Positions 1 through 64,000 are shown, counted from the stretch's first letter. The stretch: DNA of 64,000 nt from Candidatus Latescibacterota bacterium (GCA_965215195.1 CBDCDC010000001.1:320001-384000); one strand, 5' to 3'. Made by a program: numbers and translations. Notes: generated from the sequence alone by a model not told the origin.

Positions 1-99
1 CGTCCAGCGCTTGTCGGGCATTTGGGCGCGGGCCGGGAGGGCGGACAAGCACATGGCGAGGCCCCAAATCCCTAGCCATAAGGGGGCACAAATTTGCAT
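1..99 (-). CDS. N-terminus of a probable secreted protein, running off the window edge
   Basis: ATG at 99 reads MQICAPLWLGIWGLAMCLSALPARAQMPDKRWT: hydrophobic stretch followed by an A-R-A signal peptidase-like site; divergent from the uvrA-like gene. Confidence 0.45.
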   Translation of the reverse strand, partial: MQICAPLWLGIWGLAMCLSALPARAQMPDKRWT

Positions 100-293
100 A
101 CCAGTGGGAAATCTCGGCGGCGGAAGAGGCGGAATTCGCGGTAATAGCGCGGGTCCGTCATTTTTATAACTTGTTAAAAATAGTTAAGTTAATATACAGG
201 CTAAGCAATTTAGCGTCAATCCTCCAGCCGCTCTGCTTCTTGGTTTCTACAACACCCCAACACTATGTTTTATACACCTATGTCTTCTTTGAA

Positions 294-3074
294 ATGCGCG
301 CCATGCAGCCGACTTTAGTCGTCCGCGAGGCCTGCGAACACAACCTGCGGGCCGTCTCCTTGGACCTGCCCCACGAATCCCTCGTGGCCGTCAGCGGCCC
401 GTCCGGGTCGGGCAAGACTTCCCTCGTATTGGACACGATTTACGCCGAGGCGCGCCGGCGCTTTCTCGCGGCGCTGGACCAAGGAGGCGGTTGGCGCGCC
501 TTGCGCGTACCCAAGGCCAGTCGCATCGATGGCTTGGCCCCGGCCCTCGCGCTGGCCGGGGGGGCCGGCCGCCAAAGTCCGCGGGCTACGGTGGCGACCC
601 TGTCCGGCTTGTACGACCTGTTGCGCCTGCTCTTCGCCCGCGTCGGTCGGCCCGGCTGCCTCCACTGCGGCGGGCGGGTGCAGACGCATCGCTTTGAGGA
701 AGCAGGCGAAGCGGCTGCGAGTATGCCAGATGGCACTCGCCTGATGATTCTCGCGCCGCGCCGCCGGCGGGAGGACGAGACGCCCGAGCAGGTACTCGCT
801 GCAATTGACCGCGCTGGCTATCGCCACGTGCGCCTCGACGGACGAGACCTGTTGCTGGAGGAAGTCGCGCCCGAGCGCATCGCCTGCGCCCAGCACCTGT
901 CCGTGGTCGTCGATCGCCTCGTCGTCAAAAGGGGCATCGCACACCGCTTGCAAGGGTCGCTGCAAGCGGCCTTAGAGGCGGGCGACGGCCAAGTGGTACT
1001 TTCTACCCCAAGCGCAGGAAGCGATTTGGTTTTTGCGGTGCGACCGGCGTGCGCGGCCTGTGGCGAGCCCTTCCCGCCCCTAGAACCCGCGCTGTTTTCC
1101 TTTAATAGTGCGGCCGGGGCCTGCGCGGCGTGTCGGGGCCTCGGGGTGCAGAATGGCTTGAGCCGCGAGCAGATCTTCGCCGATGGAAGGGCCACGCTCG
1201 AAGGGGCACTGGGTCCTTTGTGGCACGACTTTGGGCACGGCGATTTGCGCGACCGCCTACAAGCCTTCTGCCGGCGGCACCAAGTCGATCCCGAACAGCC
1301 CGTGGGCGAGTGGCCGGGCCCAGTGGCCGAGCGGCTGTGGCGCGGCGAGGGTCGGCCGGGCCGGTTTATCGGGCTGGCGCGCTGGCTGGAGCGCGTGGGG
1401 GCCAAAGCCCAAGGCGAGGAATTGACCTATCTGGAGGAACGCCTCGACGACGCGCCGTGCCCTAGCTGCGGCGGGGCGCGCTTGCGGCCCGAATCCCTCG
1501 CCGTGGAATTGGGCGGGGCGTCCATTGCCGCGGTCGGCGAGTGCGCGGTTGCCGCAGCCGCCAAGTGGCTCCGGGGCCTCGATTTTCCCGCGACTATAGC
1601 CCCCGTGGGCGAGGCCATCCGCGCCCAAATCGACCGCCGGCTGAACCTGTTGCAAGAGCTGGGGCTGGAGTACTTGCAACTGAATCGCCGCGCCGACACC
1701 CTGTCGAGTGGAGAGTTTCAGCGGCTGCGCCTCGGATCCGCCCTGTCGTCGGGCACCACCCAGATGCTCTACGTGCTCGACGAACCCAGCGCCGGTCTGC
1801 ACGCCCGCGACGCCGCCCAGCTCCTAGACGCGCTCAGGGCCCTGCGCGACGCCGGGAACTCGGTGCTTCTAATAGAACACGACGCGGCGCTCTTGCGCGG
1901 GGCTGACTGGCTGATCGACATGGGCCCGGGCGCGGGGATCGCCGGAGGACAGGTCGTGGCCGAGGGTACGCCGAGCGAGGTGGCGGCGGCCGACTCTTTG
2001 ACCGGACGCTATCTGGGCGGGGCCCTGCAATTGCCGCGCACCCGAGCGCGCAGGCCGCAGGCGTGGTTGGTGCTATCCGGTGCCCGCGGCCACAACTTGC
2101 GCCACCTCAACGTGAAATGGCCGTTGGGGACCTTGACCTGCGTGACCGGGGTTTCCGGATCGGGCAAAAGCTCGCTGGTCAGCCACACCTTGCATCCGCT
2201 CTTGGCGGCCAAACTGCACGGTGCCCAGCGGCGACCCCTGCCCTATAGCTCTTGCACTGGAATTGAGCAGGTGGCACGCGTCGTGGCGGTTGATCAGCGG
2301 CCCATTGGCCGCACCACACGCTCAAATGCGGCAACCTACACTGGGTTGCTAGCGCCGATTCGCCGCCTGTTCGCCGACCTGCCCGCAGCCCGCCTGCGGG
2401 GCTACCGGCCCGGGCACTTCAGCTTCAACGCCCCGGAGGGTGCCTGCGACCTGTGCAAGGGCCGGGGGATGCACCGTACGCGCCGGGGCGCGTTGCACCG
2501 CCTGTTTGACGATCTCGAAGTCGTCTGCCCCTCTTGCAGCGGGCGGCGCTACCGCGCCGAAGTCCTGGACGTGCGCTTCCGCCAGCACCACATCGCCGAA
2601 GTGCTGGAGATGAGCGTGGCCGCGGCGAGTGCGCTTTTTGCGGCCGTGCCCCAAGTCGCGCAGCGGCTAGCGACCCTTGCGGAAGTGGGCTTGGGGTACT
2701 TGCACCTCGGCCAACCGGCGACCAGTTTCTCCGGCGGCGAAGCCCAGCGGGTTAAGCTGGCGGCCGAACTGGGCCGCTCGCGCCAAGACCACGCGCTCTA
2801 CATACTCGACGAGCCGACCGTGGGCCTGCACTTGGAGGATGTGCGCTTGCTGCTCGCCCTGTTGCAGCGCTTAGTTGACGAAGGCAATACGGTCGTGGTG
2901 GTTGAACATCACATCGAATTCATCGCGGCCGCCGACTGGGTCATCGACTTGGGGCCAGAAGGCGGGGAAGCTGGCGGGGCGATCACAGCTTGCGGCCGCC
3001 CCGAGGAAGTAGCCGGCGCGGCCGGATCCCACACGGGTATGCACTTGCAGCAGTTGTTGGCCGCGCAGAGTTGA
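294..3074 (+). CDS. uvrA: Excinuclease ABC subunit A-like ATPase (divergent UvrA)
   Basis: Two ABC cassettes (GPSGSGKT, GVSGSGKS; LSSGE, FSGGE; LDEP twice), CxxC zinc fingers, HNL motifs; start probably ATG 294 or 303 rather than 171. Confidence 0.88.
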   Translation: MRAMQPTLVVREACEHNLRAVSLDLPHESLVAVSGPSGSGKTSLVLDTIYAEARRRFLAALDQGGGWRALRVPKASRIDGLAPALALAGGAGRQSPRATVATLSGLYDLLRLLFARVGRPGCLHCGGRVQTHRFEEAGEAAASMPDGTRLMILAPRRRREDETPEQVLAAIDRAGYRHVRLDGRDLLLEEVAPERIACAQHLSVVVDRLVVKRGIAHRLQGSLQAALEAGDGQVVLSTPSAGSDLVFAVRPACAACGEPFPPLEPALFSFNSAAGACAACRGLGVQNGLSREQIFADGRATLEGALGPLWHDFGHGDLRDRLQAFCRRHQVDPEQPVGEWPGPVAERLWRGEGRPGRFIGLARWLERVGAKAQGEELTYLEERLDDAPCPSCGGARLRPESLAVELGGASIAAVGECAVAAAAKWLRGLDFPATIAPVGEAIRAQIDRRLNLLQELGLEYLQLNRRADTLSSGEFQRLRLGSALSSGTTQMLYVLDEPSAGLHARDAAQLLDALRALRDAGNSVLLIEHDAALLRGADWLIDMGPGAGIAGGQVVAEGTPSEVAAADSLTGRYLGGALQLPRTRARRPQAWLVLSGARGHNLRHLNVKWPLGTLTCVTGVSGSGKSSLVSHTLHPLLAAKLHGAQRRPLPYSSCTGIEQVARVVAVDQRPIGRTTRSNAATYTGLLAPIRRLFADLPAARLRGYRPGHFSFNAPEGACDLCKGRGMHRTRRGALHRLFDDLEVVCPSCSGRRYRAEVLDVRFRQHHIAEVLEMSVAAASALFAAVPQVAQRLATLAEVGLGYLHLGQPATSFSGGEAQRVKLAAELGRSRQDHALYILDEPTVGLHLEDVRLLLALLQRLVDEGNTVVVVEHHIEFIAAADWVIDLGPEGGEAGGAITACGRPEEVAGAAGSHTGMHLQQLLAAQS

Positions 3075-3094
3075 GCTAGCTGAGGAGCCTTTCA

Positions 3095-4264
3095 TTGGAC
3101 CTGCAAAAAATACAAGCCTATATGCAGCAGGAAGGGATCGGCGCTTGGTTGGTGTACGATTTTCGCGGCGGCAATCCGGTCTTGTGGCAGCTTTTGGGCC
3201 AGCGGCGGCAGACGACCCGGCGCGTCTTTCTCATCGTGCCGGCCGCGACCGCGCCGCGCCTGCTCGGCTCGGCGGTTGAGCCGCAGGCCCTCGCCGGGCT
3301 GGACGTGGAGATCGTCCATTACGCTAGTTGGGAACAGCTCCATGCCCTGTTGCGCGATGCAGTGGGCGGGCTGGCGCAGGTGGCCATGGAGTACTGGCCC
3401 GGGGGGGCGCTGCCCACCGCGTCTTGGGTTGATGGCGGCACCTTAGACCTGGTGCGATCCCTCGGCCCTGAGGTGGTGTCTTCGGCCAATCTGTGCCAAG
3501 TCGCCTTGGCCACGTGGAGTGCGGACGCGCTCGCTTCGCACCGCGACGCCTGCCGCCAAGTGGCCGCAGTCAAGGACGCGGCCTTTGAGTACATTCGCCG
3601 CCGGCTCCACACCGGCCTCACCGAATTCGACGTCCAGGCGTTCATCGCCGCCGAACTAGAGCGGCGCGGCCTCGACATGGGGCATCGGCCGATCGTCGGG
3701 GTCAATGGCAACAGCGGCAATCCGCACTACGAGCCGCACGCGGCCACGGCCGCCCCTATTGAGCCGGGCGCTTGGATTCTCATCGACTTGTGGGCGCGCC
3801 ACCCCGGCGAACAGCACGTATTTGGCGACATGACTTGGGTCGCCTTTGCCGGCCCGTGCGTACCAGCAGCTCACGCCGAGGTCTTTGCCGCAGTGCGCGA
3901 AGCGCGCGATCTGGTGCTGGCGCGGCTTGCCGCCGCGTGGCGCGCTGGCGAAGTGCTCGAGGGCTGGCAACTCGACCGCGTGGCGCGCCACGCCATGACA
4001 AAGCGCGGCTTGGGCGAGCAGTTCGTCCACCGCACCGGGCACAGCCTCGGCCCGGGGCCGAGCATCCACGCGCTGGGCGCAAACCTCGACGACCTAGAGA
4101 CTCACGACGCCCGGTCGATCCTACCGGGCACGGGCTTTTCCGTGGAGCCGGGCGCGTACCTGCCGGAGTTCGGCGTGCGGCTCGAAGTCAATGTGTACGT
4201 GAATCCAGAGACCGGACCGGAAGTTACGACCCCCATCCAAAACGAAGTCGTCCTCTTGCTTTGA
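3095..4264 (+). CDS. M24 family metallopeptidase (Xaa-Pro aminopeptidase-like)
   Basis: NPHY, LIDLW, GDMT, HRTGHSLG, SVEPG and GVRLE motifs. Confidence 0.9.
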   Translation: MDLQKIQAYMQQEGIGAWLVYDFRGGNPVLWQLLGQRRQTTRRVFLIVPAATAPRLLGSAVEPQALAGLDVEIVHYASWEQLHALLRDAVGGLAQVAMEYWPGGALPTASWVDGGTLDLVRSLGPEVVSSANLCQVALATWSADALASHRDACRQVAAVKDAAFEYIRRRLHTGLTEFDVQAFIAAELERRGLDMGHRPIVGVNGNSGNPHYEPHAATAAPIEPGAWILIDLWARHPGEQHVFGDMTWVAFAGPCVPAAHAEVFAAVREARDLVLARLAAAWRAGEVLEGWQLDRVARHAMTKRGLGEQFVHRTGHSLGPGPSIHALGANLDDLETHDARSILPGTGFSVEPGAYLPEFGVRLEVNVYVNPETGPEVTTPIQNEVVLLL

Positions 4265-4926
4265 GCCTCGCAATCGTCCTCGTCAGCGGCGGGCTCGACT
4301 CCTGCGTCGCCGCCGCCATTGCCGCTCGCCGCGGCCCCTTGGCCTTTCTCCACTTGCGCTATCGCCAGCGCACCGAGGAGCGCGAATTCGCGGCGTTTAC
4401 CGCCCTCGCGGATCACTTTCAGGTGGAGACTCGCCTCGTGGTGGACGTCGAGTACATGCGTCAGATCGGCGGCTCCAGCTTGGTTGATGCCACCCAGCCC
4501 ATCCCCGAAAACGAGGCCGCCGGACTGCCTTCGACCTACGTTCCCTTCCGCAACGCCAACCTACTCGGCGTGGCCGTGGCTTGGGCCGAGGTCATTGGCG
4601 CCACCGACATCTACATCGGTGTCCACGAAGCAGAGAGCCAGTACCCGGACTGCCGGCGAGAATTTTTCGCCGCTTACGAGCGCATGGTCGCCGCGGGTAC
4701 TGGTCCGCAAACCCAAGTGTGCATCCAGACCCCGCTCATAGACTGGGACAAAGCCGCCATCGTCCGCTGTGGCCTAGCGCTCAGCGCCCCCCTGCACCTG
4801 ACCTGGTCCTGCTATCAGCGCGAAGACCTCGCCTGCGGCCGCTGCGAAAGCTGCCGCGTACGCCTAGCCGGCTTTGGCCGGGCCGGTGCCGCCGACTTCT
4901 TGTCCTATGCGAATGGCAGGGATTAG
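4261..4926 (+). CDS. queC: 7-cyano-7-deazaguanine synthase
   Basis: SGGLDS, TYVPFRN, YPDC, TWSCY and CGRCESC; TTG start overlaps the upstream TGA. Confidence 0.95.
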   Translation: MSLAIVLVSGGLDSCVAAAIAARRGPLAFLHLRYRQRTEEREFAAFTALADHFQVETRLVVDVEYMRQIGGSSLVDATQPIPENEAAGLPSTYVPFRNANLLGVAVAWAEVIGATDIYIGVHEAESQYPDCRREFFAAYERMVAAGTGPQTQVCIQTPLIDWDKAAIVRCGLALSAPLHLTWSCYQREDLACGRCESCRVRLAGFGRAGAADFLSYANGRD

Positions 4927-4989
4927 TGGTCAGCCCGCCCCTTTGCGTCCCGGCCTAAAGCACCTATCCACTTACCAAGGAGCTAACCC

Positions 4990-6573
4990 ATGCTAATCGG
5001 CTACGTCAGCGACGAACGCTACATCGCCCTGCACGACGTGCAGCTCGAACTCGCCAACGAAAACCTGCACGTCGAAACCCGCTCGCGGGCCACCGGCGAG
5101 GTCTTCGCCGACATCCCCCCCGGCCCCTACACCGCGACCTTGCAAAAAGACGGCTTCGGCCCCAAGCGCGTGCAGGTCGACATCCACCCCGACCGACCGC
5201 ACCACTTCCGCTTGCTCGCTCATCAGTTGCTCGGCTACGCTTGGCCCAAGTGGGTCAAAGCGGGCGAGCAATCCGAGTTCCGCGTCCACTCGCTCGAAGC
5301 CTACCGCCTCGACTTGTGGCGCTACGGCTGGGAAAAAGAGCACATCCGCCCGCTGGGCTGGTTCGACGAGCACGGGCCGCGCGCCACCATGCAGATTACC
5401 CCGGATGGCGACTACGCGCAGACCGGGGTGATGTGGAACAAGTTTGGTTATACCAGCCCCTCCCACAAACAGTTCGCGGCCGCGCCGCAACGCTCGGGCC
5501 TGTACTACTTCCACGCCCAAGCTGAATCCGGCGCGTTTTTCTCCTTTCCCTGGATCGTCGCCCCGGCCGCCCCCAGCGCAGACATCGCGGTCCTCGCCGC
5601 CAACATCAACTGGAACGCGTACAACAATTTTGGCGGGCGCTCCAACTACATCCACCCCGACCGCTTGCCGGACGCGCCGACGATCAACGCCCGCCTCGAG
5701 CTGAAGCGCTACACCGACCCCGAGCACATCAACTACGACGCCGAAGACTACGCCCCGCTCTCCTTTGACCGGCCCGAGCCGCTCAACCACGTCCCCGCAG
5801 ATGTCGCGATCACCGACCCCATTGCCGGACGCGCCGCCTGTCACGTGGCCCCGGCCGAGTGGCGCTTCCTCGGCTGGCTAGAGCGCGAGGGCTTTGCCTA
5901 CGACCTGTACGCCGAGACCCAATTGCACTTTGGCCAGCTCGACCTCGATCAGTACAAAGTCCTCATCATCACCACCCATCCCGAGTACTGGTCGCGCAAG
6001 ATGTACTACGCGGTCAAGGCGTGGGTGCGCGAGCGCGGCGGCAAACTCATGTACTTGGGAGGCAACGGCCTCAACTGCGAGGTGGAGCTAATCGACGAGC
6101 AGACCATGAAGGTCAAAAACGGCGACGTGCGCGTCCAGCGGGCCAAAGGCCACGAGAGCCGCTTTCACCAGTACAACGAGTCCGAGGCCAACCTGCTCGG
6201 CGTGGTCTTTACCCATCCGGGCATTATGACGGCCGCGCCGTACCAAGTCCTCGACGCGGACCACTGGATTTTTGCCGGCACGGGCGTCACAAACGGCGAT
6301 GCCTTTGGCGCAGCCAGCTTGCACGAGCGCATACCCGGCGGCGCCTCCGGCCACGAGACCGACAAAACCTCGCCCTTTTCGCCCCCCGGCACCGAAATCG
6401 TCGCCCGCGGCCTCAACCCGGACCGCGGCGGCGCGGAAATCGTCCACTACGAAACAGCGAGCGGCGGCGCGGTTTTTTCCGTTGGCTCCATCACCTATCC
6501 AGCCTCCATTCTCGTGGACGAGACCGTCTCGCGCATCACCGCGAACGTCGTCGAGTGTTTTGTCGCGGCATAG
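4990..6573 (+). CDS. N,N-dimethylformamidase beta-subunit-like protein with N-terminal carboxypeptidase-regulatory-like domain
   Basis: WNAYNNFGGRSNY, LSFDRP, HPEYWS and GGAVFSVGSI motifs; AAGGAG RBS. Confidence 0.75.
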   Translation: MLIGYVSDERYIALHDVQLELANENLHVETRSRATGEVFADIPPGPYTATLQKDGFGPKRVQVDIHPDRPHHFRLLAHQLLGYAWPKWVKAGEQSEFRVHSLEAYRLDLWRYGWEKEHIRPLGWFDEHGPRATMQITPDGDYAQTGVMWNKFGYTSPSHKQFAAAPQRSGLYYFHAQAESGAFFSFPWIVAPAAPSADIAVLAANINWNAYNNFGGRSNYIHPDRLPDAPTINARLELKRYTDPEHINYDAEDYAPLSFDRPEPLNHVPADVAITDPIAGRAACHVAPAEWRFLGWLEREGFAYDLYAETQLHFGQLDLDQYKVLIITTHPEYWSRKMYYAVKAWVRERGGKLMYLGGNGLNCEVELIDEQTMKVKNGDVRVQRAKGHESRFHQYNESEANLLGVVFTHPGIMTAAPYQVLDADHWIFAGTGVTNGDAFGAASLHERIPGGASGHETDKTSPFSPPGTEIVARGLNPDRGGAEIVHYETASGGAVFSVGSITYPASILVDETVSRITANVVECFVAA

Positions 6574-6633
6574 CCAACACACCCGTTTGGCCTTATCTTT
6601 AGATGCTTTAGGCTGTTAGGAGACGAAATTTTC

Positions 6634-6993
6634 ATGGCTACCGAGCCAAGCAAAAGCCTAGCGGTTTTTGCCAATCCCCATCCGGACCGCAACTACACAA
6701 TTGAGTTCTCGTGTCCGGAATTCACTTCGATATGTCCCGTGACCGGGCAACCGGATTTTGGCACCATCCACATCCGCTACGTGCCCGACCAGCACTGCAT
6801 TGAGCTCAAATCGCTCAAGCTCTACCTGTGGTCCTTTCGCCAAGAGGGCGCGTACTACGAAGCGGTCACCAACACCATCCTCAGCGATTTAGTGGCCGCC
6901 TGCGCACCGCGGCGCATGACGGTGGTGGGAGACTTCAATGTGCGCGGCGGCATTTCCGCCGTCGTGACGGCCGAATTTGCCCCGCAGCCCTAA
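6634..6993 (+). CDS. queF: NADPH-dependent preQ0 reductase (unimodular QueF)
   Basis: [30 protein letters not shown]. Confidence 0.96.
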
Positions 6994-7020
6994 CGCCCGG
7001 AGACATATCAATCTTATCGA

Positions 7021-7812
7021 ATGGAGACGACGATGGAAGAAGTACGCCAAGACGCTGCTGAGACGACCGCGGAAGAAGGATCCGGAGAAAACGGCAGCCG
7101 GCAGGACCGAGCTTGGTTTCCCTACATCACCAAGGTGCAGTTTGAGCGGTTCCTCTCGCGGCTGGAGAGCAAGATCCCGGACCAAGTCGATCGCGACTAC
7201 GTGCGGCCTATTATTCGCACCCCGTCGATGATTCACCGCTTTTTGCGCGGCATCGAATCCATGAACCTGACCGACCGCAACCAAAAGCCCACGGACTTGC
7301 TCCTGCGGCTAGTTTCACAGGAGACGCGCAAATTTGCGCTCGCCGAAGTGATCCGCGACCTGTACAAGGATTTGCTGCCGGAGTGGGAACAGAGCAACGG
7401 CAGCATGAGCGACGACGCGATTGTCGATTACTTCCGCACCCGCACCGGCATGGGACGCGATTCGGCCAACAAGATGAAGATGTTTTTCAAATATCTCATC
7501 GCCGAAGCCGACTTTGGCGATCCCCTCGCGCCGCAAAGGGACGAACCCGCGCCGCAAAGGGACGAACCCGCGCCGCAAGAAGATCGCAGCGCCCGAGAAC
7601 CCGCCCCCAAGGAGCGTCCCGGGCGCGACGGACGCACCAAGCGCACCAACTCCGAGCGCCAAGAGCGCCCTCTGACCGAGACGCAGCGAGCCTATCTGGA
7701 CACCCTCCAATCCACGGTCCAGATCAACATTGACGGCGACTGGGACGAAGACATGATCCGCCTCGTCTTCGACCGCCTGGAACGGCTCTTCGACCGCTTG
7801 CGGCGCGCCTAA
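7021..7812 (+). CDS. Hypothetical protein, DUF5343-like N-terminal domain
   Basis: Coding-like ORF; PY...PT..L...ALAE.IR..Y pattern recalled from DUF5343; low-complexity linker. Confidence 0.5.
   Translation: METTMEEVRQDAAETTAEEGSGENGSRQDRAWFPYITKVQFERFLSRLESKIPDQVDRDYVRPIIRTPSMIHRFLRGIESMNLTDRNQKPTDLLLRLVSQETRKFALAEVIRDLYKDLLPEWEQSNGSMSDDAIVDYFRTRTGMGRDSANKMKMFFKYLIAEADFGDPLAPQRDEPAPQRDEPAPQEDRSAREPAPKERPGRDGRTKRTNSERQERPLTETQRAYLDTLQSTVQINIDGDWDEDMIRLVFDRLERLFDRLRRA
7524..7578 (+). repeat. 21-bp tandem repeat (about 2.5 copies, APQRDEP)
   Basis: cgcgccgcaaagggacgaacc repeated in frame. Confidence 0.85.
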
Positions 7813-7943
7813 AGCCCGGTCTTTGGTTCGAGGATATACGGGCCGCACTGAAAACACAGCGGTCGCCGCGTCGTGCCCTTCGCCCCTCTGATCCATGTCA
7901 CAGGTTATCGAGATGGCCGCCGTGCCGATCCATCGGCATCAAT

Positions 7944-8561
7944 CTATCCCTTGGCGAAGTCGAACAGGGCCGTCACGTCGGCGGCGAAGCCGTCTAACAG
8001 CGGCGAGGTCGCTGCGTCACCGCGGGCGAACACGCCGTGTTCGACATAAGCCCCCCCGCTGAGAGTCAGCACGGTGATGGTCTCAAAGCGGGGATCGACG
8101 ACCCAATACTCGGAGATGCCCGCCTCGGCGTAGTCGGCGCGTTTGGTGATGAGATCCCGGGTCGGGTCGTCCGGGCTGACGACCTCCACCGTCAGGTCCG
8201 CGCCCAACCAGAAGCGGTCCTGATTGCGGGGATCCGAGCGGTCGAGGAGCGCCGCTAAGTCGGGTTCGCGGAACTTGCCTTCGCGGATGCGCACCCGCAA
8301 CCCGGCGAACAGGACGAACCCGCCGCGGGGTTTGAGGTACGCATTGAACCGATCATTGAGGAACGAAAGCATGGCTTGGTGCATAACGGTGGGCATGGGC
8401 AGTTCCTCGACATAGCCATCGGTGAATTCGAGCAAGCGGCGGGTTCGGTCGGTGAGCCACAGGTATTGCTCGTCGCCCCAGTAGCCTTGGGGTGGCATCG
8501 AGTCACATAGGAGGGCGTCCAGCGCGTCTTGGGAGGTCGTTGTGGTCGGTGCTTGCGTCAT
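7944..8561 (-). CDS. Uma2 (DUF820) family PD-(D/E)XK protein
   Basis: EFTDG, REPDL, VEVVSP, KRADYAEAGISEYWVVDP. Confidence 0.9.
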   Translation of the reverse strand: MTQAPTTTTSQDALDALLCDSMPPQGYWGDEQYLWLTDRTRRLLEFTDGYVEELPMPTVMHQAMLSFLNDRFNAYLKPRGGFVLFAGLRVRIREGKFREPDLAALLDRSDPRNQDRFWLGADLTVEVVSPDDPTRDLITKRADYAEAGISEYWVVDPRFETITVLTLSGGAYVEHGVFARGDAATSPLLDGFAADVTALFDFAKG

Positions 8562-8614
8562 GGCGTCATCCTCGACTGGGCGGTGGAAGTGTAATCCAGC
8601 CCGCAAAGTGGAAC

Positions 8615-9577
8615 CTATCCCTCAAACCGCGCCATGGCCGCGAACTTGTCCTGCCGCTGGGCCACCAACGCCTCTGGATTGAGTCGCTGGAGCTCGGCTA
8701 AGGCATCTTGCACGTGGCGTTTGAGGGTGGCGGCCGCATCGTCCCAGTCGCGGTGTGCGCCGCCCAACGGCTCGGGCACGATGCGGTCGATGATTCCCTG
8801 CTTGTGCAGGTCTTTAGCCGTGAGCTTGAGGGCCTCGGCCGCCTCCTCTCTGCGCTCGCGCACCTTGAACAAGATCGTCGAGCAGCTCTCCGGCACAATC
8901 ACCGAATAACAGGCGTGCTCCAGCATCAGGATCCGGTCGCCGACCGTGATGCCAATGGCACCGCCGCTGAAGGCTTGGCCGATGATGGCCACGACGATGG
9001 GCACCGGCAGATGCGACATTTCGTAGAGGTTGCGGGCGATGGCCTCGGCTTGGCCCCGCTCCTCGGCCTCGATCCCGGGATAGGCACCCGAGGTATCGAC
9101 CAAGGTCAAGACCGGCAATTTGAACTTGGCGGCCATTTGCATCAGGCGTCGCGCCTTGCGATACCCTTCTGGATGCGGCATGCCGAAGTTGCGCTTTTGC
9201 CGCTCTTCGAGGTTGCGTCCGCTCTGAATGCCGATGACCATGACCGACTCGTCGTCTAGCCGCGCCGGGCCGCCGATGATGGAGGCGTCGTCGGCAAAGA
9301 GGCGGTCGCCGTGTAGCTCGGTGAAGTCGGCGAGCATCCGCTCGACGTAATCGAGCGCGTACGGGCGGTCCGGGTGCCGTGCGATCTGCACCCGCTGCCA
9401 AGGGCTGAGATTGGCGTAGACCTCTCGGCGCTTCTTCGCGGCCTGCGCTTCGAGCTTCCGCACGCCCTCATCCAAATTCAAGCCATTGGTCTCGGCTTGG
9501 CTTTTTAGGTCGTCGATTTTCTTTTCTAGCTCGACGAGATCGCGTTCAAAATCGAGATAAAATCCACTGTTGTTCAC
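8615..9577 (-). CDS. accA: Acetyl-CoA carboxylase carboxyltransferase alpha subunit
   Basis: ARHPDRP, ELHGDR, NFGMPHPEGYRKA, GAYPGIEAEERGQAEAIA. Confidence 0.97.
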   Translation of the reverse strand: MNNSGFYLDFERDLVELEKKIDDLKSQAETNGLNLDEGVRKLEAQAAKKRREVYANLSPWQRVQIARHPDRPYALDYVERMLADFTELHGDRLFADDASIIGGPARLDDESVMVIGIQSGRNLEERQKRNFGMPHPEGYRKARRLMQMAAKFKLPVLTLVDTSGAYPGIEAEERGQAEAIARNLYEMSHLPVPIVVAIIGQAFSGGAIGITVGDRILMLEHACYSVIVPESCSTILFKVRERREEAAEALKLTAKDLHKQGIIDRIVPEPLGGAHRDWDDAAATLKRHVQDALAELQRLNPEALVAQRQDKFAAMARFEG

Positions 9578-9645
9578 AGGACAAGGCCCCCTAGGTTAGC
9601 AATTGCGAATTGAGAATTATCAATTCGTATTTCGTATTTCGCAAC

Positions 9646-10827
9646 TCACCCCAACGCACCCAGCGCGGCCTCAACTCGGTCTAGCGCCTTTTCAATCAGG
9701 CCCAGCGACGTGGCGTAGGAGAGGCGGATGTGCTCGTAGGTGCCAAACCCCGCGCCGGGTACGCAGGCCACTTTGCCCTCTGCGAGCAAGTACTCGCACA
9801 GAGCCACTGAGTCGCGGACCTGCTGGCCGTAGTACGCGGCCACGTCGGGATAGGCGTAAAAAGCTCCCGACGGCAACGCGCATTCCACGCCCTCTATGGC
9901 GTTGAGGCGCTCGACCATGTAGTGCCGGCGCGTATCAAAGGCTTGACGCATTTCCTCGACCGACTCTTGCGGGCCATTGAGCGCCTCGACAGCCGCTTTC
10001 TGCGCCATGGACGAGGGGTGCGACACTTCCTGGCTTTGCACCTTATTCATTCCGGCGATGATCTCCTCGCTGGCACCGGTGTAGCCGATGCGCCAGCCAG
10101 TCATGGAATACGCCTTGGACACCCCGTTGACCACAATGCTGAGTTTTTTGGCCTCCGGGCTGCAAGCTGCAATTGAGTGGTGCTCGGCCCCGTCGTAGAT
10201 CAGCTTCTCGTAAATCTCGTCGCTGAGCACATAGACTCCGTGCTCCACGGCCACGGCCGCTAGGGCCGCCAACTCCTCGCGGGTGTACACCGCGCCGCTG
10301 GGGTTGGACGGCGAGCACAAAAAGAGCATCCGGGTGCGGGGCGTGATGGCGGCGCGGAACTCGTCCGCGGTGAGCTTGAGCCCGTTGGCGGCTTGGGTCT
10401 CGACGATCACCGGCTCGCCGCCGACCAGCCGCGGCTGCTCCCGGTAGGTCACCCAATAGGGCGTGGGGATAATGACCTCGTCGCCGGGATTGACCAGTGC
10501 CGCCACCGCCAAAAAGAGCGAGTGCTTGGCGCCGTTGTTGACGATCACTTCGTCGGTTGTATAAACCAAGCCGTTGTCGCGCTCGAATTTGCGGCAAATC
10601 GCCTCCTTGAGCTCCACGATCCCCGACCCCGGGGTGGTGTACTTGGTAAAGCCCTCGGCAATGGCGCGGATGCCGGCGTCTTTGACGTTTTGCGGCGTAT
10701 CGAAATCCGGCTCGCCCGCCGACAGGGAAATTACGTCGATGCCGGCGCGCTGCATGGCCGCGGCCCGAGCCGAAATCTGCATGGTGACCGACGGCTGGAC
10801 GCGCTGTACATTGTGCGAAAGTGGCAT
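9646..10827 (-). CDS. PLP-dependent class I aminotransferase (aspartate aminotransferase-like)
   Basis: GEPDFDTP, SPSNPSG, SDEIYE, SKAYSMTGWRIGY, RLSYA. Confidence 0.93.
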   Translation of the reverse strand: MPLSHNVQRVQPSVTMQISARAAAMQRAGIDVISLSAGEPDFDTPQNVKDAGIRAIAEGFTKYTTPGSGIVELKEAICRKFERDNGLVYTTDEVIVNNGAKHSLFLAVAALVNPGDEVIIPTPYWVTYREQPRLVGGEPVIVETQAANGLKLTADEFRAAITPRTRMLFLCSPSNPSGAVYTREELAALAAVAVEHGVYVLSDEIYEKLIYDGAEHHSIAACSPEAKKLSIVVNGVSKAYSMTGWRIGYTGASEEIIAGMNKVQSQEVSHPSSMAQKAAVEALNGPQESVEEMRQAFDTRRHYMVERLNAIEGVECALPSGAFYAYPDVAAYYGQQVRDSVALCEYLLAEGKVACVPGAGFGTYEHIRLSYATSLGLIEKALDRVEAALGALG

Positions 10828-10834
10828 AGTGTCC

Positions 10835-12028
10835 TCAGGTGGTGTATTCGGCGTTCAGGCGCACGTACTCGTACGTCAGATCGCAGGTGAAAATTTCAGC
10901 CGCCGCCGCGCCCAGCGCCAAGTTGATGTCAATGGCCATTTCTTCCGCCTGCATGGCCGCGCTCAGTTTGCTCGCGTCGTACGCGAGACCAGCGCCATTG
11001 CCGTAGATGTCGGTGCCGCACAGGGACACGCGGACCCTGTCGGGGTCGAAATCAACGCCGGCGTACCCCATCGCGCACAGAATGCGTCCCCAGTTGGGGT
11101 CGTTGCCAAACGCGGCGGTCTTCACCAAGCTCGAATTGGCCACTGCGAGGCCGACTTGTCTCGCCTCGGCGTCGCTGGCGGCCCCGCGCACCGCTATGGT
11201 GATCAGCTTGGACGAGCCCTCGGCGTCGCGCGCGATGGCCTCGGCCATCTGCCGACAGACGCACTCAAGGCCCGCGTAGAGGCGCTCGCAATCGCGCTCG
11301 CTCAGTTTTTCGGCCGCGCCGTTGGCCATCAGGATCACGGTGTCGCTCGTGCTCATATCGCCGTCAACCGTGATGCAGTTAAACGTGCGCTGTATGGCCT
11401 GCGACAGCAGTTCTTGCAATGGTGCGCTGGACACGGCCGCGTCCGTGGTCACTACCGCCAGCATCGTCGCCATGTTGGGGGCGATCATCGCGGCCCCTTT
11501 GGCCATGGCCCCGACCACGACGCGGCCCGATTCCAACTCAACCTCAACGGCGCAGCTTTTCGGCACGGTGTCCGTGGTCATGATCGCCGCGGCCGCGGCC
11601 GCGCCGCCTTCCTCGGACAAGGCTGCGACGAGCCGCGGGATGCCCGCTTCGATCTTGGCAATCGGCAGCGGTACGCCGATCAAGCCGGTGGAGCAGACCA
11701 AGACCTCTTCCGCTTGCAGGCCCAGCTCGCTTGCCGTCAGGGCGCACATCTGCCGGGCGTGGTCCAAGCCGACGTCGCCGTTGCAGACATTGGCGTTGCC
11801 GCTGTTGAGCACGACGGCCCGCGCCTTGCCGTTGGCGAGGTGCTCGCGGTCGATGGCAATTGGCGCACCCTGCACCTTGTTGGTGGTGTACACGGCGGCG
11901 GCATTGGCCGGGCGCGTCGAATACACTAAGGCCAGATCCTTAGCGCCCGACTCCTTGACCCCCGTCTGGATGCCGGCCGCCCGGTATCCGCTCGGAGAAG
12001 TAACCCCTCCGCCCTCGATAATTCTCAT
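10835..12028 (-). CDS. argJ: Glutamate N-acetyltransferase / ornithine acetyltransferase
   Basis: NSGNAN, STGLIG, IMTTDT, KGAAMIAPNMATML, DPNWGRI, CDLTYEYVRLNAEYTT. Confidence 0.97.
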   Translation of the reverse strand: MRIIEGGGVTSPSGYRAAGIQTGVKESGAKDLALVYSTRPANAAAVYTTNKVQGAPIAIDREHLANGKARAVVLNSGNANVCNGDVGLDHARQMCALTASELGLQAEEVLVCSTGLIGVPLPIAKIEAGIPRLVAALSEEGGAAAAAAIMTTDTVPKSCAVEVELESGRVVVGAMAKGAAMIAPNMATMLAVVTTDAAVSSAPLQELLSQAIQRTFNCITVDGDMSTSDTVILMANGAAEKLSERDCERLYAGLECVCRQMAEAIARDAEGSSKLITIAVRGAASDAEARQVGLAVANSSLVKTAAFGNDPNWGRILCAMGYAGVDFDPDRVRVSLCGTDIYGNGAGLAYDASKLSAAMQAEEMAIDINLALGAAAAEIFTCDLTYEYVRLNAEYTT

Positions 12029-12108
12029 AGCGTTCAGTCCGTTCCCGTCGCGCCGACAGCTCGGCGACTTACATCCCCTTCGCCGAACAAACGTTGCTGT
12101 CGTTAGAA

Positions 12109-12750
12109 TCAACGCCAACTGGCGAATCTAAGGTGATTGAAATTGAGTACGTCAACGCCCTGCTTGCCCAAGTAATTGGATAGAGGAAAGTCATCCGTGA
12201 GCACTAAAAATTGGTCCTTTACCAACTTAACAATAGCGGTGTCTGTCAAACCAAATTTTGCAAAAGATTCTGCTTGTGCTAAACCGTGCCGGGCGAGGGT
12301 GGCGGACAGCAGACCGCGGAACACCGCCACCGCGGCCGGCCCGGTCTCTTCGGCGACTTCGAGCCCGGCCTTGCACGCGCGCCTGACCGCCCTGCGGGTC
12401 GCACCGTTCAGCGCCTGTTCCCAAACGACATCGCGATCGTGGCCGAAGGCCGCAAGATCGAGCCGGAGCACCGCGGGCGCACCGGGTGGGGGATCTCCTT
12501 CCGGCGCCGCCAGCGCACGGATGTTGAACGAACGGCCCGCCATCTCCCGCGCAAGCACCCGCGCTTCGGTGGCGTTCAGGTCGGCGTAGCTCAGACCGGG
12601 CAGATAGGAGAACACGGGTGCTCCGAAGAGCTGCGGAACGACCGCGAACCGGCCCTCCTGCCGCCAGCGATAGACATCGCAAAACGCCGAGCGCCAAGCC
12701 GCGACGAAGTCTGGGGTGTGCCCGGCGATCAAACGGCTGTCTGGTTGCAT
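12109..12750 (-). pseudogene. Chimera: FemAB/GNAT-like 5' part fused to a PIN-domain-like 3' tail
   Basis: GC-rich part ends TRRAVRRACKAGLEV...LARHG, then an abrupt shift to AT-rich sequence near 12285 encoding FGLTDTAI...LVLTDDFPL. Confidence 0.65.
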
Positions 12751-12811
12751 CGATCTCATCCGGCGCAGTACCTCGGGCTTTGAGCATCCTCGCGAGAGAG
12801 CGTTGGGCGCG

Positions 12812-13042
12812 TCACACCGGTTCCCCATCCTCGGCTGAGTAAATGTCTTCCCCTTCTTCCTGCCAGAAGTCGAATGCGCCACTTTGTTCCACCAAGCGCA
12901 TGATACCCCATGTTGGCACATCATCTTCCTGCCTCTGCACAGTAATTTCTTCATAGTGCTGTGCCAGTTCCACCAGCCGTTCGAGCTCGCCTTGCGGAAC
13001 CAGCACGTTCTCCCCGATATATCGGATATGAATGGTTGTCAT
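12812..13042 (-). CDS. Small acidic protein, probable orphan antitoxin
   Basis: 76 aa, AGGAGG RBS, C-terminal AFDFWQEEGEDIYS typical of small TA antitoxins; no toxin follows. Confidence 0.55.
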   Translation of the reverse strand: MTTIHIRYIGENVLVPQGELERLVELAQHYEEITVQRQEDDVPTWGIMRLVEQSGAFDFWQEEGEDIYSAEDGEPV

Positions 13043-13067
13043 TTCGCCTCCTGTTCAAGGGTTTAAC

Positions 13068-13274
13068 TCAAATCCAAGCCGCCAGATGCAGGGCGGTGGC
13101 ACCGGTTTCGTTCCGCGCGTTGGGATCGGCACCAGCATTCAAGCAGGCGACAACGTTCTCGACGGTGGCACGCGCGAAAAACCGTTCGGCGTGCCAATCC
13201 TCGCAATCTCCGGCCACCGCCGGTGCCGCCAGGAGCATCAATCCCAGCCAACTCACCATCGCCAGGCCTCTCAT
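13068..13274 (-). pseudogene. Truncated secreted ankyrin-repeat protein
   Basis: Signal peptide MRGLAMVSWLGLMLLAAPAVA, then CLNAGADPNARNETGATALHLAA and a stop after about one repeat. Confidence 0.7.
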
Positions 13275-13336
13275 CGCCCCGTCTCGGTCAGCTGTTGGTG
13301 GCAGTGCGGCAAGGTGAACCATTCGTAGCCCCGCGA

Positions 13337-13708
13337 TTAAGTGGCTGTCTGTTTGCATTGATCTCTCCCGGTCAACCGTTCATGGCAGTGCGACAAGGTG
13401 GTCCATTCGTAACCTCGCGCCCGCAGGCGTTCGCCCAGCGCAGCCAAGTCGTCGAATCCGCGCTGCCGGTGCCGCACCAGTGCATGAGCACCCTTTAGCC
13501 ACAGCGGCAGGGGAGATTTTCCAATCCGACCGTCGGGGACTAAATCCACCATGTGCATGTCGTAGCGATCCAATGCGTCGCTCCGGCCGCCGTTGTAGTC
13601 GTGCTCCACGTCAATGGACAGAACGGCGATCTTCTGCGGCGACCGCCGGCTCGCGACCTTGTGCGCGGCCGGATCAAAGAGCACCCGACCCATCTCATTG
13701 CGATCCAT
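13337..13708 (-). pseudogene. Internally deleted polysaccharide deacetylase
   Basis: N-terminal LSIDVEHDY joined almost directly to YDMHMVDL and C-terminal LRARGYEWTTL; far too short for a NodB domain. Confidence 0.6.
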
Positions 13709-13862
13709 CTTACTACGCACGACACCAGCCCTCAGCCTGCCAAGGATCGAGGGCCTCTTGCCCTCGCCGAGGGCGGGACGCCCTCGATCCCGGACCCAGC
13801 GGAAACCGCAGAAAAGGCGTACTCAAAGTAAGGGTCGCCTACTTTAGGGGTCGTGTACTAAG
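13709..13862. mobile_element. MITE/REP-like element, copy A
   Basis: Imperfect terminal inverted repeats (ctacgcacgacacc ... ggggtcgtgtactaag) around a 52-bp palindromic core (13744-13795) also present, inverted, at 50501-50552. Confidence 0.65.
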
Positions 13863-13992
13863 GCGATCCATCATGAATCCCGAAGATCGCCGAAATCAGC
13901 TTGCAACCCTTCATAGACCTCGTCCGCCCTAGTGTCTGCTTGTGTCATGGTGGCCCGCGTCGAGCGGTTCGGACTGCGCGGACCCATAAACA

Positions 13993-15506
13993 CTATGGAA
14001 CCCATCGGCGCAGTCTGTTCCAAGCACCGTCGATGGCCCAAGCGATAGGCAGGGCTACCCCGACCGCAAAGGGCGTCACCAGTCCAATATTGTACCTGGG
14101 GACGTTGAAGGACACGAGCACGTGGATCGCAAAGATGACGACCGGGCAGAACATCAACGCCAGCAGGACAGTTCGGTTTCGGCGCGTTCCCCATGCAAGG
14201 CTGCAGAAGATTCCCAACGCAAAGATGACACCCCAAATCGGCCGAATGCCAAATAAGTACGTGCTCGGTCTATATTTGTTTATCCCTCGCCACGCCAAGG
14301 GAACGGAGACAGCCAAATGCTTGGGAAGGTCGGACCATACGCGAGCCAACACGAAGCCGAGCTGATCCTTCGGTGCCACGCCCGCCAGCAACTCACGTCC
14401 CCAGCTTCCTCGTTTATGAAAGTGGTCTGGATGACTATGGTGCAAAGGAGCTACTTCAGGTCCGAACACTTTGTCTGCCAACTCATATCCTTCTACCGAA
14501 CTATAGTACAGAAAGGCGGCAGTCCACTGAGTCCAAGTCATGTCATTGTAGTTGATCCGTTGAGAGAGGACTAACGGTCCGTAGCCTTCCGTGAAGCCCA
14601 CAAAGCCTCTAGTCGCATAGTTGCGGACGATCCAAGGCATCACCACCAGCGAAGCGCAGATCAGAATGTACGTGGTGGCAACGGCGATTTCACGGCGACG
14701 CGACCAATCTCGATATATCCAAGCGACCGCCGCGAGCGGTAGCGCCAAGAGCAGGTATTCGTAAGGCGGCCGCGTGAGCATCAGCGCGCCAAGCAAAACC
14801 CCGCATCCAACCGCCACGGCCGCTATCCGTCCCTTCGTTCGACTGCTTCCACGTACCAAATAGGCAAGGCAGACGTTGACGCCAGCGAAGAGCGGAATGA
14901 CCAGATTATCGGTGAGAAGATAGGTATTGTAGTACGCATAGTCATCCACCACGAGGGCGACCAATCCACTGAGATGGGCAACCATGAGACGCCCGGATAC
15001 AAGCCGGCCCGCGAGCCAAGCAAGTCCTATCGCGATGGCACCTAGGAGTGTCTCTATGTATAGCGCGAGGTTATCAGGCCTCAACCTACTCAACCTAAGC
15101 TCCACGCCGGCGGAATCCCAGCTTTCTTCGGCTAGGTACTCCAGGAAATCAGTGAAAGCCGGATCGAGATGCATCAACATGCTCAGCCACAAGGGATAGA
15201 GTGGACGTCTCTCTAATGACGAGTAGGGCCAAATCCGCATGGCGTTCGGGGGGGGGGCGACAGCCAGTACGACCCCGACCCGTGAAAAACGGACAAGGCG
15301 GCTCTCATGTAATCGTACTCGTCGGCATCCGTGGGCCGTAAAACCGTGGCATGCACACCAAGTGCGGTATAGACATGCGCGCCCAGCAAGGACGCGAACA
15401 CAAGCACATGGAAGAACGCCCGCCAATTCATTCGCCCGCTTACCCAAGTGCCTCGCCGAAGCCAGTTCCAACGATTCAGCGATCTCATTTTCTCTCCGTG
15501 TGTCAT
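13993..15506 (-). pseudogene. Polytopic membrane glycosyltransferase (GT-C/ArnT-like), frameshifted at a C10 tract
   Basis: 5' frame (TM, DADEYDY, YWLSPPP) and 3' frame (PPPNAM, RRPLYP, LLTDNL, LTRP, PWIVRNY, PRY) switch at G10 15248-15257. Confidence 0.7.
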
Positions 15507-15544
15507 GGTGGCTTGTCGTGGAATGCTCAGTATCAAGATAGACC

Positions 15545-16159
15545 CTATCCCTTGGCGTCGTCGAACAAGGCCGTCACGTCGACGGCGAATCCTTCTAACA
15601 GCCGCGAGGTCGCCGTGTCGCCGCAGGAGAAAACACCGTGCTCCACATAGGCGTCCCCGGCGAGGGAGAGCACGGTGACGGTCTCAAAGCGGGGATCGAC
15701 GATCCAATACTCGGGAATGCCGGCCTCCGCGTAGTCGGCACGTTTTTCAACGAGATCCCGGGCCGGGTCATCTGGGCTAACAACTTCTACCGTCAGGTCC
15801 GCGCCCAGCCAGAAGCGGTCCTGATTGCGCGGATCCGAGCGGTCGCGGAGCAGCAGCAGGTCGGGCTCGCGGAACTTGCCCTCCCGAACGCGCATCCGCA
15901 ATCCAGCGAACAGGACGATCCCGCCTCGAGGTTTAAGGTACGGCTTGAACAGGTCGTAGAGGAAGGCAAGGATGATTTGGTGCGTGGCGGTGGGCATGGG
16001 CAGTTCCTCAATGTGGCCGTCGGTAAATTCGATCAAGCGGCGGGTTTGGTCCGTGAGCCACAGGTATTGTTCGTCACTCCAGCAACCTTGGGACGGCATA
16101 ACGTCGCACAAGAGGGCGTTCAGTGCGTCTTGGGCGGTCGTTGCAGTCGTTGTGGTCAT
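15545..16159 (-). CDS. Uma2 (DUF820) family protein, close paralog of 7944-8561
   Basis: Same motifs and long near-identical nucleotide stretches. Confidence 0.9.
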   Translation of the reverse strand: MTTTTATTAQDALNALLCDVMPSQGCWSDEQYLWLTDQTRRLIEFTDGHIEELPMPTATHQIILAFLYDLFKPYLKPRGGIVLFAGLRMRVREGKFREPDLLLLRDRSDPRNQDRFWLGADLTVEVVSPDDPARDLVEKRADYAEAGIPEYWIVDPRFETVTVLSLAGDAYVEHGVFSCGDTATSRLLEGFAVDVTALFDDAKG

Positions 16160-16201
16160 TGCGTCGTCCTCGCTCTTAGAATGTCTCGCAGATATTAGCC
16201 G

Positions 16202-16370
16202 TTACGCCGCGAAATCAAGCATTTCTAAGGTCACACCGCGAGCAGCTTCCTCTCGCGCCCGACGGAGAAGGGCTTCATTCACCGTTTTAGAAACGTACTC
16301 TTCTCCACAACTGCCGCAGATCTGTGCCGGCACTTTCTTAAACACGATAATCGTTCGATCGCGTTCTAAG
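16202..16370 (-). pseudogene. YgiT/MqsA-type zinc-finger antitoxin, 3' fragment
   Basis: LERDRTIIVFKKVPAQICGSCGEEY; the first CxxC is missing. Confidence 0.7.
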
Positions 16371-16962
16371 ACGGGCCAAGCGGACGCCCGGTGCGGAGCA
16401 GCAGCTTGGCGGCGAGGCGCAAATAGACGTGCAGTGTCATTAGTCCAATCAATGCCAGCAGGCAGACCGCGCCGGCCAAGGCGAAAAATGCGAGAGGCCA
16501 GTCCTCGTAAAGACCGAGGGTTGCCGGTATGGTCACGAGTAGGCAGGCCGCGACAATCACCATGTCGAGCAGCCGCTGTACCACCGCACAGGCCACCGCG
16601 GTGGCGACATTCCATCCATAAGCGCGCCGCATGGCGACGACCCAAGCCACTTCGCCCAAGCGCATCGGGAGCGCGATCAACCAAATCGCGTGCCAAGCAG
16701 TGACCCGCATGGCCGTGGGAAACCCGCCGCGCTCGTTGGCGATCAGATGCATGCGAACCGCACTGAACAGGCTCTCGGCCGCAAACAGTGCCACGCCCGC
16801 CCCGGCGAGGGGCCATGAAATGTCACCCATTGCGGCCAGCGAAGACCCGTCCAACTGCGCCGCGACAAAGCACAACAGCACCAAACTGACGCCGCCGGCA
16901 ACCGCCCACGTCAGGGGGCCGGTGCGCCGCGCCAACTCGGATGTATCTATGGTTTGTTCCAT
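16366..16962 (-). pseudogene. Lysylphosphatidylglycerol-synthase-TM / flippase-like protein, 3' truncated
   Basis: LPMRLGE and VVQRLLD motifs with TM helices; ends at the junction with the YgiT fragment. Confidence 0.65.
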
Positions 16963-16997
16963 AGGGTGGATCGGCAGCCCAAACCGCGTAGCCGCGC

Positions 16998-18536
16998 TCA
17001 GGCCGGCTCCGCGTCAAAGGCCACGACGTTGCGCGCCTCCTTGCTGAACTCCACGCCGATCAGGTGGATCGGCCAGCCCAAGTGGCGGTATTTGTCCGCG
17101 TAGCCCTTGGCCTTCAACTGCGTCATGGCCGCCCCGGTGGCGTCCTGCTCCACCACCTTGAACTCGAACAGGTACACGTTGCCTTTGAACTGCACCGCCA
17201 AGTCCAAGCGCCCCCGGTTGGAACTGTCCTCTACCGTCGCATCCAGCCCCGCCCCTTCGACGTAGCCGTAGAACACGCTCGCGTAGTAGCCCTCGTACCG
17301 GGCGATGTCGTTGTTCGCGTACCACTCGTAGGGGATGCTGTCGAAGAACGCCTTGAACAGCGCCTCCACGCCAGCGAAGTCGTTGGCCGCCAGCCGCCGA
17401 CGCAGCTCGTCGCCCGTCGCCAGTTCGTGCGCGTCGCGCGGCACCGCCGCCCGCAGCAGGCGTCCGACTAGGCCCCGGCGTACCTCCCGGTTCGGGTAGC
17501 CGAGGCGGTAGCGCGGCAGCCTAGTCGGGTCGTCCGCCCCTTCCACGCCCTTGACGGTGAGGTAGCCGGTCTGGAACAGCAGCGCCTCCGGCTCCATGTC
17601 GTCCACGTCAAAGGCGGACAGCAGGTCATCGGCGGCACGCAAGTCCTCCAGCCTCGGAAAGTATAGGCCGAGCCGGAACAGCCGCTCGATCAGGAAGGCG
17701 GGTGTGCCGGTCTCGAACCAGTGCGCCTTGAACTCGCGCGTGTCGAACAGCAGCAGCACGTCGAAGGGGTTGTAGACGTTGTCCGCACCCCGCCAGTTGT
17801 AGCCGTCATACCAAGCGCGGATGGCGTCCCGATCCAAACCCGGCAGTTCCGGCGCGAACACCGCATCCAAGTCGGCCTCCGTATACCCGCACAGGGCCGA
17901 GTAGCGCGGATCCAAGGTGAGATCGAAGAGGTTGTTCAGACCCGAAAACTTGCTCACCCCTGTCAGCAGGGTGAACCGGACATCCGCGTCGCAGAACTTG
18001 ATGGTGCCATACAGGCCGCGCAGGTAGTCGCGGTTGGCGCGAGCCACCGCCGGCTTCTCCAGCGCGTCCAAGATGGGCTTGTCGTACTCGTCCACCAAGA
18101 CGACGACGGAGCGCCCGCCGCGCTCGTGCAACGTCTGGATCAGATGGACGAACCGCTCGGGAGCGCCGTCGTGCTCGCCGACCACCGACGCCCGGCGTTC
18201 AAGCGCACCAAGCTGCGCCATCGTGTTCCGGTGCAGGTTCTCAGGCTGAGTGAAGTCCCCGCCGCTGAAGTCGAGGCGCACCACCGGGTGGCCTGCCGAC
18301 AACACCGGATGGGCTTCGGCGGCCAAGCCCCGGAACAACTCTTCGCCCCCTTCGAACAGTTCCTTGATGGTGTCCACCAGCAGGCTCTTGCCGAACCGCC
18401 GGGGGCGCGACAGGAAGTAGTGTTTGCCGCCGTCGACCAGCCGCCGGATGTAGCCGGTCTTGTCGACGTAGTAGTAGCCCCCCTCGCGGATCTCGCGGAA
18501 GGTCTGGATGCCGAGGGGCAGCTTGCGCTTCGCCAT
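16998..18536 (-). CDS. AAA-ATPase-like protein with C-terminal PD-(D/E)XK nuclease domain
   Basis: YYVDKT, RPRRFGKS, VDEYDKP, GRLDLAV...FEFK. Confidence 0.9.
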   Translation of the reverse strand: MAKRKLPLGIQTFREIREGGYYYVDKTGYIRRLVDGGKHYFLSRPRRFGKSLLVDTIKELFEGGEELFRGLAAEAHPVLSAGHPVVRLDFSGGDFTQPENLHRNTMAQLGALERRASVVGEHDGAPERFVHLIQTLHERGGRSVVVLVDEYDKPILDALEKPAVARANRDYLRGLYGTIKFCDADVRFTLLTGVSKFSGLNNLFDLTLDPRYSALCGYTEADLDAVFAPELPGLDRDAIRAWYDGYNWRGADNVYNPFDVLLLFDTREFKAHWFETGTPAFLIERLFRLGLYFPRLEDLRAADDLLSAFDVDDMEPEALLFQTGYLTVKGVEGADDPTRLPRYRLGYPNREVRRGLVGRLLRAAVPRDAHELATGDELRRRLAANDFAGVEALFKAFFDSIPYEWYANNDIARYEGYYASVFYGYVEGAGLDATVEDSSNRGRLDLAVQFKGNVYLFEFKVVEQDATGAAMTQLKAKGYADKYRHLGWPIHLIGVEFSKEARNVVAFDAEPA

Positions 18537-18820
18537 GGGCGGTTGGGGGTTCGGGCTTGGCTGGGTGGGCTTCATCCGCGTGGCTCGCCGGGGTCGAGTA
18601 CGGGGGTCATCGGCGACGGGATGCCGCGGTGCCCGTCCCGGAAGTGCATACTCGTCGCTTCGGTGCCTCCATGACGCACTAATCTATACCACGGCAACGC
18701 GATACATCCGAGCGCAGCAGCGGGCAACCGGCAGCGGAAATTGGTTGGCAACCCACGTTTCACGCTTTGTTCCGCTCCATTGGTTGAACTACGACAACAC
18801 CGTGGTTTGCCGGCACTCGA

Positions 18821-20224
18821 TCATCTCCGGGGCAGCTTGACCTTGCGTTCAGATGAAGATAGCGAGACCTCAGCCTCCCCTTGGTGCTTCGGGCGGCGCA
18901 GCCGGTAACTCTGACGCAGTATCGAGATCGCGAACGGGGTAATGACCAGTAAGCCGACCAAGGCGGACAGCGTTCTGGCCCATGCCGTTCCTGCCGCGCC
19001 GTATTTAGGCACCAGCCACGCCATGGCGGCAAGGAAAACTGCCAGGCTCGCTATCCCCGACAGCAGGGACGACCAGATACGCCCGGTCGCTTCAGGCAGC
19101 AGTCTGTATGCGGCGGCGGTGGGGAGTGCCCCCAGAATCAGTATCAGCATCAGTGGGGCCACGCCGGCGAACTCTTCTCCCAGTACGAGCCGGATTATAG
19201 GCTCGCGAAAGACGGCAAGCAGCCCGAATCCGGCGACGGCCAACGCACTTGCTAGGACGGTGACGCGGAGCGTGGTGCGTCGCAACGCCGCTCCTTGCCC
19301 TGCGTACCATTGACTGCTGTATTCAGGCTTCACCGCATTGGGTATCAACCCGATTGGGTGTCTTGCCATGTCCACAATCCTTCGCGCCGGGCGGTACAGC
19401 CCTACGTCGGCTGCCCCAGCGAACTGTGCCAGCAGGATGACGTCCATGTTATTAACCAAATTAGTTATTTTTAGATACCAGAACGCTCCGGCGTAGAATC
19501 GCGCCATATCCGGCGGGACTTTGAACGACGCCGAGCGCAGGAAGCCCGACAGACCCGCCCGCGGCGCGGACAGCGCGGCCGCAGCGAACATCCCCAACCC
19601 ATCCACCGCGGCCATGGCGACATTCACCAATACTACTTCAGTCATCCCGCCTCCCGTCAACCACACTTCCGCTAGCAGTCCGACTCCGGCCAGTCTGCTT
19701 GCGACAGTGACAAGCAGGTGGAGTTGCACCCGGTCAGCCAACCGCAGCACCGCCAGAGCCTCTATATTCATAGCCGTCAAAACGCCGACAGAGCCGTACA
19801 GGAGCATAATGTCTTTGGCAGCCTCGCCGATATTTAGCAGATGTCCAGCGGTAAAGGTGAGGATGACAAGGACGGCGTAGGCAATGAGCGCCGGCCCCAG
19901 CGAGGCGGCCAGCGCGAAGCGAAGTACGCGTACGCCCTCGTCGGGGCGTCCCTCGGCTACTGCCCGCGTTGCGAAGATTGTAATGACATGGCCGCCCGGC
20001 ATGGCCGCAAATCCGTAGATGAGACCGGTAAAGGCGAAGATTACGGATAGGATGCCCAATCCCTCCACGCCGAGAATCCGGGCGTACAGGGACATCATTG
20101 CCAGTCCACTCAGCACCTGGACCGCCAGCGCGGTGCCCATCCAGAAGGCCTGCCGCATCGTGCGCCGCTCCGCAGCCGTGGACGCCCGCACAATCAGGGA
20201 CTTCACTCGGCTCGTGGACGCCAT
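18821..20224 (-). CDS. Wzx-like polysaccharide flippase
   Basis: About 12 TM helices, ARILGVEGLG, MDVILL...VGLYRPA. Confidence 0.85.
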   Translation of the reverse strand: MASTSRVKSLIVRASTAAERRTMRQAFWMGTALAVQVLSGLAMMSLYARILGVEGLGILSVIFAFTGLIYGFAAMPGGHVITIFATRAVAEGRPDEGVRVLRFALAASLGPALIAYAVLVILTFTAGHLLNIGEAAKDIMLLYGSVGVLTAMNIEALAVLRLADRVQLHLLVTVASRLAGVGLLAEVWLTGGGMTEVVLVNVAMAAVDGLGMFAAAALSAPRAGLSGFLRSASFKVPPDMARFYAGAFWYLKITNLVNNMDVILLAQFAGAADVGLYRPARRIVDMARHPIGLIPNAVKPEYSSQWYAGQGAALRRTTLRVTVLASALAVAGFGLLAVFREPIIRLVLGEEFAGVAPLMLILILGALPTAAAYRLLPEATGRIWSSLLSGIASLAVFLAAMAWLVPKYGAAGTAWARTLSALVGLLVITPFAISILRQSYRLRRPKHQGEAEVSLSSSERKVKLPRR

Positions 20225-20260
20225 TCGTTCAATACCCGGCTTGATGGCTGCGGACCGTCC

Positions 20261-21121
20261 TCAAGCCGGCGAATAGCCGCCAAGCTCCAGGTCGGCCGCA
20301 TACCGCGTACTCAGCAACGCCCGGTTCCGTTCGTTCAGGTGAGAGCGCATCACCGACCTAGCGGTTTGCAGAGCCTCCGGCGACAGCGGTTGCCATCCCG
20401 CCATCGTGTTCAGCATCGGCAGTTCCGGCGGCGGCATACCCACGCGCTTGGCGACCTGCTGCAAATCCTCGTTGATGTTCTCAAACCGTCCAACAAAATC
20501 GGGAAAACGCCCGTCATCGAGGCGTATCAGGAGGTGCTGGGAGCGAAAGTGCCGATCGGCGAACTCGTCAGAGCCGTATGGCGTATTCAGCCACCGGCAG
20601 TAGTCGTCGAAACTGCTGGCCTCCTCCAGTCCATAATACCAGTCGAAAAAGCTCTGCCGTTTCTCCTTTTTGGGCCGGCGCTGCGCTCCCTGATAGCGCT
20701 CGGGGGCGAAGTGGATTTCCGAGTAAAACGAGAGGGCCCGGTCAAAAGGATGCCTGATGAACGCGAAACTAAAATAATCTCTCGCTTCTGGATACAGCGC
20801 ATAAATTTCGGAGACGCTTTTGCCGCGGATGACTTCTGCGCCAGGGTCCGCGCTGCACAGCGCGGCTATGGTACTCCGCGACGCCGCCTTTGGGTTGCAT
20901 ATCCACAGATACCGGTACTTGCGGGAGACGATCTTTTCCGCCCGGAGGTCTGGCGTCCGCGCCGCCATATACGCTATGTGCCGCACTTGGTTGAAGTTCC
21001 CACCCCACAACGCGCTTACAATGTCTGCGGCGACGCTGCGATGACGAAGCGACGTAGAAGCGAGGGCGGCCGCTATTTTCAGACGACGTATCAGTACGCG
21101 GATTTTCAAGCAGTCATTCAT
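20261..21121 (-). CDS. Sulfotransferase family 2 protein
   Basis: NPKAASRS (PAPS loop), FAFIRHPFDRALSFY, HFRSQ, DFVGRFENI. Confidence 0.88.
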   Translation of the reverse strand: MNDCLKIRVLIRRLKIAAALASTSLRHRSVAADIVSALWGGNFNQVRHIAYMAARTPDLRAEKIVSRKYRYLWICNPKAASRSTIAALCSADPGAEVIRGKSVSEIYALYPEARDYFSFAFIRHPFDRALSFYSEIHFAPERYQGAQRRPKKEKRQSFFDWYYGLEEASSFDDYCRWLNTPYGSDEFADRHFRSQHLLIRLDDGRFPDFVGRFENINEDLQQVAKRVGMPPPELPMLNTMAGWQPLSPEALQTARSVMRSHLNERNRALLSTRYAADLELGGYSPA

Positions 21122-21710
21122 CCCTTGGAATCGTCGCGAGCAAATAGTAAAGAAACGTTCCAGGCGCAACCTCCGTACAATCAAGCCACCAGCTCAATTT
21201 GTACACGGGTACAAGGCCCTCGTCTATTTCCTGTTTCATACCAGCGGAAATTGGTTTGAGAAATCCGGCAAGTCCACCCAACTCGCTGAGCCCGGTCGCC
21301 CTCACCTTCGGCGTTTGGTCCCAGATTTGTCGGAAGCTCGGGTCCTTCTTACAGCATTTTTTGAAGATAAAGCCCATCCATAGTGAGTGAGCAACTTTAA
21401 GCACATCCCTGAAAAGCGGCGATAGCAGGAACACGGGGAAAGTTCGCATCAACATTCCTAGGGGGTACAGCGGATAATCGATGGCGCGGCGCAGCCGCTC
21501 ACGCCCCAAGTGCCAAGCGGCCTCCATCAGTCTTGCGATGCTCGGGCGGCGCGGCAGCGACCGCTTTGCGATGCTCGAGGCGGCTGCGACCGCCATAATT
21601 GCGGCGGGGAGTCCATCCAGTAAGCATGAGCTTCATGCCTCCAAATATCCACCAGCGGGTTGCCCGGTGCGGCGGCCATAAACCACACATTTGTAGGTAC
21701 TCGTTCCATA
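21114..21710 (-). pseudogene. Capsular polysaccharide synthesis protein, 5'-truncated and frameshifted
   Basis: WFMAAAPGNPLVDIW...YW in one frame and FRQIWDQTPK...VYKLSW in another; 5' end replaced by the AAA gene. Confidence 0.6.
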
Positions 21711-21713
21711 GTT

Positions 21714-23507
21714 TCAAGCCTCAAGGTCGCCCTCGGCCGCTTCGCAGGCCACCATCTCCCAACCGTGGAATACGACGGCCACGCCGACATGCTGCACCGA
21801 CGGATGGCGGCGACGCAGGGCTTGATCCGCCAAATAGCACCGCAGTTGCTCTTTGGCCGCCCGCGTGGTGTCGGCCAGTAGGGCCTCGCTCAGAGACTCG
21901 CTGCGTTTGATGTACTTCAGTTCGATCACATAGGCGTAGGCCACGCGGGGAAACCGGGCGAGGAACGGTTCGAGGTAGAGGTCTGCGACACCCATGTTCA
22001 GTTCATGCTCCGAATGAAGCAGGAAGTGATCCGTCATGCTGAAATGCGCCGCGACGAAAGCTTGCACCACCTTCTCGCCATCGATGTAGTCGCGAATGCC
22101 GGTCTGCTCCCTGATCGCGTCGCGCAAGAACGCCAAGGCCGGTCGCCAAGCACCGTCGTAGGCCATCTTGCGTACTAAGCCGGCGAAGGTGTAACGGCTG
22201 ACCGAGTAGGCCCCCACGTCGCGGTAGGCGCTGTGCAGGTAGCCGTACATCAGCCGCCAGACGGTTTGGTTGGGAACGCCCAGCAGTGTGTCGTCCGACG
22301 CGCCGCGAATGCTCAACAGCCCGAAGTAGTACATCAGGGACAGAAAGTTGTCGGGTTCGTTCAGTTCCTCCACCGGGAAACTGGGCTGGATCGCCGCCTC
22401 CGCACGTCCCTCGCCGATGACGTCGCGCAGCAGGTCGAAGTTGCCGTTCAGACGCACCGCCCCAGCGGCTCGTGCGCGCACCGTCGTTTCCTGCCCGACC
22501 ACCAGCAGGTGGCGCAGCTTGCCGTAGTCGATGCGGACGTTGTGGTCGATCAGCTGATCCGGCATGTGCCCCAGCGAAATGGACTTCTTTATGTAATAGA
22601 GGACCATGTCCGTGTTGTAGAGGTCGCCCGTGGCCTCCCTAGCGAACCGATAGCCATTGTACCACTCGCGCATCACGTCCAACGCCGCGTCTACGTCCTG
22701 GTCAAACACGCCGTGCTCCCGGCAGGTCTCCAACAGCCCCCGCACCTCGTCCTCGGTGAAGCCGACCATCTCGTTGAACTCCGGCTCCAAGCTGAGGTTG
22801 CTGCCGATGTTGAAGCCGCTGGTGACATCGTCGAGGGTTACGGGCGACACGCCGGTGAGGAATAGCCGCTCAATGCCGCCATCTTCCTCTGTCCCGGCCT
22901 TGAGCGTGGCGAAGAAGCTGCGATAGAAGCCCCCGCCGTGCGTGAGAGACTGGTACGCCGCCTCGCCGTGATGCGCCAACACGGTGTTGGCGAAGTTGTC
23001 GTACTCGTCCACCAGCACGTAGAGCGGAACGTCGTGATCCGCGGCATGGGAGAACAACTCGTTGAGCTGGCCGCTGATCGCGTCCGGCGCGAGGATGCGC
23101 CGCAGCACCGCCTCGGGGAACAGGTCCGGGTTGCGCTCCAGCGCGGCGCGCAGCCGGAGCTGACAGTACTCCTCAAAGTATTCCTCCAACGTGTCCAAGG
23201 CGTTCTTGAACGCCGAGAAGTTGAGACGCAAAACCACGTAGCGGCTGTGGTCCGCCGTGGGGCACCGGCCGATGTCGGTGCCGGCGAACACGGCGTCGAA
23301 ACTGGCGGCCTTGGCGCGGTCATAGTAGTGGTCAAGCACCGACACCCAACTGGTCTTGCCAAAGCGCCGAGGGCGAATCAGCACCACGTAGCGCTCGGCC
23401 TCCAACCGGTGCAGGAACCGCGTCTTGTCCACCCAAAGCGCCCGCTCGAGGCGAATGGTCTTGAAGTTGGTCTCGCCGTAGGGAACGCGAGGATAGGACG
23501 CGGGCAT
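21714..23507 (-). CDS. AAA-ATPase-like / PD-(D/E)XK protein, tandem copy 1
   Basis: WVDKT, RPRRFGKT, VDEYDNF, WYNGY, ADLYLEP...IELKY. Confidence 0.9.
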   Translation of the reverse strand: MPASYPRVPYGETNFKTIRLERALWVDKTRFLHRLEAERYVVLIRPRRFGKTSWVSVLDHYYDRAKAASFDAVFAGTDIGRCPTADHSRYVVLRLNFSAFKNALDTLEEYFEEYCQLRLRAALERNPDLFPEAVLRRILAPDAISGQLNELFSHAADHDVPLYVLVDEYDNFANTVLAHHGEAAYQSLTHGGGFYRSFFATLKAGTEEDGGIERLFLTGVSPVTLDDVTSGFNIGSNLSLEPEFNEMVGFTEDEVRGLLETCREHGVFDQDVDAALDVMREWYNGYRFAREATGDLYNTDMVLYYIKKSISLGHMPDQLIDHNVRIDYGKLRHLLVVGQETTVRARAAGAVRLNGNFDLLRDVIGEGRAEAAIQPSFPVEELNEPDNFLSLMYYFGLLSIRGASDDTLLGVPNQTVWRLMYGYLHSAYRDVGAYSVSRYTFAGLVRKMAYDGAWRPALAFLRDAIREQTGIRDYIDGEKVVQAFVAAHFSMTDHFLLHSEHELNMGVADLYLEPFLARFPRVAYAYVIELKYIKRSESLSEALLADTTRAAKEQLRCYLADQALRRRHPSVQHVGVAVVFHGWEMVACEAAEGDLEA

Positions 23508-23629
23508 GATCACCTCTTGTAGGGAACAAGTGCTCAAGAACGGAACGACTGGCGACGCTCGTTCCATGGAAAGCGGCGGGCTTGAGGGGCACTCATGTAC
23601 GGCTGCTGGCTTCTCGACAAAGCCTTATT

Positions 23630-23745
23630 GCCGAAGTCCTGAGCGCAGCCGAAGGGTTGCCGCCCGGTACGCGGGCAGCTTGCCCGCCAACAAGGAATAT
23701 TGTGTATCAAGTGTATCAATTCTTACGGCTATATAATTCAATGGA
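23630..23745. repeat. Intergenic element shared with 34384-34502
   Basis: 63-bp block gccgaagtcctgagc...gcccgccaaca with about 6 mismatches, plus a shared ctatata(a)ttcaat motif. Confidence 0.75.
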
Positions 23746-23762
23746 ATGGAGCAATGGCGTCC

Positions 23763-23850
23763 TCAGCCCAGCCATGCAGCGCGTTGCAGTGCTTCGCGGA
23801 CCGCTTCATGTGCGAGGTAGGAATATGCCTCTGCGACCTCCTTGCTCCAT
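23763..23850 (-). pseudogene. DUF433-like antitoxin C-terminal scrap
   Basis: Reads WSKEVAEAYSYLAHEAVREALQRAAWLG*. Confidence 0.45.
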
Positions 23851-23853
23851 GTT

Positions 23854-25641
23854 TCAAGCCTCAAGGTCGCCCTCGGCCGCCTCGCAGGCCACCATCTCCC
23901 AACCGTGGAACACGACCGCCACGCCGACGTGCTGCACCGACGGATGCCGGCGGCGCAGGGCTTGGTCCGCCAAGTAGTGCTGCAGTTGCTCTTGGGCCGC
24001 CCGCGTGGTGTCGGCCATCAGGGACTCGCTCAAGGTCTCGCTGCGCTTGATATACTTCAGTTCGATCACATAGGCGTAGGCCACGCGGGGAAACCGAGCC
24101 AAGAACGGTTCGAGGTAGAGGTCTGCGACACCCATGTTCAGTTCATGCTCCGAATGAAGCAGGAAGTGATCCGTCATGCTGAAATGCGCCGCGACGAAAG
24201 CTTGCACCACCTTCTCGCCATCGATGTAGTCGCGGATGCCGGTCTGCTCCCTGATGGCGTCGCGCAGGAACTCCAAAGCCGGGCGCCAAGCACCGTCGTA
24301 GGCCATCTTGCGTACTAAGCCGGCGAAGGTGTAACGGCTGACCGAGTAGGCCCCCACGTCGCGGTAGGCACTGTGCAGGTAGCCGTACATCAGCCGCCAC
24401 ACGGTTTGGTTGGGAACGCCCAATAGCGTGTCGTCCGACGCGCCGCGAATGCTCAACAGCCCGAAGTAGTACATCAGGGACAGAAAGTTGTCGGGTTCGT
24501 TCAGTTCCTCCACCGGGAAACTGGGCTGGATCGCCGCCTCCGCACGTCCCTCGCCGATGACGTCGCGCAGCAGGTCGAAGTTGCCGTTCAGGCGCACCGC
24601 CCCAGCGGCGCGTGCGGCCGTTTCCTGCCCGACCACCAGCAGGTGGCGCAGCTTGCCGTAGTCGATGCGGACGTTGTGGTCGATCAGCTCCCGCGGCATG
24701 GGCTCGTTCGGCACGGACTGCTTGAGGTAGTAGAGGACCATGTCGGTGTTGTAGAGATCGCCCGTGGCCTCCCTAGCGAAGCGGTAGCCATTGTACCACT
24801 CGCGCATCACGTCCAACGCCGCGTCTACGTCCTGGTCAAACACGCCGTGCTCCCGATACGTCTCCAACAGGGCGCGCACCTCGTCCTCAGTGAAGCCGAC
24901 CATCTCGTTGAACTTGAGCTTCAGGCTGATGTTGCTGCCGATGTTGAAGCCGCTGGTGACGTCGTCGAGGGTCACCGGCGACACGCCGGTGAGGAACAGC
25001 CGCTCAATGCCACCGTTCCCCTCTGTCCCGGCCTTGAGCGTGGCGAAGAAACTGCGATAGAAGCCCCCGCCGTGCGTGAGGGACTGGTACGCCGCCTCGC
25101 CGTGATGCGCCAACACGGTGTTGGCGAAGTTGTCGTACTCGTCCACCAGCACGTAGAGCGGAACGTCGTGATCGGCGGCGTGAATGAACAACTCGTTGAG
25201 TTGGCCGTTGATGGACTTGGGTGCCCGGATGCGCCGCAGTGCCGCCTCGGGGAACAGGTCCGGGTTGCGCTCCAGCGCGGCGCGTAGCTGGAGCTGACAG
25301 TACTCCTCGAAGTATTCCTCCAACGTCGCCAAAGCATTCTTGAACGCCGAGAAGTTGAGACGCAAAACCACGTAGCGGCTGTGGTCCGCCGTGGGGCACC
25401 GGCCGATGTCGGTGCCGGCGAACACGGCGTCGAAACTGGCGGCCTTGGCGCGGTCATAGTAGTGGTCGAGCACCGACACCCAACTGGTCTTGCCAAAGCG
25501 CCGAGGGCGAATCAGCACCACGTAGCGCTCGGCCTCCAACCGGTGCAGGAACCGCGTCTTGTCCACCCAAAGCGCCCGCTCGAGGCGAATGGTCTTGAAG
25601 TTGGTCTCGCCGTAGGGAACGCGAGGATAGGACGCGGGCAT
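23854..25641 (-). CDS. AAA-ATPase-like / PD-(D/E)XK protein, tandem copy 2
   Basis: Near-identical to 21714-23507. Confidence 0.9.
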   Translation of the reverse strand: MPASYPRVPYGETNFKTIRLERALWVDKTRFLHRLEAERYVVLIRPRRFGKTSWVSVLDHYYDRAKAASFDAVFAGTDIGRCPTADHSRYVVLRLNFSAFKNALATLEEYFEEYCQLQLRAALERNPDLFPEAALRRIRAPKSINGQLNELFIHAADHDVPLYVLVDEYDNFANTVLAHHGEAAYQSLTHGGGFYRSFFATLKAGTEGNGGIERLFLTGVSPVTLDDVTSGFNIGSNISLKLKFNEMVGFTEDEVRALLETYREHGVFDQDVDAALDVMREWYNGYRFAREATGDLYNTDMVLYYLKQSVPNEPMPRELIDHNVRIDYGKLRHLLVVGQETAARAAGAVRLNGNFDLLRDVIGEGRAEAAIQPSFPVEELNEPDNFLSLMYYFGLLSIRGASDDTLLGVPNQTVWRLMYGYLHSAYRDVGAYSVSRYTFAGLVRKMAYDGAWRPALEFLRDAIREQTGIRDYIDGEKVVQAFVAAHFSMTDHFLLHSEHELNMGVADLYLEPFLARFPRVAYAYVIELKYIKRSETLSESLMADTTRAAQEQLQHYLADQALRRRHPSVQHVGVAVVFHGWEMVACEAAEGDLEA

Positions 25642-25760
25642 GATCACCTCTTACAGGAAACAACCTTTGGTAGTTTGATTTTTCTAATTTTTAACGGGTG
25701 TTACGCAATTTACCGGAAAATGCTTCTTTCTGCCACAATATGTTGTATATCCGGCCGGCG

Positions 25761-25822
25761 TTACGCACCCGCCGCCTCAAAGGCCACCAAGTTGTGCGTC
25801 TCCCTGCTGAATCGGCTAGCCG
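25761..25822 (-). pseudogene. 3' tail remnant of another AAA/PD-(D/E)XK paralog
   Basis: FSRETHNLVAFEAAGA* matches the tails FSKEARNVVAFDAEPA and FSKETRNVAALEVAQA. Confidence 0.6.
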
Positions 25823-25976
25823 ATTCGCGTAGCCGCGCTCCCCATCCTTCCGCATCTACACCTGTCGGTCGCTGCATCAACGGCGTATTTCACCGCGCCT
25901 TGTTCACACCAACAAGCCCGCAATTAGGCGTCAACAGCATCCCATACCTACGTCAGTGAGTGATTTTGAATGCAGG

Positions 25977-27365
25977 TCACACGGCGGCGTCCAGTGCCGG
26001 ATGCGGCAGGTTGAGGTCCTCGATGCCGGCCAAGGCCGGGTTACAGCCGGCGCTCACCTTGTCAGCCTGCGCGAGGAAATGGTCATCCGACATATCCCAT
26101 GTGTGGAGATAGCCGTGCCGCACCAGCATAAAGCCGGCTCCGTGGGTGCGGTAAAATCGCCCGCCGGCCTTAACGACATCTTGCCACAGTGCCTCATCTA
26201 CATGGCGCGGCACCCGCCTCCAGCCGCCCGCACGGGCCAGATCCTGGCGGGAAATTAGCAGCGTACCCCCGGCTAGGCCCGCCGTCACATAGCGCTCGTT
26301 ACCTCCATTGAACCGGTAAACGGTCTGGTCCGTCCTAGCCAGATAGACGAACTCGTGGAATTTGCCCACCAAGTGTGCGCCCGAATACTCGCGCGCCAGC
26401 ACGAGGTCCCACAGATGGTCGAGACCGTACACATCGTCGTCGTCCATCTTGGTCAGCAGCGTCCCGCTCGATGCCTCCGTGGCCGCATTGAGTACGCCGC
26501 CCAGCGGTTCGCTTGCGGGCATTTGCAGCACCTTGACCGGATGCGGCAGTTCGGCGACGCGCCGCTCGAGCTCTGCAAAGCCCTCGCCGTGCTGCACCAA
26601 CACCAACTCCAGCCGAGGATAGCTCTGCCTCGCAACGCTGTTAAGCGCGTGCGGCAAAAACCCGGGTCGCTTGGTCGCCAGCAGGATCGATACCAAGGGC
26701 AGCTCCTCCGTCCCAATCTGCCGGGTGCGCCCCCAAGACGAATGGTCGCGCAGGGCGGCGCGGCGCATCCCGATGCTGAGCAGTTCGCGGGCGTTGGCGT
26801 CAATGCCCCTCACGTCCGTGGTCATCAGCCGGTAAAGGTCGTCGCCGAGCAATGGCTGCAGCCGTTGCGCGCCGTCCGCCAGATGCACCACTACGCCAGC
26901 GGCGGCCAAGCGTACCAGTTCGCCGGCGTGCGCGACGGCGTCAGCGTGGAACGCCGGCACATCTTCGAGGTGGTGGATTCGGCGAAGCCGGCCGAGATTG
27001 CGCCGGTGAATGACGCGGTGCGCCTCAACGCCGGACGGCAGCCACTCAACCGGCCCCAGCGCCGCCACTTCGCTGCCGATGTCGCGTTGCCATCCAACCG
27101 GATTGTAGGCCCGCAGGTCAAAGGCGGGCACTGATTCGCCGGGCGCACCTATCATCCGCGGAGCTTTGGCCCGCCTCCAGCGGCTCCGCATTGAACTCTG
27201 GAGGTGCCACCAAGCCACCCGCCGCTTGTAGGGTAATCGCCGCCAAACTTGGACGACCAATCGCTTCAGTAAGAACCACGCCCATGCGCGGCCATGGCTT
27301 TCCCGCATCCTGTTGTGCAAGTTGAGCAAGCGGTCCCATTTGGTTGAAGGCGTCAATTGGGCCAA
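25977..27365 (-). CDS. Glycosyltransferase family 2
   Basis: VSILLATKRP, QSYPRLE, KMDDDDVY. Confidence 0.85.
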   Translation of the reverse strand: MAQLTPSTKWDRLLNLHNRMRESHGRAWAWFLLKRLVVQVWRRLPYKRRVAWWHLQSSMRSRWRRAKAPRMIGAPGESVPAFDLRAYNPVGWQRDIGSEVAALGPVEWLPSGVEAHRVIHRRNLGRLRRIHHLEDVPAFHADAVAHAGELVRLAAAGVVVHLADGAQRLQPLLGDDLYRLMTTDVRGIDANARELLSIGMRRAALRDHSSWGRTRQIGTEELPLVSILLATKRPGFLPHALNSVARQSYPRLELVLVQHGEGFAELERRVAELPHPVKVLQMPASEPLGGVLNAATEASSGTLLTKMDDDDVYGLDHLWDLVLAREYSGAHLVGKFHEFVYLARTDQTVYRFNGGNERYVTAGLAGGTLLISRQDLARAGGWRRVPRHVDEALWQDVVKAGGRFYRTHGAGFMLVRHGYLHTWDMSDDHFLAQADKVSAGCNPALAGIEDLNLPHPALDAAV

Positions 27366-27382
27366 TACTCACCTCCGCCGCA

Positions 27383-27680
27383 TCAAGCACCGGAAAATAC
27401 CACGAAGCCACCCGCCACTGACCGAACCGCTACCAGCAGTCCGCCGCGCGTATAAGATCGGTAGCAGAACTCGTAATCCTCACTTCCGTATCGTGCGAAC
27501 GATTCGTCCGCGAACAGGTCCCGCGGATAGGTTTGGCCTTCGAGTGCCGCCAATGCGGCGGGCGTGTGGTAGTACGGGATGATCGCGCTGACCGGCAGGG
27601 TGGGCGTGAAGGTCTCCAGCGGCTCCACCGCCACCTGCCGCCAGTCGCTATACTGAACGCATGTGGGTTTAGGACGCACC
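27383..27680 (-). pseudogene. Collapsed GT2 paralog (about 300 bp left of about 1.5 kb)
   Basis: N-terminus to GQTYPRDLF is joined to DESFARYGSEDYEF...GGLLV, which is joined to the 3' end of the 29843-type gene. Confidence 0.8.
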
Positions 27681-27696
27681 TCGACAAGTCCCGTAT

Positions 27697-29211
27697 CTAG
27701 TTGTTCCGTAGCAGGTGCCGGAGCCCCCAACGGCTCAACCACTTCACAAACCCCCATGCCTCGCGGGGGCCGTGGAGGTCCCGCGCCCGGTCGCGCAAGC
27801 GCTCCCACTTGGTGGGATAGCCCACCGGATCCGTCGCTGCGGCGCACTCTGCGCCGACCTTGAGCTTCAGAGACGCGGCAGATAGCGTTAGCGCATCGCC
27901 GAAATCGGTGGGGTTGCCGCCCGCACGGTGTGCCCGATGGAGTGCCCAGGTGCGGGTGATCGACACCTCGCTTCCGTCGGGGAGAACCGAAGTGGCGGTG
28001 ACCGCGCTCCGCAGCTTGGTGCGCAAGCGATGCACCAAGCCTTGGGCGAACACGGCCGAGGCGGGAACCGCGACATGGAACGACGACACGGGAAACTCGT
28101 CGAGCGCCGAGCGAGTGGGAGCGACGCGTACGCGCGGGTCCGGCCCGAACACCTCGCGGAGCCACGTTAGACGCTCCTCATTGTCACTCGTCGGCATTTC
28201 GATTCTCACCACCAAGTCGAACACGCGGTCAGCCAAGATGCTCGCGGTGGTCCCGATGACCTGCTCGGCCGGTAGCTGTCCTGCGTCGATAGTTACTACG
28301 TACTGGGGCACCGTGTAGATGCGGCCGGGTCTGGTGCCGCGGAATCCTATGGAGGCGATCAGGTGGGCCGCTTTCCCGTGCTGAATTCGACAGCTCCGGG
28401 ACTTAGCGTCTTGGTCGTCCTCCGCCCAGCGGCCCTGGTGCCAAGCAAGGCCGTCTCGGACCGGGATAAGTAACCCGCCACGGGTGTACGCCCGGTAGGC
28501 GAACTCGGTGTCCTCCGCTCCCCAGCGTGCGAATGATTCGTCGGTTCCGCCCACCAACTCGTAGAAATCCTTGCCAATCCCGCAGTTCCCCCCTAGCATC
28601 GCGCGAAATACGTCGTCGGTCCGCGACGTCAGATCATTGGTCCTTAGCATCAGGCCTTCGAGCTCGGGCGGGTCGGCCGGCCGACCCGAAAACAGCTCCT
28701 TCAGCGACCCTATCCGGTGCCTGATCGTTTCCGCGTTGATGCCGTCCACCGACACATAGGTGCAAAACCCCACGGTCAGAGCGTCGGAGACGACATGGTG
28801 CCACCGGGCGTGCGCCGCCACCCAGCCCGCCTCAGCTATCATGTCGCTGTCGAGAAAGAGCAGGATGTCGCCGGCGGCCGCCCGAACGCCGGTATTCCGC
28901 GCTCGGGCGATTCCGAACCCACGCCGCTCCTGACGCACCACCTTGACGTTTAGCGGGGTCGAGCAGGGCCGCTCCAGCGGCGGCTCGGATCCGTCGTCCA
29001 CGATCAACACCTCGAACAGCTCCCGTGGGTAGGTCTGCCCTTCCAGCGCCACCAAGGTCCTCGCCAGCGTCTCGGCCGGCGTCTGGTAGGCCGGAATGAT
29101 CACGCTGACCGGCATGACGGGCGTGAAGGTATGCAGCGGCTCCACCGCCACCTGTCGCCAGTCGTTGTACCGGACGATCGTCGGTTGAGGCGTCATTTCC
29201 CTGTCTTTCAC
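27697..29211 (-). CDS. Glycosyltransferase family 2
   Basis: VSVIIPAY, VDDGS, ARNTG, FLDSD, GGTDESFARWGAED. Confidence 0.92.
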   Translation of the reverse strand: MKDREMTPQPTIVRYNDWRQVAVEPLHTFTPVMPVSVIIPAYQTPAETLARTLVALEGQTYPRELFEVLIVDDGSEPPLERPCSTPLNVKVVRQERRGFGIARARNTGVRAAAGDILLFLDSDMIAEAGWVAAHARWHHVVSDALTVGFCTYVSVDGINAETIRHRIGSLKELFSGRPADPPELEGLMLRTNDLTSRTDDVFRAMLGGNCGIGKDFYELVGGTDESFARWGAEDTEFAYRAYTRGGLLIPVRDGLAWHQGRWAEDDQDAKSRSCRIQHGKAAHLIASIGFRGTRPGRIYTVPQYVVTIDAGQLPAEQVIGTTASILADRVFDLVVRIEMPTSDNEERLTWLREVFGPDPRVRVAPTRSALDEFPVSSFHVAVPASAVFAQGLVHRLRTKLRSAVTATSVLPDGSEVSITRTWALHRAHRAGGNPTDFGDALTLSAASLKLKVGAECAAATDPVGYPTKWERLRDRARDLHGPREAWGFVKWLSRWGLRHLLRNN

Positions 29212-29234
29212 TTGCGACGTTGAACGACGGCCGC

Positions 29235-29663
29235 CTATGGCGCGATGAACCAGAATTTGATGAGCGCGGTGATCATGCCAAGGACCAGTACGCCGCCGGT
29301 GCTGAGTATCGCATAGAGCAAGGTCTTGACCGATTTCTCCATCTCGCTCTGCACCCGCGCAAAGCCCTCGCGCATCTCGCCGCGCACGTGGGCAAATTCG
29401 GCGTCCATCTTGCCGTTGACCGCAGCAAACCCGGCCTCCATCTCACCGCGCACATGGGCAAATTCGGCGTCCATCTTGCCGTTGACCACGGCAAAGCCGG
29501 TCTCCATCTCGCCGCGCACGTGCGCCACCGCTTTGTCCACCCGCGCAAAGCCCTCGCGCATCTCGCCGTTCATCTCGGCCAATTTCGCATCGGCTTGCGC
29601 CGCCTTCTCTCGCATCTCGCCGCGCACGTGGGCAACCTCGGTGCGGACGTTCCCTTCAGCCAT
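29235..29663 (-). CDS. CCDC90/DUF1640-like coiled-coil protein with C-terminal TM anchor
   Basis: 66-bp tandem repeats AHVRGEMxxGFAxVNGKMDAEF; AAGGAG RBS. Confidence 0.7.
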   Translation of the reverse strand: MAEGNVRTEVAHVRGEMREKAAQADAKLAEMNGEMREGFARVDKAVAHVRGEMETGFAVVNGKMDAEFAHVRGEMEAGFAAVNGKMDAEFAHVRGEMREGFARVQSEMEKSVKTLLYAILSTGGVLVLGMITALIKFWFIAP

Positions 29664-29842
29664 GACCTTGCTCCTTTCAGCAAATGAAGTCAATGATCTA
29701 CCAAGCCAAAAAATAACGAATGTTCCGCAGCGTGTCATCGGCGGCGGACTGGCGATACATAGGCGCACCATCCCAAGTCAAGGCGTCGAATACGGCGTCG
29801 TGCGGCCCGCTGCCCCGTTGAAGTCGTCGGCTGGACCAATAT

Positions 29843-31390
29843 TCACCTCCGCCGCCTCAAGCGCCGGAAAGTACCACGAAGCCACCCGCCACTGATCGCC
29901 GCCTGCCACCGAACCGCGCTGGCCAGCCCCTTGAGGAACCACCAAGCCGCGCTGGGGCTGTGGATGTCCCGCATCCAGTGGCGCAAGACATCCCATGTGG
30001 TGGGATAGTCCAACGCCTTCGTTGAAGCGGCGCAGTCCGCGTCGTCCTTCGGCTTGGCTAGTGCGAGTTTCAGGGACGCGGCAGATATCGTCAGGGCATC
30101 TCCGAAGTCGGCGGGGTTGCCGCCCGCACGATGGGCCCGATGGAGTGCCCACGCACGGGTGATCGACACCTCGCTTCCGTCGGGCAGGACCGAGACCGCG
30201 GTGACCGCAGTCCCCAGCTTGGTGCGCAGACGATGCACCAAGTTTTTGGTGACCGCGGTGGCAGGTAGTGCGATGTGGAACGCCGCCGCGGGAAACTCGT
30301 CGAGCGCCGAGCAGTTGGGACCAATGCGCACCCGCGGGTCCGGCCCGAATTCGTCCCGTAGCCGCGCCCGTAGCTCATCGTCGTCACTTGCTGGCGTTTT
30401 GATTCTCACCACCAAGTCATGCACCCGGTCAGCGAGAATGTTCGCAACGGTCCCGATGACCTGTTCGGAGGGGCAGTCTCTCCCATCAATGGTCACCACG
30501 TACTGGGGTACGCTGAAAATTCGCCCGGGTCTGTTGCTGCGGAACCCGCAATGGGCGATCAGATGGGCTGCTTTCCTGCGCTGGAGTCGATGACTCCATT
30601 CTTTGGCGTTTCCCTCCATCCAGCGGCCTTGGTGCCACGCGAAGGCGTCCCGGACCAGCACCAGCAACCCGCCGAGGGTATAAGCGCGGTAGCCAAACTC
30701 GATGTCCTCCATTCCCCAGCGGGTGAACGATTCGTCGAATCCTCCCATCAATTCGTAGAAAATCCTGCTAATCCCGAGATTTCCGCTGGGCACTACCCTG
30801 AACAAGTCGTCGGCCTTCGACGTCAGATTGTTGGTTCTGGCCATGTGGCTTTCAGCCCAAAACGGATCCGCCGGCCGGTCCGAAAACAGCTCTCTCAACG
30901 GCCCGGTCCGGGATCGAATTGTCTCCGCGCCAATGTCGTCAACCGACATGCAGGTGTAGGGCCCAATGGTCAGGGCGTCGGAGACGGCGTGGTGCCACCG
31001 GGCGTGCGCCGCCATCCAGCCCTCCTCGACGATCATATCGCTGTCGAGAAAGAGCAGAATATCGTGAGCGGCCGCCCGAACGCCGGTGTTCCGCGCCCTA
31101 GAAGCTCCAAACCCACAGCGTTCCTGACGCACCACCTTGACGTCCAACGGCGTTGAGCAAGGCCGCTCCAGCGGCGGCTCCGATCCGTCGTCGACGATCA
31201 CCACCTCGAACAGGTCCCGCGGGTAAGTCTGGCTTTCGAGTGCCGCCAGTGTTCGCTCAAATGTTTCGGCGGGCGTTTGGTAGGCCGGGATGATCACGCT
31301 GACCGGCAGGATGGGCGTGAACGCTTCGGGCACCGGCACCTCCACCTGCCGCCAGTCGTTGTACTGAACGGATGTGGGTTTAGGGCTCAT
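29843..31390 (-). CDS. Glycosyltransferase family 2, paralog of 27697-29211
   Basis: VSVIIPAY, VDDGS, FLDSD, GGFDESFTRWGMED. Confidence 0.92.
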   Translation of the reverse strand: MSPKPTSVQYNDWRQVEVPVPEAFTPILPVSVIIPAYQTPAETFERTLAALESQTYPRDLFEVVIVDDGSEPPLERPCSTPLDVKVVRQERCGFGASRARNTGVRAAAHDILLFLDSDMIVEEGWMAAHARWHHAVSDALTIGPYTCMSVDDIGAETIRSRTGPLRELFSDRPADPFWAESHMARTNNLTSKADDLFRVVPSGNLGISRIFYELMGGFDESFTRWGMEDIEFGYRAYTLGGLLVLVRDAFAWHQGRWMEGNAKEWSHRLQRRKAAHLIAHCGFRSNRPGRIFSVPQYVVTIDGRDCPSEQVIGTVANILADRVHDLVVRIKTPASDDDELRARLRDEFGPDPRVRIGPNCSALDEFPAAAFHIALPATAVTKNLVHRLRTKLGTAVTAVSVLPDGSEVSITRAWALHRAHRAGGNPADFGDALTISAASLKLALAKPKDDADCAASTKALDYPTTWDVLRHWMRDIHSPSAAWWFLKGLASAVRWQAAISGGWLRGTFRRLRRRR

Positions 31391-31490
31391 CTTGACTTTC
31401 AGATTGGACGTACATAGAGCAAGTGAACGGCAGACAGTGATGAGCCTTTAAGCAGGAGCATGATAAGGGCGGCGTAATCTCAGTTAATTA

Positions 31491-32596
31491 CTGACGTTAC
31501 GCAGCGTATCTTTTTCGGTTATCTTGCAGGTATGGACAAACAACTCTTAGACTTATATAGCGATTATCTGCTCAGTTCGTTTGGCGCGACCACCGCGACG
31601 GGCTTATCGGCGTTGGTCAAAGGGGCCGTCAGTCATGATCAGGTCACGCGCTTTCTGTCGCGTGCGGACTATGATGCGAAAACGCTGTGGCAACAGATCA
31701 AGCCGCTGGTGCGGTCCATCCAACAGGACGATGGGGTGCTCATCTTCGATGATACGATCCAAGAAAAGCCGCATACCGATGAGAACGACGTCATCTGTTG
31801 GCATTATGATCATAGCCAACATCGTTCGGTCAAGGGCCTCAACCTCCTCCATTGTGTCTATCACGCCGACGGGGTGAGCCTGCCGGTAACGTATGCGTTG
31901 ATCCGCAAACCCATCCTCTTTAGCGAGGTCAAGACCCGTCGGGTCAAGCGCAAGAGCCTCGTTACGAAAAATGAACAGATGCGAGCAATGTTGCGTGTTT
32001 GCCAGCAGAATCAGCTTCCCTATCGCTATGTCTTAGCCGATAGCTGGTTTTCGGCCAAGGATAACTTAACCTTCATCCGCCAGACCCTCCATAAACACTT
32101 CGTCGTCGCCCTCAAATCCAATCGGACGGTCGCCTTGAGCTATGCACAGAAACGGCAAGGGGCTTTCTCGCGCATAGATGCCTGTGATTTGCCCGAACAG
32201 CAGCCGGTGCCCGGCTGGATAAAAGGAGTCGATTTTCCCGTCCTTTTACTCCGGCAGGTCTTTACGAACAAGGACGGCAGCACCGGCACGCTGTATCTGG
32301 CCTGCAGTGATCTGACCTGCGATGGAGCCACCCTCGAAGCCATCTACCAGAAACGGTGGAACGTCGAGACGTTTCATAAAACGCTCAAGTCCCATGCTGC
32401 CTTAGCGAAGTCGCCGACCAAGCGCGAGCGCACCCAAAGCAATCACTGTTTTATGGCGCTGTATGCGGCCTGTCGCTTGGAGAGCCTGCGGATCAAACAT
32501 CAACTCAATCACTTCGCCTTGCGGTCTCGACTCTATCTCAAGGCCATTCGATATGCCTTCGATGAGCTACAAAGGCTGAAAACTGCGTAACGTCAG
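31491..32596 (+). mobile_element. IS701-family insertion sequence, 1106 bp
   Basis: Perfect 14-bp TIRs ctgacgttacgcag / ctgcgtaacgtcag; TTAATTA directly repeated at 31484-31490 and 32597-32603. Confidence 0.92.
31532..32590 (+). CDS. IS701-family DDE transposase
   Basis: SHDQVTRFL, IFDDT, LADSWF, YQKRWNVETFHK. Confidence 0.92.
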   Translation: MDKQLLDLYSDYLLSSFGATTATGLSALVKGAVSHDQVTRFLSRADYDAKTLWQQIKPLVRSIQQDDGVLIFDDTIQEKPHTDENDVICWHYDHSQHRSVKGLNLLHCVYHADGVSLPVTYALIRKPILFSEVKTRRVKRKSLVTKNEQMRAMLRVCQQNQLPYRYVLADSWFSAKDNLTFIRQTLHKHFVVALKSNRTVALSYAQKRQGAFSRIDACDLPEQQPVPGWIKGVDFPVLLLRQVFTNKDGSTGTLYLACSDLTCDGATLEAIYQKRWNVETFHKTLKSHAALAKSPTKRERTQSNHCFMALYAACRLESLRIKHQLNHFALRSRLYLKAIRYAFDELQRLKTA

Positions 32597-32695
32597 TTAA
32601 TTATTTTATGATTATTATACAGGCTGACGTTGGAAATTTGCTCACGCCCGTGATGAGGGTGAACTCAAGGTGCGCGTCGGCGAACTTGCGCGGCA

Positions 32696-34294
32696 CTACA
32701 TGCCCCACACGACGATCGTGCGACTGTCCCGGCGCACCTCGCGGCGGAACACCTTTTCTTCCCACCGCTTGCCTTCTGTGCGGTCAAAGACGATCAGGTG
32801 CCCAGCCTCGCTCCCACAACGATCCATGTAGCCGACCGTCTGCTCAAGGCCCCGGCAGACGATCCCCGCCAAGCTCTGGCGTTGCCCTTCGTGCCAGACC
32901 TTGCACTCCACGACGAACGTCCTCCAAAGCTCTGATGGACCATCGCCCACCGGCCACCGAATCAGCAAATCGGTGCGACCCCGACCCAAGCCGTATTCCC
33001 GCTCGAGGCGACCACCGCCGTTGACCACCCGCTGCAAAAACGCCTGTAGAATCAACTGCGGCCCCGCTTCTCGGTACTCGAACCGTCCCAGCCAATGCTC
33101 GGAGTGCTCGCGAAAGAAGGCTTGGAAGGCTGCGAGCAGTTTATCGAGGTTCAGGCTGCTGTCGGCATTCACGTACCAAGCGACGTCCTGATCCAAGCTG
33201 TCCTGTAGGACATAGCCCAATTCCCGCGGCACTACCTCCGCGTAGATGGGATTGGCCATGCACGGCGGAGACCCTCGGGCGACCAAGCCCAAGTCGCGGA
33301 CGTAGTCGAGATCGTGGAGGTGGTAGCGGGGCTCGTCGCCGCCGCTGAGCATGGGTTCAACGACGCGCCGCACACGATCTTCTTCTAACTTGTGGGCGAG
33401 TTGGTCGAGATGGGTGCGTCGGCTCAAGATCAGGCGCTCGCGGGCGTCAAGGATGTCGGCGGCGGCGATGGCGCGGGAGCGGTCGCGGCCGGCCGGGTGG
33501 TCAAAGCAGGCATCGGCACACAGGGCGTTGACCAGCCAGGGCTGCCCTTGCGTCTGCGTCCAGACCAGCTTTAGGGCCTCCGGCGTGAATGCCTGCCCAG
33601 TCTCGTGGGTGTGCTGCGCTATCAGCGCGTGCGTTTCGGCTTCGGAGAAGTCGCCGAGGCGCAGGGACTTGGCCGCGATGTTGAACGGGCTGCCGCCAGC
33701 GATCACCTCGCCCGAACTCGAGCGGATGCGATAGTCTTGGATGTCGCGCACCCCGCACAGCACCACGCTTTGCGGAAAGCCTTCGGGACGCTGCTCGTAC
33801 CCGGCGCGCAACTGCCGGAGCACGGACAGCAAGGTGTCGCCGACGAGGGCGTCGATCTCGTCGATCAGCAGCACAACCGGCGTCGGATCGGCCTCGCACC
33901 AGCGCGTCAACAGTTCCGCGAAGGCGTCGTCGGGGCCAAACGTCGCCAGAATATCGGGCCAGACTTGGTTCGGAAATTCGTCGCCCAACAAGCGCGCTCG
34001 CGTGGACAGAATTCCCAGAATAGCACGTATGGCGCGCACCGTGTCTTCGCGTGCTGCTTGGCCGACCTCGACATTCGTATGTACGCACCGAAAGTTGCCT
34101 TGCTCGCCGCTGTTCAGCAGGTCGCGCAGCGCAATCAGGGCAGAGGTCTTGCCCGTCTGCCGCGGCGCATGCAGCACGAAGTACCGTTCGTCCCGGATCA
34201 TGTCGAGGATTTCATTGATATCCACCCTGTCCAGCGGTGGGATGGCGTAGTGCTTGTCGGGCCGGACAGGGCCTTCTGTATTGAATCGGCGCAT
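32696..34294 (-). CDS. AAA-like ATP-binding protein with C-terminal PD-(D/E)XK-like domain
   Basis: FNTEGP, APRQTGKTS, LIDEID, SPFNI, EREYGLGRGRTDL...VECK. Confidence 0.85.
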   Translation of the reverse strand: MRRFNTEGPVRPDKHYAIPPLDRVDINEILDMIRDERYFVLHAPRQTGKTSALIALRDLLNSGEQGNFRCVHTNVEVGQAAREDTVRAIRAILGILSTRARLLGDEFPNQVWPDILATFGPDDAFAELLTRWCEADPTPVVLLIDEIDALVGDTLLSVLRQLRAGYEQRPEGFPQSVVLCGVRDIQDYRIRSSSGEVIAGGSPFNIAAKSLRLGDFSEAETHALIAQHTHETGQAFTPEALKLVWTQTQGQPWLVNALCADACFDHPAGRDRSRAIAAADILDARERLILSRRTHLDQLAHKLEEDRVRRVVEPMLSGGDEPRYHLHDLDYVRDLGLVARGSPPCMANPIYAEVVPRELGYVLQDSLDQDVAWYVNADSSLNLDKLLAAFQAFFREHSEHWLGRFEYREAGPQLILQAFLQRVVNGGGRLEREYGLGRGRTDLLIRWPVGDGPSELWRTFVVECKVWHEGQRQSLAGIVCRGLEQTVGYMDRCGSEAGHLIVFDRTEGKRWEEKVFRREVRRDSRTIVVWGM

Positions 34295-34629
34295 GAATCC
34301 AATATGCCCCTCAGCATCGGTCAGGGCAATGTCTCGATCCGCTTAGTCCGCGACACTAAGGCTTCGACGACTCGACTGAGCTCGCCGAAGTCCTGAGCTC
34401 AGCCGAAGGGTTTCCGCCGGGTGCGTGGGCAGCCTGCCCGCCAACAGAGGCTGAGGCGATTGTTTATCGCAATTTATTAATTTTTAAGACTATATATTCA
34501 ATAAAATTAATTAACAAATTAATAAATTGATGTTACATCGCCGAACGCCATGCTGGGATACTGAGCCGTGAACGGATCGAGGATCGGCAAGTGCTTTGAG
34601 GACGTTTTCCAGCGACCCACAAGAACTGC

Positions 34630-34698
34630 TTACGAGCCTCTCGCCAGCGCGTCTTTCATCAACTTGTAGTGCAAGCTATCGGCCAGCGCGATCCAACT
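34630..34698 (-). repeat. Duplicated cimA 3' end
   Basis: 34643-34698 is identical (56 bp) to 36545-36600 and continues to its own stop (KDALARGS*). Confidence 0.95.
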
Positions 34699-34782
34699 GT
34701 AGGCGGAGTCGTGGACAGCTTTGTTTTTGCCACGGCCGTCTTCACAAGACAGCGAACAGGATGGCGAATAAGGCGCGTTGAC

Positions 34783-35217
34783 TCATTTTTCCTCCTTTGG
34801 TTTCCCTTCTCTAAGAGGGGTTCGCAAGTTTATCCTTCTAGAAGAATGCTCTTCCAACCAACTAACAAGTTGATCCCGAGAAACATCTCCTGATGCAACT
34901 CCGAAGATGATTTCTTCTTGGATATCTACGATTGCATCAATCTCATATCCATTTCGTTTTAAGAATACTTCCATTGCAGCATGTCCCACCCGTTTATTCC
35001 CATCGATAAAGGGATGATTCTTAATCAAGGAGAAGCATAAGGCCGCTGCCTTTTCTATAACAGTGGGATAGAGAGCTTGTCCAAAGGCCGTCATACGAGG
35101 TTGCTCTACAGCCGATTCCAATCCACTACAATTGAGCACCCCCATAGACCCGCCACTTGTTTCAACAACACGCCTATGAAGTTCCAATACTTCATCTAGA
35201 CTGATATAATACATCAA
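34783..35217 (-). CDS. doc: Doc/Fic family toxin
   Basis: HPFIDGNKR, LESAVEQP. Confidence 0.9.
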   Translation of the reverse strand: MMYYISLDEVLELHRRVVETSGGSMGVLNCSGLESAVEQPRMTAFGQALYPTVIEKAAALCFSLIKNHPFIDGNKRVGHAAMEVFLKRNGYEIDAIVDIQEEIIFGVASGDVSRDQLVSWLEEHSSRRINLRTPLREGKPKEEK

Positions 35218-36311
35218 CTTAGTCTTCGATAAAGTTCTCTATTCTTCTCCAACACATATTCAGCAATCTGCTCAAACTCCTGTCCGCGAAATACACCTCT
35301 ACAAAAAAAATTAATAAGGTCATGTTTTGACTGACAATGCGATCCAGTAGCTCCTGATCTGAAACCCAAATGGTGCCCAAGGACAATGCGTATGATCTCA
35401 GGAACTACTTCCGCAGCTATTTTTATGGTGTGTATTTTGGATTGCTCATCGTTAAGTCCTCTTAATTTTGGCCGACCTGTATGAATTAGGCGATTACGTA
35501 CTTGGTCAACGTCTTGAATCCGATCCTTTTGATCAGGGGTCGGCGACGAATCTATAATCTCAAGTGATTGGAGAAGCGAAAACAATTTATCTTTTGAAGC
35601 TGGGCCACGATCAATCTGGGCATATAGCAAACGTCTATACCTCTCCGCCTGATCCGGTTGGAGAGCCTTTGTTTGCTCGAAGCAATTGAGGACATTGCTT
35701 ATTTCATTTTTAAGTTTCTTACGGATATTATTGCCGACCTTCTGATAAGTCGTTTTATGGTCGTCGAGAATTATGTTGAGTGCCGTGGAATACAAAGCGG
35801 CGCGGGATTGCAAAAGGTTGACCTCCATTGCCTCATTGTATAAGAGCAGAGCAGTGTGCAAATTTTTCGATACCAAGCAATCTCTATGCTGCCAAGCAAG
35901 TGCTGCTGCCTTCAAGGTCTCAACTGCAGCCACTGCATAGTCCCCATGTGAATCGGGTCTATACCTTCTCTTGTATTCTGTAGTTACAACTCTTCTACCG
36001 GTTAGAAAAGTGAGTAAATTGCATAGATCCCATATCCCTCCATCATCGCATTCTTCGTGGATAAGAACGCTCTTTTCTTTGGAATCTTGGTAAGACACAG
36101 TTGCGGTGGCTTGCCAAGTGCCTTCACGTGGTGATGACAGTTTTACCTCTGTCCCATTGCTGACCAAGCTTGCAGGTTTAGCCAGTTGGGCAATTTTGGC
36201 ATCGTAATCATCTGTGAGACAAACCGTAAGGCCACCAATTTCATATTCTGACCATCGGAGGCTAGCGAGTGGTTCGTCTACATATAAATTGAAGAGGTCA
36301 ACTGTTTTCAT
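35214..36311 (-). CDS. Low-GC hypothetical protein with HEPN-like RxxxxH motif and antitoxin-like tail
   Basis: VRNRLIHTG; ends EFEQIAEYVLEKNRELYRRLS, overlapping the doc start. Confidence 0.6.
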   Translation of the reverse strand: MKTVDLFNLYVDEPLASLRWSEYEIGGLTVCLTDDYDAKIAQLAKPASLVSNGTEVKLSSPREGTWQATATVSYQDSKEKSVLIHEECDDGGIWDLCNLLTFLTGRRVVTTEYKRRYRPDSHGDYAVAAVETLKAAALAWQHRDCLVSKNLHTALLLYNEAMEVNLLQSRAALYSTALNIILDDHKTTYQKVGNNIRKKLKNEISNVLNCFEQTKALQPDQAERYRRLLYAQIDRGPASKDKLFSLLQSLEIIDSSPTPDQKDRIQDVDQVRNRLIHTGRPKLRGLNDEQSKIHTIKIAAEVVPEIIRIVLGHHLGFRSGATGSHCQSKHDLINFFCRGVFRGQEFEQIAEYVLEKNRELYRRLS

Positions 36312-36486
36312 TGCTACTTCCTTCCACAGCGACAAAGGTGGACCGAAGTTCCTCGGCGAAATCTTCGCGTAATTCCGCTCCCTCATCAGGGTCGCCCAGC
36401 ATTTCTGAGAGCGCGTGTGCAACAATCTCCTGAACAAGTGCTCTAAACTCATCAACTGTTAAATCGGCAACTTTTGCAGAGGTCAT
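36298..36486 (-). CDS. Small antitoxin-like protein, probably 3' truncated
   Basis: KVADLTVDEFRALV...DPDEGAELREDF. Confidence 0.55.
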   Translation of the reverse strand: MTSAKVADLTVDEFRALVQEIVAHALSEMLGDPDEGAELREDFAEELRSTFVAVEGSSNENS

Positions 36487-36510
36487 TGTCTTGTTCCTTG
36501 ATTTGAGCAC

Positions 36511-38106
36511 TCAGTCCGTCCCAGTCGCGCCGACAGCTAGCTCGGCCAGCGCGTCTTTCATCAACTTGTAGTGCAAGCTATCGGCCAGCGCGATCCAACT
36601 CGCCTCAATCACATTCTCCGAAACCCCCACCGTACCCCATACGTCCTTGCCGTCCGAGGACTCGATCAACACTCGCACCTTGGCCGCGGTCCCGTCCCCG
36701 CTCGACAACACCCGCACCTTGTAGTCCTCCAAATGCACCTGCTCGAGCGCGGGGAACTCCTGCTCCAACGCCTTGCGCAGCGCTTGGTCGAGCGCGTTGA
36801 CCGGGCCATCGCCGCCAGCGACCGTATGGTACTCGGCATCGCCGATGGCGACCTTGACAATGGCCTCGGCTGCTTCGAGGTGCGCCCCGGTCCGGCGGTT
36901 GATGGTGCGGAAGTTGATCAGGGTGAATAAGTCCTCGTACGTGCCTTGAACTCGGCGCGCCAGCAGCTCAAACGACCCCTCGGCTGCCTCGAACTGATAA
37001 CCCTCGTGCTCTAGCTGCTTGACCCGTTCCAAGACCCGCCCCACCAGCGGATCCTTTTTTTCTATATCGGGTAAAAATCGCCGCAGCTTGCTGACGATCG
37101 TGGCTCCGCCCGCTTGGTCCGAGACCAAGAAGCGCCGCTCGTTGCCCGTGGCTTGGGGATCGATGTGTTCGTAGCAGCGCGGGTTCTTGGTCATGGCGTC
37201 GATGTGTACGCCCCCCTTGTGGGCAAATGCGCTCTCGCCGACATAAGGCTGGCGGTGGTCGTGGTACACGTTGGCGATCTCGCTCAGGAAGCGGGAGAAG
37301 TCCATCAGGTCTTTGAGCCGCTCCGCCCCGAGGGTCTGGTAGCCCATCTTCAGCTCCAAGTTGGGCAAGATGGCGCACAGGTTGGCGTTGCCGCAGCGCT
37401 CGCCATAGCCGTTGAAGGTCCCTTGCACTTGCACTGCGCCCCGCTCCACGGCCACGAGGGTATTGGCCACGCCCACGCCGGCATCGTTGTGCGCGTGAAT
37501 GCCAAAGGGAACCCGGATCCGCTCGGCGACCTGTTCGACGATCTGGCCCATCTCGCTGGTCAGGGTGCCGCCATTGGTATCGCAGAGCACCAAAATCCGC
37601 GCTCCACCGCGCTCGGCCGCCAACAGGGTCTCGACCGCGTAGCCGGCGTCGGCCTTATAGCCGTCGAAAAAGTGCTCGGCGTCGTAGATCACCTCGCGAC
37701 CATGGCCGACGAGATAGGCGACCGAATCCTCGATTAGCTGCAAATTTTCTTCTAGGGTCGTCTTGAGCGCCTCCACGACGTGCAGAGTCCAACTCTTGCC
37801 AAAGATGCAAACGCTGCTGGTCTCGGCCCGCAGCAGCGTGTTCAGGGTTGCGTCCTCTGCCGGGGCCACGCCGGCCCGGCGCGTACTGCCAAAGGCCACC
37901 ACTCGCGCCTTCAGGCCCAGCTTCTTCACCTCTTGGAAAAAGGCCAGATCCTTGGGATTGGTCGGGTTGGGCCAGCCCCCTTCGATGTAATCGACTCCGA
38001 GCGCATCGAGCCGCCGAGCGATCAGCAGCTTGTCCTCTAGCGAGTAGGAAATGCCCTCGGCTTGGGCGCCGTCCCGCAGGGTGGAGTCATAGACTTCGAT
38101 GCGCAT
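36511..38106 (-). CDS. cimA: Citramalate synthase
   Basis: DSTLRDGAQAEG, YIEGGWP, YDAEHFFDG, HAHND, AHKGGVH, LeuA-type regulatory domain. Confidence 0.93.
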   Translation of the reverse strand: MRIEVYDSTLRDGAQAEGISYSLEDKLLIARRLDALGVDYIEGGWPNPTNPKDLAFFQEVKKLGLKARVVAFGSTRRAGVAPAEDATLNTLLRAETSSVCIFGKSWTLHVVEALKTTLEENLQLIEDSVAYLVGHGREVIYDAEHFFDGYKADAGYAVETLLAAERGGARILVLCDTNGGTLTSEMGQIVEQVAERIRVPFGIHAHNDAGVGVANTLVAVERGAVQVQGTFNGYGERCGNANLCAILPNLELKMGYQTLGAERLKDLMDFSRFLSEIANVYHDHRQPYVGESAFAHKGGVHIDAMTKNPRCYEHIDPQATGNERRFLVSDQAGGATIVSKLRRFLPDIEKKDPLVGRVLERVKQLEHEGYQFEAAEGSFELLARRVQGTYEDLFTLINFRTINRRTGAHLEAAEAIVKVAIGDAEYHTVAGGDGPVNALDQALRKALEQEFPALEQVHLEDYKVRVLSSGDGTAAKVRVLIESSDGKDVWGTVGVSENVIEASWIALADSLHYKLMKDALAELAVGATGTD

Positions 38107-38127
38107 GGTGTCGCTCCCCTCCATGGA

Positions 38128-39186
38128 CTAGGCCTCGGCCACAGCCTGGGCTACCAGATCGCCTACTTCGGCCGTGGAATATCCCATTCTGCCCGCTCCC
38201 ATGTCGTCGAGCTTGCCCAGCGTCGAGACGATAGCGCCCTCCAAAATGCGGGCACCCTCGCGCTCGCCGAGCGTGTCGAGCATGAGCTGACAGGCGCCGA
38301 TGGCGGCTAGCGGGTTGATGATATTCTGGCCGCTGTACTTGGGGGCCGAGCCGCCGATCGGCTCGAACATCGACACGCCTTCGGGGTTGATGTTGCCCCC
38401 GGCCGCAATGCCCATCCCGCCTTGGATCATTGCGCCCAAATCCGTGATGATGTCCCCGAACATGTTGTCGGTGACCACCACGTCGAACCACTCGGGATTT
38501 TTGACCATCCACATGCAGATGGCATCGACGTGGGCGTAGTCGCGCTTGATGGCTGGATAGTCGGCCGCGCCGATTTCGTGGAACGCCCGCTCCCACAGGT
38601 CGAAGGCATAGGTCAGCACATTGGTCTTGCCGCACAGGGTCAAGGTGTTGTCCTTGTTGCGCCGCTGGGTGTGCTCAAAGGCGTAGCGCAGACAGCGCTC
38701 GACGCCTTTGCGGGTGTTGATCGATTCCTGCACCGCGATTTCGTCGGGCGTACCCTTCTTGAGGAAGCCTCCGGCACCGGCGTACAGCCCCTCGGTGTTT
38801 TCGCGCACCACCACGAAGTCGATTTCCTCGGGGCCCTTGTCCTTAATCGGCGTCGGCACATTGGGGTAGAGCTTGACCGGGCGGAGGTTGATGTACTGGT
38901 CCAATTCAAAGCGCAATCTCAGTAGAATGCCCTTTTCGAGGATACCCGGCTTCACGTCGGGGTGGCCGATGGCCCCTAGGTAAATGGCATCGAACTGCCG
39001 AAACTCGTCGGCCGCCGAGTCGGGCAAGACCTCTCCGGTGCGCAAGTAGCGGTCACCGCCAAAGTCGAACTCAACGGTCTCGTATTTGAATCCCTGTTTG
39101 GTGGCCACCGCGTCGAGCGCTTTTAAGCCCTCGACCACCACTTCAGGCCCTGTTCCGTCTCCGGGTAGTACGGCGATTTTGTGCAA
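38128..39186 (-). CDS. leuB: 3-isopropylmalate dehydrogenase
   Basis: [27 protein letters not shown]; AGGAGG then TTG at 39186. Confidence 0.93.
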
Positions 39187-39190
39187 GTAT

Positions 39191-39451
39191 TTACCTCCTT
39201 CTACTCTCGTTCCAATTGGCAAAATAGCGCGCTCCTGTGACCGCGATTCGAACAGCGGCGTATAGCAACATCGCGCCGACTGTGAGGATCAACACCACGA
39301 ACACCAACCCGGTCGCGATTAGAATCCCGCAGATAACAATTGCCGCGACAAATGCCGCGACAAATGCCAAAAACAGCAAAGCGGTCGTCGGTATCAGCAC
39401 CCGGGCTAATGGGTTGGTAACTTTCCGTCCATTTACTTTGATGTGTCCCAT
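39191..39451 (-). CDS. Small membrane protein
   Basis: 86 aa, long hydrophobic stretch, AAGGAG RBS, inserted between leuD and leuB. Confidence 0.55.
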   Translation of the reverse strand: MGHIKVNGRKVTNPLARVLIPTTALLFLAFVAAFVAAIVICGILIATGLVFVVLILTVGAMLLYAAVRIAVTGARYFANWNESRRR

Positions 39452-39480
39452 CTCGATCTCCTTCAGAACTCTGCCAGCCA

Positions 39481-39582
39481 GCGGCCAAAAGCTGGCCCAG
39501 CGAATCCCAGCTCCCCTTGAGAAACTGCTCGCGCCGGCTGGCCGCTATCTCAGCGGACACCTCGCCGCCGGCGTAGCGGACC
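39481..39582 (-). repeat. Duplicated leuD 3' segment
   Basis: 39481-39533 is identical (53 bp) to 39761-39813; the adjoining part is a diverged homolog (VRYAGGEVSAEIAAS vs VRWASREVAAEIADG). Confidence 0.93.
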
Positions 39583-39699
39583 TAACGGAGTGGTTGGATC
39601 GGCGGATATATCGGCACTAAACGCACCAAGCGTTTAATTTCCCGTACGTCGTCAGACAATTCCAGATCACCGTTTTCGCGGTGCATCATGGCTTGGTCA

Positions 39700-40299
39700 T
39701 CAAGCGACAAAAGCGCGGGTGTACGGCAAGCGGGACACAGTCTCGTCGATCAGATCGTCGGCGGCCAAAAGCTGGCCCAGCGAATCCCAGCTCCCCTTGA
39801 GAAACTGCTCGCGGGGGCCATCGGCAATTTCGGCTGCAACCTCGCGGCTGGCCCAGCGCACGCTCCGCGCTTCGAGGTCGATAGCCACTTCCTGCGCCGG
39901 GTCGCTCTCGACCGCAGCCATCAAAGTCTGCATGTCCTCGGCCGCCAGCCGCACACAAGGCAGCCCCATGGCGATGCAGTTGCCAAAGAAAATCTCGGCA
40001 AAGGACTCGGCGACAAAGCCCTTGATCCCCCAGCGCATCAGGGCCTGCGGCGCGTGTTCGCGCGAGGACCCGCAGCCGAAATTGGCGTTGGCCAACAGAA
40101 TCGACGCCCCTTGGAAGTGCGCTTGGTCAAAGGGATGGTCGCTGCCGGCGCGGTCGTCCTCAAAGGCATGGGCACCGAGGTTATCAAAGGTCACCGTGCG
40201 CAAAAAGCGGGCCGGGATGATGCGGTCGGTGTCGATATCTGCGCCGCGCACCACCACGCCGCGGCCGATTATCGTCTTAATCACACTCGAATTTTCCAT
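39700..40299 (-). CDS. leuD: 3-isopropylmalate dehydratase small subunit
   Basis: DIDTDRIIPARFL, NFGCGSSREHA, SFAEIFFGN. Confidence 0.96.
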   Translation of the reverse strand: MENSSVIKTIIGRGVVVRGADIDTDRIIPARFLRTVTFDNLGAHAFEDDRAGSDHPFDQAHFQGASILLANANFGCGSSREHAPQALMRWGIKGFVAESFAEIFFGNCIAMGLPCVRLAAEDMQTLMAAVESDPAQEVAIDLEARSVRWASREVAAEIADGPREQFLKGSWDSLGQLLAADDLIDETVSRLPYTRAFVA

Positions 40300-40341
40300 G
40301 GTGTCTCCTTAACGATTGCGTCAGCAAGCCCACGCAAATAT

Positions 40342-40569
40342 CTAACGAACCCTGAGGAAGTCGTCGACGTCGATTCGGGCTTCTCGAAGAATGGCGCGAA
40401 GCGTTCCCTCCGCCATATCTCTAGTGTGACGAGGCACAGTAACTTTCCGACCAGTCTGTGCATGACGCCAAACTTCGTGACTGCCCGGCCCCGGACGGTC
40501 GAACCCATAACCAAAACGTCGCAGGCGCTGAGCAACTTCTCGATACTTGAACCCGGAGAGCCGTCCCAC
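40342..40569 (-). CDS. hicA: HicA family toxin
   Basis: LRRFGY...GSHEVW...VTVPRH...GTLRAILR. Confidence 0.9.
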   Translation of the reverse strand: MGRLSGFKYREVAQRLRRFGYGFDRPGPGSHEVWRHAQTGRKVTVPRHTRDMAEGTLRAILREARIDVDDFLRVR

Positions 40570-40820
40570 TACGGCACGCTTACAGGGACCAGCAGATCAA
40601 TTTCGGCGTTACCCTCCGGGAGAGTCGCCAATGCGCGAGGAAGCGGGTCCCCGTGTTCAATACATGACTCTGCAATTTTGCGTACGAGACCTTGTGCAAT
40701 CTCGGCAGCCTCGGTGACGCTACGTCCTTCTGCAACCAAGCCCGAGACATCGGGACTCGTGGCGAGAAAGCCACCTTCATCCAATGGCTCAATATGTAGT
40801 CGGATCGTCGATTCGTTCAT
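40569..40820 (-). CDS. hicB: HicB family antitoxin (short form)
   Basis: IEPLDEGGFLATSPDVSGLVAEGRS. Confidence 0.88.
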   Translation of the reverse strand: MNESTIRLHIEPLDEGGFLATSPDVSGLVAEGRSVTEAAEIAQGLVRKIAESCIEHGDPLPRALATLPEGNAEIDLLVPVSVP

Positions 40821-40957
40821 CAAATTTGTCTCCTTTTGCGTCACGCGGCATACAACAGTTTCTTCGTCTGCTCAATGTCTCGAGCGATATAGCGACTCTC
40901 TGTCATCAGTACCTCCGTTCCAATCGGTCTGCTTGGGCGAGTTCCACAAACGGCCCC

Positions 40958-42355
<1,398 letters not shown>

Positions 42356-42375
42356 CTCCGCTCTCCTCTACACGG

Positions 42376-43995
<1,620 letters not shown>

Positions 43996-43999
43996 GATG

Positions 44000-44140
44000 T
44001 GCTCTTTCCTAAACTGGCCGGATGAGGTGGTACCAGCGGCAGACGGTCCCCTCCAGCCGTGTAGAGACCACCCACCGACGTAAGGTCGGGATCGGAACTC
44101 AACTCGCTAAGTAGGGGTTCCATCGCGCTCACCTCCTTTC
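44000..44140 (-). promoter_or_regulatory. Putative structured leuA leader with upstream ORF
   Basis: Strong AGGAGGTGA RBS and ATG out of frame with leuA; mutually exclusive helices. Confidence 0.45.
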
Positions 44141-44148
44141 GGGTGGTG

Positions 44149-45141
44149 CTATTTGTCGTCCAGCCAGCTCATCATCGCGCGCAGCCGGGTGCCGACGGTC
44201 TCGATCAGGTGCGCGGAATCGCGGCGCTTGATCGCATTGTACACCGGGCGGCCCACTTGGTTTTCGGCCAGCCATTCCCGCGCAAAGTGGCCGTTTTGCA
44301 CGTCGGCGAGAATTTGCTTCATTTCCGCCCGCGCCTGCTCGGTTATCACCCGGCGGCCACGCGTCAAGTCGCCGAACTCGGCAGTATCCGAAATCGACGA
44401 GCGCATGTTGGCGATGCCCCCTTCGTAGATCAGATCGACGATCAGCTTAACTTCGTGCAGGCACTCGAAATAGGCGACCTCGGGCTGGTACCCGGCCTCG
44501 ACCAGCGTGTCGAACCCAGCGCGGATCAGCTCGGTCAAACCGCCGCACAGCACCACTTGCTCGCCGAACAAGTCGGTCTCGGTCTCCTCGCGGAAGGTCG
44601 TCTCAATAACCCCGGCCCGGCCGCAGCCAATCCCCTTGGCATAGGCCAAGCCGACCTCGTGCGCTCGGCCAGTGGCATCTTGGTAAACGGCCAACAGGCC
44701 CGGCACGCCACCCCCCTGCTGGTACACGCGGCGCACCAAATGCCCCGGCCCCTTGGGCGCGACCATGAACACATCGACATCGGCCGGCGGCACCACCTGC
44801 CCAAAGTGGATGTTAAACCCGTGGGCAAAGGCGAGGGCATTGCCCGCTTTGAGATGGGGGCGGATATCGGCTTCGTACACGGCCTTCTGGACCTCGTCGT
44901 TGATCAGGATCACCGCGATATCGCCTCGCTTGCTGGCCTCGGCCACGTCGGCTACCTCCAGCCCGGCGGCCTCGGCCTCAGCGCGTCGCTGGCTACCCGA
45001 GCGCAGGCCCACCACCACCTTGACGCCGCTTTCCGCAAGGTTGAGCGAATGCGCGTGACCCTGGCTGCCATAGCCGATGACGGCCACGGTCTTGTCCGAG
45101 AGCAGCTCGAGATTGGCGTCGTTGTCGTAGTACATCTGCAT
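44149..45141 (-). CDS. ilvC: Ketol-acid reductoisomerase
   Basis: [40 protein letters not shown]. Confidence 0.97.
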
Positions 45142-45262
45142 GGAAATTCTCCTTCACTGAGGGCGTTGAGATTGTTTGATAGACATAGTTCGCTGACAGC
45201 CGGCCAGTTGCAGCGGCTTCGTCCGTTAATTGGGCTGTCAAACGTGGAACGAGGAGCGAAGC

Positions 45263-45376
45263 CTACTTGATCGGCCGGCCAATAATAAGTAGGTCGAGGA
45301 GGAGAAGTCGGAGGCGCACCCACACTGGCGTCGGGCGGAAAATACGCGGGGACTGGGACGGCGCACTCATGGGCAT
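45263..45376 (-). promoter_or_regulatory. Branched-chain amino acid leader peptide (attenuator)
   Basis: 37 aa MPMSAPSQSPRIFRPTPVWVRLRLLLLDLLIIGRPIK* between the promoter and ilvC. Confidence 0.8.
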
Positions 45377-45423
45377 TAAACCTAAGTAATCCAAGTAGTT
45401 AGCTTTCAATTTAGAAAGGTTTC

Positions 45424-45452
45424 AATATACGGTGCACCAAGGGGAATGTCAA
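45424..45452 (-). promoter_or_regulatory. Sigma70-type promoter of the ilvC-leu operon
   Basis: TTGACA-17 bp-TATATT. Confidence 0.8.
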
Positions 45453-45522
45453 GCGATGTAGCGGAATCGCCCATCTTGCCCTAATTTACCGCACGCATTG
45501 AATCCCAACCGCGAAATTCCCT

Positions 45523-46509
45523 GTGGCCGACACCTTTGAAATCCAGCTCGTCGCCGACGACACCGCTTGGGATGCCTTCGTCCGCCAAGCCGTCGGCGGT
45601 ACGGTATTTTCCACCAGCGCGTGGCTCCGCTGTGCTGCGGCCGCCACCGGCGGCCAAGTCCATCGCCTCGGTTGCTATCGCAATGGCTGCCTCGTCGCTG
45701 GCCTCAGTGGCCTGGCCCGCCGGCGCATGGGCCTCTACCGCCTCGAAACCCCGGAACTGACGCCCCACACCGGCCTGCTTCTAGCGCCGGTCGCCAGCAA
45801 AAAACCAGCCACGGTCGAAGCCGCCCAACACCGCGCTTGTACGCACCTGCTTGACTATCTCGCCAAACATTACCACCGCGTCTTCCTAGTCCACGCGCCA
45901 GCCATCGCCGACGTGCGCCCCTTCACTTGGCAGGGCTGGGACGCGCACCTGCGCTACACCTATCGGTTGACTCTCGGCGCTAGCGACACCCTCTGGGAAG
46001 GGCTGGCAAACCTCAGACGCCGCGACATCCGCAAAGCCGAAAAACTGGGCTATCAGCTTCAAGCCACGGATGACACCGCGCTCTTTCGGCGGCAATACGA
46101 AGCCACCTACACCAACCAAACCAGCGCCCCGCCGGTCGCCTCAGCTATGGCCGAGCGCTTTGTCGCTTTAGTCCTAGAGGCCGGCCTAGCCAAGGCGTAC
46201 AAAATCGCCGCCGCAGACAAAGAGACCGCGGGCCTCGTCGTCTTTGTCGAGGGCCGCGACACCGCTTATTTCTGGACCGGGGGTTCGGATCCCGCCTTCA
46301 ACCACACGGGCGCGAATTCGCTTTTGTTCTGGCAGTACTGGGCGACCTGTTCCCTCCAGCGTTTCGACTTCGTCGGTGCCAACATTCCATCCATCGCCTT
46401 TTTTAAGCGCGGCTTTGGCTGCGACCTCGTGCCGTACTATGCGGTTGTCGGCTACAAGAGCCGCTGGGTCAAACGCGCTTTTGGCGTGCGCCGAGCGCTG
46501 CGCGGCTGA
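45523..46509 (+). CDS. FemAB-like GNAT family protein
   Basis: WDAFV...TVFS, YTYRL, RRDIRKAEK, FDFVGAN...FFKRGFG. Confidence 0.8.
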   Translation: MADTFEIQLVADDTAWDAFVRQAVGGTVFSTSAWLRCAAAATGGQVHRLGCYRNGCLVAGLSGLARRRMGLYRLETPELTPHTGLLLAPVASKKPATVEAAQHRACTHLLDYLAKHYHRVFLVHAPAIADVRPFTWQGWDAHLRYTYRLTLGASDTLWEGLANLRRRDIRKAEKLGYQLQATDDTALFRRQYEATYTNQTSAPPVASAMAERFVALVLEAGLAKAYKIAAADKETAGLVVFVEGRDTAYFWTGGSDPAFNHTGANSLLFWQYWATCSLQRFDFVGANIPSIAFFKRGFGCDLVPYYAVVGYKSRWVKRAFGVRRALRG

Positions 46510-46515
46510 CGGCTC

Positions 46516-48486
46516 TCAATAGTGCAATTGCGTCACCGACTTAGAAATCAACGCAATGGCCACGGCCGACATGCCCACCAAACCCATCCCACACGCATAC
46601 CCAGCCAACAACACCGGCGCGTATTGCCGCCACTGCTGCGCCCCAAAGCGCGGCTCCAGCCAATAGCGGGCCAGCAGGGCCCCGGCCATTTCCGGGATTA
46701 GCAAATGCGGCAGACCCGATAGGCCGCGCACAAACCCGTACACCAGCGAAATCGGCCACCCCAACCACGACATAACCCCAAACGCCCCCCCGGCCAGCAC
46801 AAAACTTCCCGCGATCCACCAGCCCTTAATCGCTTGGTCAAACAGCGTTTCCCCGCCCAACGTCGCCGAGTACCACAAACACTGGCGCAGCGCGATGAGA
46901 TGCCAATACGTCTGCGCGTATTGGAAGGTCGGCGAGGGAATGGGCTCCATCTGCCAGACCAGCGACCAAAACACAAAGCCACAGACCAAGCTCAGCGGCA
47001 ACAGCAACAGCTCGGCCTTGATAATCGACGAGAAGCGCGTCCCGGTCAGCTCAACCTCGCGGAAAAGCTGGGCGCGCCGGCCGTGGTCGGAGTATGGAAT
47101 GGGCGCGAACCATATATCAATGCCTTTGTAGCCGCTTAGGATAAAAGCGCCTTCGCGCAGCAGCGGGAAGCTGACCAACTGCCCCGTCAGCCCGGCCATG
47201 CGCGCATTGACGTACGAAATCACCGGCGTCACTACGAAGCCAAAGAGCAGCAAAAAGACCAGCGGAAACTCGTCGTCGTCTAAGAGCAACACGCAGAGCC
47301 AGACCATGGCCAGCGTCGACAGCGCGTACCCGACAATCGCTATCCACAGCGGAAAGTCGCCCCGCCCGGCCGGCTTATCCTGCAACGGGCGGTGCCCGCC
47401 CTGACGGCGCGCGGCCCGCACCGACAGCACGGCGTGGACCAAGCCAATCGCGCCCACGGCCGCGCCCGCGCCAATGTACACGCTCATCCACACGTCGATG
47501 TCGTTGGCGAAGTTCGTCAAGATCGCGTCCATGCCCGGCCGCCAGTGCGGCAGCGCACCAGCGTAATAGAGAATTGGGCTACCCAAGGCGTGGACCATGG
47601 CCGCGGCAAACGTGCCGACGACGATCCAAAACGGCAGCACCATCCCCAACAGCACCAAGCCCAAGTCCGTACCAATGCCCAAGGGCGCGGCCGGCAAAAT
47701 GCCCTCCGTAGTGCGCGTCAGGTCGATCCAAGGAATGGGCAGCAGGGCGATGGGATCGCTGGCGATCAACCCGGTCAGCGCCGGCAAGCCCACGTACACC
47801 GCGCCGAACAGCAAACCAATCCCCATGCCCACTGAGAAAACCCGCCAGCGCCAGCTATCCCGCCCTTCGTCTCCTTCGGCGAGGGCCATCGCCCCCTGCG
47901 CGGCCACCGGTGCCAACGGGAAGGGCAAGCGCTCCACATCGGACGTGACCCGAAAGAGGATGTAGCCGAGCGTGAACCACTCAACCCGCGACAAAACCTG
48001 CGAGGCGACCAGCACGACCACTGGCGGAATCCACGCCCGGTGCAAAAAGCTGCGCCCGACCAGCGCGTCTGAACCAATTGGCGGCGCAACCCATTCCGGG
48101 ATGTGCTCGGCAATGCCAAAGCCGGCCGCGGCCTGCGACTGGGCGAGGTACTGGTTCCACACTAGTTGCCCAAACGGCCCGCCGGCCAGCATGGTGCCGC
48201 CGATGACGCCGGCCAAGCCGCCGGCAATGTAGTAGATCAGGTAAATCTCCTGGCGCGTCAGCGAAGAAAAGGAACGCCGCGCCAGTTCGGAAAACAGGAT
48301 GATGGTCACCCACTCGGCGGCCGCGCCGAGCGATGCGCCGGCGATCAGGCCCATGTAAATGGCCCCGGGCATCATGATGAAGCCGACGAAAAACGCCCCG
48401 GCCACAGTGCGCACAGTAAAGCCCTCGCGAAAGCGCGTCGGGCGCTGCATCAAGTCGCGGTAGCTAGTTAGTTCGTCGGTTCTCAC
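46516..48486 (-). CDS. OPT/YSL-like putative peptide transporter
   Basis: Polytopic; AAEWVTIILF, DVERLPFP, SGYKGIDIWFAP; GTG start overlaps the upstream stop. Confidence 0.7.
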   Translation of the reverse strand: MRTDELTSYRDLMQRPTRFREGFTVRTVAGAFFVGFIMMPGAIYMGLIAGASLGAAAEWVTIILFSELARRSFSSLTRQEIYLIYYIAGGLAGVIGGTMLAGGPFGQLVWNQYLAQSQAAAGFGIAEHIPEWVAPPIGSDALVGRSFLHRAWIPPVVVLVASQVLSRVEWFTLGYILFRVTSDVERLPFPLAPVAAQGAMALAEGDEGRDSWRWRVFSVGMGIGLLFGAVYVGLPALTGLIASDPIALLPIPWIDLTRTTEGILPAAPLGIGTDLGLVLLGMVLPFWIVVGTFAAAMVHALGSPILYYAGALPHWRPGMDAILTNFANDIDVWMSVYIGAGAAVGAIGLVHAVLSVRAARRQGGHRPLQDKPAGRGDFPLWIAIVGYALSTLAMVWLCVLLLDDDEFPLVFLLLFGFVVTPVISYVNARMAGLTGQLVSFPLLREGAFILSGYKGIDIWFAPIPYSDHGRRAQLFREVELTGTRFSSIIKAELLLLPLSLVCGFVFWSLVWQMEPIPSPTFQYAQTYWHLIALRQCLWYSATLGGETLFDQAIKGWWIAGSFVLAGGAFGVMSWLGWPISLVYGFVRGLSGLPHLLIPEMAGALLARYWLEPRFGAQQWRQYAPVLLAGYACGMGLVGMSAVAIALISKSVTQLHY

Positions 48487-50387
48487 GGCCGGTATCCACC
48501 CCCCATCTCGCCCTGCAACAGCGCGACCGCCGCCCACAACAGGCGCAGCGCGACCTCGCCGCAAATCATCCCCAAGAAAAACGGCATGACCCGGCGGTAG
48601 GTCTGGGCCCCGCCGTAGCGCACGGCCAGCCACTTGCACAGCCAACCGCACAACACCGACCCCCACACCAGCCAGCCAAAACCCGTGCCAAACACAAAGC
48701 CCATGGGATGCAAGGGCCAGCGCAGAAAGTGCTGGCGCATCAATGCCAAGAAATAGGTAAAGCCCGCCCCGGCCGCGTGAAATCCCAAGCGCACCCAGTC
48801 CGTGCCCCCATCTACTGTGCCCGCGTCTTTGAACAAGTAGTTGTAGTAGCGGCCAATGCGCGCCTCAGACCGCGCACCGCCCTGCTCCTGCAAGGCGAAC
48901 AGCCCGTATTCGTAGATCGTTTCCAGCGCAAACACATAGCCGGCCCCCAGCCCGACAGCCAATCCCAAAGCCATCCCCCAAATCAAGCGGCGCGGCGACA
49001 CCCCGTGCATCTCGGCCAGTTTAAGCCCCTCAAATTGCAGGGCCGGCCAGATCCCAATCATCGTAAAGCCAAACACCGCCAAAAAGCCAAAGCCCATGTA
49101 GGTCTCGTCGGCAAAACGCCCGGCCCCGGTTCCCAAGGCCACGAAGAACAGGTAGCCCACAATTTGCGGCATCCCCACAATGGGCAGGCCTCCGTCGATC
49201 CGCAGCCGCGCAAACGTCAATGCCAACAGCAACACCAGCAACAGCGCCGCAATGCCCATCAGCGGCGGCACCCCCAAAGCCGTAGTCCACGCCCACAGCA
49301 ACGCCAGCCCGGCCGCCAGCCCCCACGTCGCCCGGCTGCGCCAAGCGATGGCCGCGGCCAGTGCCCGCCGCGCCGACCACAGGCTGAACAGCCCCAAAAA
49401 CAGCAAGCCGCCGCGCGCCTGCGTCATAAAAAAGGGGAAGTGACTGGGCCAATCTAACCACGGCGATCCGTGCCCGGGGATGAAATCGCCGCGATACTCC
49501 AGACGCCCGAGAAAGTGGGCCACCAACAATTGTGCGCGGGTGAGCAAATAGAAAAACCACGTGCTGAACGACACTTCCACGGGCGCGAGAAAGGCCGCAC
49601 CCACCAGCAAGGGGACAAACTCGAAGTGAAACGGCGACTCAAAGGGCGCCATGGCTTTCCACGGATCGTCGAGGAGGAAGTGAGCCATGTCCAAACGCGA
49701 GACGATCTCGGGCACGGACGGCATGTAGTGGTGCCACCCATTGATCCCCAACAGCACACCCGGCACCAACGCGCCCCACCAAAACAGCCGCTGGCCAAAC
49801 AGGTCTCCGGCAATGAGGGCGCGAGGGACTTCGAGCAATGGGAACCCCAGCCGCTCGGTCTCCAGCCAGCGCTGCCGCAAAAGCCACACCAAGCAGAAGC
49901 AGGTGAGAAAAAACGTGCCAAAAAACGCGCTCCACATCGCCAGCGGCCACAGCCACGCCCCCCAAGGCACGGCCGCGCCGCCTTCAAACGCTCCGATAGC
50001 CGGTGCCTCATTCGGCCCGCCCGGGACCAGCCAGTCCGGGACGACTTTCAGAAAGCGGTAATAGGGGCCGGTCGGCTGGGCAAAACCCCCGTAGAAACCC
50101 GTCACCAAGGCCGGCAGAAACCGGTGCATCAGGCCGGAAGCGGTCGCCGACACCCCGATGACCAGCGCAGCGTAGAGCACCGCACGATCCCCCGGGCCGA
50201 GCAAGCGACGCAACAAGGTCGCGGCTGCCAAGGCCCCTAAGGGCACGGCGAGAAAGACCTGCGCCCCCGTCTCACTTCCGGCCCCGGCCAAATGCGGGCC
50301 GTTGTACAGCAACTCAACGCGCTGGAGCAACCACCCGCTCGCGACCGTGATGCCGACGATGAGCAATGCCAAGCGCAGGGTCACCAT
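48483..50387 (-). CDS. DUF6785/DUF6784-like polytopic membrane protein
   Basis: VPWGAW..P, QRWLETERLGFPL, WPLHPMG, KW..VRYGG, PFFLG. Confidence 0.75.
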   Translation of the reverse strand: MVTLRLALLIVGITVASGWLLQRVELLYNGPHLAGAGSETGAQVFLAVPLGALAAATLLRRLLGPGDRAVLYAALVIGVSATASGLMHRFLPALVTGFYGGFAQPTGPYYRFLKVVPDWLVPGGPNEAPAIGAFEGGAAVPWGAWLWPLAMWSAFFGTFFLTCFCLVWLLRQRWLETERLGFPLLEVPRALIAGDLFGQRLFWWGALVPGVLLGINGWHHYMPSVPEIVSRLDMAHFLLDDPWKAMAPFESPFHFEFVPLLVGAAFLAPVEVSFSTWFFYLLTRAQLLVAHFLGRLEYRGDFIPGHGSPWLDWPSHFPFFMTQARGGLLFLGLFSLWSARRALAAAIAWRSRATWGLAAGLALLWAWTTALGVPPLMGIAALLLVLLLALTFARLRIDGGLPIVGMPQIVGYLFFVALGTGAGRFADETYMGFGFLAVFGFTMIGIWPALQFEGLKLAEMHGVSPRRLIWGMALGLAVGLGAGYVFALETIYEYGLFALQEQGGARSEARIGRYYNYLFKDAGTVDGGTDWVRLGFHAAGAGFTYFLALMRQHFLRWPLHPMGFVFGTGFGWLVWGSVLCGWLCKWLAVRYGGAQTYRRVMPFFLGMICGEVALRLLWAAVALLQGEMGGGYRP

Positions 50388-50458
50388 CTCAGAAACCTTT
50401 CTAACATTCCTTGCGTTGTCCCCTAGCCGCCCAACCTTTGAGGCTTTAGACCCCCCCC

Positions 50459-50582
50459 CTAACTACACGACACCAATAACTTGTCGTTGATGGGCGATGA
50501 GTCCGGGATCGAGGGCGTCCCGCCCTCGACGAGGGCAAGATGCCCTCGATCCGAGGGTAAGGCCCTACTGTCGTGTACTTAG
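50459..50582. mobile_element. MITE/REP-like element, copy B
   Basis: TIRs ctaactacacgacacca / tactgtcgtgtacttag; 52-bp palindromic core at 50501-50552. Confidence 0.7.
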
Positions 50583-50977
50583 GACCACCCCAATAAAAGC
50601 CCTATATTGACTTAGGGGCTTGGTATTCTACTATATAGGTTAGACTAAAGAAACCGAGTATGAATATTATAAAAGCGGCCTCATACCGGTCCAAATTAAG
50701 GATATTCCTCTTCTGGAACGAAGAGAGCGAAACGCACTATGAATCGAAACCTCGAAGCACTGATTGAAGAACACGCCAAGGTCATGGCCGAGCGAAGGGC
50801 CCCGGCCAAGTTACAGAGGATAAGAACGCGCCGGGCGTCAAGGCTGTCGTCGAACAGCTCAACAGGCGGTTCCGGGACTTTCAGGCAAAAGAGCACGTCG
50901 ATATGGAACGTATCCTTGGCGTAGGCTGCGATGGTGACGCGATTTAGGATCTCAAAGTTATTTTTAGAGGAGGACTC

Positions 50978-51571
50978 ATAGGTAATGATAGCAGCGATCC
51001 AGTACTGCCTGAGCCAAAGACGGAAGCTGCCAAGCAAGCACGGAGAAGTTTTGAGCACCGAGTTGAAGAACAGCTAAAGCAAGAGGAGCAGATTGCCTTC
51101 AACATTCTAGTGTGGGGCATGTCGCCCGACAGAGACGCTCCCATTGCCAGAAAACGAAAAGATATCGGTAATCGGCTTATTGATGACGGCCACAATGCCA
51201 TGTTTAGCGAGGATCTTCCAAACCTAGGCAACGACCGCAACCGTTCAGAAAAGAGCAAAGAGTTTGCTCAAGCGAAGGCTGCTGACCTAGTTATTATTCT
51301 TCTTGAGGATTCACCCGGTGCACTCGCTGAAGCATGTGACTTCTGTGACCATCCAGACTTGGCTACAAAAATCTACGTTATGGCTCCAGACTCGTACCAA
51401 GAGAGTTATCCGGGCCAAGGAACTCTAGAAGAATTAGATGAAGGGTACGGTGGTGTGTACTGGTACCAGCAAGGTGATGTCGAAGCCTGCCATCTTCTGA
51501 CACAAGCTAGCAAGCGTGTAAAAGCACGGCGGAGCATGGCTTATCGCCACCAAATAAGGGAGTCCAACTGA
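50978..51571 (+). CDS. Nucleoside deoxyribosyltransferase-like protein resembling retron St85/Ec86 effectors
   Basis: ILVWG...FSEDL...ADLVIILLEDSPGALAE; the frame is open back to an ATA codon preceded by GAGGAGG. Confidence 0.55.
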   Translation: MGNDSSDPVLPEPKTEAAKQARRSFEHRVEEQLKQEEQIAFNILVWGMSPDRDAPIARKRKDIGNRLIDDGHNAMFSEDLPNLGNDRNRSEKSKEFAQAKAADLVIILLEDSPGALAEACDFCDHPDLATKIYVMAPDSYQESYPGQGTLEELDEGYGGVYWYQQGDVEACHLLTQASKRVKARRSMAYRHQIRESN

Positions 51572-52638
51572 TGCCCAGCACAAGAAAGATGGATTGGGAA
51601 GCAGCCGAGGCGATGCAAGATAAGAAAACTATGTTCCTCTTGTATGCAGTATCGGAAGGTCTCTGCCTGCATATCAACGACTTCTCCGAGCATTTCGAGG
51701 GATTGGTTGCAGAAGAGGTGCAAACCCTTGTTACGGCTGGCTTCCTAGAGGAGTCCGCTGGACTCCTCAGCGTTACGGCAAAAGGACGTTTAGTATTGGG
51801 CGATCTTGCAAACGCTACAGTAAGCAAAGAAGAGGACCAAAAAAGAAAGAACAACATCGAATTTTCTTCAATTCATATCACTAAATCTTTGCGGGAAGCA
51901 ATTAGAGGTGCTGCCGAGTTGAGTGAACGGAGTGAAGAAGATTTTATTCATCAAACACTTGCTTTTATGGTTGGGCGCATAATTCGAGAGAACTGCGAAG
52001 TTGTCAATTTACGTGGTGAGACTGTTGACGAAGATCTTGAACGTTTGAAGTATTGGTGGTCTATGCAAAAGGAAGGAAAGAAGGTTCGTCTTCGTATGGG
52101 AGGTAACTCAGATCACTTTGAGATTAACTCCAAAGCAATGTCCAAAATGGAAGAGTGGTTAAAAGACAAAGAGGACATAGATGTCCCTGCCTATGACCCA
52201 TTTGAGTTGCTTTGGAAGAATATCGAGCACGAAGAAGAGTGGAAGAGACTGGAATGGAAAAAAGAATTAGAGTTACAAGACAAAAAAATTGCACCTGATG
52301 AGTATGAGAAGTTTTCGACTGAGGAAGGGCGAAAATTCAGAGAGGAAAGAGGCTATCTGCAATCAGAAGTTCCTTTTGAGTTTGTTCCCGGAATTCAAGC
52401 AAGTGCTCTTATTCCCGAAATCCCGTCTGAGTCCGAACAGCTTTTGCAGCTAGCGGAAACCATTGAGACAGGCACTTTTTCTTTACGCGATGCTCTTCTC
52501 TATTTTCTTATTCTGAGAGAGGGAAAAAGAACAATAATAAAATGGGTGGGGAAGAAACGCGCTAAGAAAATTTTAGGTATAGTTAAAACCCGTATCAGGA
52601 AAGCTCTTGACGACAAGATAGACATGAAGGAAAAATGA
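51571..52638 (+). CDS. Low-GC hypothetical protein, possible N-terminal winged helix
   Basis: 355 aa, coupled to the upstream gene (TGATG); LVTAGFLEE..LSVTAKGR. Confidence 0.55.
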   Translation: MPSTRKMDWEAAEAMQDKKTMFLLYAVSEGLCLHINDFSEHFEGLVAEEVQTLVTAGFLEESAGLLSVTAKGRLVLGDLANATVSKEEDQKRKNNIEFSSIHITKSLREAIRGAAELSERSEEDFIHQTLAFMVGRIIRENCEVVNLRGETVDEDLERLKYWWSMQKEGKKVRLRMGGNSDHFEINSKAMSKMEEWLKDKEDIDVPAYDPFELLWKNIEHEEEWKRLEWKKELELQDKKIAPDEYEKFSTEEGRKFREERGYLQSEVPFEFVPGIQASALIPEIPSESEQLLQLAETIETGTFSLRDALLYFLILREGKRTIIKWVGKKRAKKILGIVKTRIRKALDDKIDMKEK

Positions 52639-52852
52639 CCCGTGAAAACGATACCAAGACGATACCGAACTGACCTCCAAACGATCAGCCGCGCCTAAGA
52701 ACAGGACACAGGCCCACGCCTTGTGTGCCTTGGTCTGCCTAGCTTATCTTGTGCGCCACCAATAAAATGGCCCTTGTCCGCTCTTACCCGCCTTGCTCGC
52801 CTTTTCCCCGTCCTTGCCGTACGACATAGCCGCGATCTTGGCCGTTGTGGGT

Positions 52853-52972
52853 CTATTCTAGCGCGGCCCCGGCCAAATGCGGGCCGTTGTACAGCAACTC
52901 AACGCGCTGGAGCAACCACCCGCTCGCGACCGTGATGCCGACGATGAGCAATGCCAAGCGCAGCGCGGCCAT
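52853..52972 (-). pseudogene. Truncated original 5' end of the DUF6785-like gene
   Basis: 52864-52963 is identical (100 bp) to 50279-50378; ATG sits just after the FtsX stop; ends after 39 aa. Confidence 0.92.
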
Positions 52973-52974
52973 GC

Positions 52975-55900
52975 TCACGCCCGCTCCCAACGCGGCAGTT
53001 GCTCGGCGTAGTAGCGGCGACTATCCGCGTCCAAGGTGCGCCAGATCAAGAACTGCTTGCGCACGTCGTCCAAAAAGGTGCGCACCACTCGCTGCCACGT
53101 CGCCAAATCTCCAGCCACCAGCACCAAGTCAACGTGAATATCGCAATAGTGCGGATCCGCGCTTGGGCTTATTTCCATGACAGTCTGCTGCACCACGCCT
53201 TGGTCAAACGGCGCCAACCACACCTGCGCCGCCACGCGCAGCCGATCGCCGACCTGTTCCACCGCCAACGCTTCGACGTAAAATCCCGCCCCTATGGACT
53301 GCTCCTGATTGGCCGCCCACGCTTCGGCTTGGAATGCCGCCATGCCGAGGGCTTCGCGCCGCGCCAGCGAGAAGGGCAGTTGTACGCGCAAGTGCTCGCC
53401 TTCGACGAAGGGCAGCTTCCACCGCCGTTCAATCCCGGGCGTACAGATTCGCCCGGCCATGCGCGCCGGATAGAGCGCCGACGCCACCACTAACAGCGCG
53501 ATCGCGCCTACGGTGAGCACCGCCCCCAGCGACGAGTAATTCAGTTCCAAGCCGGGCAAAAAGCCCCCCTGACTCAACAGCTGGGCCGCGCCTTGCCCTA
53601 GCAAATACCCTGCGACCGTGCCGACCACGCCCAAAGCCACTGCTTCGGCCATGAACAGCCCGCTGACGTGCCCGGGGGCTAAGCCGACCGCGTTAAAGGT
53701 GCCGATTTCCCGCGTCCGCTCGTACACGGCCCCGAGCATGGTGTTGAACACGATCAACGCGGCGATCAGCAGCGGCACGATCAGCGATCCCCACCCAGAC
53801 ACGGACGCCACCCCAACCGAATTGACGAGCAAACGCTGCCCGCCCAAGCCGGCGAACAGGTTCAAATCCAAGGTCTCCGCCAATTCCTCTATTGCGTCGC
53901 GCTGCTCCTCGGGCGTCCCTCCGAGCCGAATCCCCACGGACGCCAGCCGCACCCCTTCCCACCGCATCAACGCGGCAAACGGCAAGACCGGCGTCGCCGA
54001 GGCCGGCAAATGGGCAAAGGGCCGCAACTTCCCCCCCTGTTCGCGTCCTACTTCCGCTTCCGAGGGTTGTTGCGCCTCTGGATCCAACGGGGTCAGGGGC
54101 TCGCCATTCAAATCGAGCCGGTCCAGCGCGTCATCGGCGAGCAATCCAACGACCCGAAACACTTCCCCAAAAACCCGAACCCGCTCCAATCCCCCGGCGC
54201 TTACCCCCAGAGAATCCGCCAATCCCACCGGCAACAGGCAGGCGTCCTCTTCGCCGGGCCGCAGCCACCGCCCAGCTACCACCTGCGGCCCGAGCAAATC
54301 CTCCTCTTGCGCCGCCAACCCGACGAACCCCCAGACCCCAACCGCCCTCCCGTCCTCGTCGTCCCGCTCGACTCGGTAGGACGACGCCAGCGATTTTACC
54401 GACAGCCACGCCCGCGGCGCGACCTGCTCGTCGCCAAACCAATCGCGCAACAGGTCGTAGCCTTCCACTTCCATGGCCTGCCAGCCCGGCATCCGCACCA
54501 ACGCCCCCGCGTACGCTGCGTCCGCGCCAATCGCAATCCAATTGGCGTGCAGGGCAGCGCGGACCGACGTGAAGGACAGCACGGCAAAAGTCAACAGCAC
54601 CAGCGTTGCGCAGGTCAGCCCGGTGCGCCACGGCCGCCGCCGCAAATGCGCCAACCCCACCGCCACCGAAGTCAACACCGCGCCCGACCGCTGTACCGCG
54701 ACCTGCCCGCGCCTAGTGCCCAACGCCTGCAACTCCCGATTTAAGCGCGACATCCCCAAGGCCGTGACCAAAATCCCCAACGCCAAGATGACGAAGCCGA
54801 GCAGAATGATGGCCGGCGAGATCGACAAATCAAAGGCCGGATGCACGTAGCGCAGGGCGACAAAGCCAACGAGAAAGAGCGCGAAATACCCCAAGACCTG
54901 TCGCCGCAAGTCGGCAAAGCCAAACGCCAACCGCTCGGCAAAGTGGGCAAAGGGAATCAGCACCGCCAACAAAAAGAGCGCGGCCTGCACCACCCCAGCT
55001 TGCGTCCGCTCCACGTCCCGATAGGCCGCCGCAGCCAGCGCCCAAGCGCGCCGCGCCCGATCGCCAAAGTCTCGGTGCCGATGCTCGGCCCGCGCCGCTT
55101 CCGCTTGTGCGAGCAACCCGGCCGACCGCTCGTGAAAGGCCGCCAACCGCTCATTGTGCACGCCGTGTCGCTCCAGCCGGCCAATCCGCTCGCCATTGAG
55201 CACGTGCATATCAACAGCCACTCGATACACCGTCTCCACGACGCGCCCCTTCCCATCGACCGCATAGCCCACCCCACTCGGAACATCCTCCGTCCCATTG
55301 AGCAACAGCAGGCGTCGCCCCAACCCATAGCGGCCCGTCGCCATCACGGCCTTGAACCGCGCCGCGGGCGGTGTAAAAATCACGGCGACCGGTTCCGTCC
55401 ACGACCCCACCCGATTCTCATAGCTGAATAGCTCCATTTCTGGAGCCGTCAGCGGCAGGCAGGCCCCGTACACCACCGGCTCGGCTTCAAGTGCCGCGTC
55501 AATCGCCTGTACGCGCTCCAAGGTCAACAAATTGCGCGGATCAAAAATCCCAAACAGCGCGGTCCCGCGCAGCGGTGCGGTGACGATCTGCACCTCTTTC
55601 TCGGCACCATCCATCAGTACCGTCAGTGCGCGCCCCGGCAACTTGCGCTCGCCGTTGATCCCCCAGTCCGGCGCATCCGTCACCGCCCCGGTCTCCGCAT
55701 TGAGCCGATACGCCTCCAACCGCACCCGCTTCGTGTAGATGATTCCAGATTCAACTCCGGGAATGGCAAACCGCCCCGAATCGTCGGCCGCCGCCCAAAA
55801 ATCCGGCCGCACCCCCGCCAACGTCGGCTGGCGCAGCCGCACCCGCACCAATGCCCCGGCCGTCGGCTGATCCGGCAGATAGCTGCGCGGCCCGTAGTGG

Positions 55901-57348
55901 ACCACCTCTCCGCGAATAGTGCCAAACGCATCGTTGCCCCAAGCCCACGGCTCTAGGTCCGGGTCGTCAATGAGCGCGGGCAGCACGGCCCGCAGCAGCG
56001 CGACTTGACCGGCCAACCAGCCAAAGCGCACGGCCTCGGGACGGTCGTCGGGCGCGTCAAAGCGGGCGCGGCTGTCGTTGACCGTGCAAAAGGCCAACGC
56101 CGGGCATCCGGCGAGGGCCGCTACGGCCGCATCCAGCGGCACCGTCAGCCCCATTCCCCCCAAACCTTGGCGGGCAAAGTCCTGCTTCAGGCCATTGACC
56201 AGCACCCGCTCGCCCCCCAACGCGGAATTTTCGTACGCCGTTACCAGCTTTAGCAACCGCTCGGTGATCGGCGGCGCGAGCAAGGAGACGCGATACGGTG
56301 CTCGCGGGTTGAACGCCCCGAGCCGCGGGCTGTGCGACGACAGATCCAAGCCCGCAAAAAAGCGCGTTTCCAGCGCGCTGAGCCGCCGCAAGAGCGCGGT
56401 CTCCTCCACCCCGCCCTCCCGCTGCCCGGCAGCCGCCAACAACAACGGCGCGAAATGGCGCATCCCCGCCATGTTCTGGAAGTGCCCGGCCGTCCACAGC
56501 AACGCGACCGTGCGCTTGGGCGGCCGTGCGGCGAGCACTCGGGCCAGTTCCAACAGCGCGGCCGCACTCCCGGCTTGCTCGGCCCCCGGTGCTAACGCTG
56601 GCACCGGCGACATAGCGTCGTAATGCGCGGCGAGGAAGACAATCTCCTCCGCCAGCGTCGCGTCTTGCCCGGGAATCACGGCGATCAAATTCTGCGCGGT
56701 CACCTCCCGCCACGCCATCCGCCCCCGCAAGCGCACCTGCGCCCGCGACCTTTCCAGCACCCGCAAGCGTTCCGCCGCGTCTTTGCGGGCGTAGAGCCGC
56801 GGCAAGTCGGCCGGCACATCGAGGAACTTTTGCTCGGCTTCCTTGCGATGCGCCCCGGCCGATTCCAAAAACACCACGGCCGCCGCCCCCAAGTGAAACG
56901 CATCCACCCAAGCTGTGCCCGAAGCATAGTCGAGGAGGACGATCCGCCCGGCCACCGGCTGCCCTTCGAGTCGGCGGCCATCTCCGCCATACACCAACTC
57001 CCCCTCAATCCCCTTGGCCGGCAGGGTTGGCGTCCGCACCAAATTGGGCCAGACCCCGAACAATTCGAGCCGCTCTCCGGCGCATTCGAGCCAGAACCCC
57101 TCGTCGATCGGCACCAACACCGGAAACTCGTGCCGGTAGAATTCTGCCACCCCCAGCCTCTCTAGCTCGGCGACCAGCCACTCGCGGGCCGCTGTGGCCC
57201 CGGGATAGCCCGTCATCCGCGAGGCAGGTGCGGAGAGCGTCTCCACGGTGCGCCGCAGACGCGCTTCCATCTCGGATCCGGCGGCTAAGGACGGGCTTAG
57301 GAACCAAGCGGCCGAGAGCAGTGCGCCTATAAAAGGGAAAACCCCCAA
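52975..57348 (-). CDS. Giant M28-peptidase-like / FtsX-like permease fusion protein
   Basis: Signal peptide, PA-like region, AAHYDA..APGAE, LRRRPWRTGLT, VYERTREIG..AVG..F.AE; start probably TTG 57348. Confidence 0.8.
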   Translation of the reverse strand: MGVFPFIGALLSAAWFLSPSLAAGSEMEARLRRTVETLSAPASRMTGYPGATAAREWLVAELERLGVAEFYRHEFPVLVPIDEGFWLECAGERLELFGVWPNLVRTPTLPAKGIEGELVYGGDGRRLEGQPVAGRIVLLDYASGTAWVDAFHLGAAAVVFLESAGAHRKEAEQKFLDVPADLPRLYARKDAAERLRVLERSRAQVRLRGRMAWREVTAQNLIAVIPGQDATLAEEIVFLAAHYDAMSPVPALAPGAEQAGSAAALLELARVLAARPPKRTVALLWTAGHFQNMAGMRHFAPLLLAAAGQREGGVEETALLRRLSALETRFFAGLDLSSHSPRLGAFNPRAPYRVSLLAPPITERLLKLVTAYENSALGGERVLVNGLKQDFARQGLGGMGLTVPLDAAVAALAGCPALAFCTVNDSRARFDAPDDRPEAVRFGWLAGQVALLRAVLPALIDDPDLEPWAWGNDAFGTIRGEVVHYGPRSYLPDQPTAGALVRVRLRQPTLAGVRPDFWAAADDSGRFAIPGVESGIIYTKRVRLEAYRLNAETGAVTDAPDWGINGERKLPGRALTVLMDGAEKEVQIVTAPLRGTALFGIFDPRNLLTLERVQAIDAALEAEPVVYGACLPLTAPEMELFSYENRVGSWTEPVAVIFTPPAARFKAVMATGRYGLGRRLLLLNGTEDVPSGVGYAVDGKGRVVETVYRVAVDMHVLNGERIGRLERHGVHNERLAAFHERSAGLLAQAEAARAEHRHRDFGDRARRAWALAAAAYRDVERTQAGVVQAALFLLAVLIPFAHFAERLAFGFADLRRQVLGYFALFLVGFVALRYVHPAFDLSISPAIILLGFVILALGILVTALGMSRLNRELQALGTRRGQVAVQRSGAVLTSVAVGLAHLRRRPWRTGLTCATLVLLTFAVLSFTSVRAALHANWIAIGADAAYAGALVRMPGWQAMEVEGYDLLRDWFGDEQVAPRAWLSVKSLASSYRVERDDEDGRAVGVWGFVGLAAQEEDLLGPQVVAGRWLRPGEEDACLLPVGLADSLGVSAGGLERVRVFGEVFRVVGLLADDALDRLDLNGEPLTPLDPEAQQPSEAEVGREQGGKLRPFAHLPASATPVLPFAALMRWEGVRLASVGIRLGGTPEEQRDAIEELAETLDLNLFAGLGGQRLLVNSVGVASVSGWGSLIVPLLIAALIVFNTMLGAVYERTREIGTFNAVGLAPGHVSGLFMAEAVALGVVGTVAGYLLGQGAAQLLSQGGFLPGLELNYSSLGAVLTVGAIALLVVASALYPARMAGRICTPGIERRWKLPFVEGEHLRVQLPFSLARREALGMAAFQAEAWAANQEQSIGAGFYVEALAVEQVGDRLRVAAQVWLAPFDQGVVQQTVMEISPSADPHYCDIHVDLVLVAGDLATWQRVVRTFLDDVRKQFLIWRTLDADSRRYYAEQLPRWERA

Positions 57349-57990
57349 AGGCCCGCGGCCCCGGAGGGATTCCCTATTTTTCGGTTGTAATAACACAAAG
57401 CAAACTCTTGCGTTTGAACGAATTAACCTTCCGGTTGTCTGTGCAATTTGGCAAGCCGCTGGGCATTCTCGTCGAGCATAATAGGTTGTCGGCGGTAGAT
57501 TCGATGGGCTAATGTCGTTGCTAGGGTGTGCGTAGAGAAAGCGGGAGTATGAAGGAAGGGGTTGCGCCCTTGAGCCGACTTCTAATGACGCGGTGCATTC
57601 GGTCCCGCCGCTTTGACGACGAGCGGGAAAATGAAAAAAAAATCCAGTATCAGCAAGACCCCGAGGCGGCATCCGGTTGGCCTGCTTCGAGACGCCGCTG
57701 ATTTAGATGGTGCGCTTAAAAGCCTGCGTCCGTGCAAACGGGTGGCGCAGCTTGTCTTGCTCGCGGGAAGGACTACCGTTTGCTCAACACAACCCAAGCA
57801 TGCTCCAGCTCAACTGGAGGCGAGTTTTCAGAAGGCTTCTAAGTGTTTATACTTGCGAAGGAGCGGCGACTAAGAAAACGCCTTGACACACCGGATGGCG
57901 GATTGCGATTACGGGCGTAAGGAATGCGAGCCATCCGCTTCAACACAAAGAGGAAGACGCCTAGCGGGCCAACGCCCCAAGGCAAGACCG

Positions 57991-59544
57991 ATGACAGAGG
58001 CCAGACGCAAGCTGCCCATCGGCATCCAGACCTTCCGCGAGATTCGCGAGGACAACTGCTACTACGTGGACAAAACCGCCTACCTGTGGCGGCTGGTGAA
58101 AGAGGGCAAGCACTATTTCCTCGCCCGCCCGCGCCGGTTCGGCAAGAGCCTCCTCATTGATACCCTCAAGGAGTTATTCGAAGGCAACGAGCCCCTGTTC
58201 GAGAGGCTGGCTATCTACGAGTGCTGGAACTGGTCGGTGCGCCATCCGGTCGTGCGCCTGAGTTTCGGCGGCGGCAACTTCAAGGAGCCGGGCTATCTAC
58301 AGGCGAACCTCATGGAGCAACTGGCCGCCATCGAACGCCGGGCGCAGGTGACCTCCGAATACGCCACGACGCCGGGGCGTTTCGCCTATTTGTTGGAGGC
58401 ACTCCACGAACAAACCGGCCAACCCGTCGCGGTGCTGATCGACGAATACGACAAGCCGATTCTGGACGCGCTGGAGGTGTCGGAGGTCGGCCGGGCCAAC
58501 CGCGATTTTCTGCGCGGCGTCTATGCGGTCATCAAGGACAGCGACGCCCACGTCAAGTTCACCCTGCTGACCGGGGTGAGCAAATTCTCCAAGGTCAGCC
58601 TCTTTTCGGGTCTCAACAACCTCAACGACATCACGCTGGATCCGCGCTACTCAGCCCTGTGCGGGTACACCGACGCGGACTTGGACACCGTGTTCGCGGC
58701 GGAACTGCCCGGCCTAGACCGAGAGGCGATTCGGCACTGGTACAATGGCTACAACTGGCTGGGCGAGGAAAAGGTCTATAACCCCTTTGACATCCTCCTG
58801 CTGTTTGACCGCCGCCGGTTCGGGGCCTACTGGTTTGAGACCGGCACGCCGACATTTCTGCTCGAGACGCTGGTGGAGCGCGAGGTGGGTGCCTTGGCCT
58901 TGGAAGACATGCTCGGCAGCGACGCGTTGCTATCTACCTTCGACGTAGATCACATCGCGACCGAGGCCCTGCTGTTCCAGACCGGCTACCTCACCATTCT
59001 CCGCACTGAGCCGCGCGCCGGCGAGATGTACTACCGGTTGGGCTACCCCAACCAAGAGGTGCGCCAAAGCCTGAACAGGAGTCTGCTAAACCGCCTGATG
59101 GTGAACCCGGCACACCGGGTCAAGCACGGCGCACGCCTGTACGACCTGCTGCTGGTCAACGACTTCGCCGGCTTAGAAACGCTGTTTAAGGCGTTCTTCG
59201 CCGGCATCCCCTACCAGTGGCATACCAAAAACAACCTCGCCGACTACGAGGGCTACTACGCCAGCGTGTTCTATTCCTGCTTTGCGGCGCTGGGGCTGGA
59301 TGTGATCGTGGAGGACAGTAGTAGCCATGGCCGCTTGGACATGGCGGTGGTATTCAACGACGCGGTGTACCTGTTTGAGTTCAAGGTGGTCGAATCGGCC
59401 GCCGAGGGGACGGCGCTGGCGCAGTTGCGGGCGCGGGGCTACGCGGACAAGTACCGCGGGTCGGGTCGGCCGATTCATCTGATCGCGGTAGAATTCAGCA
59501 AGGAGACCCGCAACGTGGCGGCCTTAGAGGTGGCGCAGGCGTGA
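57991..59544 (+). CDS. AAA-ATPase-like / PD-(D/E)XK protein, paralog of 16998-18536
   Basis: LPIGIQTF, RPRRFGKS, IDEYDKP, GRLDMAV...FEFK. Confidence 0.9.
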   Translation: MTEARRKLPIGIQTFREIREDNCYYVDKTAYLWRLVKEGKHYFLARPRRFGKSLLIDTLKELFEGNEPLFERLAIYECWNWSVRHPVVRLSFGGGNFKEPGYLQANLMEQLAAIERRAQVTSEYATTPGRFAYLLEALHEQTGQPVAVLIDEYDKPILDALEVSEVGRANRDFLRGVYAVIKDSDAHVKFTLLTGVSKFSKVSLFSGLNNLNDITLDPRYSALCGYTDADLDTVFAAELPGLDREAIRHWYNGYNWLGEEKVYNPFDILLLFDRRRFGAYWFETGTPTFLLETLVEREVGALALEDMLGSDALLSTFDVDHIATEALLFQTGYLTILRTEPRAGEMYYRLGYPNQEVRQSLNRSLLNRLMVNPAHRVKHGARLYDLLLVNDFAGLETLFKAFFAGIPYQWHTKNNLADYEGYYASVFYSCFAALGLDVIVEDSSSHGRLDMAVVFNDAVYLFEFKVVESAAEGTALAQLRARGYADKYRGSGRPIHLIAVEFSKETRNVAALEVAQA

Positions 59545-59786
59545 ATCCTCTCACCAGACTGCAAGTGCCTTATTCGGTATCGCTTTCCACCATCTACTCA
59601 CCCTAGGGGCGTTCGCGTTTCTCGCCGGTTTGGGTTGCGCGATGGCACCGGTCCTCGCCCAGACGCGGCACTTTGGGCGGCGGATAGGACTGCTCCGCGA
59701 CGAACCGGTCAAGGGGAGTTCCAACCGCGCTTTTGGCCTCGTCTTTGCCCTTGTGTTTCGCTAAGATCTCCCAATTGCAAACGTCC

Positions 59787-61223
59787 TCACCCCCACAGCT
59801 TAGGCAGCTGCTCCCGCAGCGTGACAAACGAGAAATAGCCAAAGAAGGCGCAGGCCCAAAGCAAGGCCACAAAGCGCGTCGGGTGCATGGCCAGCGCCCC
59901 TTTGAGTACGCGGTTGTTCTGCCACAAGAGCAATACCGAGTACAGCAGCATGACCCCGGCGTTGAGCGAAGCACTCAAGACCAGCAACTGCACCGGCTTG
60001 TTGTAGTCCGACAGCATAATCAGCACACCGAAGAGGATCTGCGCCCACAGCAGGAGGAAGTAGAGCCGGTTCCGCGTCCACTTGGCGTGGGCGCGCAGCC
60101 AGTTGGTCTTGACGATGTCGGTGGAGATGCGCGCACAGGCGTCCAACAGCCCCAGCTCGGTCGTCAGCAAAATGGCGATGCCCATCCAGTTGAAAAGGTG
60201 TTTGAAAAAGCCGCCGCGCTCCTGCGCGATAAAGTCGCCCTCGGTGCCGATAAACCCCAAGCCCTGTTCCAACCCAGGTGCCTGTCTCGTGGTGGCGTAG
60301 GCAATGAGCGACAGCAGCATCAGCGACAGAGCCGAGAGCGCGTAGAAGGTGACCAAATGCTCGCGGTTGGCCGCCTGCCACCAGCCGCGCCAGCGCCGCA
60401 TGTTCTCCGGCGTCTGCTCAAAGTGGTAGCCGATAGCACCCACGGCTTCTTCCCGCCCGGTCAGGGGGCTGGTCAGCCGCCCCACGTACGCGCCCATGGC
60501 ATAGCCTTTGTCGCGGACGAAATCGCTCTGCGCCAAGTTCATCGTCCCGCCGGCACCCGCAAAGGCCAAGGCGCCCAAAAAGAGCGGCAACTCCATCTCC
60601 TCTGGGATATGGCCGATATTGACGATGCCCTTGCACAGGTCCCACACGTGGCTAGGCTCTACTACCAAAAAGAAAATGACCAACAGCAGGACCAGCACCG
60701 CCGCGATCAGCACCGTCTGGATGCGCTCCACTGTATGGTACACCACCGGACCCAAACTCAGCGCCAGCCCGACCAACAACAGGCTGGCGATCGAATAGCC
60801 GACTCGCACGCTCTCGTCGCCGCCCAATTCCCAAGTCAGAATGGTCGCCGCCCCGGACGCCCAGCCCGGCCACATCCACGGGACCACATTGCACAAGAGA
60901 AAAACCCCGGCCCAGCCCGGCCATAGGCGGCAAAACCCAGTCACCGCGGTCTCGCCGGTAGCGAGGGTCCAGCGCTCGATTTCCATGTTGATGAAGTACT
61001 GGGTCAGCACCCCTACCATGCAGGCCCAAAACACTGCGAAGCCGAACTTGTACGTTATATAGGGCCAGAGCACGAACTCCCCGCTGCCCAGCGAAAGCCC
61101 CAAGAGCAGGATGCTCGGGCCGACCAACTTGCGCCAGTGGGGCGGCTCGGGGAGGTCGCGGTAGTGCCCTGCCGGCAGCCGATCGCAGGGGATTACCTCG
61201 TGCGGCACGGGTTTCGTGGTCAT
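59787..61223 (-). CDS. Nramp-like (APC fold) membrane transporter
   Basis: GPSILLLGLSLGSGE, EIERWTLATGE, AGAGG, RDKGYAMG; about 11 TM helices. Confidence 0.75.
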   Translation of the reverse strand: MTTKPVPHEVIPCDRLPAGHYRDLPEPPHWRKLVGPSILLLGLSLGSGEFVLWPYITYKFGFAVFWACMVGVLTQYFINMEIERWTLATGETAVTGFCRLWPGWAGVFLLCNVVPWMWPGWASGAATILTWELGGDESVRVGYSIASLLLVGLALSLGPVVYHTVERIQTVLIAAVLVLLLVIFFLVVEPSHVWDLCKGIVNIGHIPEEMELPLFLGALAFAGAGGTMNLAQSDFVRDKGYAMGAYVGRLTSPLTGREEAVGAIGYHFEQTPENMRRWRGWWQAANREHLVTFYALSALSLMLLSLIAYATTRQAPGLEQGLGFIGTEGDFIAQERGGFFKHLFNWMGIAILLTTELGLLDACARISTDIVKTNWLRAHAKWTRNRLYFLLLWAQILFGVLIMLSDYNKPVQLLVLSASLNAGVMLLYSVLLLWQNNRVLKGALAMHPTRFVALLWACAFFGYFSFVTLREQLPKLWG

Positions 61224-61849
61224 CTTGTCCGTTCCTTGGTAGTCATCGCAGCAAGGCGAGCTTGCGCAGGACCGTCGAACTTGCCAGCGCGGCGGCGCGG
61301 CGTGTGTGGAAAGGAGGATTTGTGCTTGGCGAAGAATGCTTCCAGATCGAACTCTGCGACTGTTTGGTCGCGGGTGCGCTTAGGAAACCAGTAATCCAAT
61401 TTATCAAGACAGTTCTTGCAGACTTTGAGACGCGCCTTCCCATCTATGCGCACTCCAGTGTTATAGTCGTATCCCTTGATGTAAAATTCCCTACTCAAAT
61501 CGTTCGTCACAACGTAGCGTTCATATCGCCCATCGCTGTGCATCTCCCTCAAGGTCCGACAATAAGCAACGTGGAACTTGTTTCCGTCCTGCCTATTGTC
61601 AAGGACATCCTGAATTCTCGACCCGTGATCTTGAATATAAAGCAAGACCTGACGGCCTTTATATGTGAGTAACCCATTATCAGTCGAGCCTACTTCGGAC
61701 GAGTCAACTTCTATACCTTCTTCTATTTCGACGTCGATGGGATCGATCTGGGCCATTTCCCTTCGGACGACAAAACTGGGCTCCACGGCATCCGCGCCCA
61801 TGCGGTGGACTGCGGCGTACAAACTCGTGAAATCCACGTTGAGATGCAC
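61220..61849 (-). pseudogene. zorE: Zorya type II ZorE, truncated before the HNH domain
   Basis: YKGRQVLLYIQDH, KFHVAYCRTLREM, LKVCKNCL, FDLEAFF match the ZorE N-terminal half as recalled; no HNH motif. Confidence 0.8.
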
Positions 61850-61856
61850 GATTAGC

Positions 61857-62570
61857 TCATTCCGTCAAAATTTTGCGAATCTGGAACTCCGCGTTCGTAA
61901 CCACGCGGAACACAACCCGGCGCGACGCATCCCGATCTTCGTGCCCAGCCTCGTCAAAGACGAGCCGAGAAAAGGAAAAACCCACCGCTACTACGTTGGC
62001 CTTTATCCACGCCTGATCTTCGGTGGCCGCCGGAACATTGTAAATGTACTCCAGCACCGACCGGGTCCGCCCCTGCGACAGCCACATGTTCTTGAAATAC
62101 ACTTCGGCTTCTCCGGTGGCCGCATCCCAATCGCTTGAAGTGTGTCCCTCAATACGCACCTCTTCAATAGCATCCTCGAATTGCTTGATCACCGTCAAGT
62201 AGCGCGGGAAAAAGTCGTTCAATATCTCCACAAAACGCGGCTGTAGCTCAATTTTCCCGGTCTCGAACAGCACTTCCGGCGACTTGAATTCGATCGCCAA
62301 CGTCGCCGCATTGAGCTCGGCCTCCCACTTGGGCAAATCGCTTGCAAATTCTTTCCACAAGGCGCGATTGATCGCCTCCTGTCCGTCGCGATAGGCCACT
62401 GCCACTTCCTTGATCTTGTCGCGTTCAATAAAGGCCGTACGCATCAACGCTATCGAGATAAAAAGAAAAACCATCATCAGACCGGCCATCAGATCCGAGA
62501 TCGTCATCCAGTGCTCGCCCTCCTGTTGGGTCGGTCGCGTTCCCAACAGAGACCTCATCTGTGCATTCAA
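61857..62570 (-). CDS. zorB: Zorya ZorB (MotB/OmpA-like)
   Basis: WMTISDLMAGLMMVFLFI, IEGHTSSDW, LSQGR, SRRVVF. Confidence 0.9.
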   Translation of the reverse strand: MNAQMRSLLGTRPTQQEGEHWMTISDLMAGLMMVFLFISIALMRTAFIERDKIKEVAVAYRDGQEAINRALWKEFASDLPKWEAELNAATLAIEFKSPEVLFETGKIELQPRFVEILNDFFPRYLTVIKQFEDAIEEVRIEGHTSSDWDAATGEAEVYFKNMWLSQGRTRSVLEYIYNVPAATEDQAWIKANVVAVGFSFSRLVFDEAGHEDRDASRRVVFRVVTNAEFQIRKILTE

Positions 62571-64000
62571 CGGAAGTGCCCTCCCCGCTCGACAATCCGG
62601 CCCATAGCTTCCGTGAGCTCCTTATAGTCTTCAGTGAACTTGCCGGCGATTTGGGCGAGTGCACCACCCATTTCGTTCATAACTCGCTCGATTTCCTGAT
62701 TCATCAATTGATCAAGGGCCTCTAGTTGGGCGTTGACAGCCTCTCCAGTGCGCGATGCGGACTGACGCATGTGTTCGTGTAGCCTCTCCACGCCTTGACC
62801 AATCGCTTGGTTCTGCGCACCAAGCACCTCGTTCACGGACGCCTCCAATTGACTTTGCATCTGCTGGATACTATCTGCGACCTCTCGTTGGACGGTCTGT
62901 GTGTTGCGCTGGATGCGTTCGCTAGCGTCGGTAAAAATTGCCAACGTTTCTCGCATCATCTTATTCTGTTCCTTTGTGTACGCGTCTAAACCTTGCAGTA
63001 GTTGCAGATGTTCCGCCTGTAGGTCGCGCTGGATGCGTTCACCGGCATCGGTAAAAGTTTTGAGCAACTCTTGCGCCTTCTCATCCTGCGCTTGGATGTA
63101 GCTATCCGAATTCGCCAGTAACTCCTTGTAGTGTTCGCTGGCGGTATCGACGGACGCGGCGACCGTGCGAGTTGTTTCTTCTACGTGTGCTTGCATCTGC
63201 GGCACTGCTTCTACGGCGCGATCTCGCATTTGGGCAAAAACATCGAGATGGTGCTCCAAATCGGCGAGTTGGTGCCTAGCCGTCTCCACGATGTCGGCGA
63301 GTTTCTCCATAGAAGCGGGAATGCTCGAACTCGACTCGGCAATGTGTGCCACCGCCGCGTCGATTTTGGTGATACTCTGAACCGACTGGTCGTAGAGCGC
63401 GTGGAGCTGTGCCAGTTGCCCGCGATAGTGCTCTTGCCATTCCACCAGCTTCTGAACTGAGTCGTCTAGCCTCTGGAAATTATCGCCGAATTGCTCGGTG
63501 ATCTTCTCGTTAAAATCGACGATAACCTGTCTCAGAGCATCAACGATCTGTTCGGTCGCTGCCTTAGAGAGCATCTGGGCAACTTCTTTTAGCTGCTCCC
63601 GCAGATGGTCTGCAAAAGTATCAAATGCCTGCTGGTCGTCTCGGTGCCAGTCAGCTAAATCCGTCCGCAGCAGTTTCATTTGTCCGGCCAAACTCGACTC
63701 TTCGTCGCCAGCCACCGCGGCCCGCGTCGCTGCCAAAAGCCGCGTCTGCTCGTCCAACTTGGCGAGAATATCTGCTGGCCCGACCTCGAGTTCGGGTTCG
63801 GTCTCTGCGGCCCTCAACCAAGGAGTTGTCGAAAGTGCCTTGAAGAGAATACCGAGGCCCATTCCCGTGATACTAGTGATGAACGCCGTCTTCAAACCGT
63901 TCAGCAGTTTCTCGATGCTCGCGTCTAACTGCGTCGGTGCCGGATCGAAATTCAGCAACCCGATCACGATACCGACAAAGGTGCCGAGAATTCCCAGTGA
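62567..64000 (-). CDS. zorA: Zorya ZorA (MotA-like with coiled-coil tail), 5' end outside the window
   Basis: LGILGTFVGI, LLNGLKTAFITSITG, FNEKITEQFGDNF..L...V.KLVEWQE. Confidence 0.88.
   Translation of the reverse strand, partial: SLGILGTFVGIVIGLLNFDPAPTQLDASIEKLLNGLKTAFITSITGMGLGILFKALSTTPWLRAAETEPELEVGPADILAKLDEQTRLLAATRAAVAGDEESSLAGQMKLLRTDLADWHRDDQQAFDTFADHLREQLKEVAQMLSKAATEQIVDALRQVIVDFNEKITEQFGDNFQRLDDSVQKLVEWQEHYRGQLAQLHALYDQSVQSITKIDAAVAHIAESSSSIPASMEKLADIVETARHQLADLEHHLDVFAQMRDRAVEAVPQMQAHVEETTRTVAASVDTASEHYKELLANSDSYIQAQDEKAQELLKTFTDAGERIQRDLQAEHLQLLQGLDAYTKEQNKMMRETLAIFTDASERIQRNTQTVQREVADSIQQMQSQLEASVNEVLGAQNQAIGQGVERLHEHMRQSASRTGEAVNAQLEALDQLMNQEIERVMNEMGGALAQIAGKFTEDYKELTEAMGRIVERGGHFR

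Follow-up and report, generated by a model that had tools for sequence, protein, structure and literature searches.

The window is a stretch of 64,000 nucleotides from a Candidatus Latescibacterota bacterium (GCA_965215195.1, CBDCDC010000001.1:320001-384000), and all positions given here are counted from its first letter. A repeat search of the window found three direct-repeat families, and no more, in 33000-54500. All three cases fall inside a span of 18 kb: two share one amino-acid (leucine) operon, and the third is in a neighbouring operon. The cimA repeat (34643-34698 = 36545-36600) is 56 nt long at 100% identity, the leuD repeat (39481-39581 / 39761-39861) is 101 nt at 83% with an exact core of 53 nt (39481-39533 = 39761-39813, genome-wide k-mer scan), and the DUF6785 repeat (50279-50387 / 52864-52972) extends over 109 nt at 96%, of which 100 nt are exact (50279-50378 = 52864-52963). 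The three exact repeats of 56, 53 and 100 bp named in the original prediction are present, and no exact repeat of at least 53 nt with copies less than 5 kb apart would be expected by chance in 64 kb (~3e8 position pairs x 4^-53). The repeats bracket inserts of 1846, 227 and 2485 nt (inserts 1, 2 and 3). Interior GC is 0.449 in insert 1 and 0.476 in insert 3 against 0.61-0.65 in the flanks, and 0.581 in the 227-nt insert 2. Each case contains one novel junction that is seen in no relative, at 34698/34699, 39581/39582 and 52863/52864, respectively.

Insert 1 lies at the 3' end of a cimA-like gene, in a region that extends to argJ:

10835-12028, minus strand: argJ
12029..12062, minus strand: second, slightly diverged R-tail copy, directly before argJ
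31532-32590: DDE transposase ORF, the nearest mobility gene, outside all three inserts and 2 kb from insert 1
34607..34642, minus strand: L-tail, an alternative short cimA end (3 codons, then stop), which is the real cimA end in the relative G018
34643..34698, minus strand: repeat copy H(L), a spare cimA segment, bordered by insert 1's only novel junction
34699..36505, minus strand: insert 1 cargo
34699-34786, minus strand: truncated 5' stub of a lipoprotein gene; G041 has an intact lipoprotein-like ORF whose start it matches
34783-35217, minus strand: Doc toxin (Pfam Fic/DOC; TIGR01550, E 8e-17)
35214-36311, minus strand: 365-aa protein, family not recognised (83 homologues, all unnamed)
36298-36489, minus strand: small antitoxin-like ORF
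36506..36544, minus strand: R-tail, comprising the final 11 cimA codons, the stop codon and a 5-nt spacer; the genus-typical cimA end by alignment
36511..38124, minus strand: intact cimA-like gene (citramalate/isopropylmalate synthase family), 537 aa (Pfam HMGL-like, HCS_D2 and LeuA_dimer)
36545..36600, minus strand: repeat copy H(R), 56 nt within the 3' end of intact cimA (repeat search and k-mer scan)

Orthologues of the cimA-like gene are 76-93% identical across the genus, and 15 relatives have a single copy of the repeat with 87-96% identity to H(R). By alignment, cimA natively ends in the R-tail in 8 of 10 relatives, with the argJ start directly after it in 5 of these 8. The short L-type tail occurs in G018, and a similar short tail in G005. 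The novel junction fuses the start of the truncated lipoprotein gene to the repeat. In the closest species, G018, the order is cimA, repeat, alternative tail, exactly as recombination between the two 56-bp repeats would leave it, which makes reversal by such recombination plausible. The second R-tail copy closes a variable region of ~24.4 kb between cimA and argJ, and the breakpoints of the R-tail duplication vary among G013, G012, G002 and G004 (tail positions 1, 4, 5 and 11). An ORF that ends in ..VGATGTD/E and stops 8 nt before the argJ ATG is kept in 15/16 genomes; it is cimA itself in the five empty genomes, and in the non-empty ones this role falls to a mini-ORF or to a truncated cargo ORF joined to the second R-tail.

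Insert 2 concerns the end of leuD and lies between other variable sites:

39191..39451, minus strand: small membrane-protein-like ORF between leuD and leuB, present in 6/10 relatives and absent from 4/10
39481..39581, minus strand: spare leuD fragment, with the exact 53-nt core (39481-39533) and a 48-nt extension only ~65% identical
39582..39760, minus strand: insert 2, an A-like leuD tail with stop (39700-39760) and 118 nt with a 35-codon mini-ORF
39700..40299, minus strand: intact leuD, 199 aa, containing repeat copy 39761-39813 (Pfam Aconitase_C; alignment of leuD ends)
40316..40957, minus strand: block of two HicB/HicA-like ORFs separating leuC from leuD, not flanked by a repeat (weak Pfam HicB_lk_antitox match, E 0.004; the second ORF we take to be HicA-like)

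The repeat copy of intact leuD continues to 39861 at lower identity, and the spare fragment is followed by a B-type tail from which ~45 nt have been lost. Ten relatives carry either a B-type tail (seven) or an A-type tail (three), the duplication occurs in 0/10, and the repeat is single-copy in all ten as well as in a near-identical strain, X1, found in one independent public run. The X1 contig joins 39476 to 39755 with 35 letters of other sequence between, so that the insert 2 stretch is missing there. The tail after the spare leuD copy differs in alignment from that of this conspecific strain, and therefore one simple event on an X1-like genome fails to reproduce the structure. Between leuC and leuD, the genes are adjacent in G004, and different DNA is found in G018 and G001.

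Insert 3 lies at the start of a DUF6785 gene:

48483..50387, minus strand: intact DUF6785/DUF6784 gene (Pfam), 634 aa; repeat copy L makes up its first 109 nt and is exact over 50279-50378
50388..52863, no strand assigned: insert 3
~50457-50582: high-copy MITE-like repeat (family with 187 matches in the genome)
50696-51058, minus strand: ORF
51110-51571, plus strand: ORF, 153 aa, with a weak, sub-threshold NDT/retron-effector likeness
51571-52638, plus strand: ORF
52864..52972, minus strand: spare DUF6785 5' fragment whose start codon is of the empty-allele type
52975-57672: 1565-aa FtsX/M28 gene; the spare DUF6785 fragment lies 2 nt past its stop

The start codon, two further codons and leader of the intact copy are of the type found in occupied alleles of relatives. 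Among 16 relatives, seven are clearly empty and have the start type of the spare copy, the remaining nine resemble the intact copy in leader and start type, and the duplication is found in none. The cargo of insert 3 recurs in G009 at 87% identity. It had been claimed that an intact host gene persists in each case while the spare copy has an alternative terminus, and this agrees with the complete Pfam domains of the cimA-like, leuD and DUF6785/DUF6784 products and with spare copies that run into different sequence. The cargo likewise answers to the description of toxin-antitoxin, defence-like or small unfamiliar genes, with the Doc toxin, the 365-aa protein, the 153-aa ORF and otherwise unfamiliar genes. 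The older, imperfect examples proposed in GT2 genes did not survive, as these are tandem paralogues, alike over whole genes (73-88%) at a spacing of ~2194, and are not cassette scars; one decayed copy occurs at 27343-27685. The example proposed in a deacetylase gene was not confirmed: no deacetylase domain was found among the 49 window ORFs scanned.

The pattern is not confined to the window. The genome holds 25 isolated exact repeat pairs, and of 16 pairs examined, at least eight beyond the window bracket cargo at a gene 3' end (L040, L042, L044, L045, L049 and L051; less clearly L041 and L048), with cargo GC below both flanks in seven of these eight. Two of them, L040 and L042, carry methylase-bearing or restriction-modification cargo. 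Empty sites, sought among 30 relatives each, occur for L045 in 16, for L044 in 13 and for L040 in at least five, and the empty relatives show a clean flank-repeat-flank form at L045 and L040. At the junctions of the window, 15-16 sister species show empty sites or other cargo, as had been predicted. Two allele classes exist at the loci of inserts 1 and 3, the empty allele being one of them. In two of the three cases the "insert" is demonstrably the other allele that relatives carry at that locus, here set in tandem with the resident one.

Since the genome comes from a mixed community, it might be supposed that the assembler stitched alleles of co-occurring strains in tandem. The X1 strain, with its different leuD allele and a different insert 3 junction, would suit such a chimera, as would the summed unitig depth, a weak measure, which in X7, X8 and X10 drops across inserts 1 and 3 relative to the flanks. 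Against this, the assembly consists of only two contigs for 6.13 Mb, and the same architecture is repeated in closed genomes of the sister species G013, G004, G037 and G002. The public runs are kept as short unitigs, broken at repeats; even so, unitigs of two studies (X7 and X1) span insert 1 from repeat interior to repeat interior (34670-36574), covering 29-30 nt of each repeat where the bridging rule is 31, and X7, X8 and X10 yield unitigs that extend 30 nt into the spare DUF6785 repeat (52864-52893). A chimera is extremely improbable, and the duplications are not assembly noise.

No recombinase or transposase was found inside the three inserts by Pfam, NCBIfam or PADLOC. The whole genome has four tyrosine recombinases (PF00589), which all lie on the other contig (C2), well away from the inserts, and no serine recombinase (0 PF00239 matches). 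The window has no Rfam match and no tRNA, and the best terminal inverted repeats of the inserts, 6-13 nt, are within the range of shuffled controls. The original observation that no integrase, TIR or attC lies nearby holds, as does the absence of common sequence among the three cores, for no similarity between the inserts was found. Across 14 inserts, nothing is common except one MITE piece, and the repeats, of at least 11 different sequences, have nothing in common. ComEC is present in the genome, and also in 10/14 control genomes.

We consider it probable that these scars are cases of "insertion with long target duplication" for which recombination by the host itself, rather than a dedicated recombinase, is responsible. 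Another strain or species would supply a piece of DNA from the equivalent locus, in which a copy of the gene end already stood beside the cargo; this piece would pair with the resident gene and recombine within the longest perfectly identical stretch, which is 38-107 nt here. Its other end would be closed by one illegitimate joint, either through circle formation before a single (Campbell-type) crossover or through homology-facilitated illegitimate recombination of a linear piece, and in the product the cargo would separate the resident gene end from the incoming one, the two standing in tandem. Such a product could persist if one full gene is left intact and, within an operon, if some ORF still ends just before the next gene (translational coupling); the ORF kept before argJ in 15/16 genomes suggests selection for such a terminating ORF. 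Addictive cargo, whether toxin-antitoxin or restriction-modification, would resist loss through recombination between the repeats, and gene conversion would hold the two repeats identical. Host recombination is favoured because both halves of each tandem occur separately in relatives, because each window case has one junction homologous to an existing allele and one illegitimate junction, and because the pattern is genome-wide with other sites empty in many relatives. The paucity of recombinases, together with the finding of no Ku homologue in the genome and the lack of shared sequence or terminal inverted repeats among the inserts, points the same way, as does the repeat that extends as diverged homology on one side only in 5/14 pairs (identities of 0.65 in w2, 0.77 in L042, 0.94 in L043, 0.81 in L048 and 0.94 in L049).

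Some observations count against host recombination and lend weight to a long target duplication made de novo, in which foreign DNA is joined at a staggered double-strand break, perhaps made by a host nuclease or by a restriction enzyme or toxin that came in with it, and fill-in copies 40-110 nt of the recipient on both sides. Four pairs (w1, w3, L045 and L047) have sharp repeat ends on both sides, as a staggered break would also give, and the clean form of empty L045 and L040 sites fits as well. The repeats are exact, and at three loci lineage-specific variants are common to both within-genome copies: both G002 copies differ, in our reading of the alignment, from G000 at ten sites and from each other at three, and copies are also alike in G004 and G008 at herA and in G013 and G004 at the R-tail. 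These variants need gene conversion or a fresh duplication of recipient sequence, as a donor copy alone does not predict them. For host recombination it is a further difficulty, besides the leuD tail that differs from that of X1, that donors of the cargo could be traced no closer than 80-87% identity. Furuta et al. suggest double-strand breakage as a common property (PMC2853133). However, insert 1 begins with the genus-typical cimA tail, the alternative to the L-tail, and the intact DUF6785 has its own, occupied-allele start and leader, neither of which is expected from blind target duplication; the one-sided homology in five pairs also speaks against it, and without Ku the usual bacterial end-joining route is missing. 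De novo duplication is unlikely. Integrase-less (CIME-like) derivatives moved by a tyrosine recombinase in trans, with the repeated gene ends as att sites, are a still weaker candidate and very unlikely. Direct repeats of 40-110 nt at gene 3' ends are typical of integrase-made attL/attR pairs. The same caveat is raised by Furuta et al. (PMC2853133). In both G018 and G005 another end replaces that of cimA, and the position is nearly the same, yet in our reading these two short tails resemble one old allele, not two independent hits. The few recombinases, none near an insert, the diverse repeats without a common element, the shifting R-tail breakpoints and some units of just 200-280 nt all tell against integration in trans.

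These scars resemble several known systems. Insertion with long target duplication was reportedly described by Nobusato et al. 2000 (Gene 259:99). Furuta, Abe & Kobayashi 2010 (NAR 38:2428, PMC2853133), report it from several phyla and leave the mechanism open. By their search rules, an insert is flanked by direct repeats of more than 30 bp, relatives have a single repeat with contiguous flanks, and the insert measures less than 20 kb and neither contains nor adjoins a mobility gene; the window has all three features, with the single repeat in G018 for insert 1, in 7/16 relatives for insert 3 and in ten relatives and X1 for leuD. The joint presence of restriction and modification genes, a criterion of search and not of mechanism, is lacking in the window. 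They also describe repeats that often span a start or stop codon, so that the target gene stays intact, and a lower GC, as here; their cases differ in carrying restriction-modification genes, whereas the window has toxin-antitoxin, defence-like or unfamiliar ones, three cases in 18 kb, two in one operon and two that are alternative alleles.

Homology-facilitated illegitimate recombination was reportedly described by de Vries & Wackernagel 2002, Prudhomme et al. 2002 and Meier & Wackernagel 2003. Like Campbell-type single crossover, it combines one homologous exchange in a short shared segment with one illegitimate joint, and leaves the gene end duplicated on either side of the foreign DNA. An experimental precedent comes from E. 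coli, where 56/60 integrants of a plasmid with a lacZ-end fragment had an end duplication of 109-950 bp via single crossover (PMC3240628). Those experiments used plasmids and longer homology, in contrast to the 38-107 nt and natural donor DNA here. For T6SS effector-immunity/Rhs orphan arrays, homology-facilitated illegitimate recombination is proposed by the authors (PMC5361080); there too a conserved gene segment anchors the incoming module, the old gene end is pushed downstream as a stub and successive events build arrays, but the variable 3' part of one toxin family is replaced, whereas here the anchors are unrelated housekeeping genes and the cargo is unrelated.

Integrase islands, CIMEs and integron cassettes share with these scars gene-end direct repeats, an intact gene via the element-borne end and variable cargo at one hot spot. 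They differ in that here each site has its own repeat, derived from its own gene, with no integrase in or near the inserts, the four tyrosine recombinases of the genome lying far away, and no common att core with fixed breakpoints. An integron cassette would have an attC site and an intI/attI platform; here the Rfam scan of the window gave no match, the inserts have no end motif in common, and no integrase is nearby. A transposon or MITE would have terminal inverted repeats and a short fixed target duplication, and the duplications here are variable (38-107 nt).

The original interpretation stands insofar as the insertions are recurrent and integrase-free, host genes stay intact, and empty or alternative alleles exist; the notion of a general route of this lineage does not, as the same structure is published in several phyla (PMC2853133), and ordinary host recombination suffices. 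Nor do free "mini-cassettes" describe the inserts well, for in two of the three cases they are the alternative allele of the locus, with no ends of their own. The pattern is real, ordinary in kind and already described, and the region is a good example of such scars.

A repeat scan of positions 33000-54500 identified exactly three direct-repeat families, one for each of three inserts; every gene involved is encoded on the minus strand:

34643-34698 = 36545-36600, minus-strand genes, repeat 1 (insert 1, at cimA): 56 nt, identical
39481-39581 / 39761-39861, minus-strand genes, repeat 2 (insert 2, at leuD): 101 nt at 83%
50279-50387 / 52864-52972, minus-strand genes, repeat 3 (insert 3, at DUF6785): 109 nt at 96%

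When exact k-mers were scanned genome-wide, the perfect cores of these repeats measured 56, 53 and 100 nt; the assembly, G000, has 6.13 Mb in 2 contigs with 60% GC, and the window is C1:320001-384000 of it (the other G-numbers denote sister species). The gene order is ilvC, leuA, leuC, a HicB/HicA-like two-ORF block, leuD, a small membrane ORF, leuB and the cimA-like synthase, with the DUF6785/DUF6784 gene and a 1565-aa FtsX/M28 gene farther away. By Pfam, cimA, leuD and DUF6785 are all full length; together with the two scans, this bears out the original prediction of three repeat-bounded inserts, each with its host gene kept. Inserts 1 and 3 have GC contents of 44.9% and 47.6%, and their flanks 61-65%. 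The HicB/HicA-like pair (40316-40957) lies between leuC and leuD, and a search for flanking repeats around it found none. The two leu genes are adjacent in G004; in G001 they stand about 3 kb apart, and that stretch holds the leuC 3' end a second time, in diverged form.

Insert 1 is best understood through the relatives. In five of them (G008, G001, G011, G009, G010), cimA ends in an 11-codon tail typical of the genus, the R-tail, and argJ starts 5 nt past the stop. In G000, argJ lies at 10835-12028, 24.4 kb from cimA, and a slightly diverged R-tail copy still precedes it. Read in gene direction, the cimA body runs into the 56-nt repeat and the R-tail, followed by a small antitoxin-like ORF, a 365-aa protein with 83 homologues (none named), a Doc toxin and the initial ~85 nt of a gene for a lipoprotein; these cargo labels are family matches only. 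The second 56-nt repeat comes next, with an alternative three-codon end (the L-tail), an AT-rich stretch and an AAA_22 gene. In the closest species, G018 (cimA 93% identical), cimA, repeat and L-tail are directly joined, and a reduced form of the same downstream island is present, with an R-tail ahead of argJ. Doc cassettes homologous to insert 1 (80-82% identical) follow cimA, repeat and R-tail in G036, G041 and G007, and the insert 1 stub begins like a lipoprotein-like ORF that is intact in G041. Both repeat-tail junctions are thus found in relatives, and the sole new junction of insert 1 is 34698/34699, where the truncated lipoprotein gene start abuts the repeat. The independent public run X1 carries insert 1 from repeat to repeat. 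Runs X3-X6, from sponge metagenomes and other sources, had low word sharing and were set aside.

A functional constraint is proposed for the other end of the variable region. In 15 of 16 genomes, an ORF with the C-terminus ..VGATGTD/E has its stop 8 nt upstream of the argJ ATG, and its identity varies. cimA itself fills this role in the five empty genomes; elsewhere it is taken by a conserved mini-ORF of ~26-28 codons in G018, G004, G013, G041 and G037, a shorter mini-ORF in G007, a truncated antitoxin fused in frame to a second R-tail in G002 and G012, a short TTG-initiated ORF in G000, and the Doc gene in G036. The exception is G005, where the ORF runs to a stop overlapping the argJ ATG. The mini-ORF, seen at 12029-12120 of the window and at the same place in loci L003, L009, L012, L036 and L038, has its own Shine-Dalgarno-like motif; it reads into the duplicated cimA tail and accompanies unrelated cargo in the five genomes with the conserved form. 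It looks like a translational coupler kept at the distal end of the variable region. The duplicated cimA tail may have been kept because argJ thereby stays translationally coupled, which would account for gene-end duplications being what survives inside operons.

The insert 3 junction was compared in 16 relatives. Seven are empty (G018, G001, G010, G041, G012, G005, G008): the FtsX/M28 stop is followed after 2 nt by DUF6785, whose start matches in type the window's spare fragment, the partial second copy across the cargo from the intact gene. Two (G004, G036) have just a short leader of the other type, and five (G039, G037, G002, G011, G009) have 0.9-2.8 kb of DNA at the junction, with the insert 3 cargo present in G009 at 87% identity over 1768 nt. 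The remaining two (G038, G040) combine the other-type leader with cargo-like pieces, in a compared stretch that stops short of the FtsX/M28 gene end. In 9/9 non-empty genomes, the leader and the type of start codon are those of the intact DUF6785 copy of the window, and the duplication itself is absent in 16/16. Given these two allele types, the window holds two alleles in tandem, the first 109 nt of the "empty" one and the "occupied" one, which meet at 52863/52864. Run X1 has a different insert 3 junction (52618 to 52932). Insert 3 also holds a MITE-like repeat of ~126 nt (50457-50582), a GC-rich hairpin between inverted ends; it has 187 blastn matches in the genome, 30 of them at least 100 nt, and shows very high unitig depth and many different loose ends in four public runs.

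At leuD, the gene end is single in 10/10 relatives, with a B-type tail in seven and an A-type tail in three. The intact leuD of G000 has an A-like tail, then 118 nt, then the leuD fragment, whose first 48 nt are ~65% identical to the intact copy and whose next 53 nt are identical. This fragment ends in a B-type tail minus ~45 nt, followed by the small ORF and leuB. An X1 contig (~98% identical here) joins 39476 to 39755 via 35 letters that make up an intact B-type tail, and thus represents a conspecific strain without the leuD duplication. The leuD case does not reduce to a single event on an X1-like genome.

The same structure recurs across the genome. A k-mer scan (>=38 nt, spacing 150-20000 nt) returned 25 isolated exact repeat pairs, of which 16 were examined, the three in the window and 13 others. 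Eight of these 13 bracket cargo at the 3' end of a gene. L046 was dropped, as the pair is two MITE copies, L050 is a repeat within a gene, and L039, L043 and L047 were left out of the eight. Cargo GC is below that of both flanks in 7/8, and the interior of L041 equals its flanks.

Repeat pairs outside the window that bracket cargo at a gene's 3' end
L040: methylase pair, at herA
L042: Eco57I-like methylase block
L044: three ORFs of no named family, at the thiamine pyrophosphokinase gene
L045: NYN protein, at an ABC ATPase gene
L049: 116-aa ORF, at an amidohydrolase gene
L051: Fic protein, at an HsdR-like gene
L041: AAA_22 gene (less clear case)
L048: 301-aa ORF (less clear case)

Among 30 relatives searched, the L045 site is empty in 16 and occupied in 1, the L044 site is empty in 13 and occupied in 5, and the L040 site is occupied in at least 10 and looks empty by coordinates in at least 5, one of which was checked in its sequence. 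At L044, the working gene has the insert-borne tail and the native tail stands behind the spare copy, the same layout as at cimA. Empty sites or alternative cargo in sister genomes, and recurrence elsewhere in the genome, had both been proposed as checks, and both were found. The supposed older examples in the GT2 genes are tandem paralogues, not cassette scars. These and further features of the window are:

25977-31396, GT2 array: three tandem glycosyltransferase paralogues, 73-88% identical, spacing ~2194
27343-27685, fourth GT2 copy, heavily deleted
29339-29645, 33/54-nt repeats that make up a 178-aa ORF between two GT2 paralogues
16998-18575, 21714-23567, 23854-25647 (-), 57883-59544 (+), four AAA-ATPase_like + PDDEXK_9 genes, two forming a tandem pair, 90-92% identical
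7944-8606, 15545-16159, two Uma2-family nuclease genes, in variable regions like all four PDDEXK_9 genes
34384-34446, 23630-23692, 63-nt GC-rich repeat of REP-like look, copies 90% identical, 21 blastn matches in the genome; upstream of the AAA_22 gene and downstream of a PDDEXK_9 gene
32696-34294 (-), 532-aa AAA_22/AAA_16 (STAND-like) protein adjoining insert 1

Several candidate agents were considered. The four tyrosine recombinases of the genome are all on the other contig, serine recombinases and Ku number zero in the genome, and none of the examined inserts contains an integrase; the integrase-free reading holds. A DDE transposase ORF (31532-32590) is located beyond the inserts, Rfam and tRNA searches of the window were negative, and ComEC is present in the genome and unremarkable. 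A shared end motif or att-like site was rejected, as all-against-all blastn of 14 inserts gave one MITE fragment only, common to insert 3 and L043; terminal inverted repeats of the 14 did not exceed shuffled controls. The MITE as a cause was rejected since the 126-nt repeat is missing from the other two window inserts. The 532-aa AAA_22 family has 13 dispersed paralogues in the genome (58-82% identical), up to ~17 matches per genome in the genus, and no PADLOC or NCBIfam match to the protein. Three paralogues lie directly beside isolated gene-end repeat copies; despite this, no link to the mechanism was established, and the gene was rejected as the insertion agent. An ancestral duplication of repeat and R-tail, later split by the island, is countered by the Doc-cassette carriers G036, G041 and G007, which have no second 56-nt repeat.

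The pattern fits a recombination event carried out by the host, in which the resident gene pairs with incoming DNA derived from that locus in another genome. Such DNA would therefore already bear the gene end, and might enter either by a circular single crossover or by linear homology-facilitated illegitimate recombination. This reading draws on alleles that exist separately in relatives, on one novel junction per case, on the alternative cimA tail with which insert 1 begins, on the occupied-type start of the intact DUF6785, and on repeats that extend as diverged homology on one side only in 5/14 pairs. Perfect cores of 38-107 nt are expected if uninterrupted identity is needed. Against a simple donor-copy model, copies within one genome share lineage-specific variants: by reading of the alignment, G002 has 10 sites at which both of its copies depart from G000 and 3 at which they disagree with one another, and the same sharing is seen in G004 and G008 at herA and in G013 and G004 at the R-tail. 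Gene conversion between copies, or duplication of the recipient's own sequence, would then be needed, and exact repeats are not necessarily recent. The leuD case, with more than one event needed on an X1-like genome, likewise counts against this model. It is also conceivable, and in our estimate improbable, that the cassettes are a self-propagating class of recombinase-free elements with a circle cycle, in line with the virus-like cycle hypothesised by Furuta et al. Recombination between the repeats would free a circle of cargo and one repeat, which would insert again at that gene end in other cells through a single RecA crossover. "Operon-safe" ends evolved by the elements, for example the conserved ~26-codon mini-ORF reading into the duplicated cimA tail and stopping 8 nt before argJ, would allow essential operons to be colonised without polar effects. 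The unitigs of the public runs are short and break at the repeats, and lower unitig depth over the inserts is at most a weak hint of circles or empty sites.

The pattern is the known "insertion with long target duplication", for which Furuta et al. cite Nobusato et al. 2000. Furuta, Abe and Kobayashi describe, in several phyla, restriction-modification blocks without mobility genes, flanked by repeats >30 bp that are single at empty sites and often cross the start or stop codon, leaving the target gene intact; the mechanism is left open there and a virus-like cycle through the repeats is hypothesised (PMC2853133). The inserts here likewise have no mobility genes, repeats single at empty sites and an intact target gene. 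A lineage-specific insertion route, as originally proposed, is therefore not needed. In E. coli, a circle with a gene-end fragment integrates by one crossover and gives a 109-950 bp end duplication in 56/60 integrants (PMC3240628); the inserts here share the gene-end duplication, from fragment-bearing DNA as proposed. For orphan arrays at T6SS and Rhs loci, anchored illegitimate recombination has been put forward (PMC5361080).

Gene-end fragments of this kind should be annotated as scars, neither assembly errors nor new genes. The ~30 sister genomes and strain-level variants are a good natural data set for asking how long target duplications arise. Toxin-antitoxin and defence genes can take up residence in essential biosynthetic operons without a mobility enzyme, and the host tolerates them as the duplicated gene end preserves the interrupted gene in full and, between cimA and argJ, a translated ORF that ends just before the next gene.
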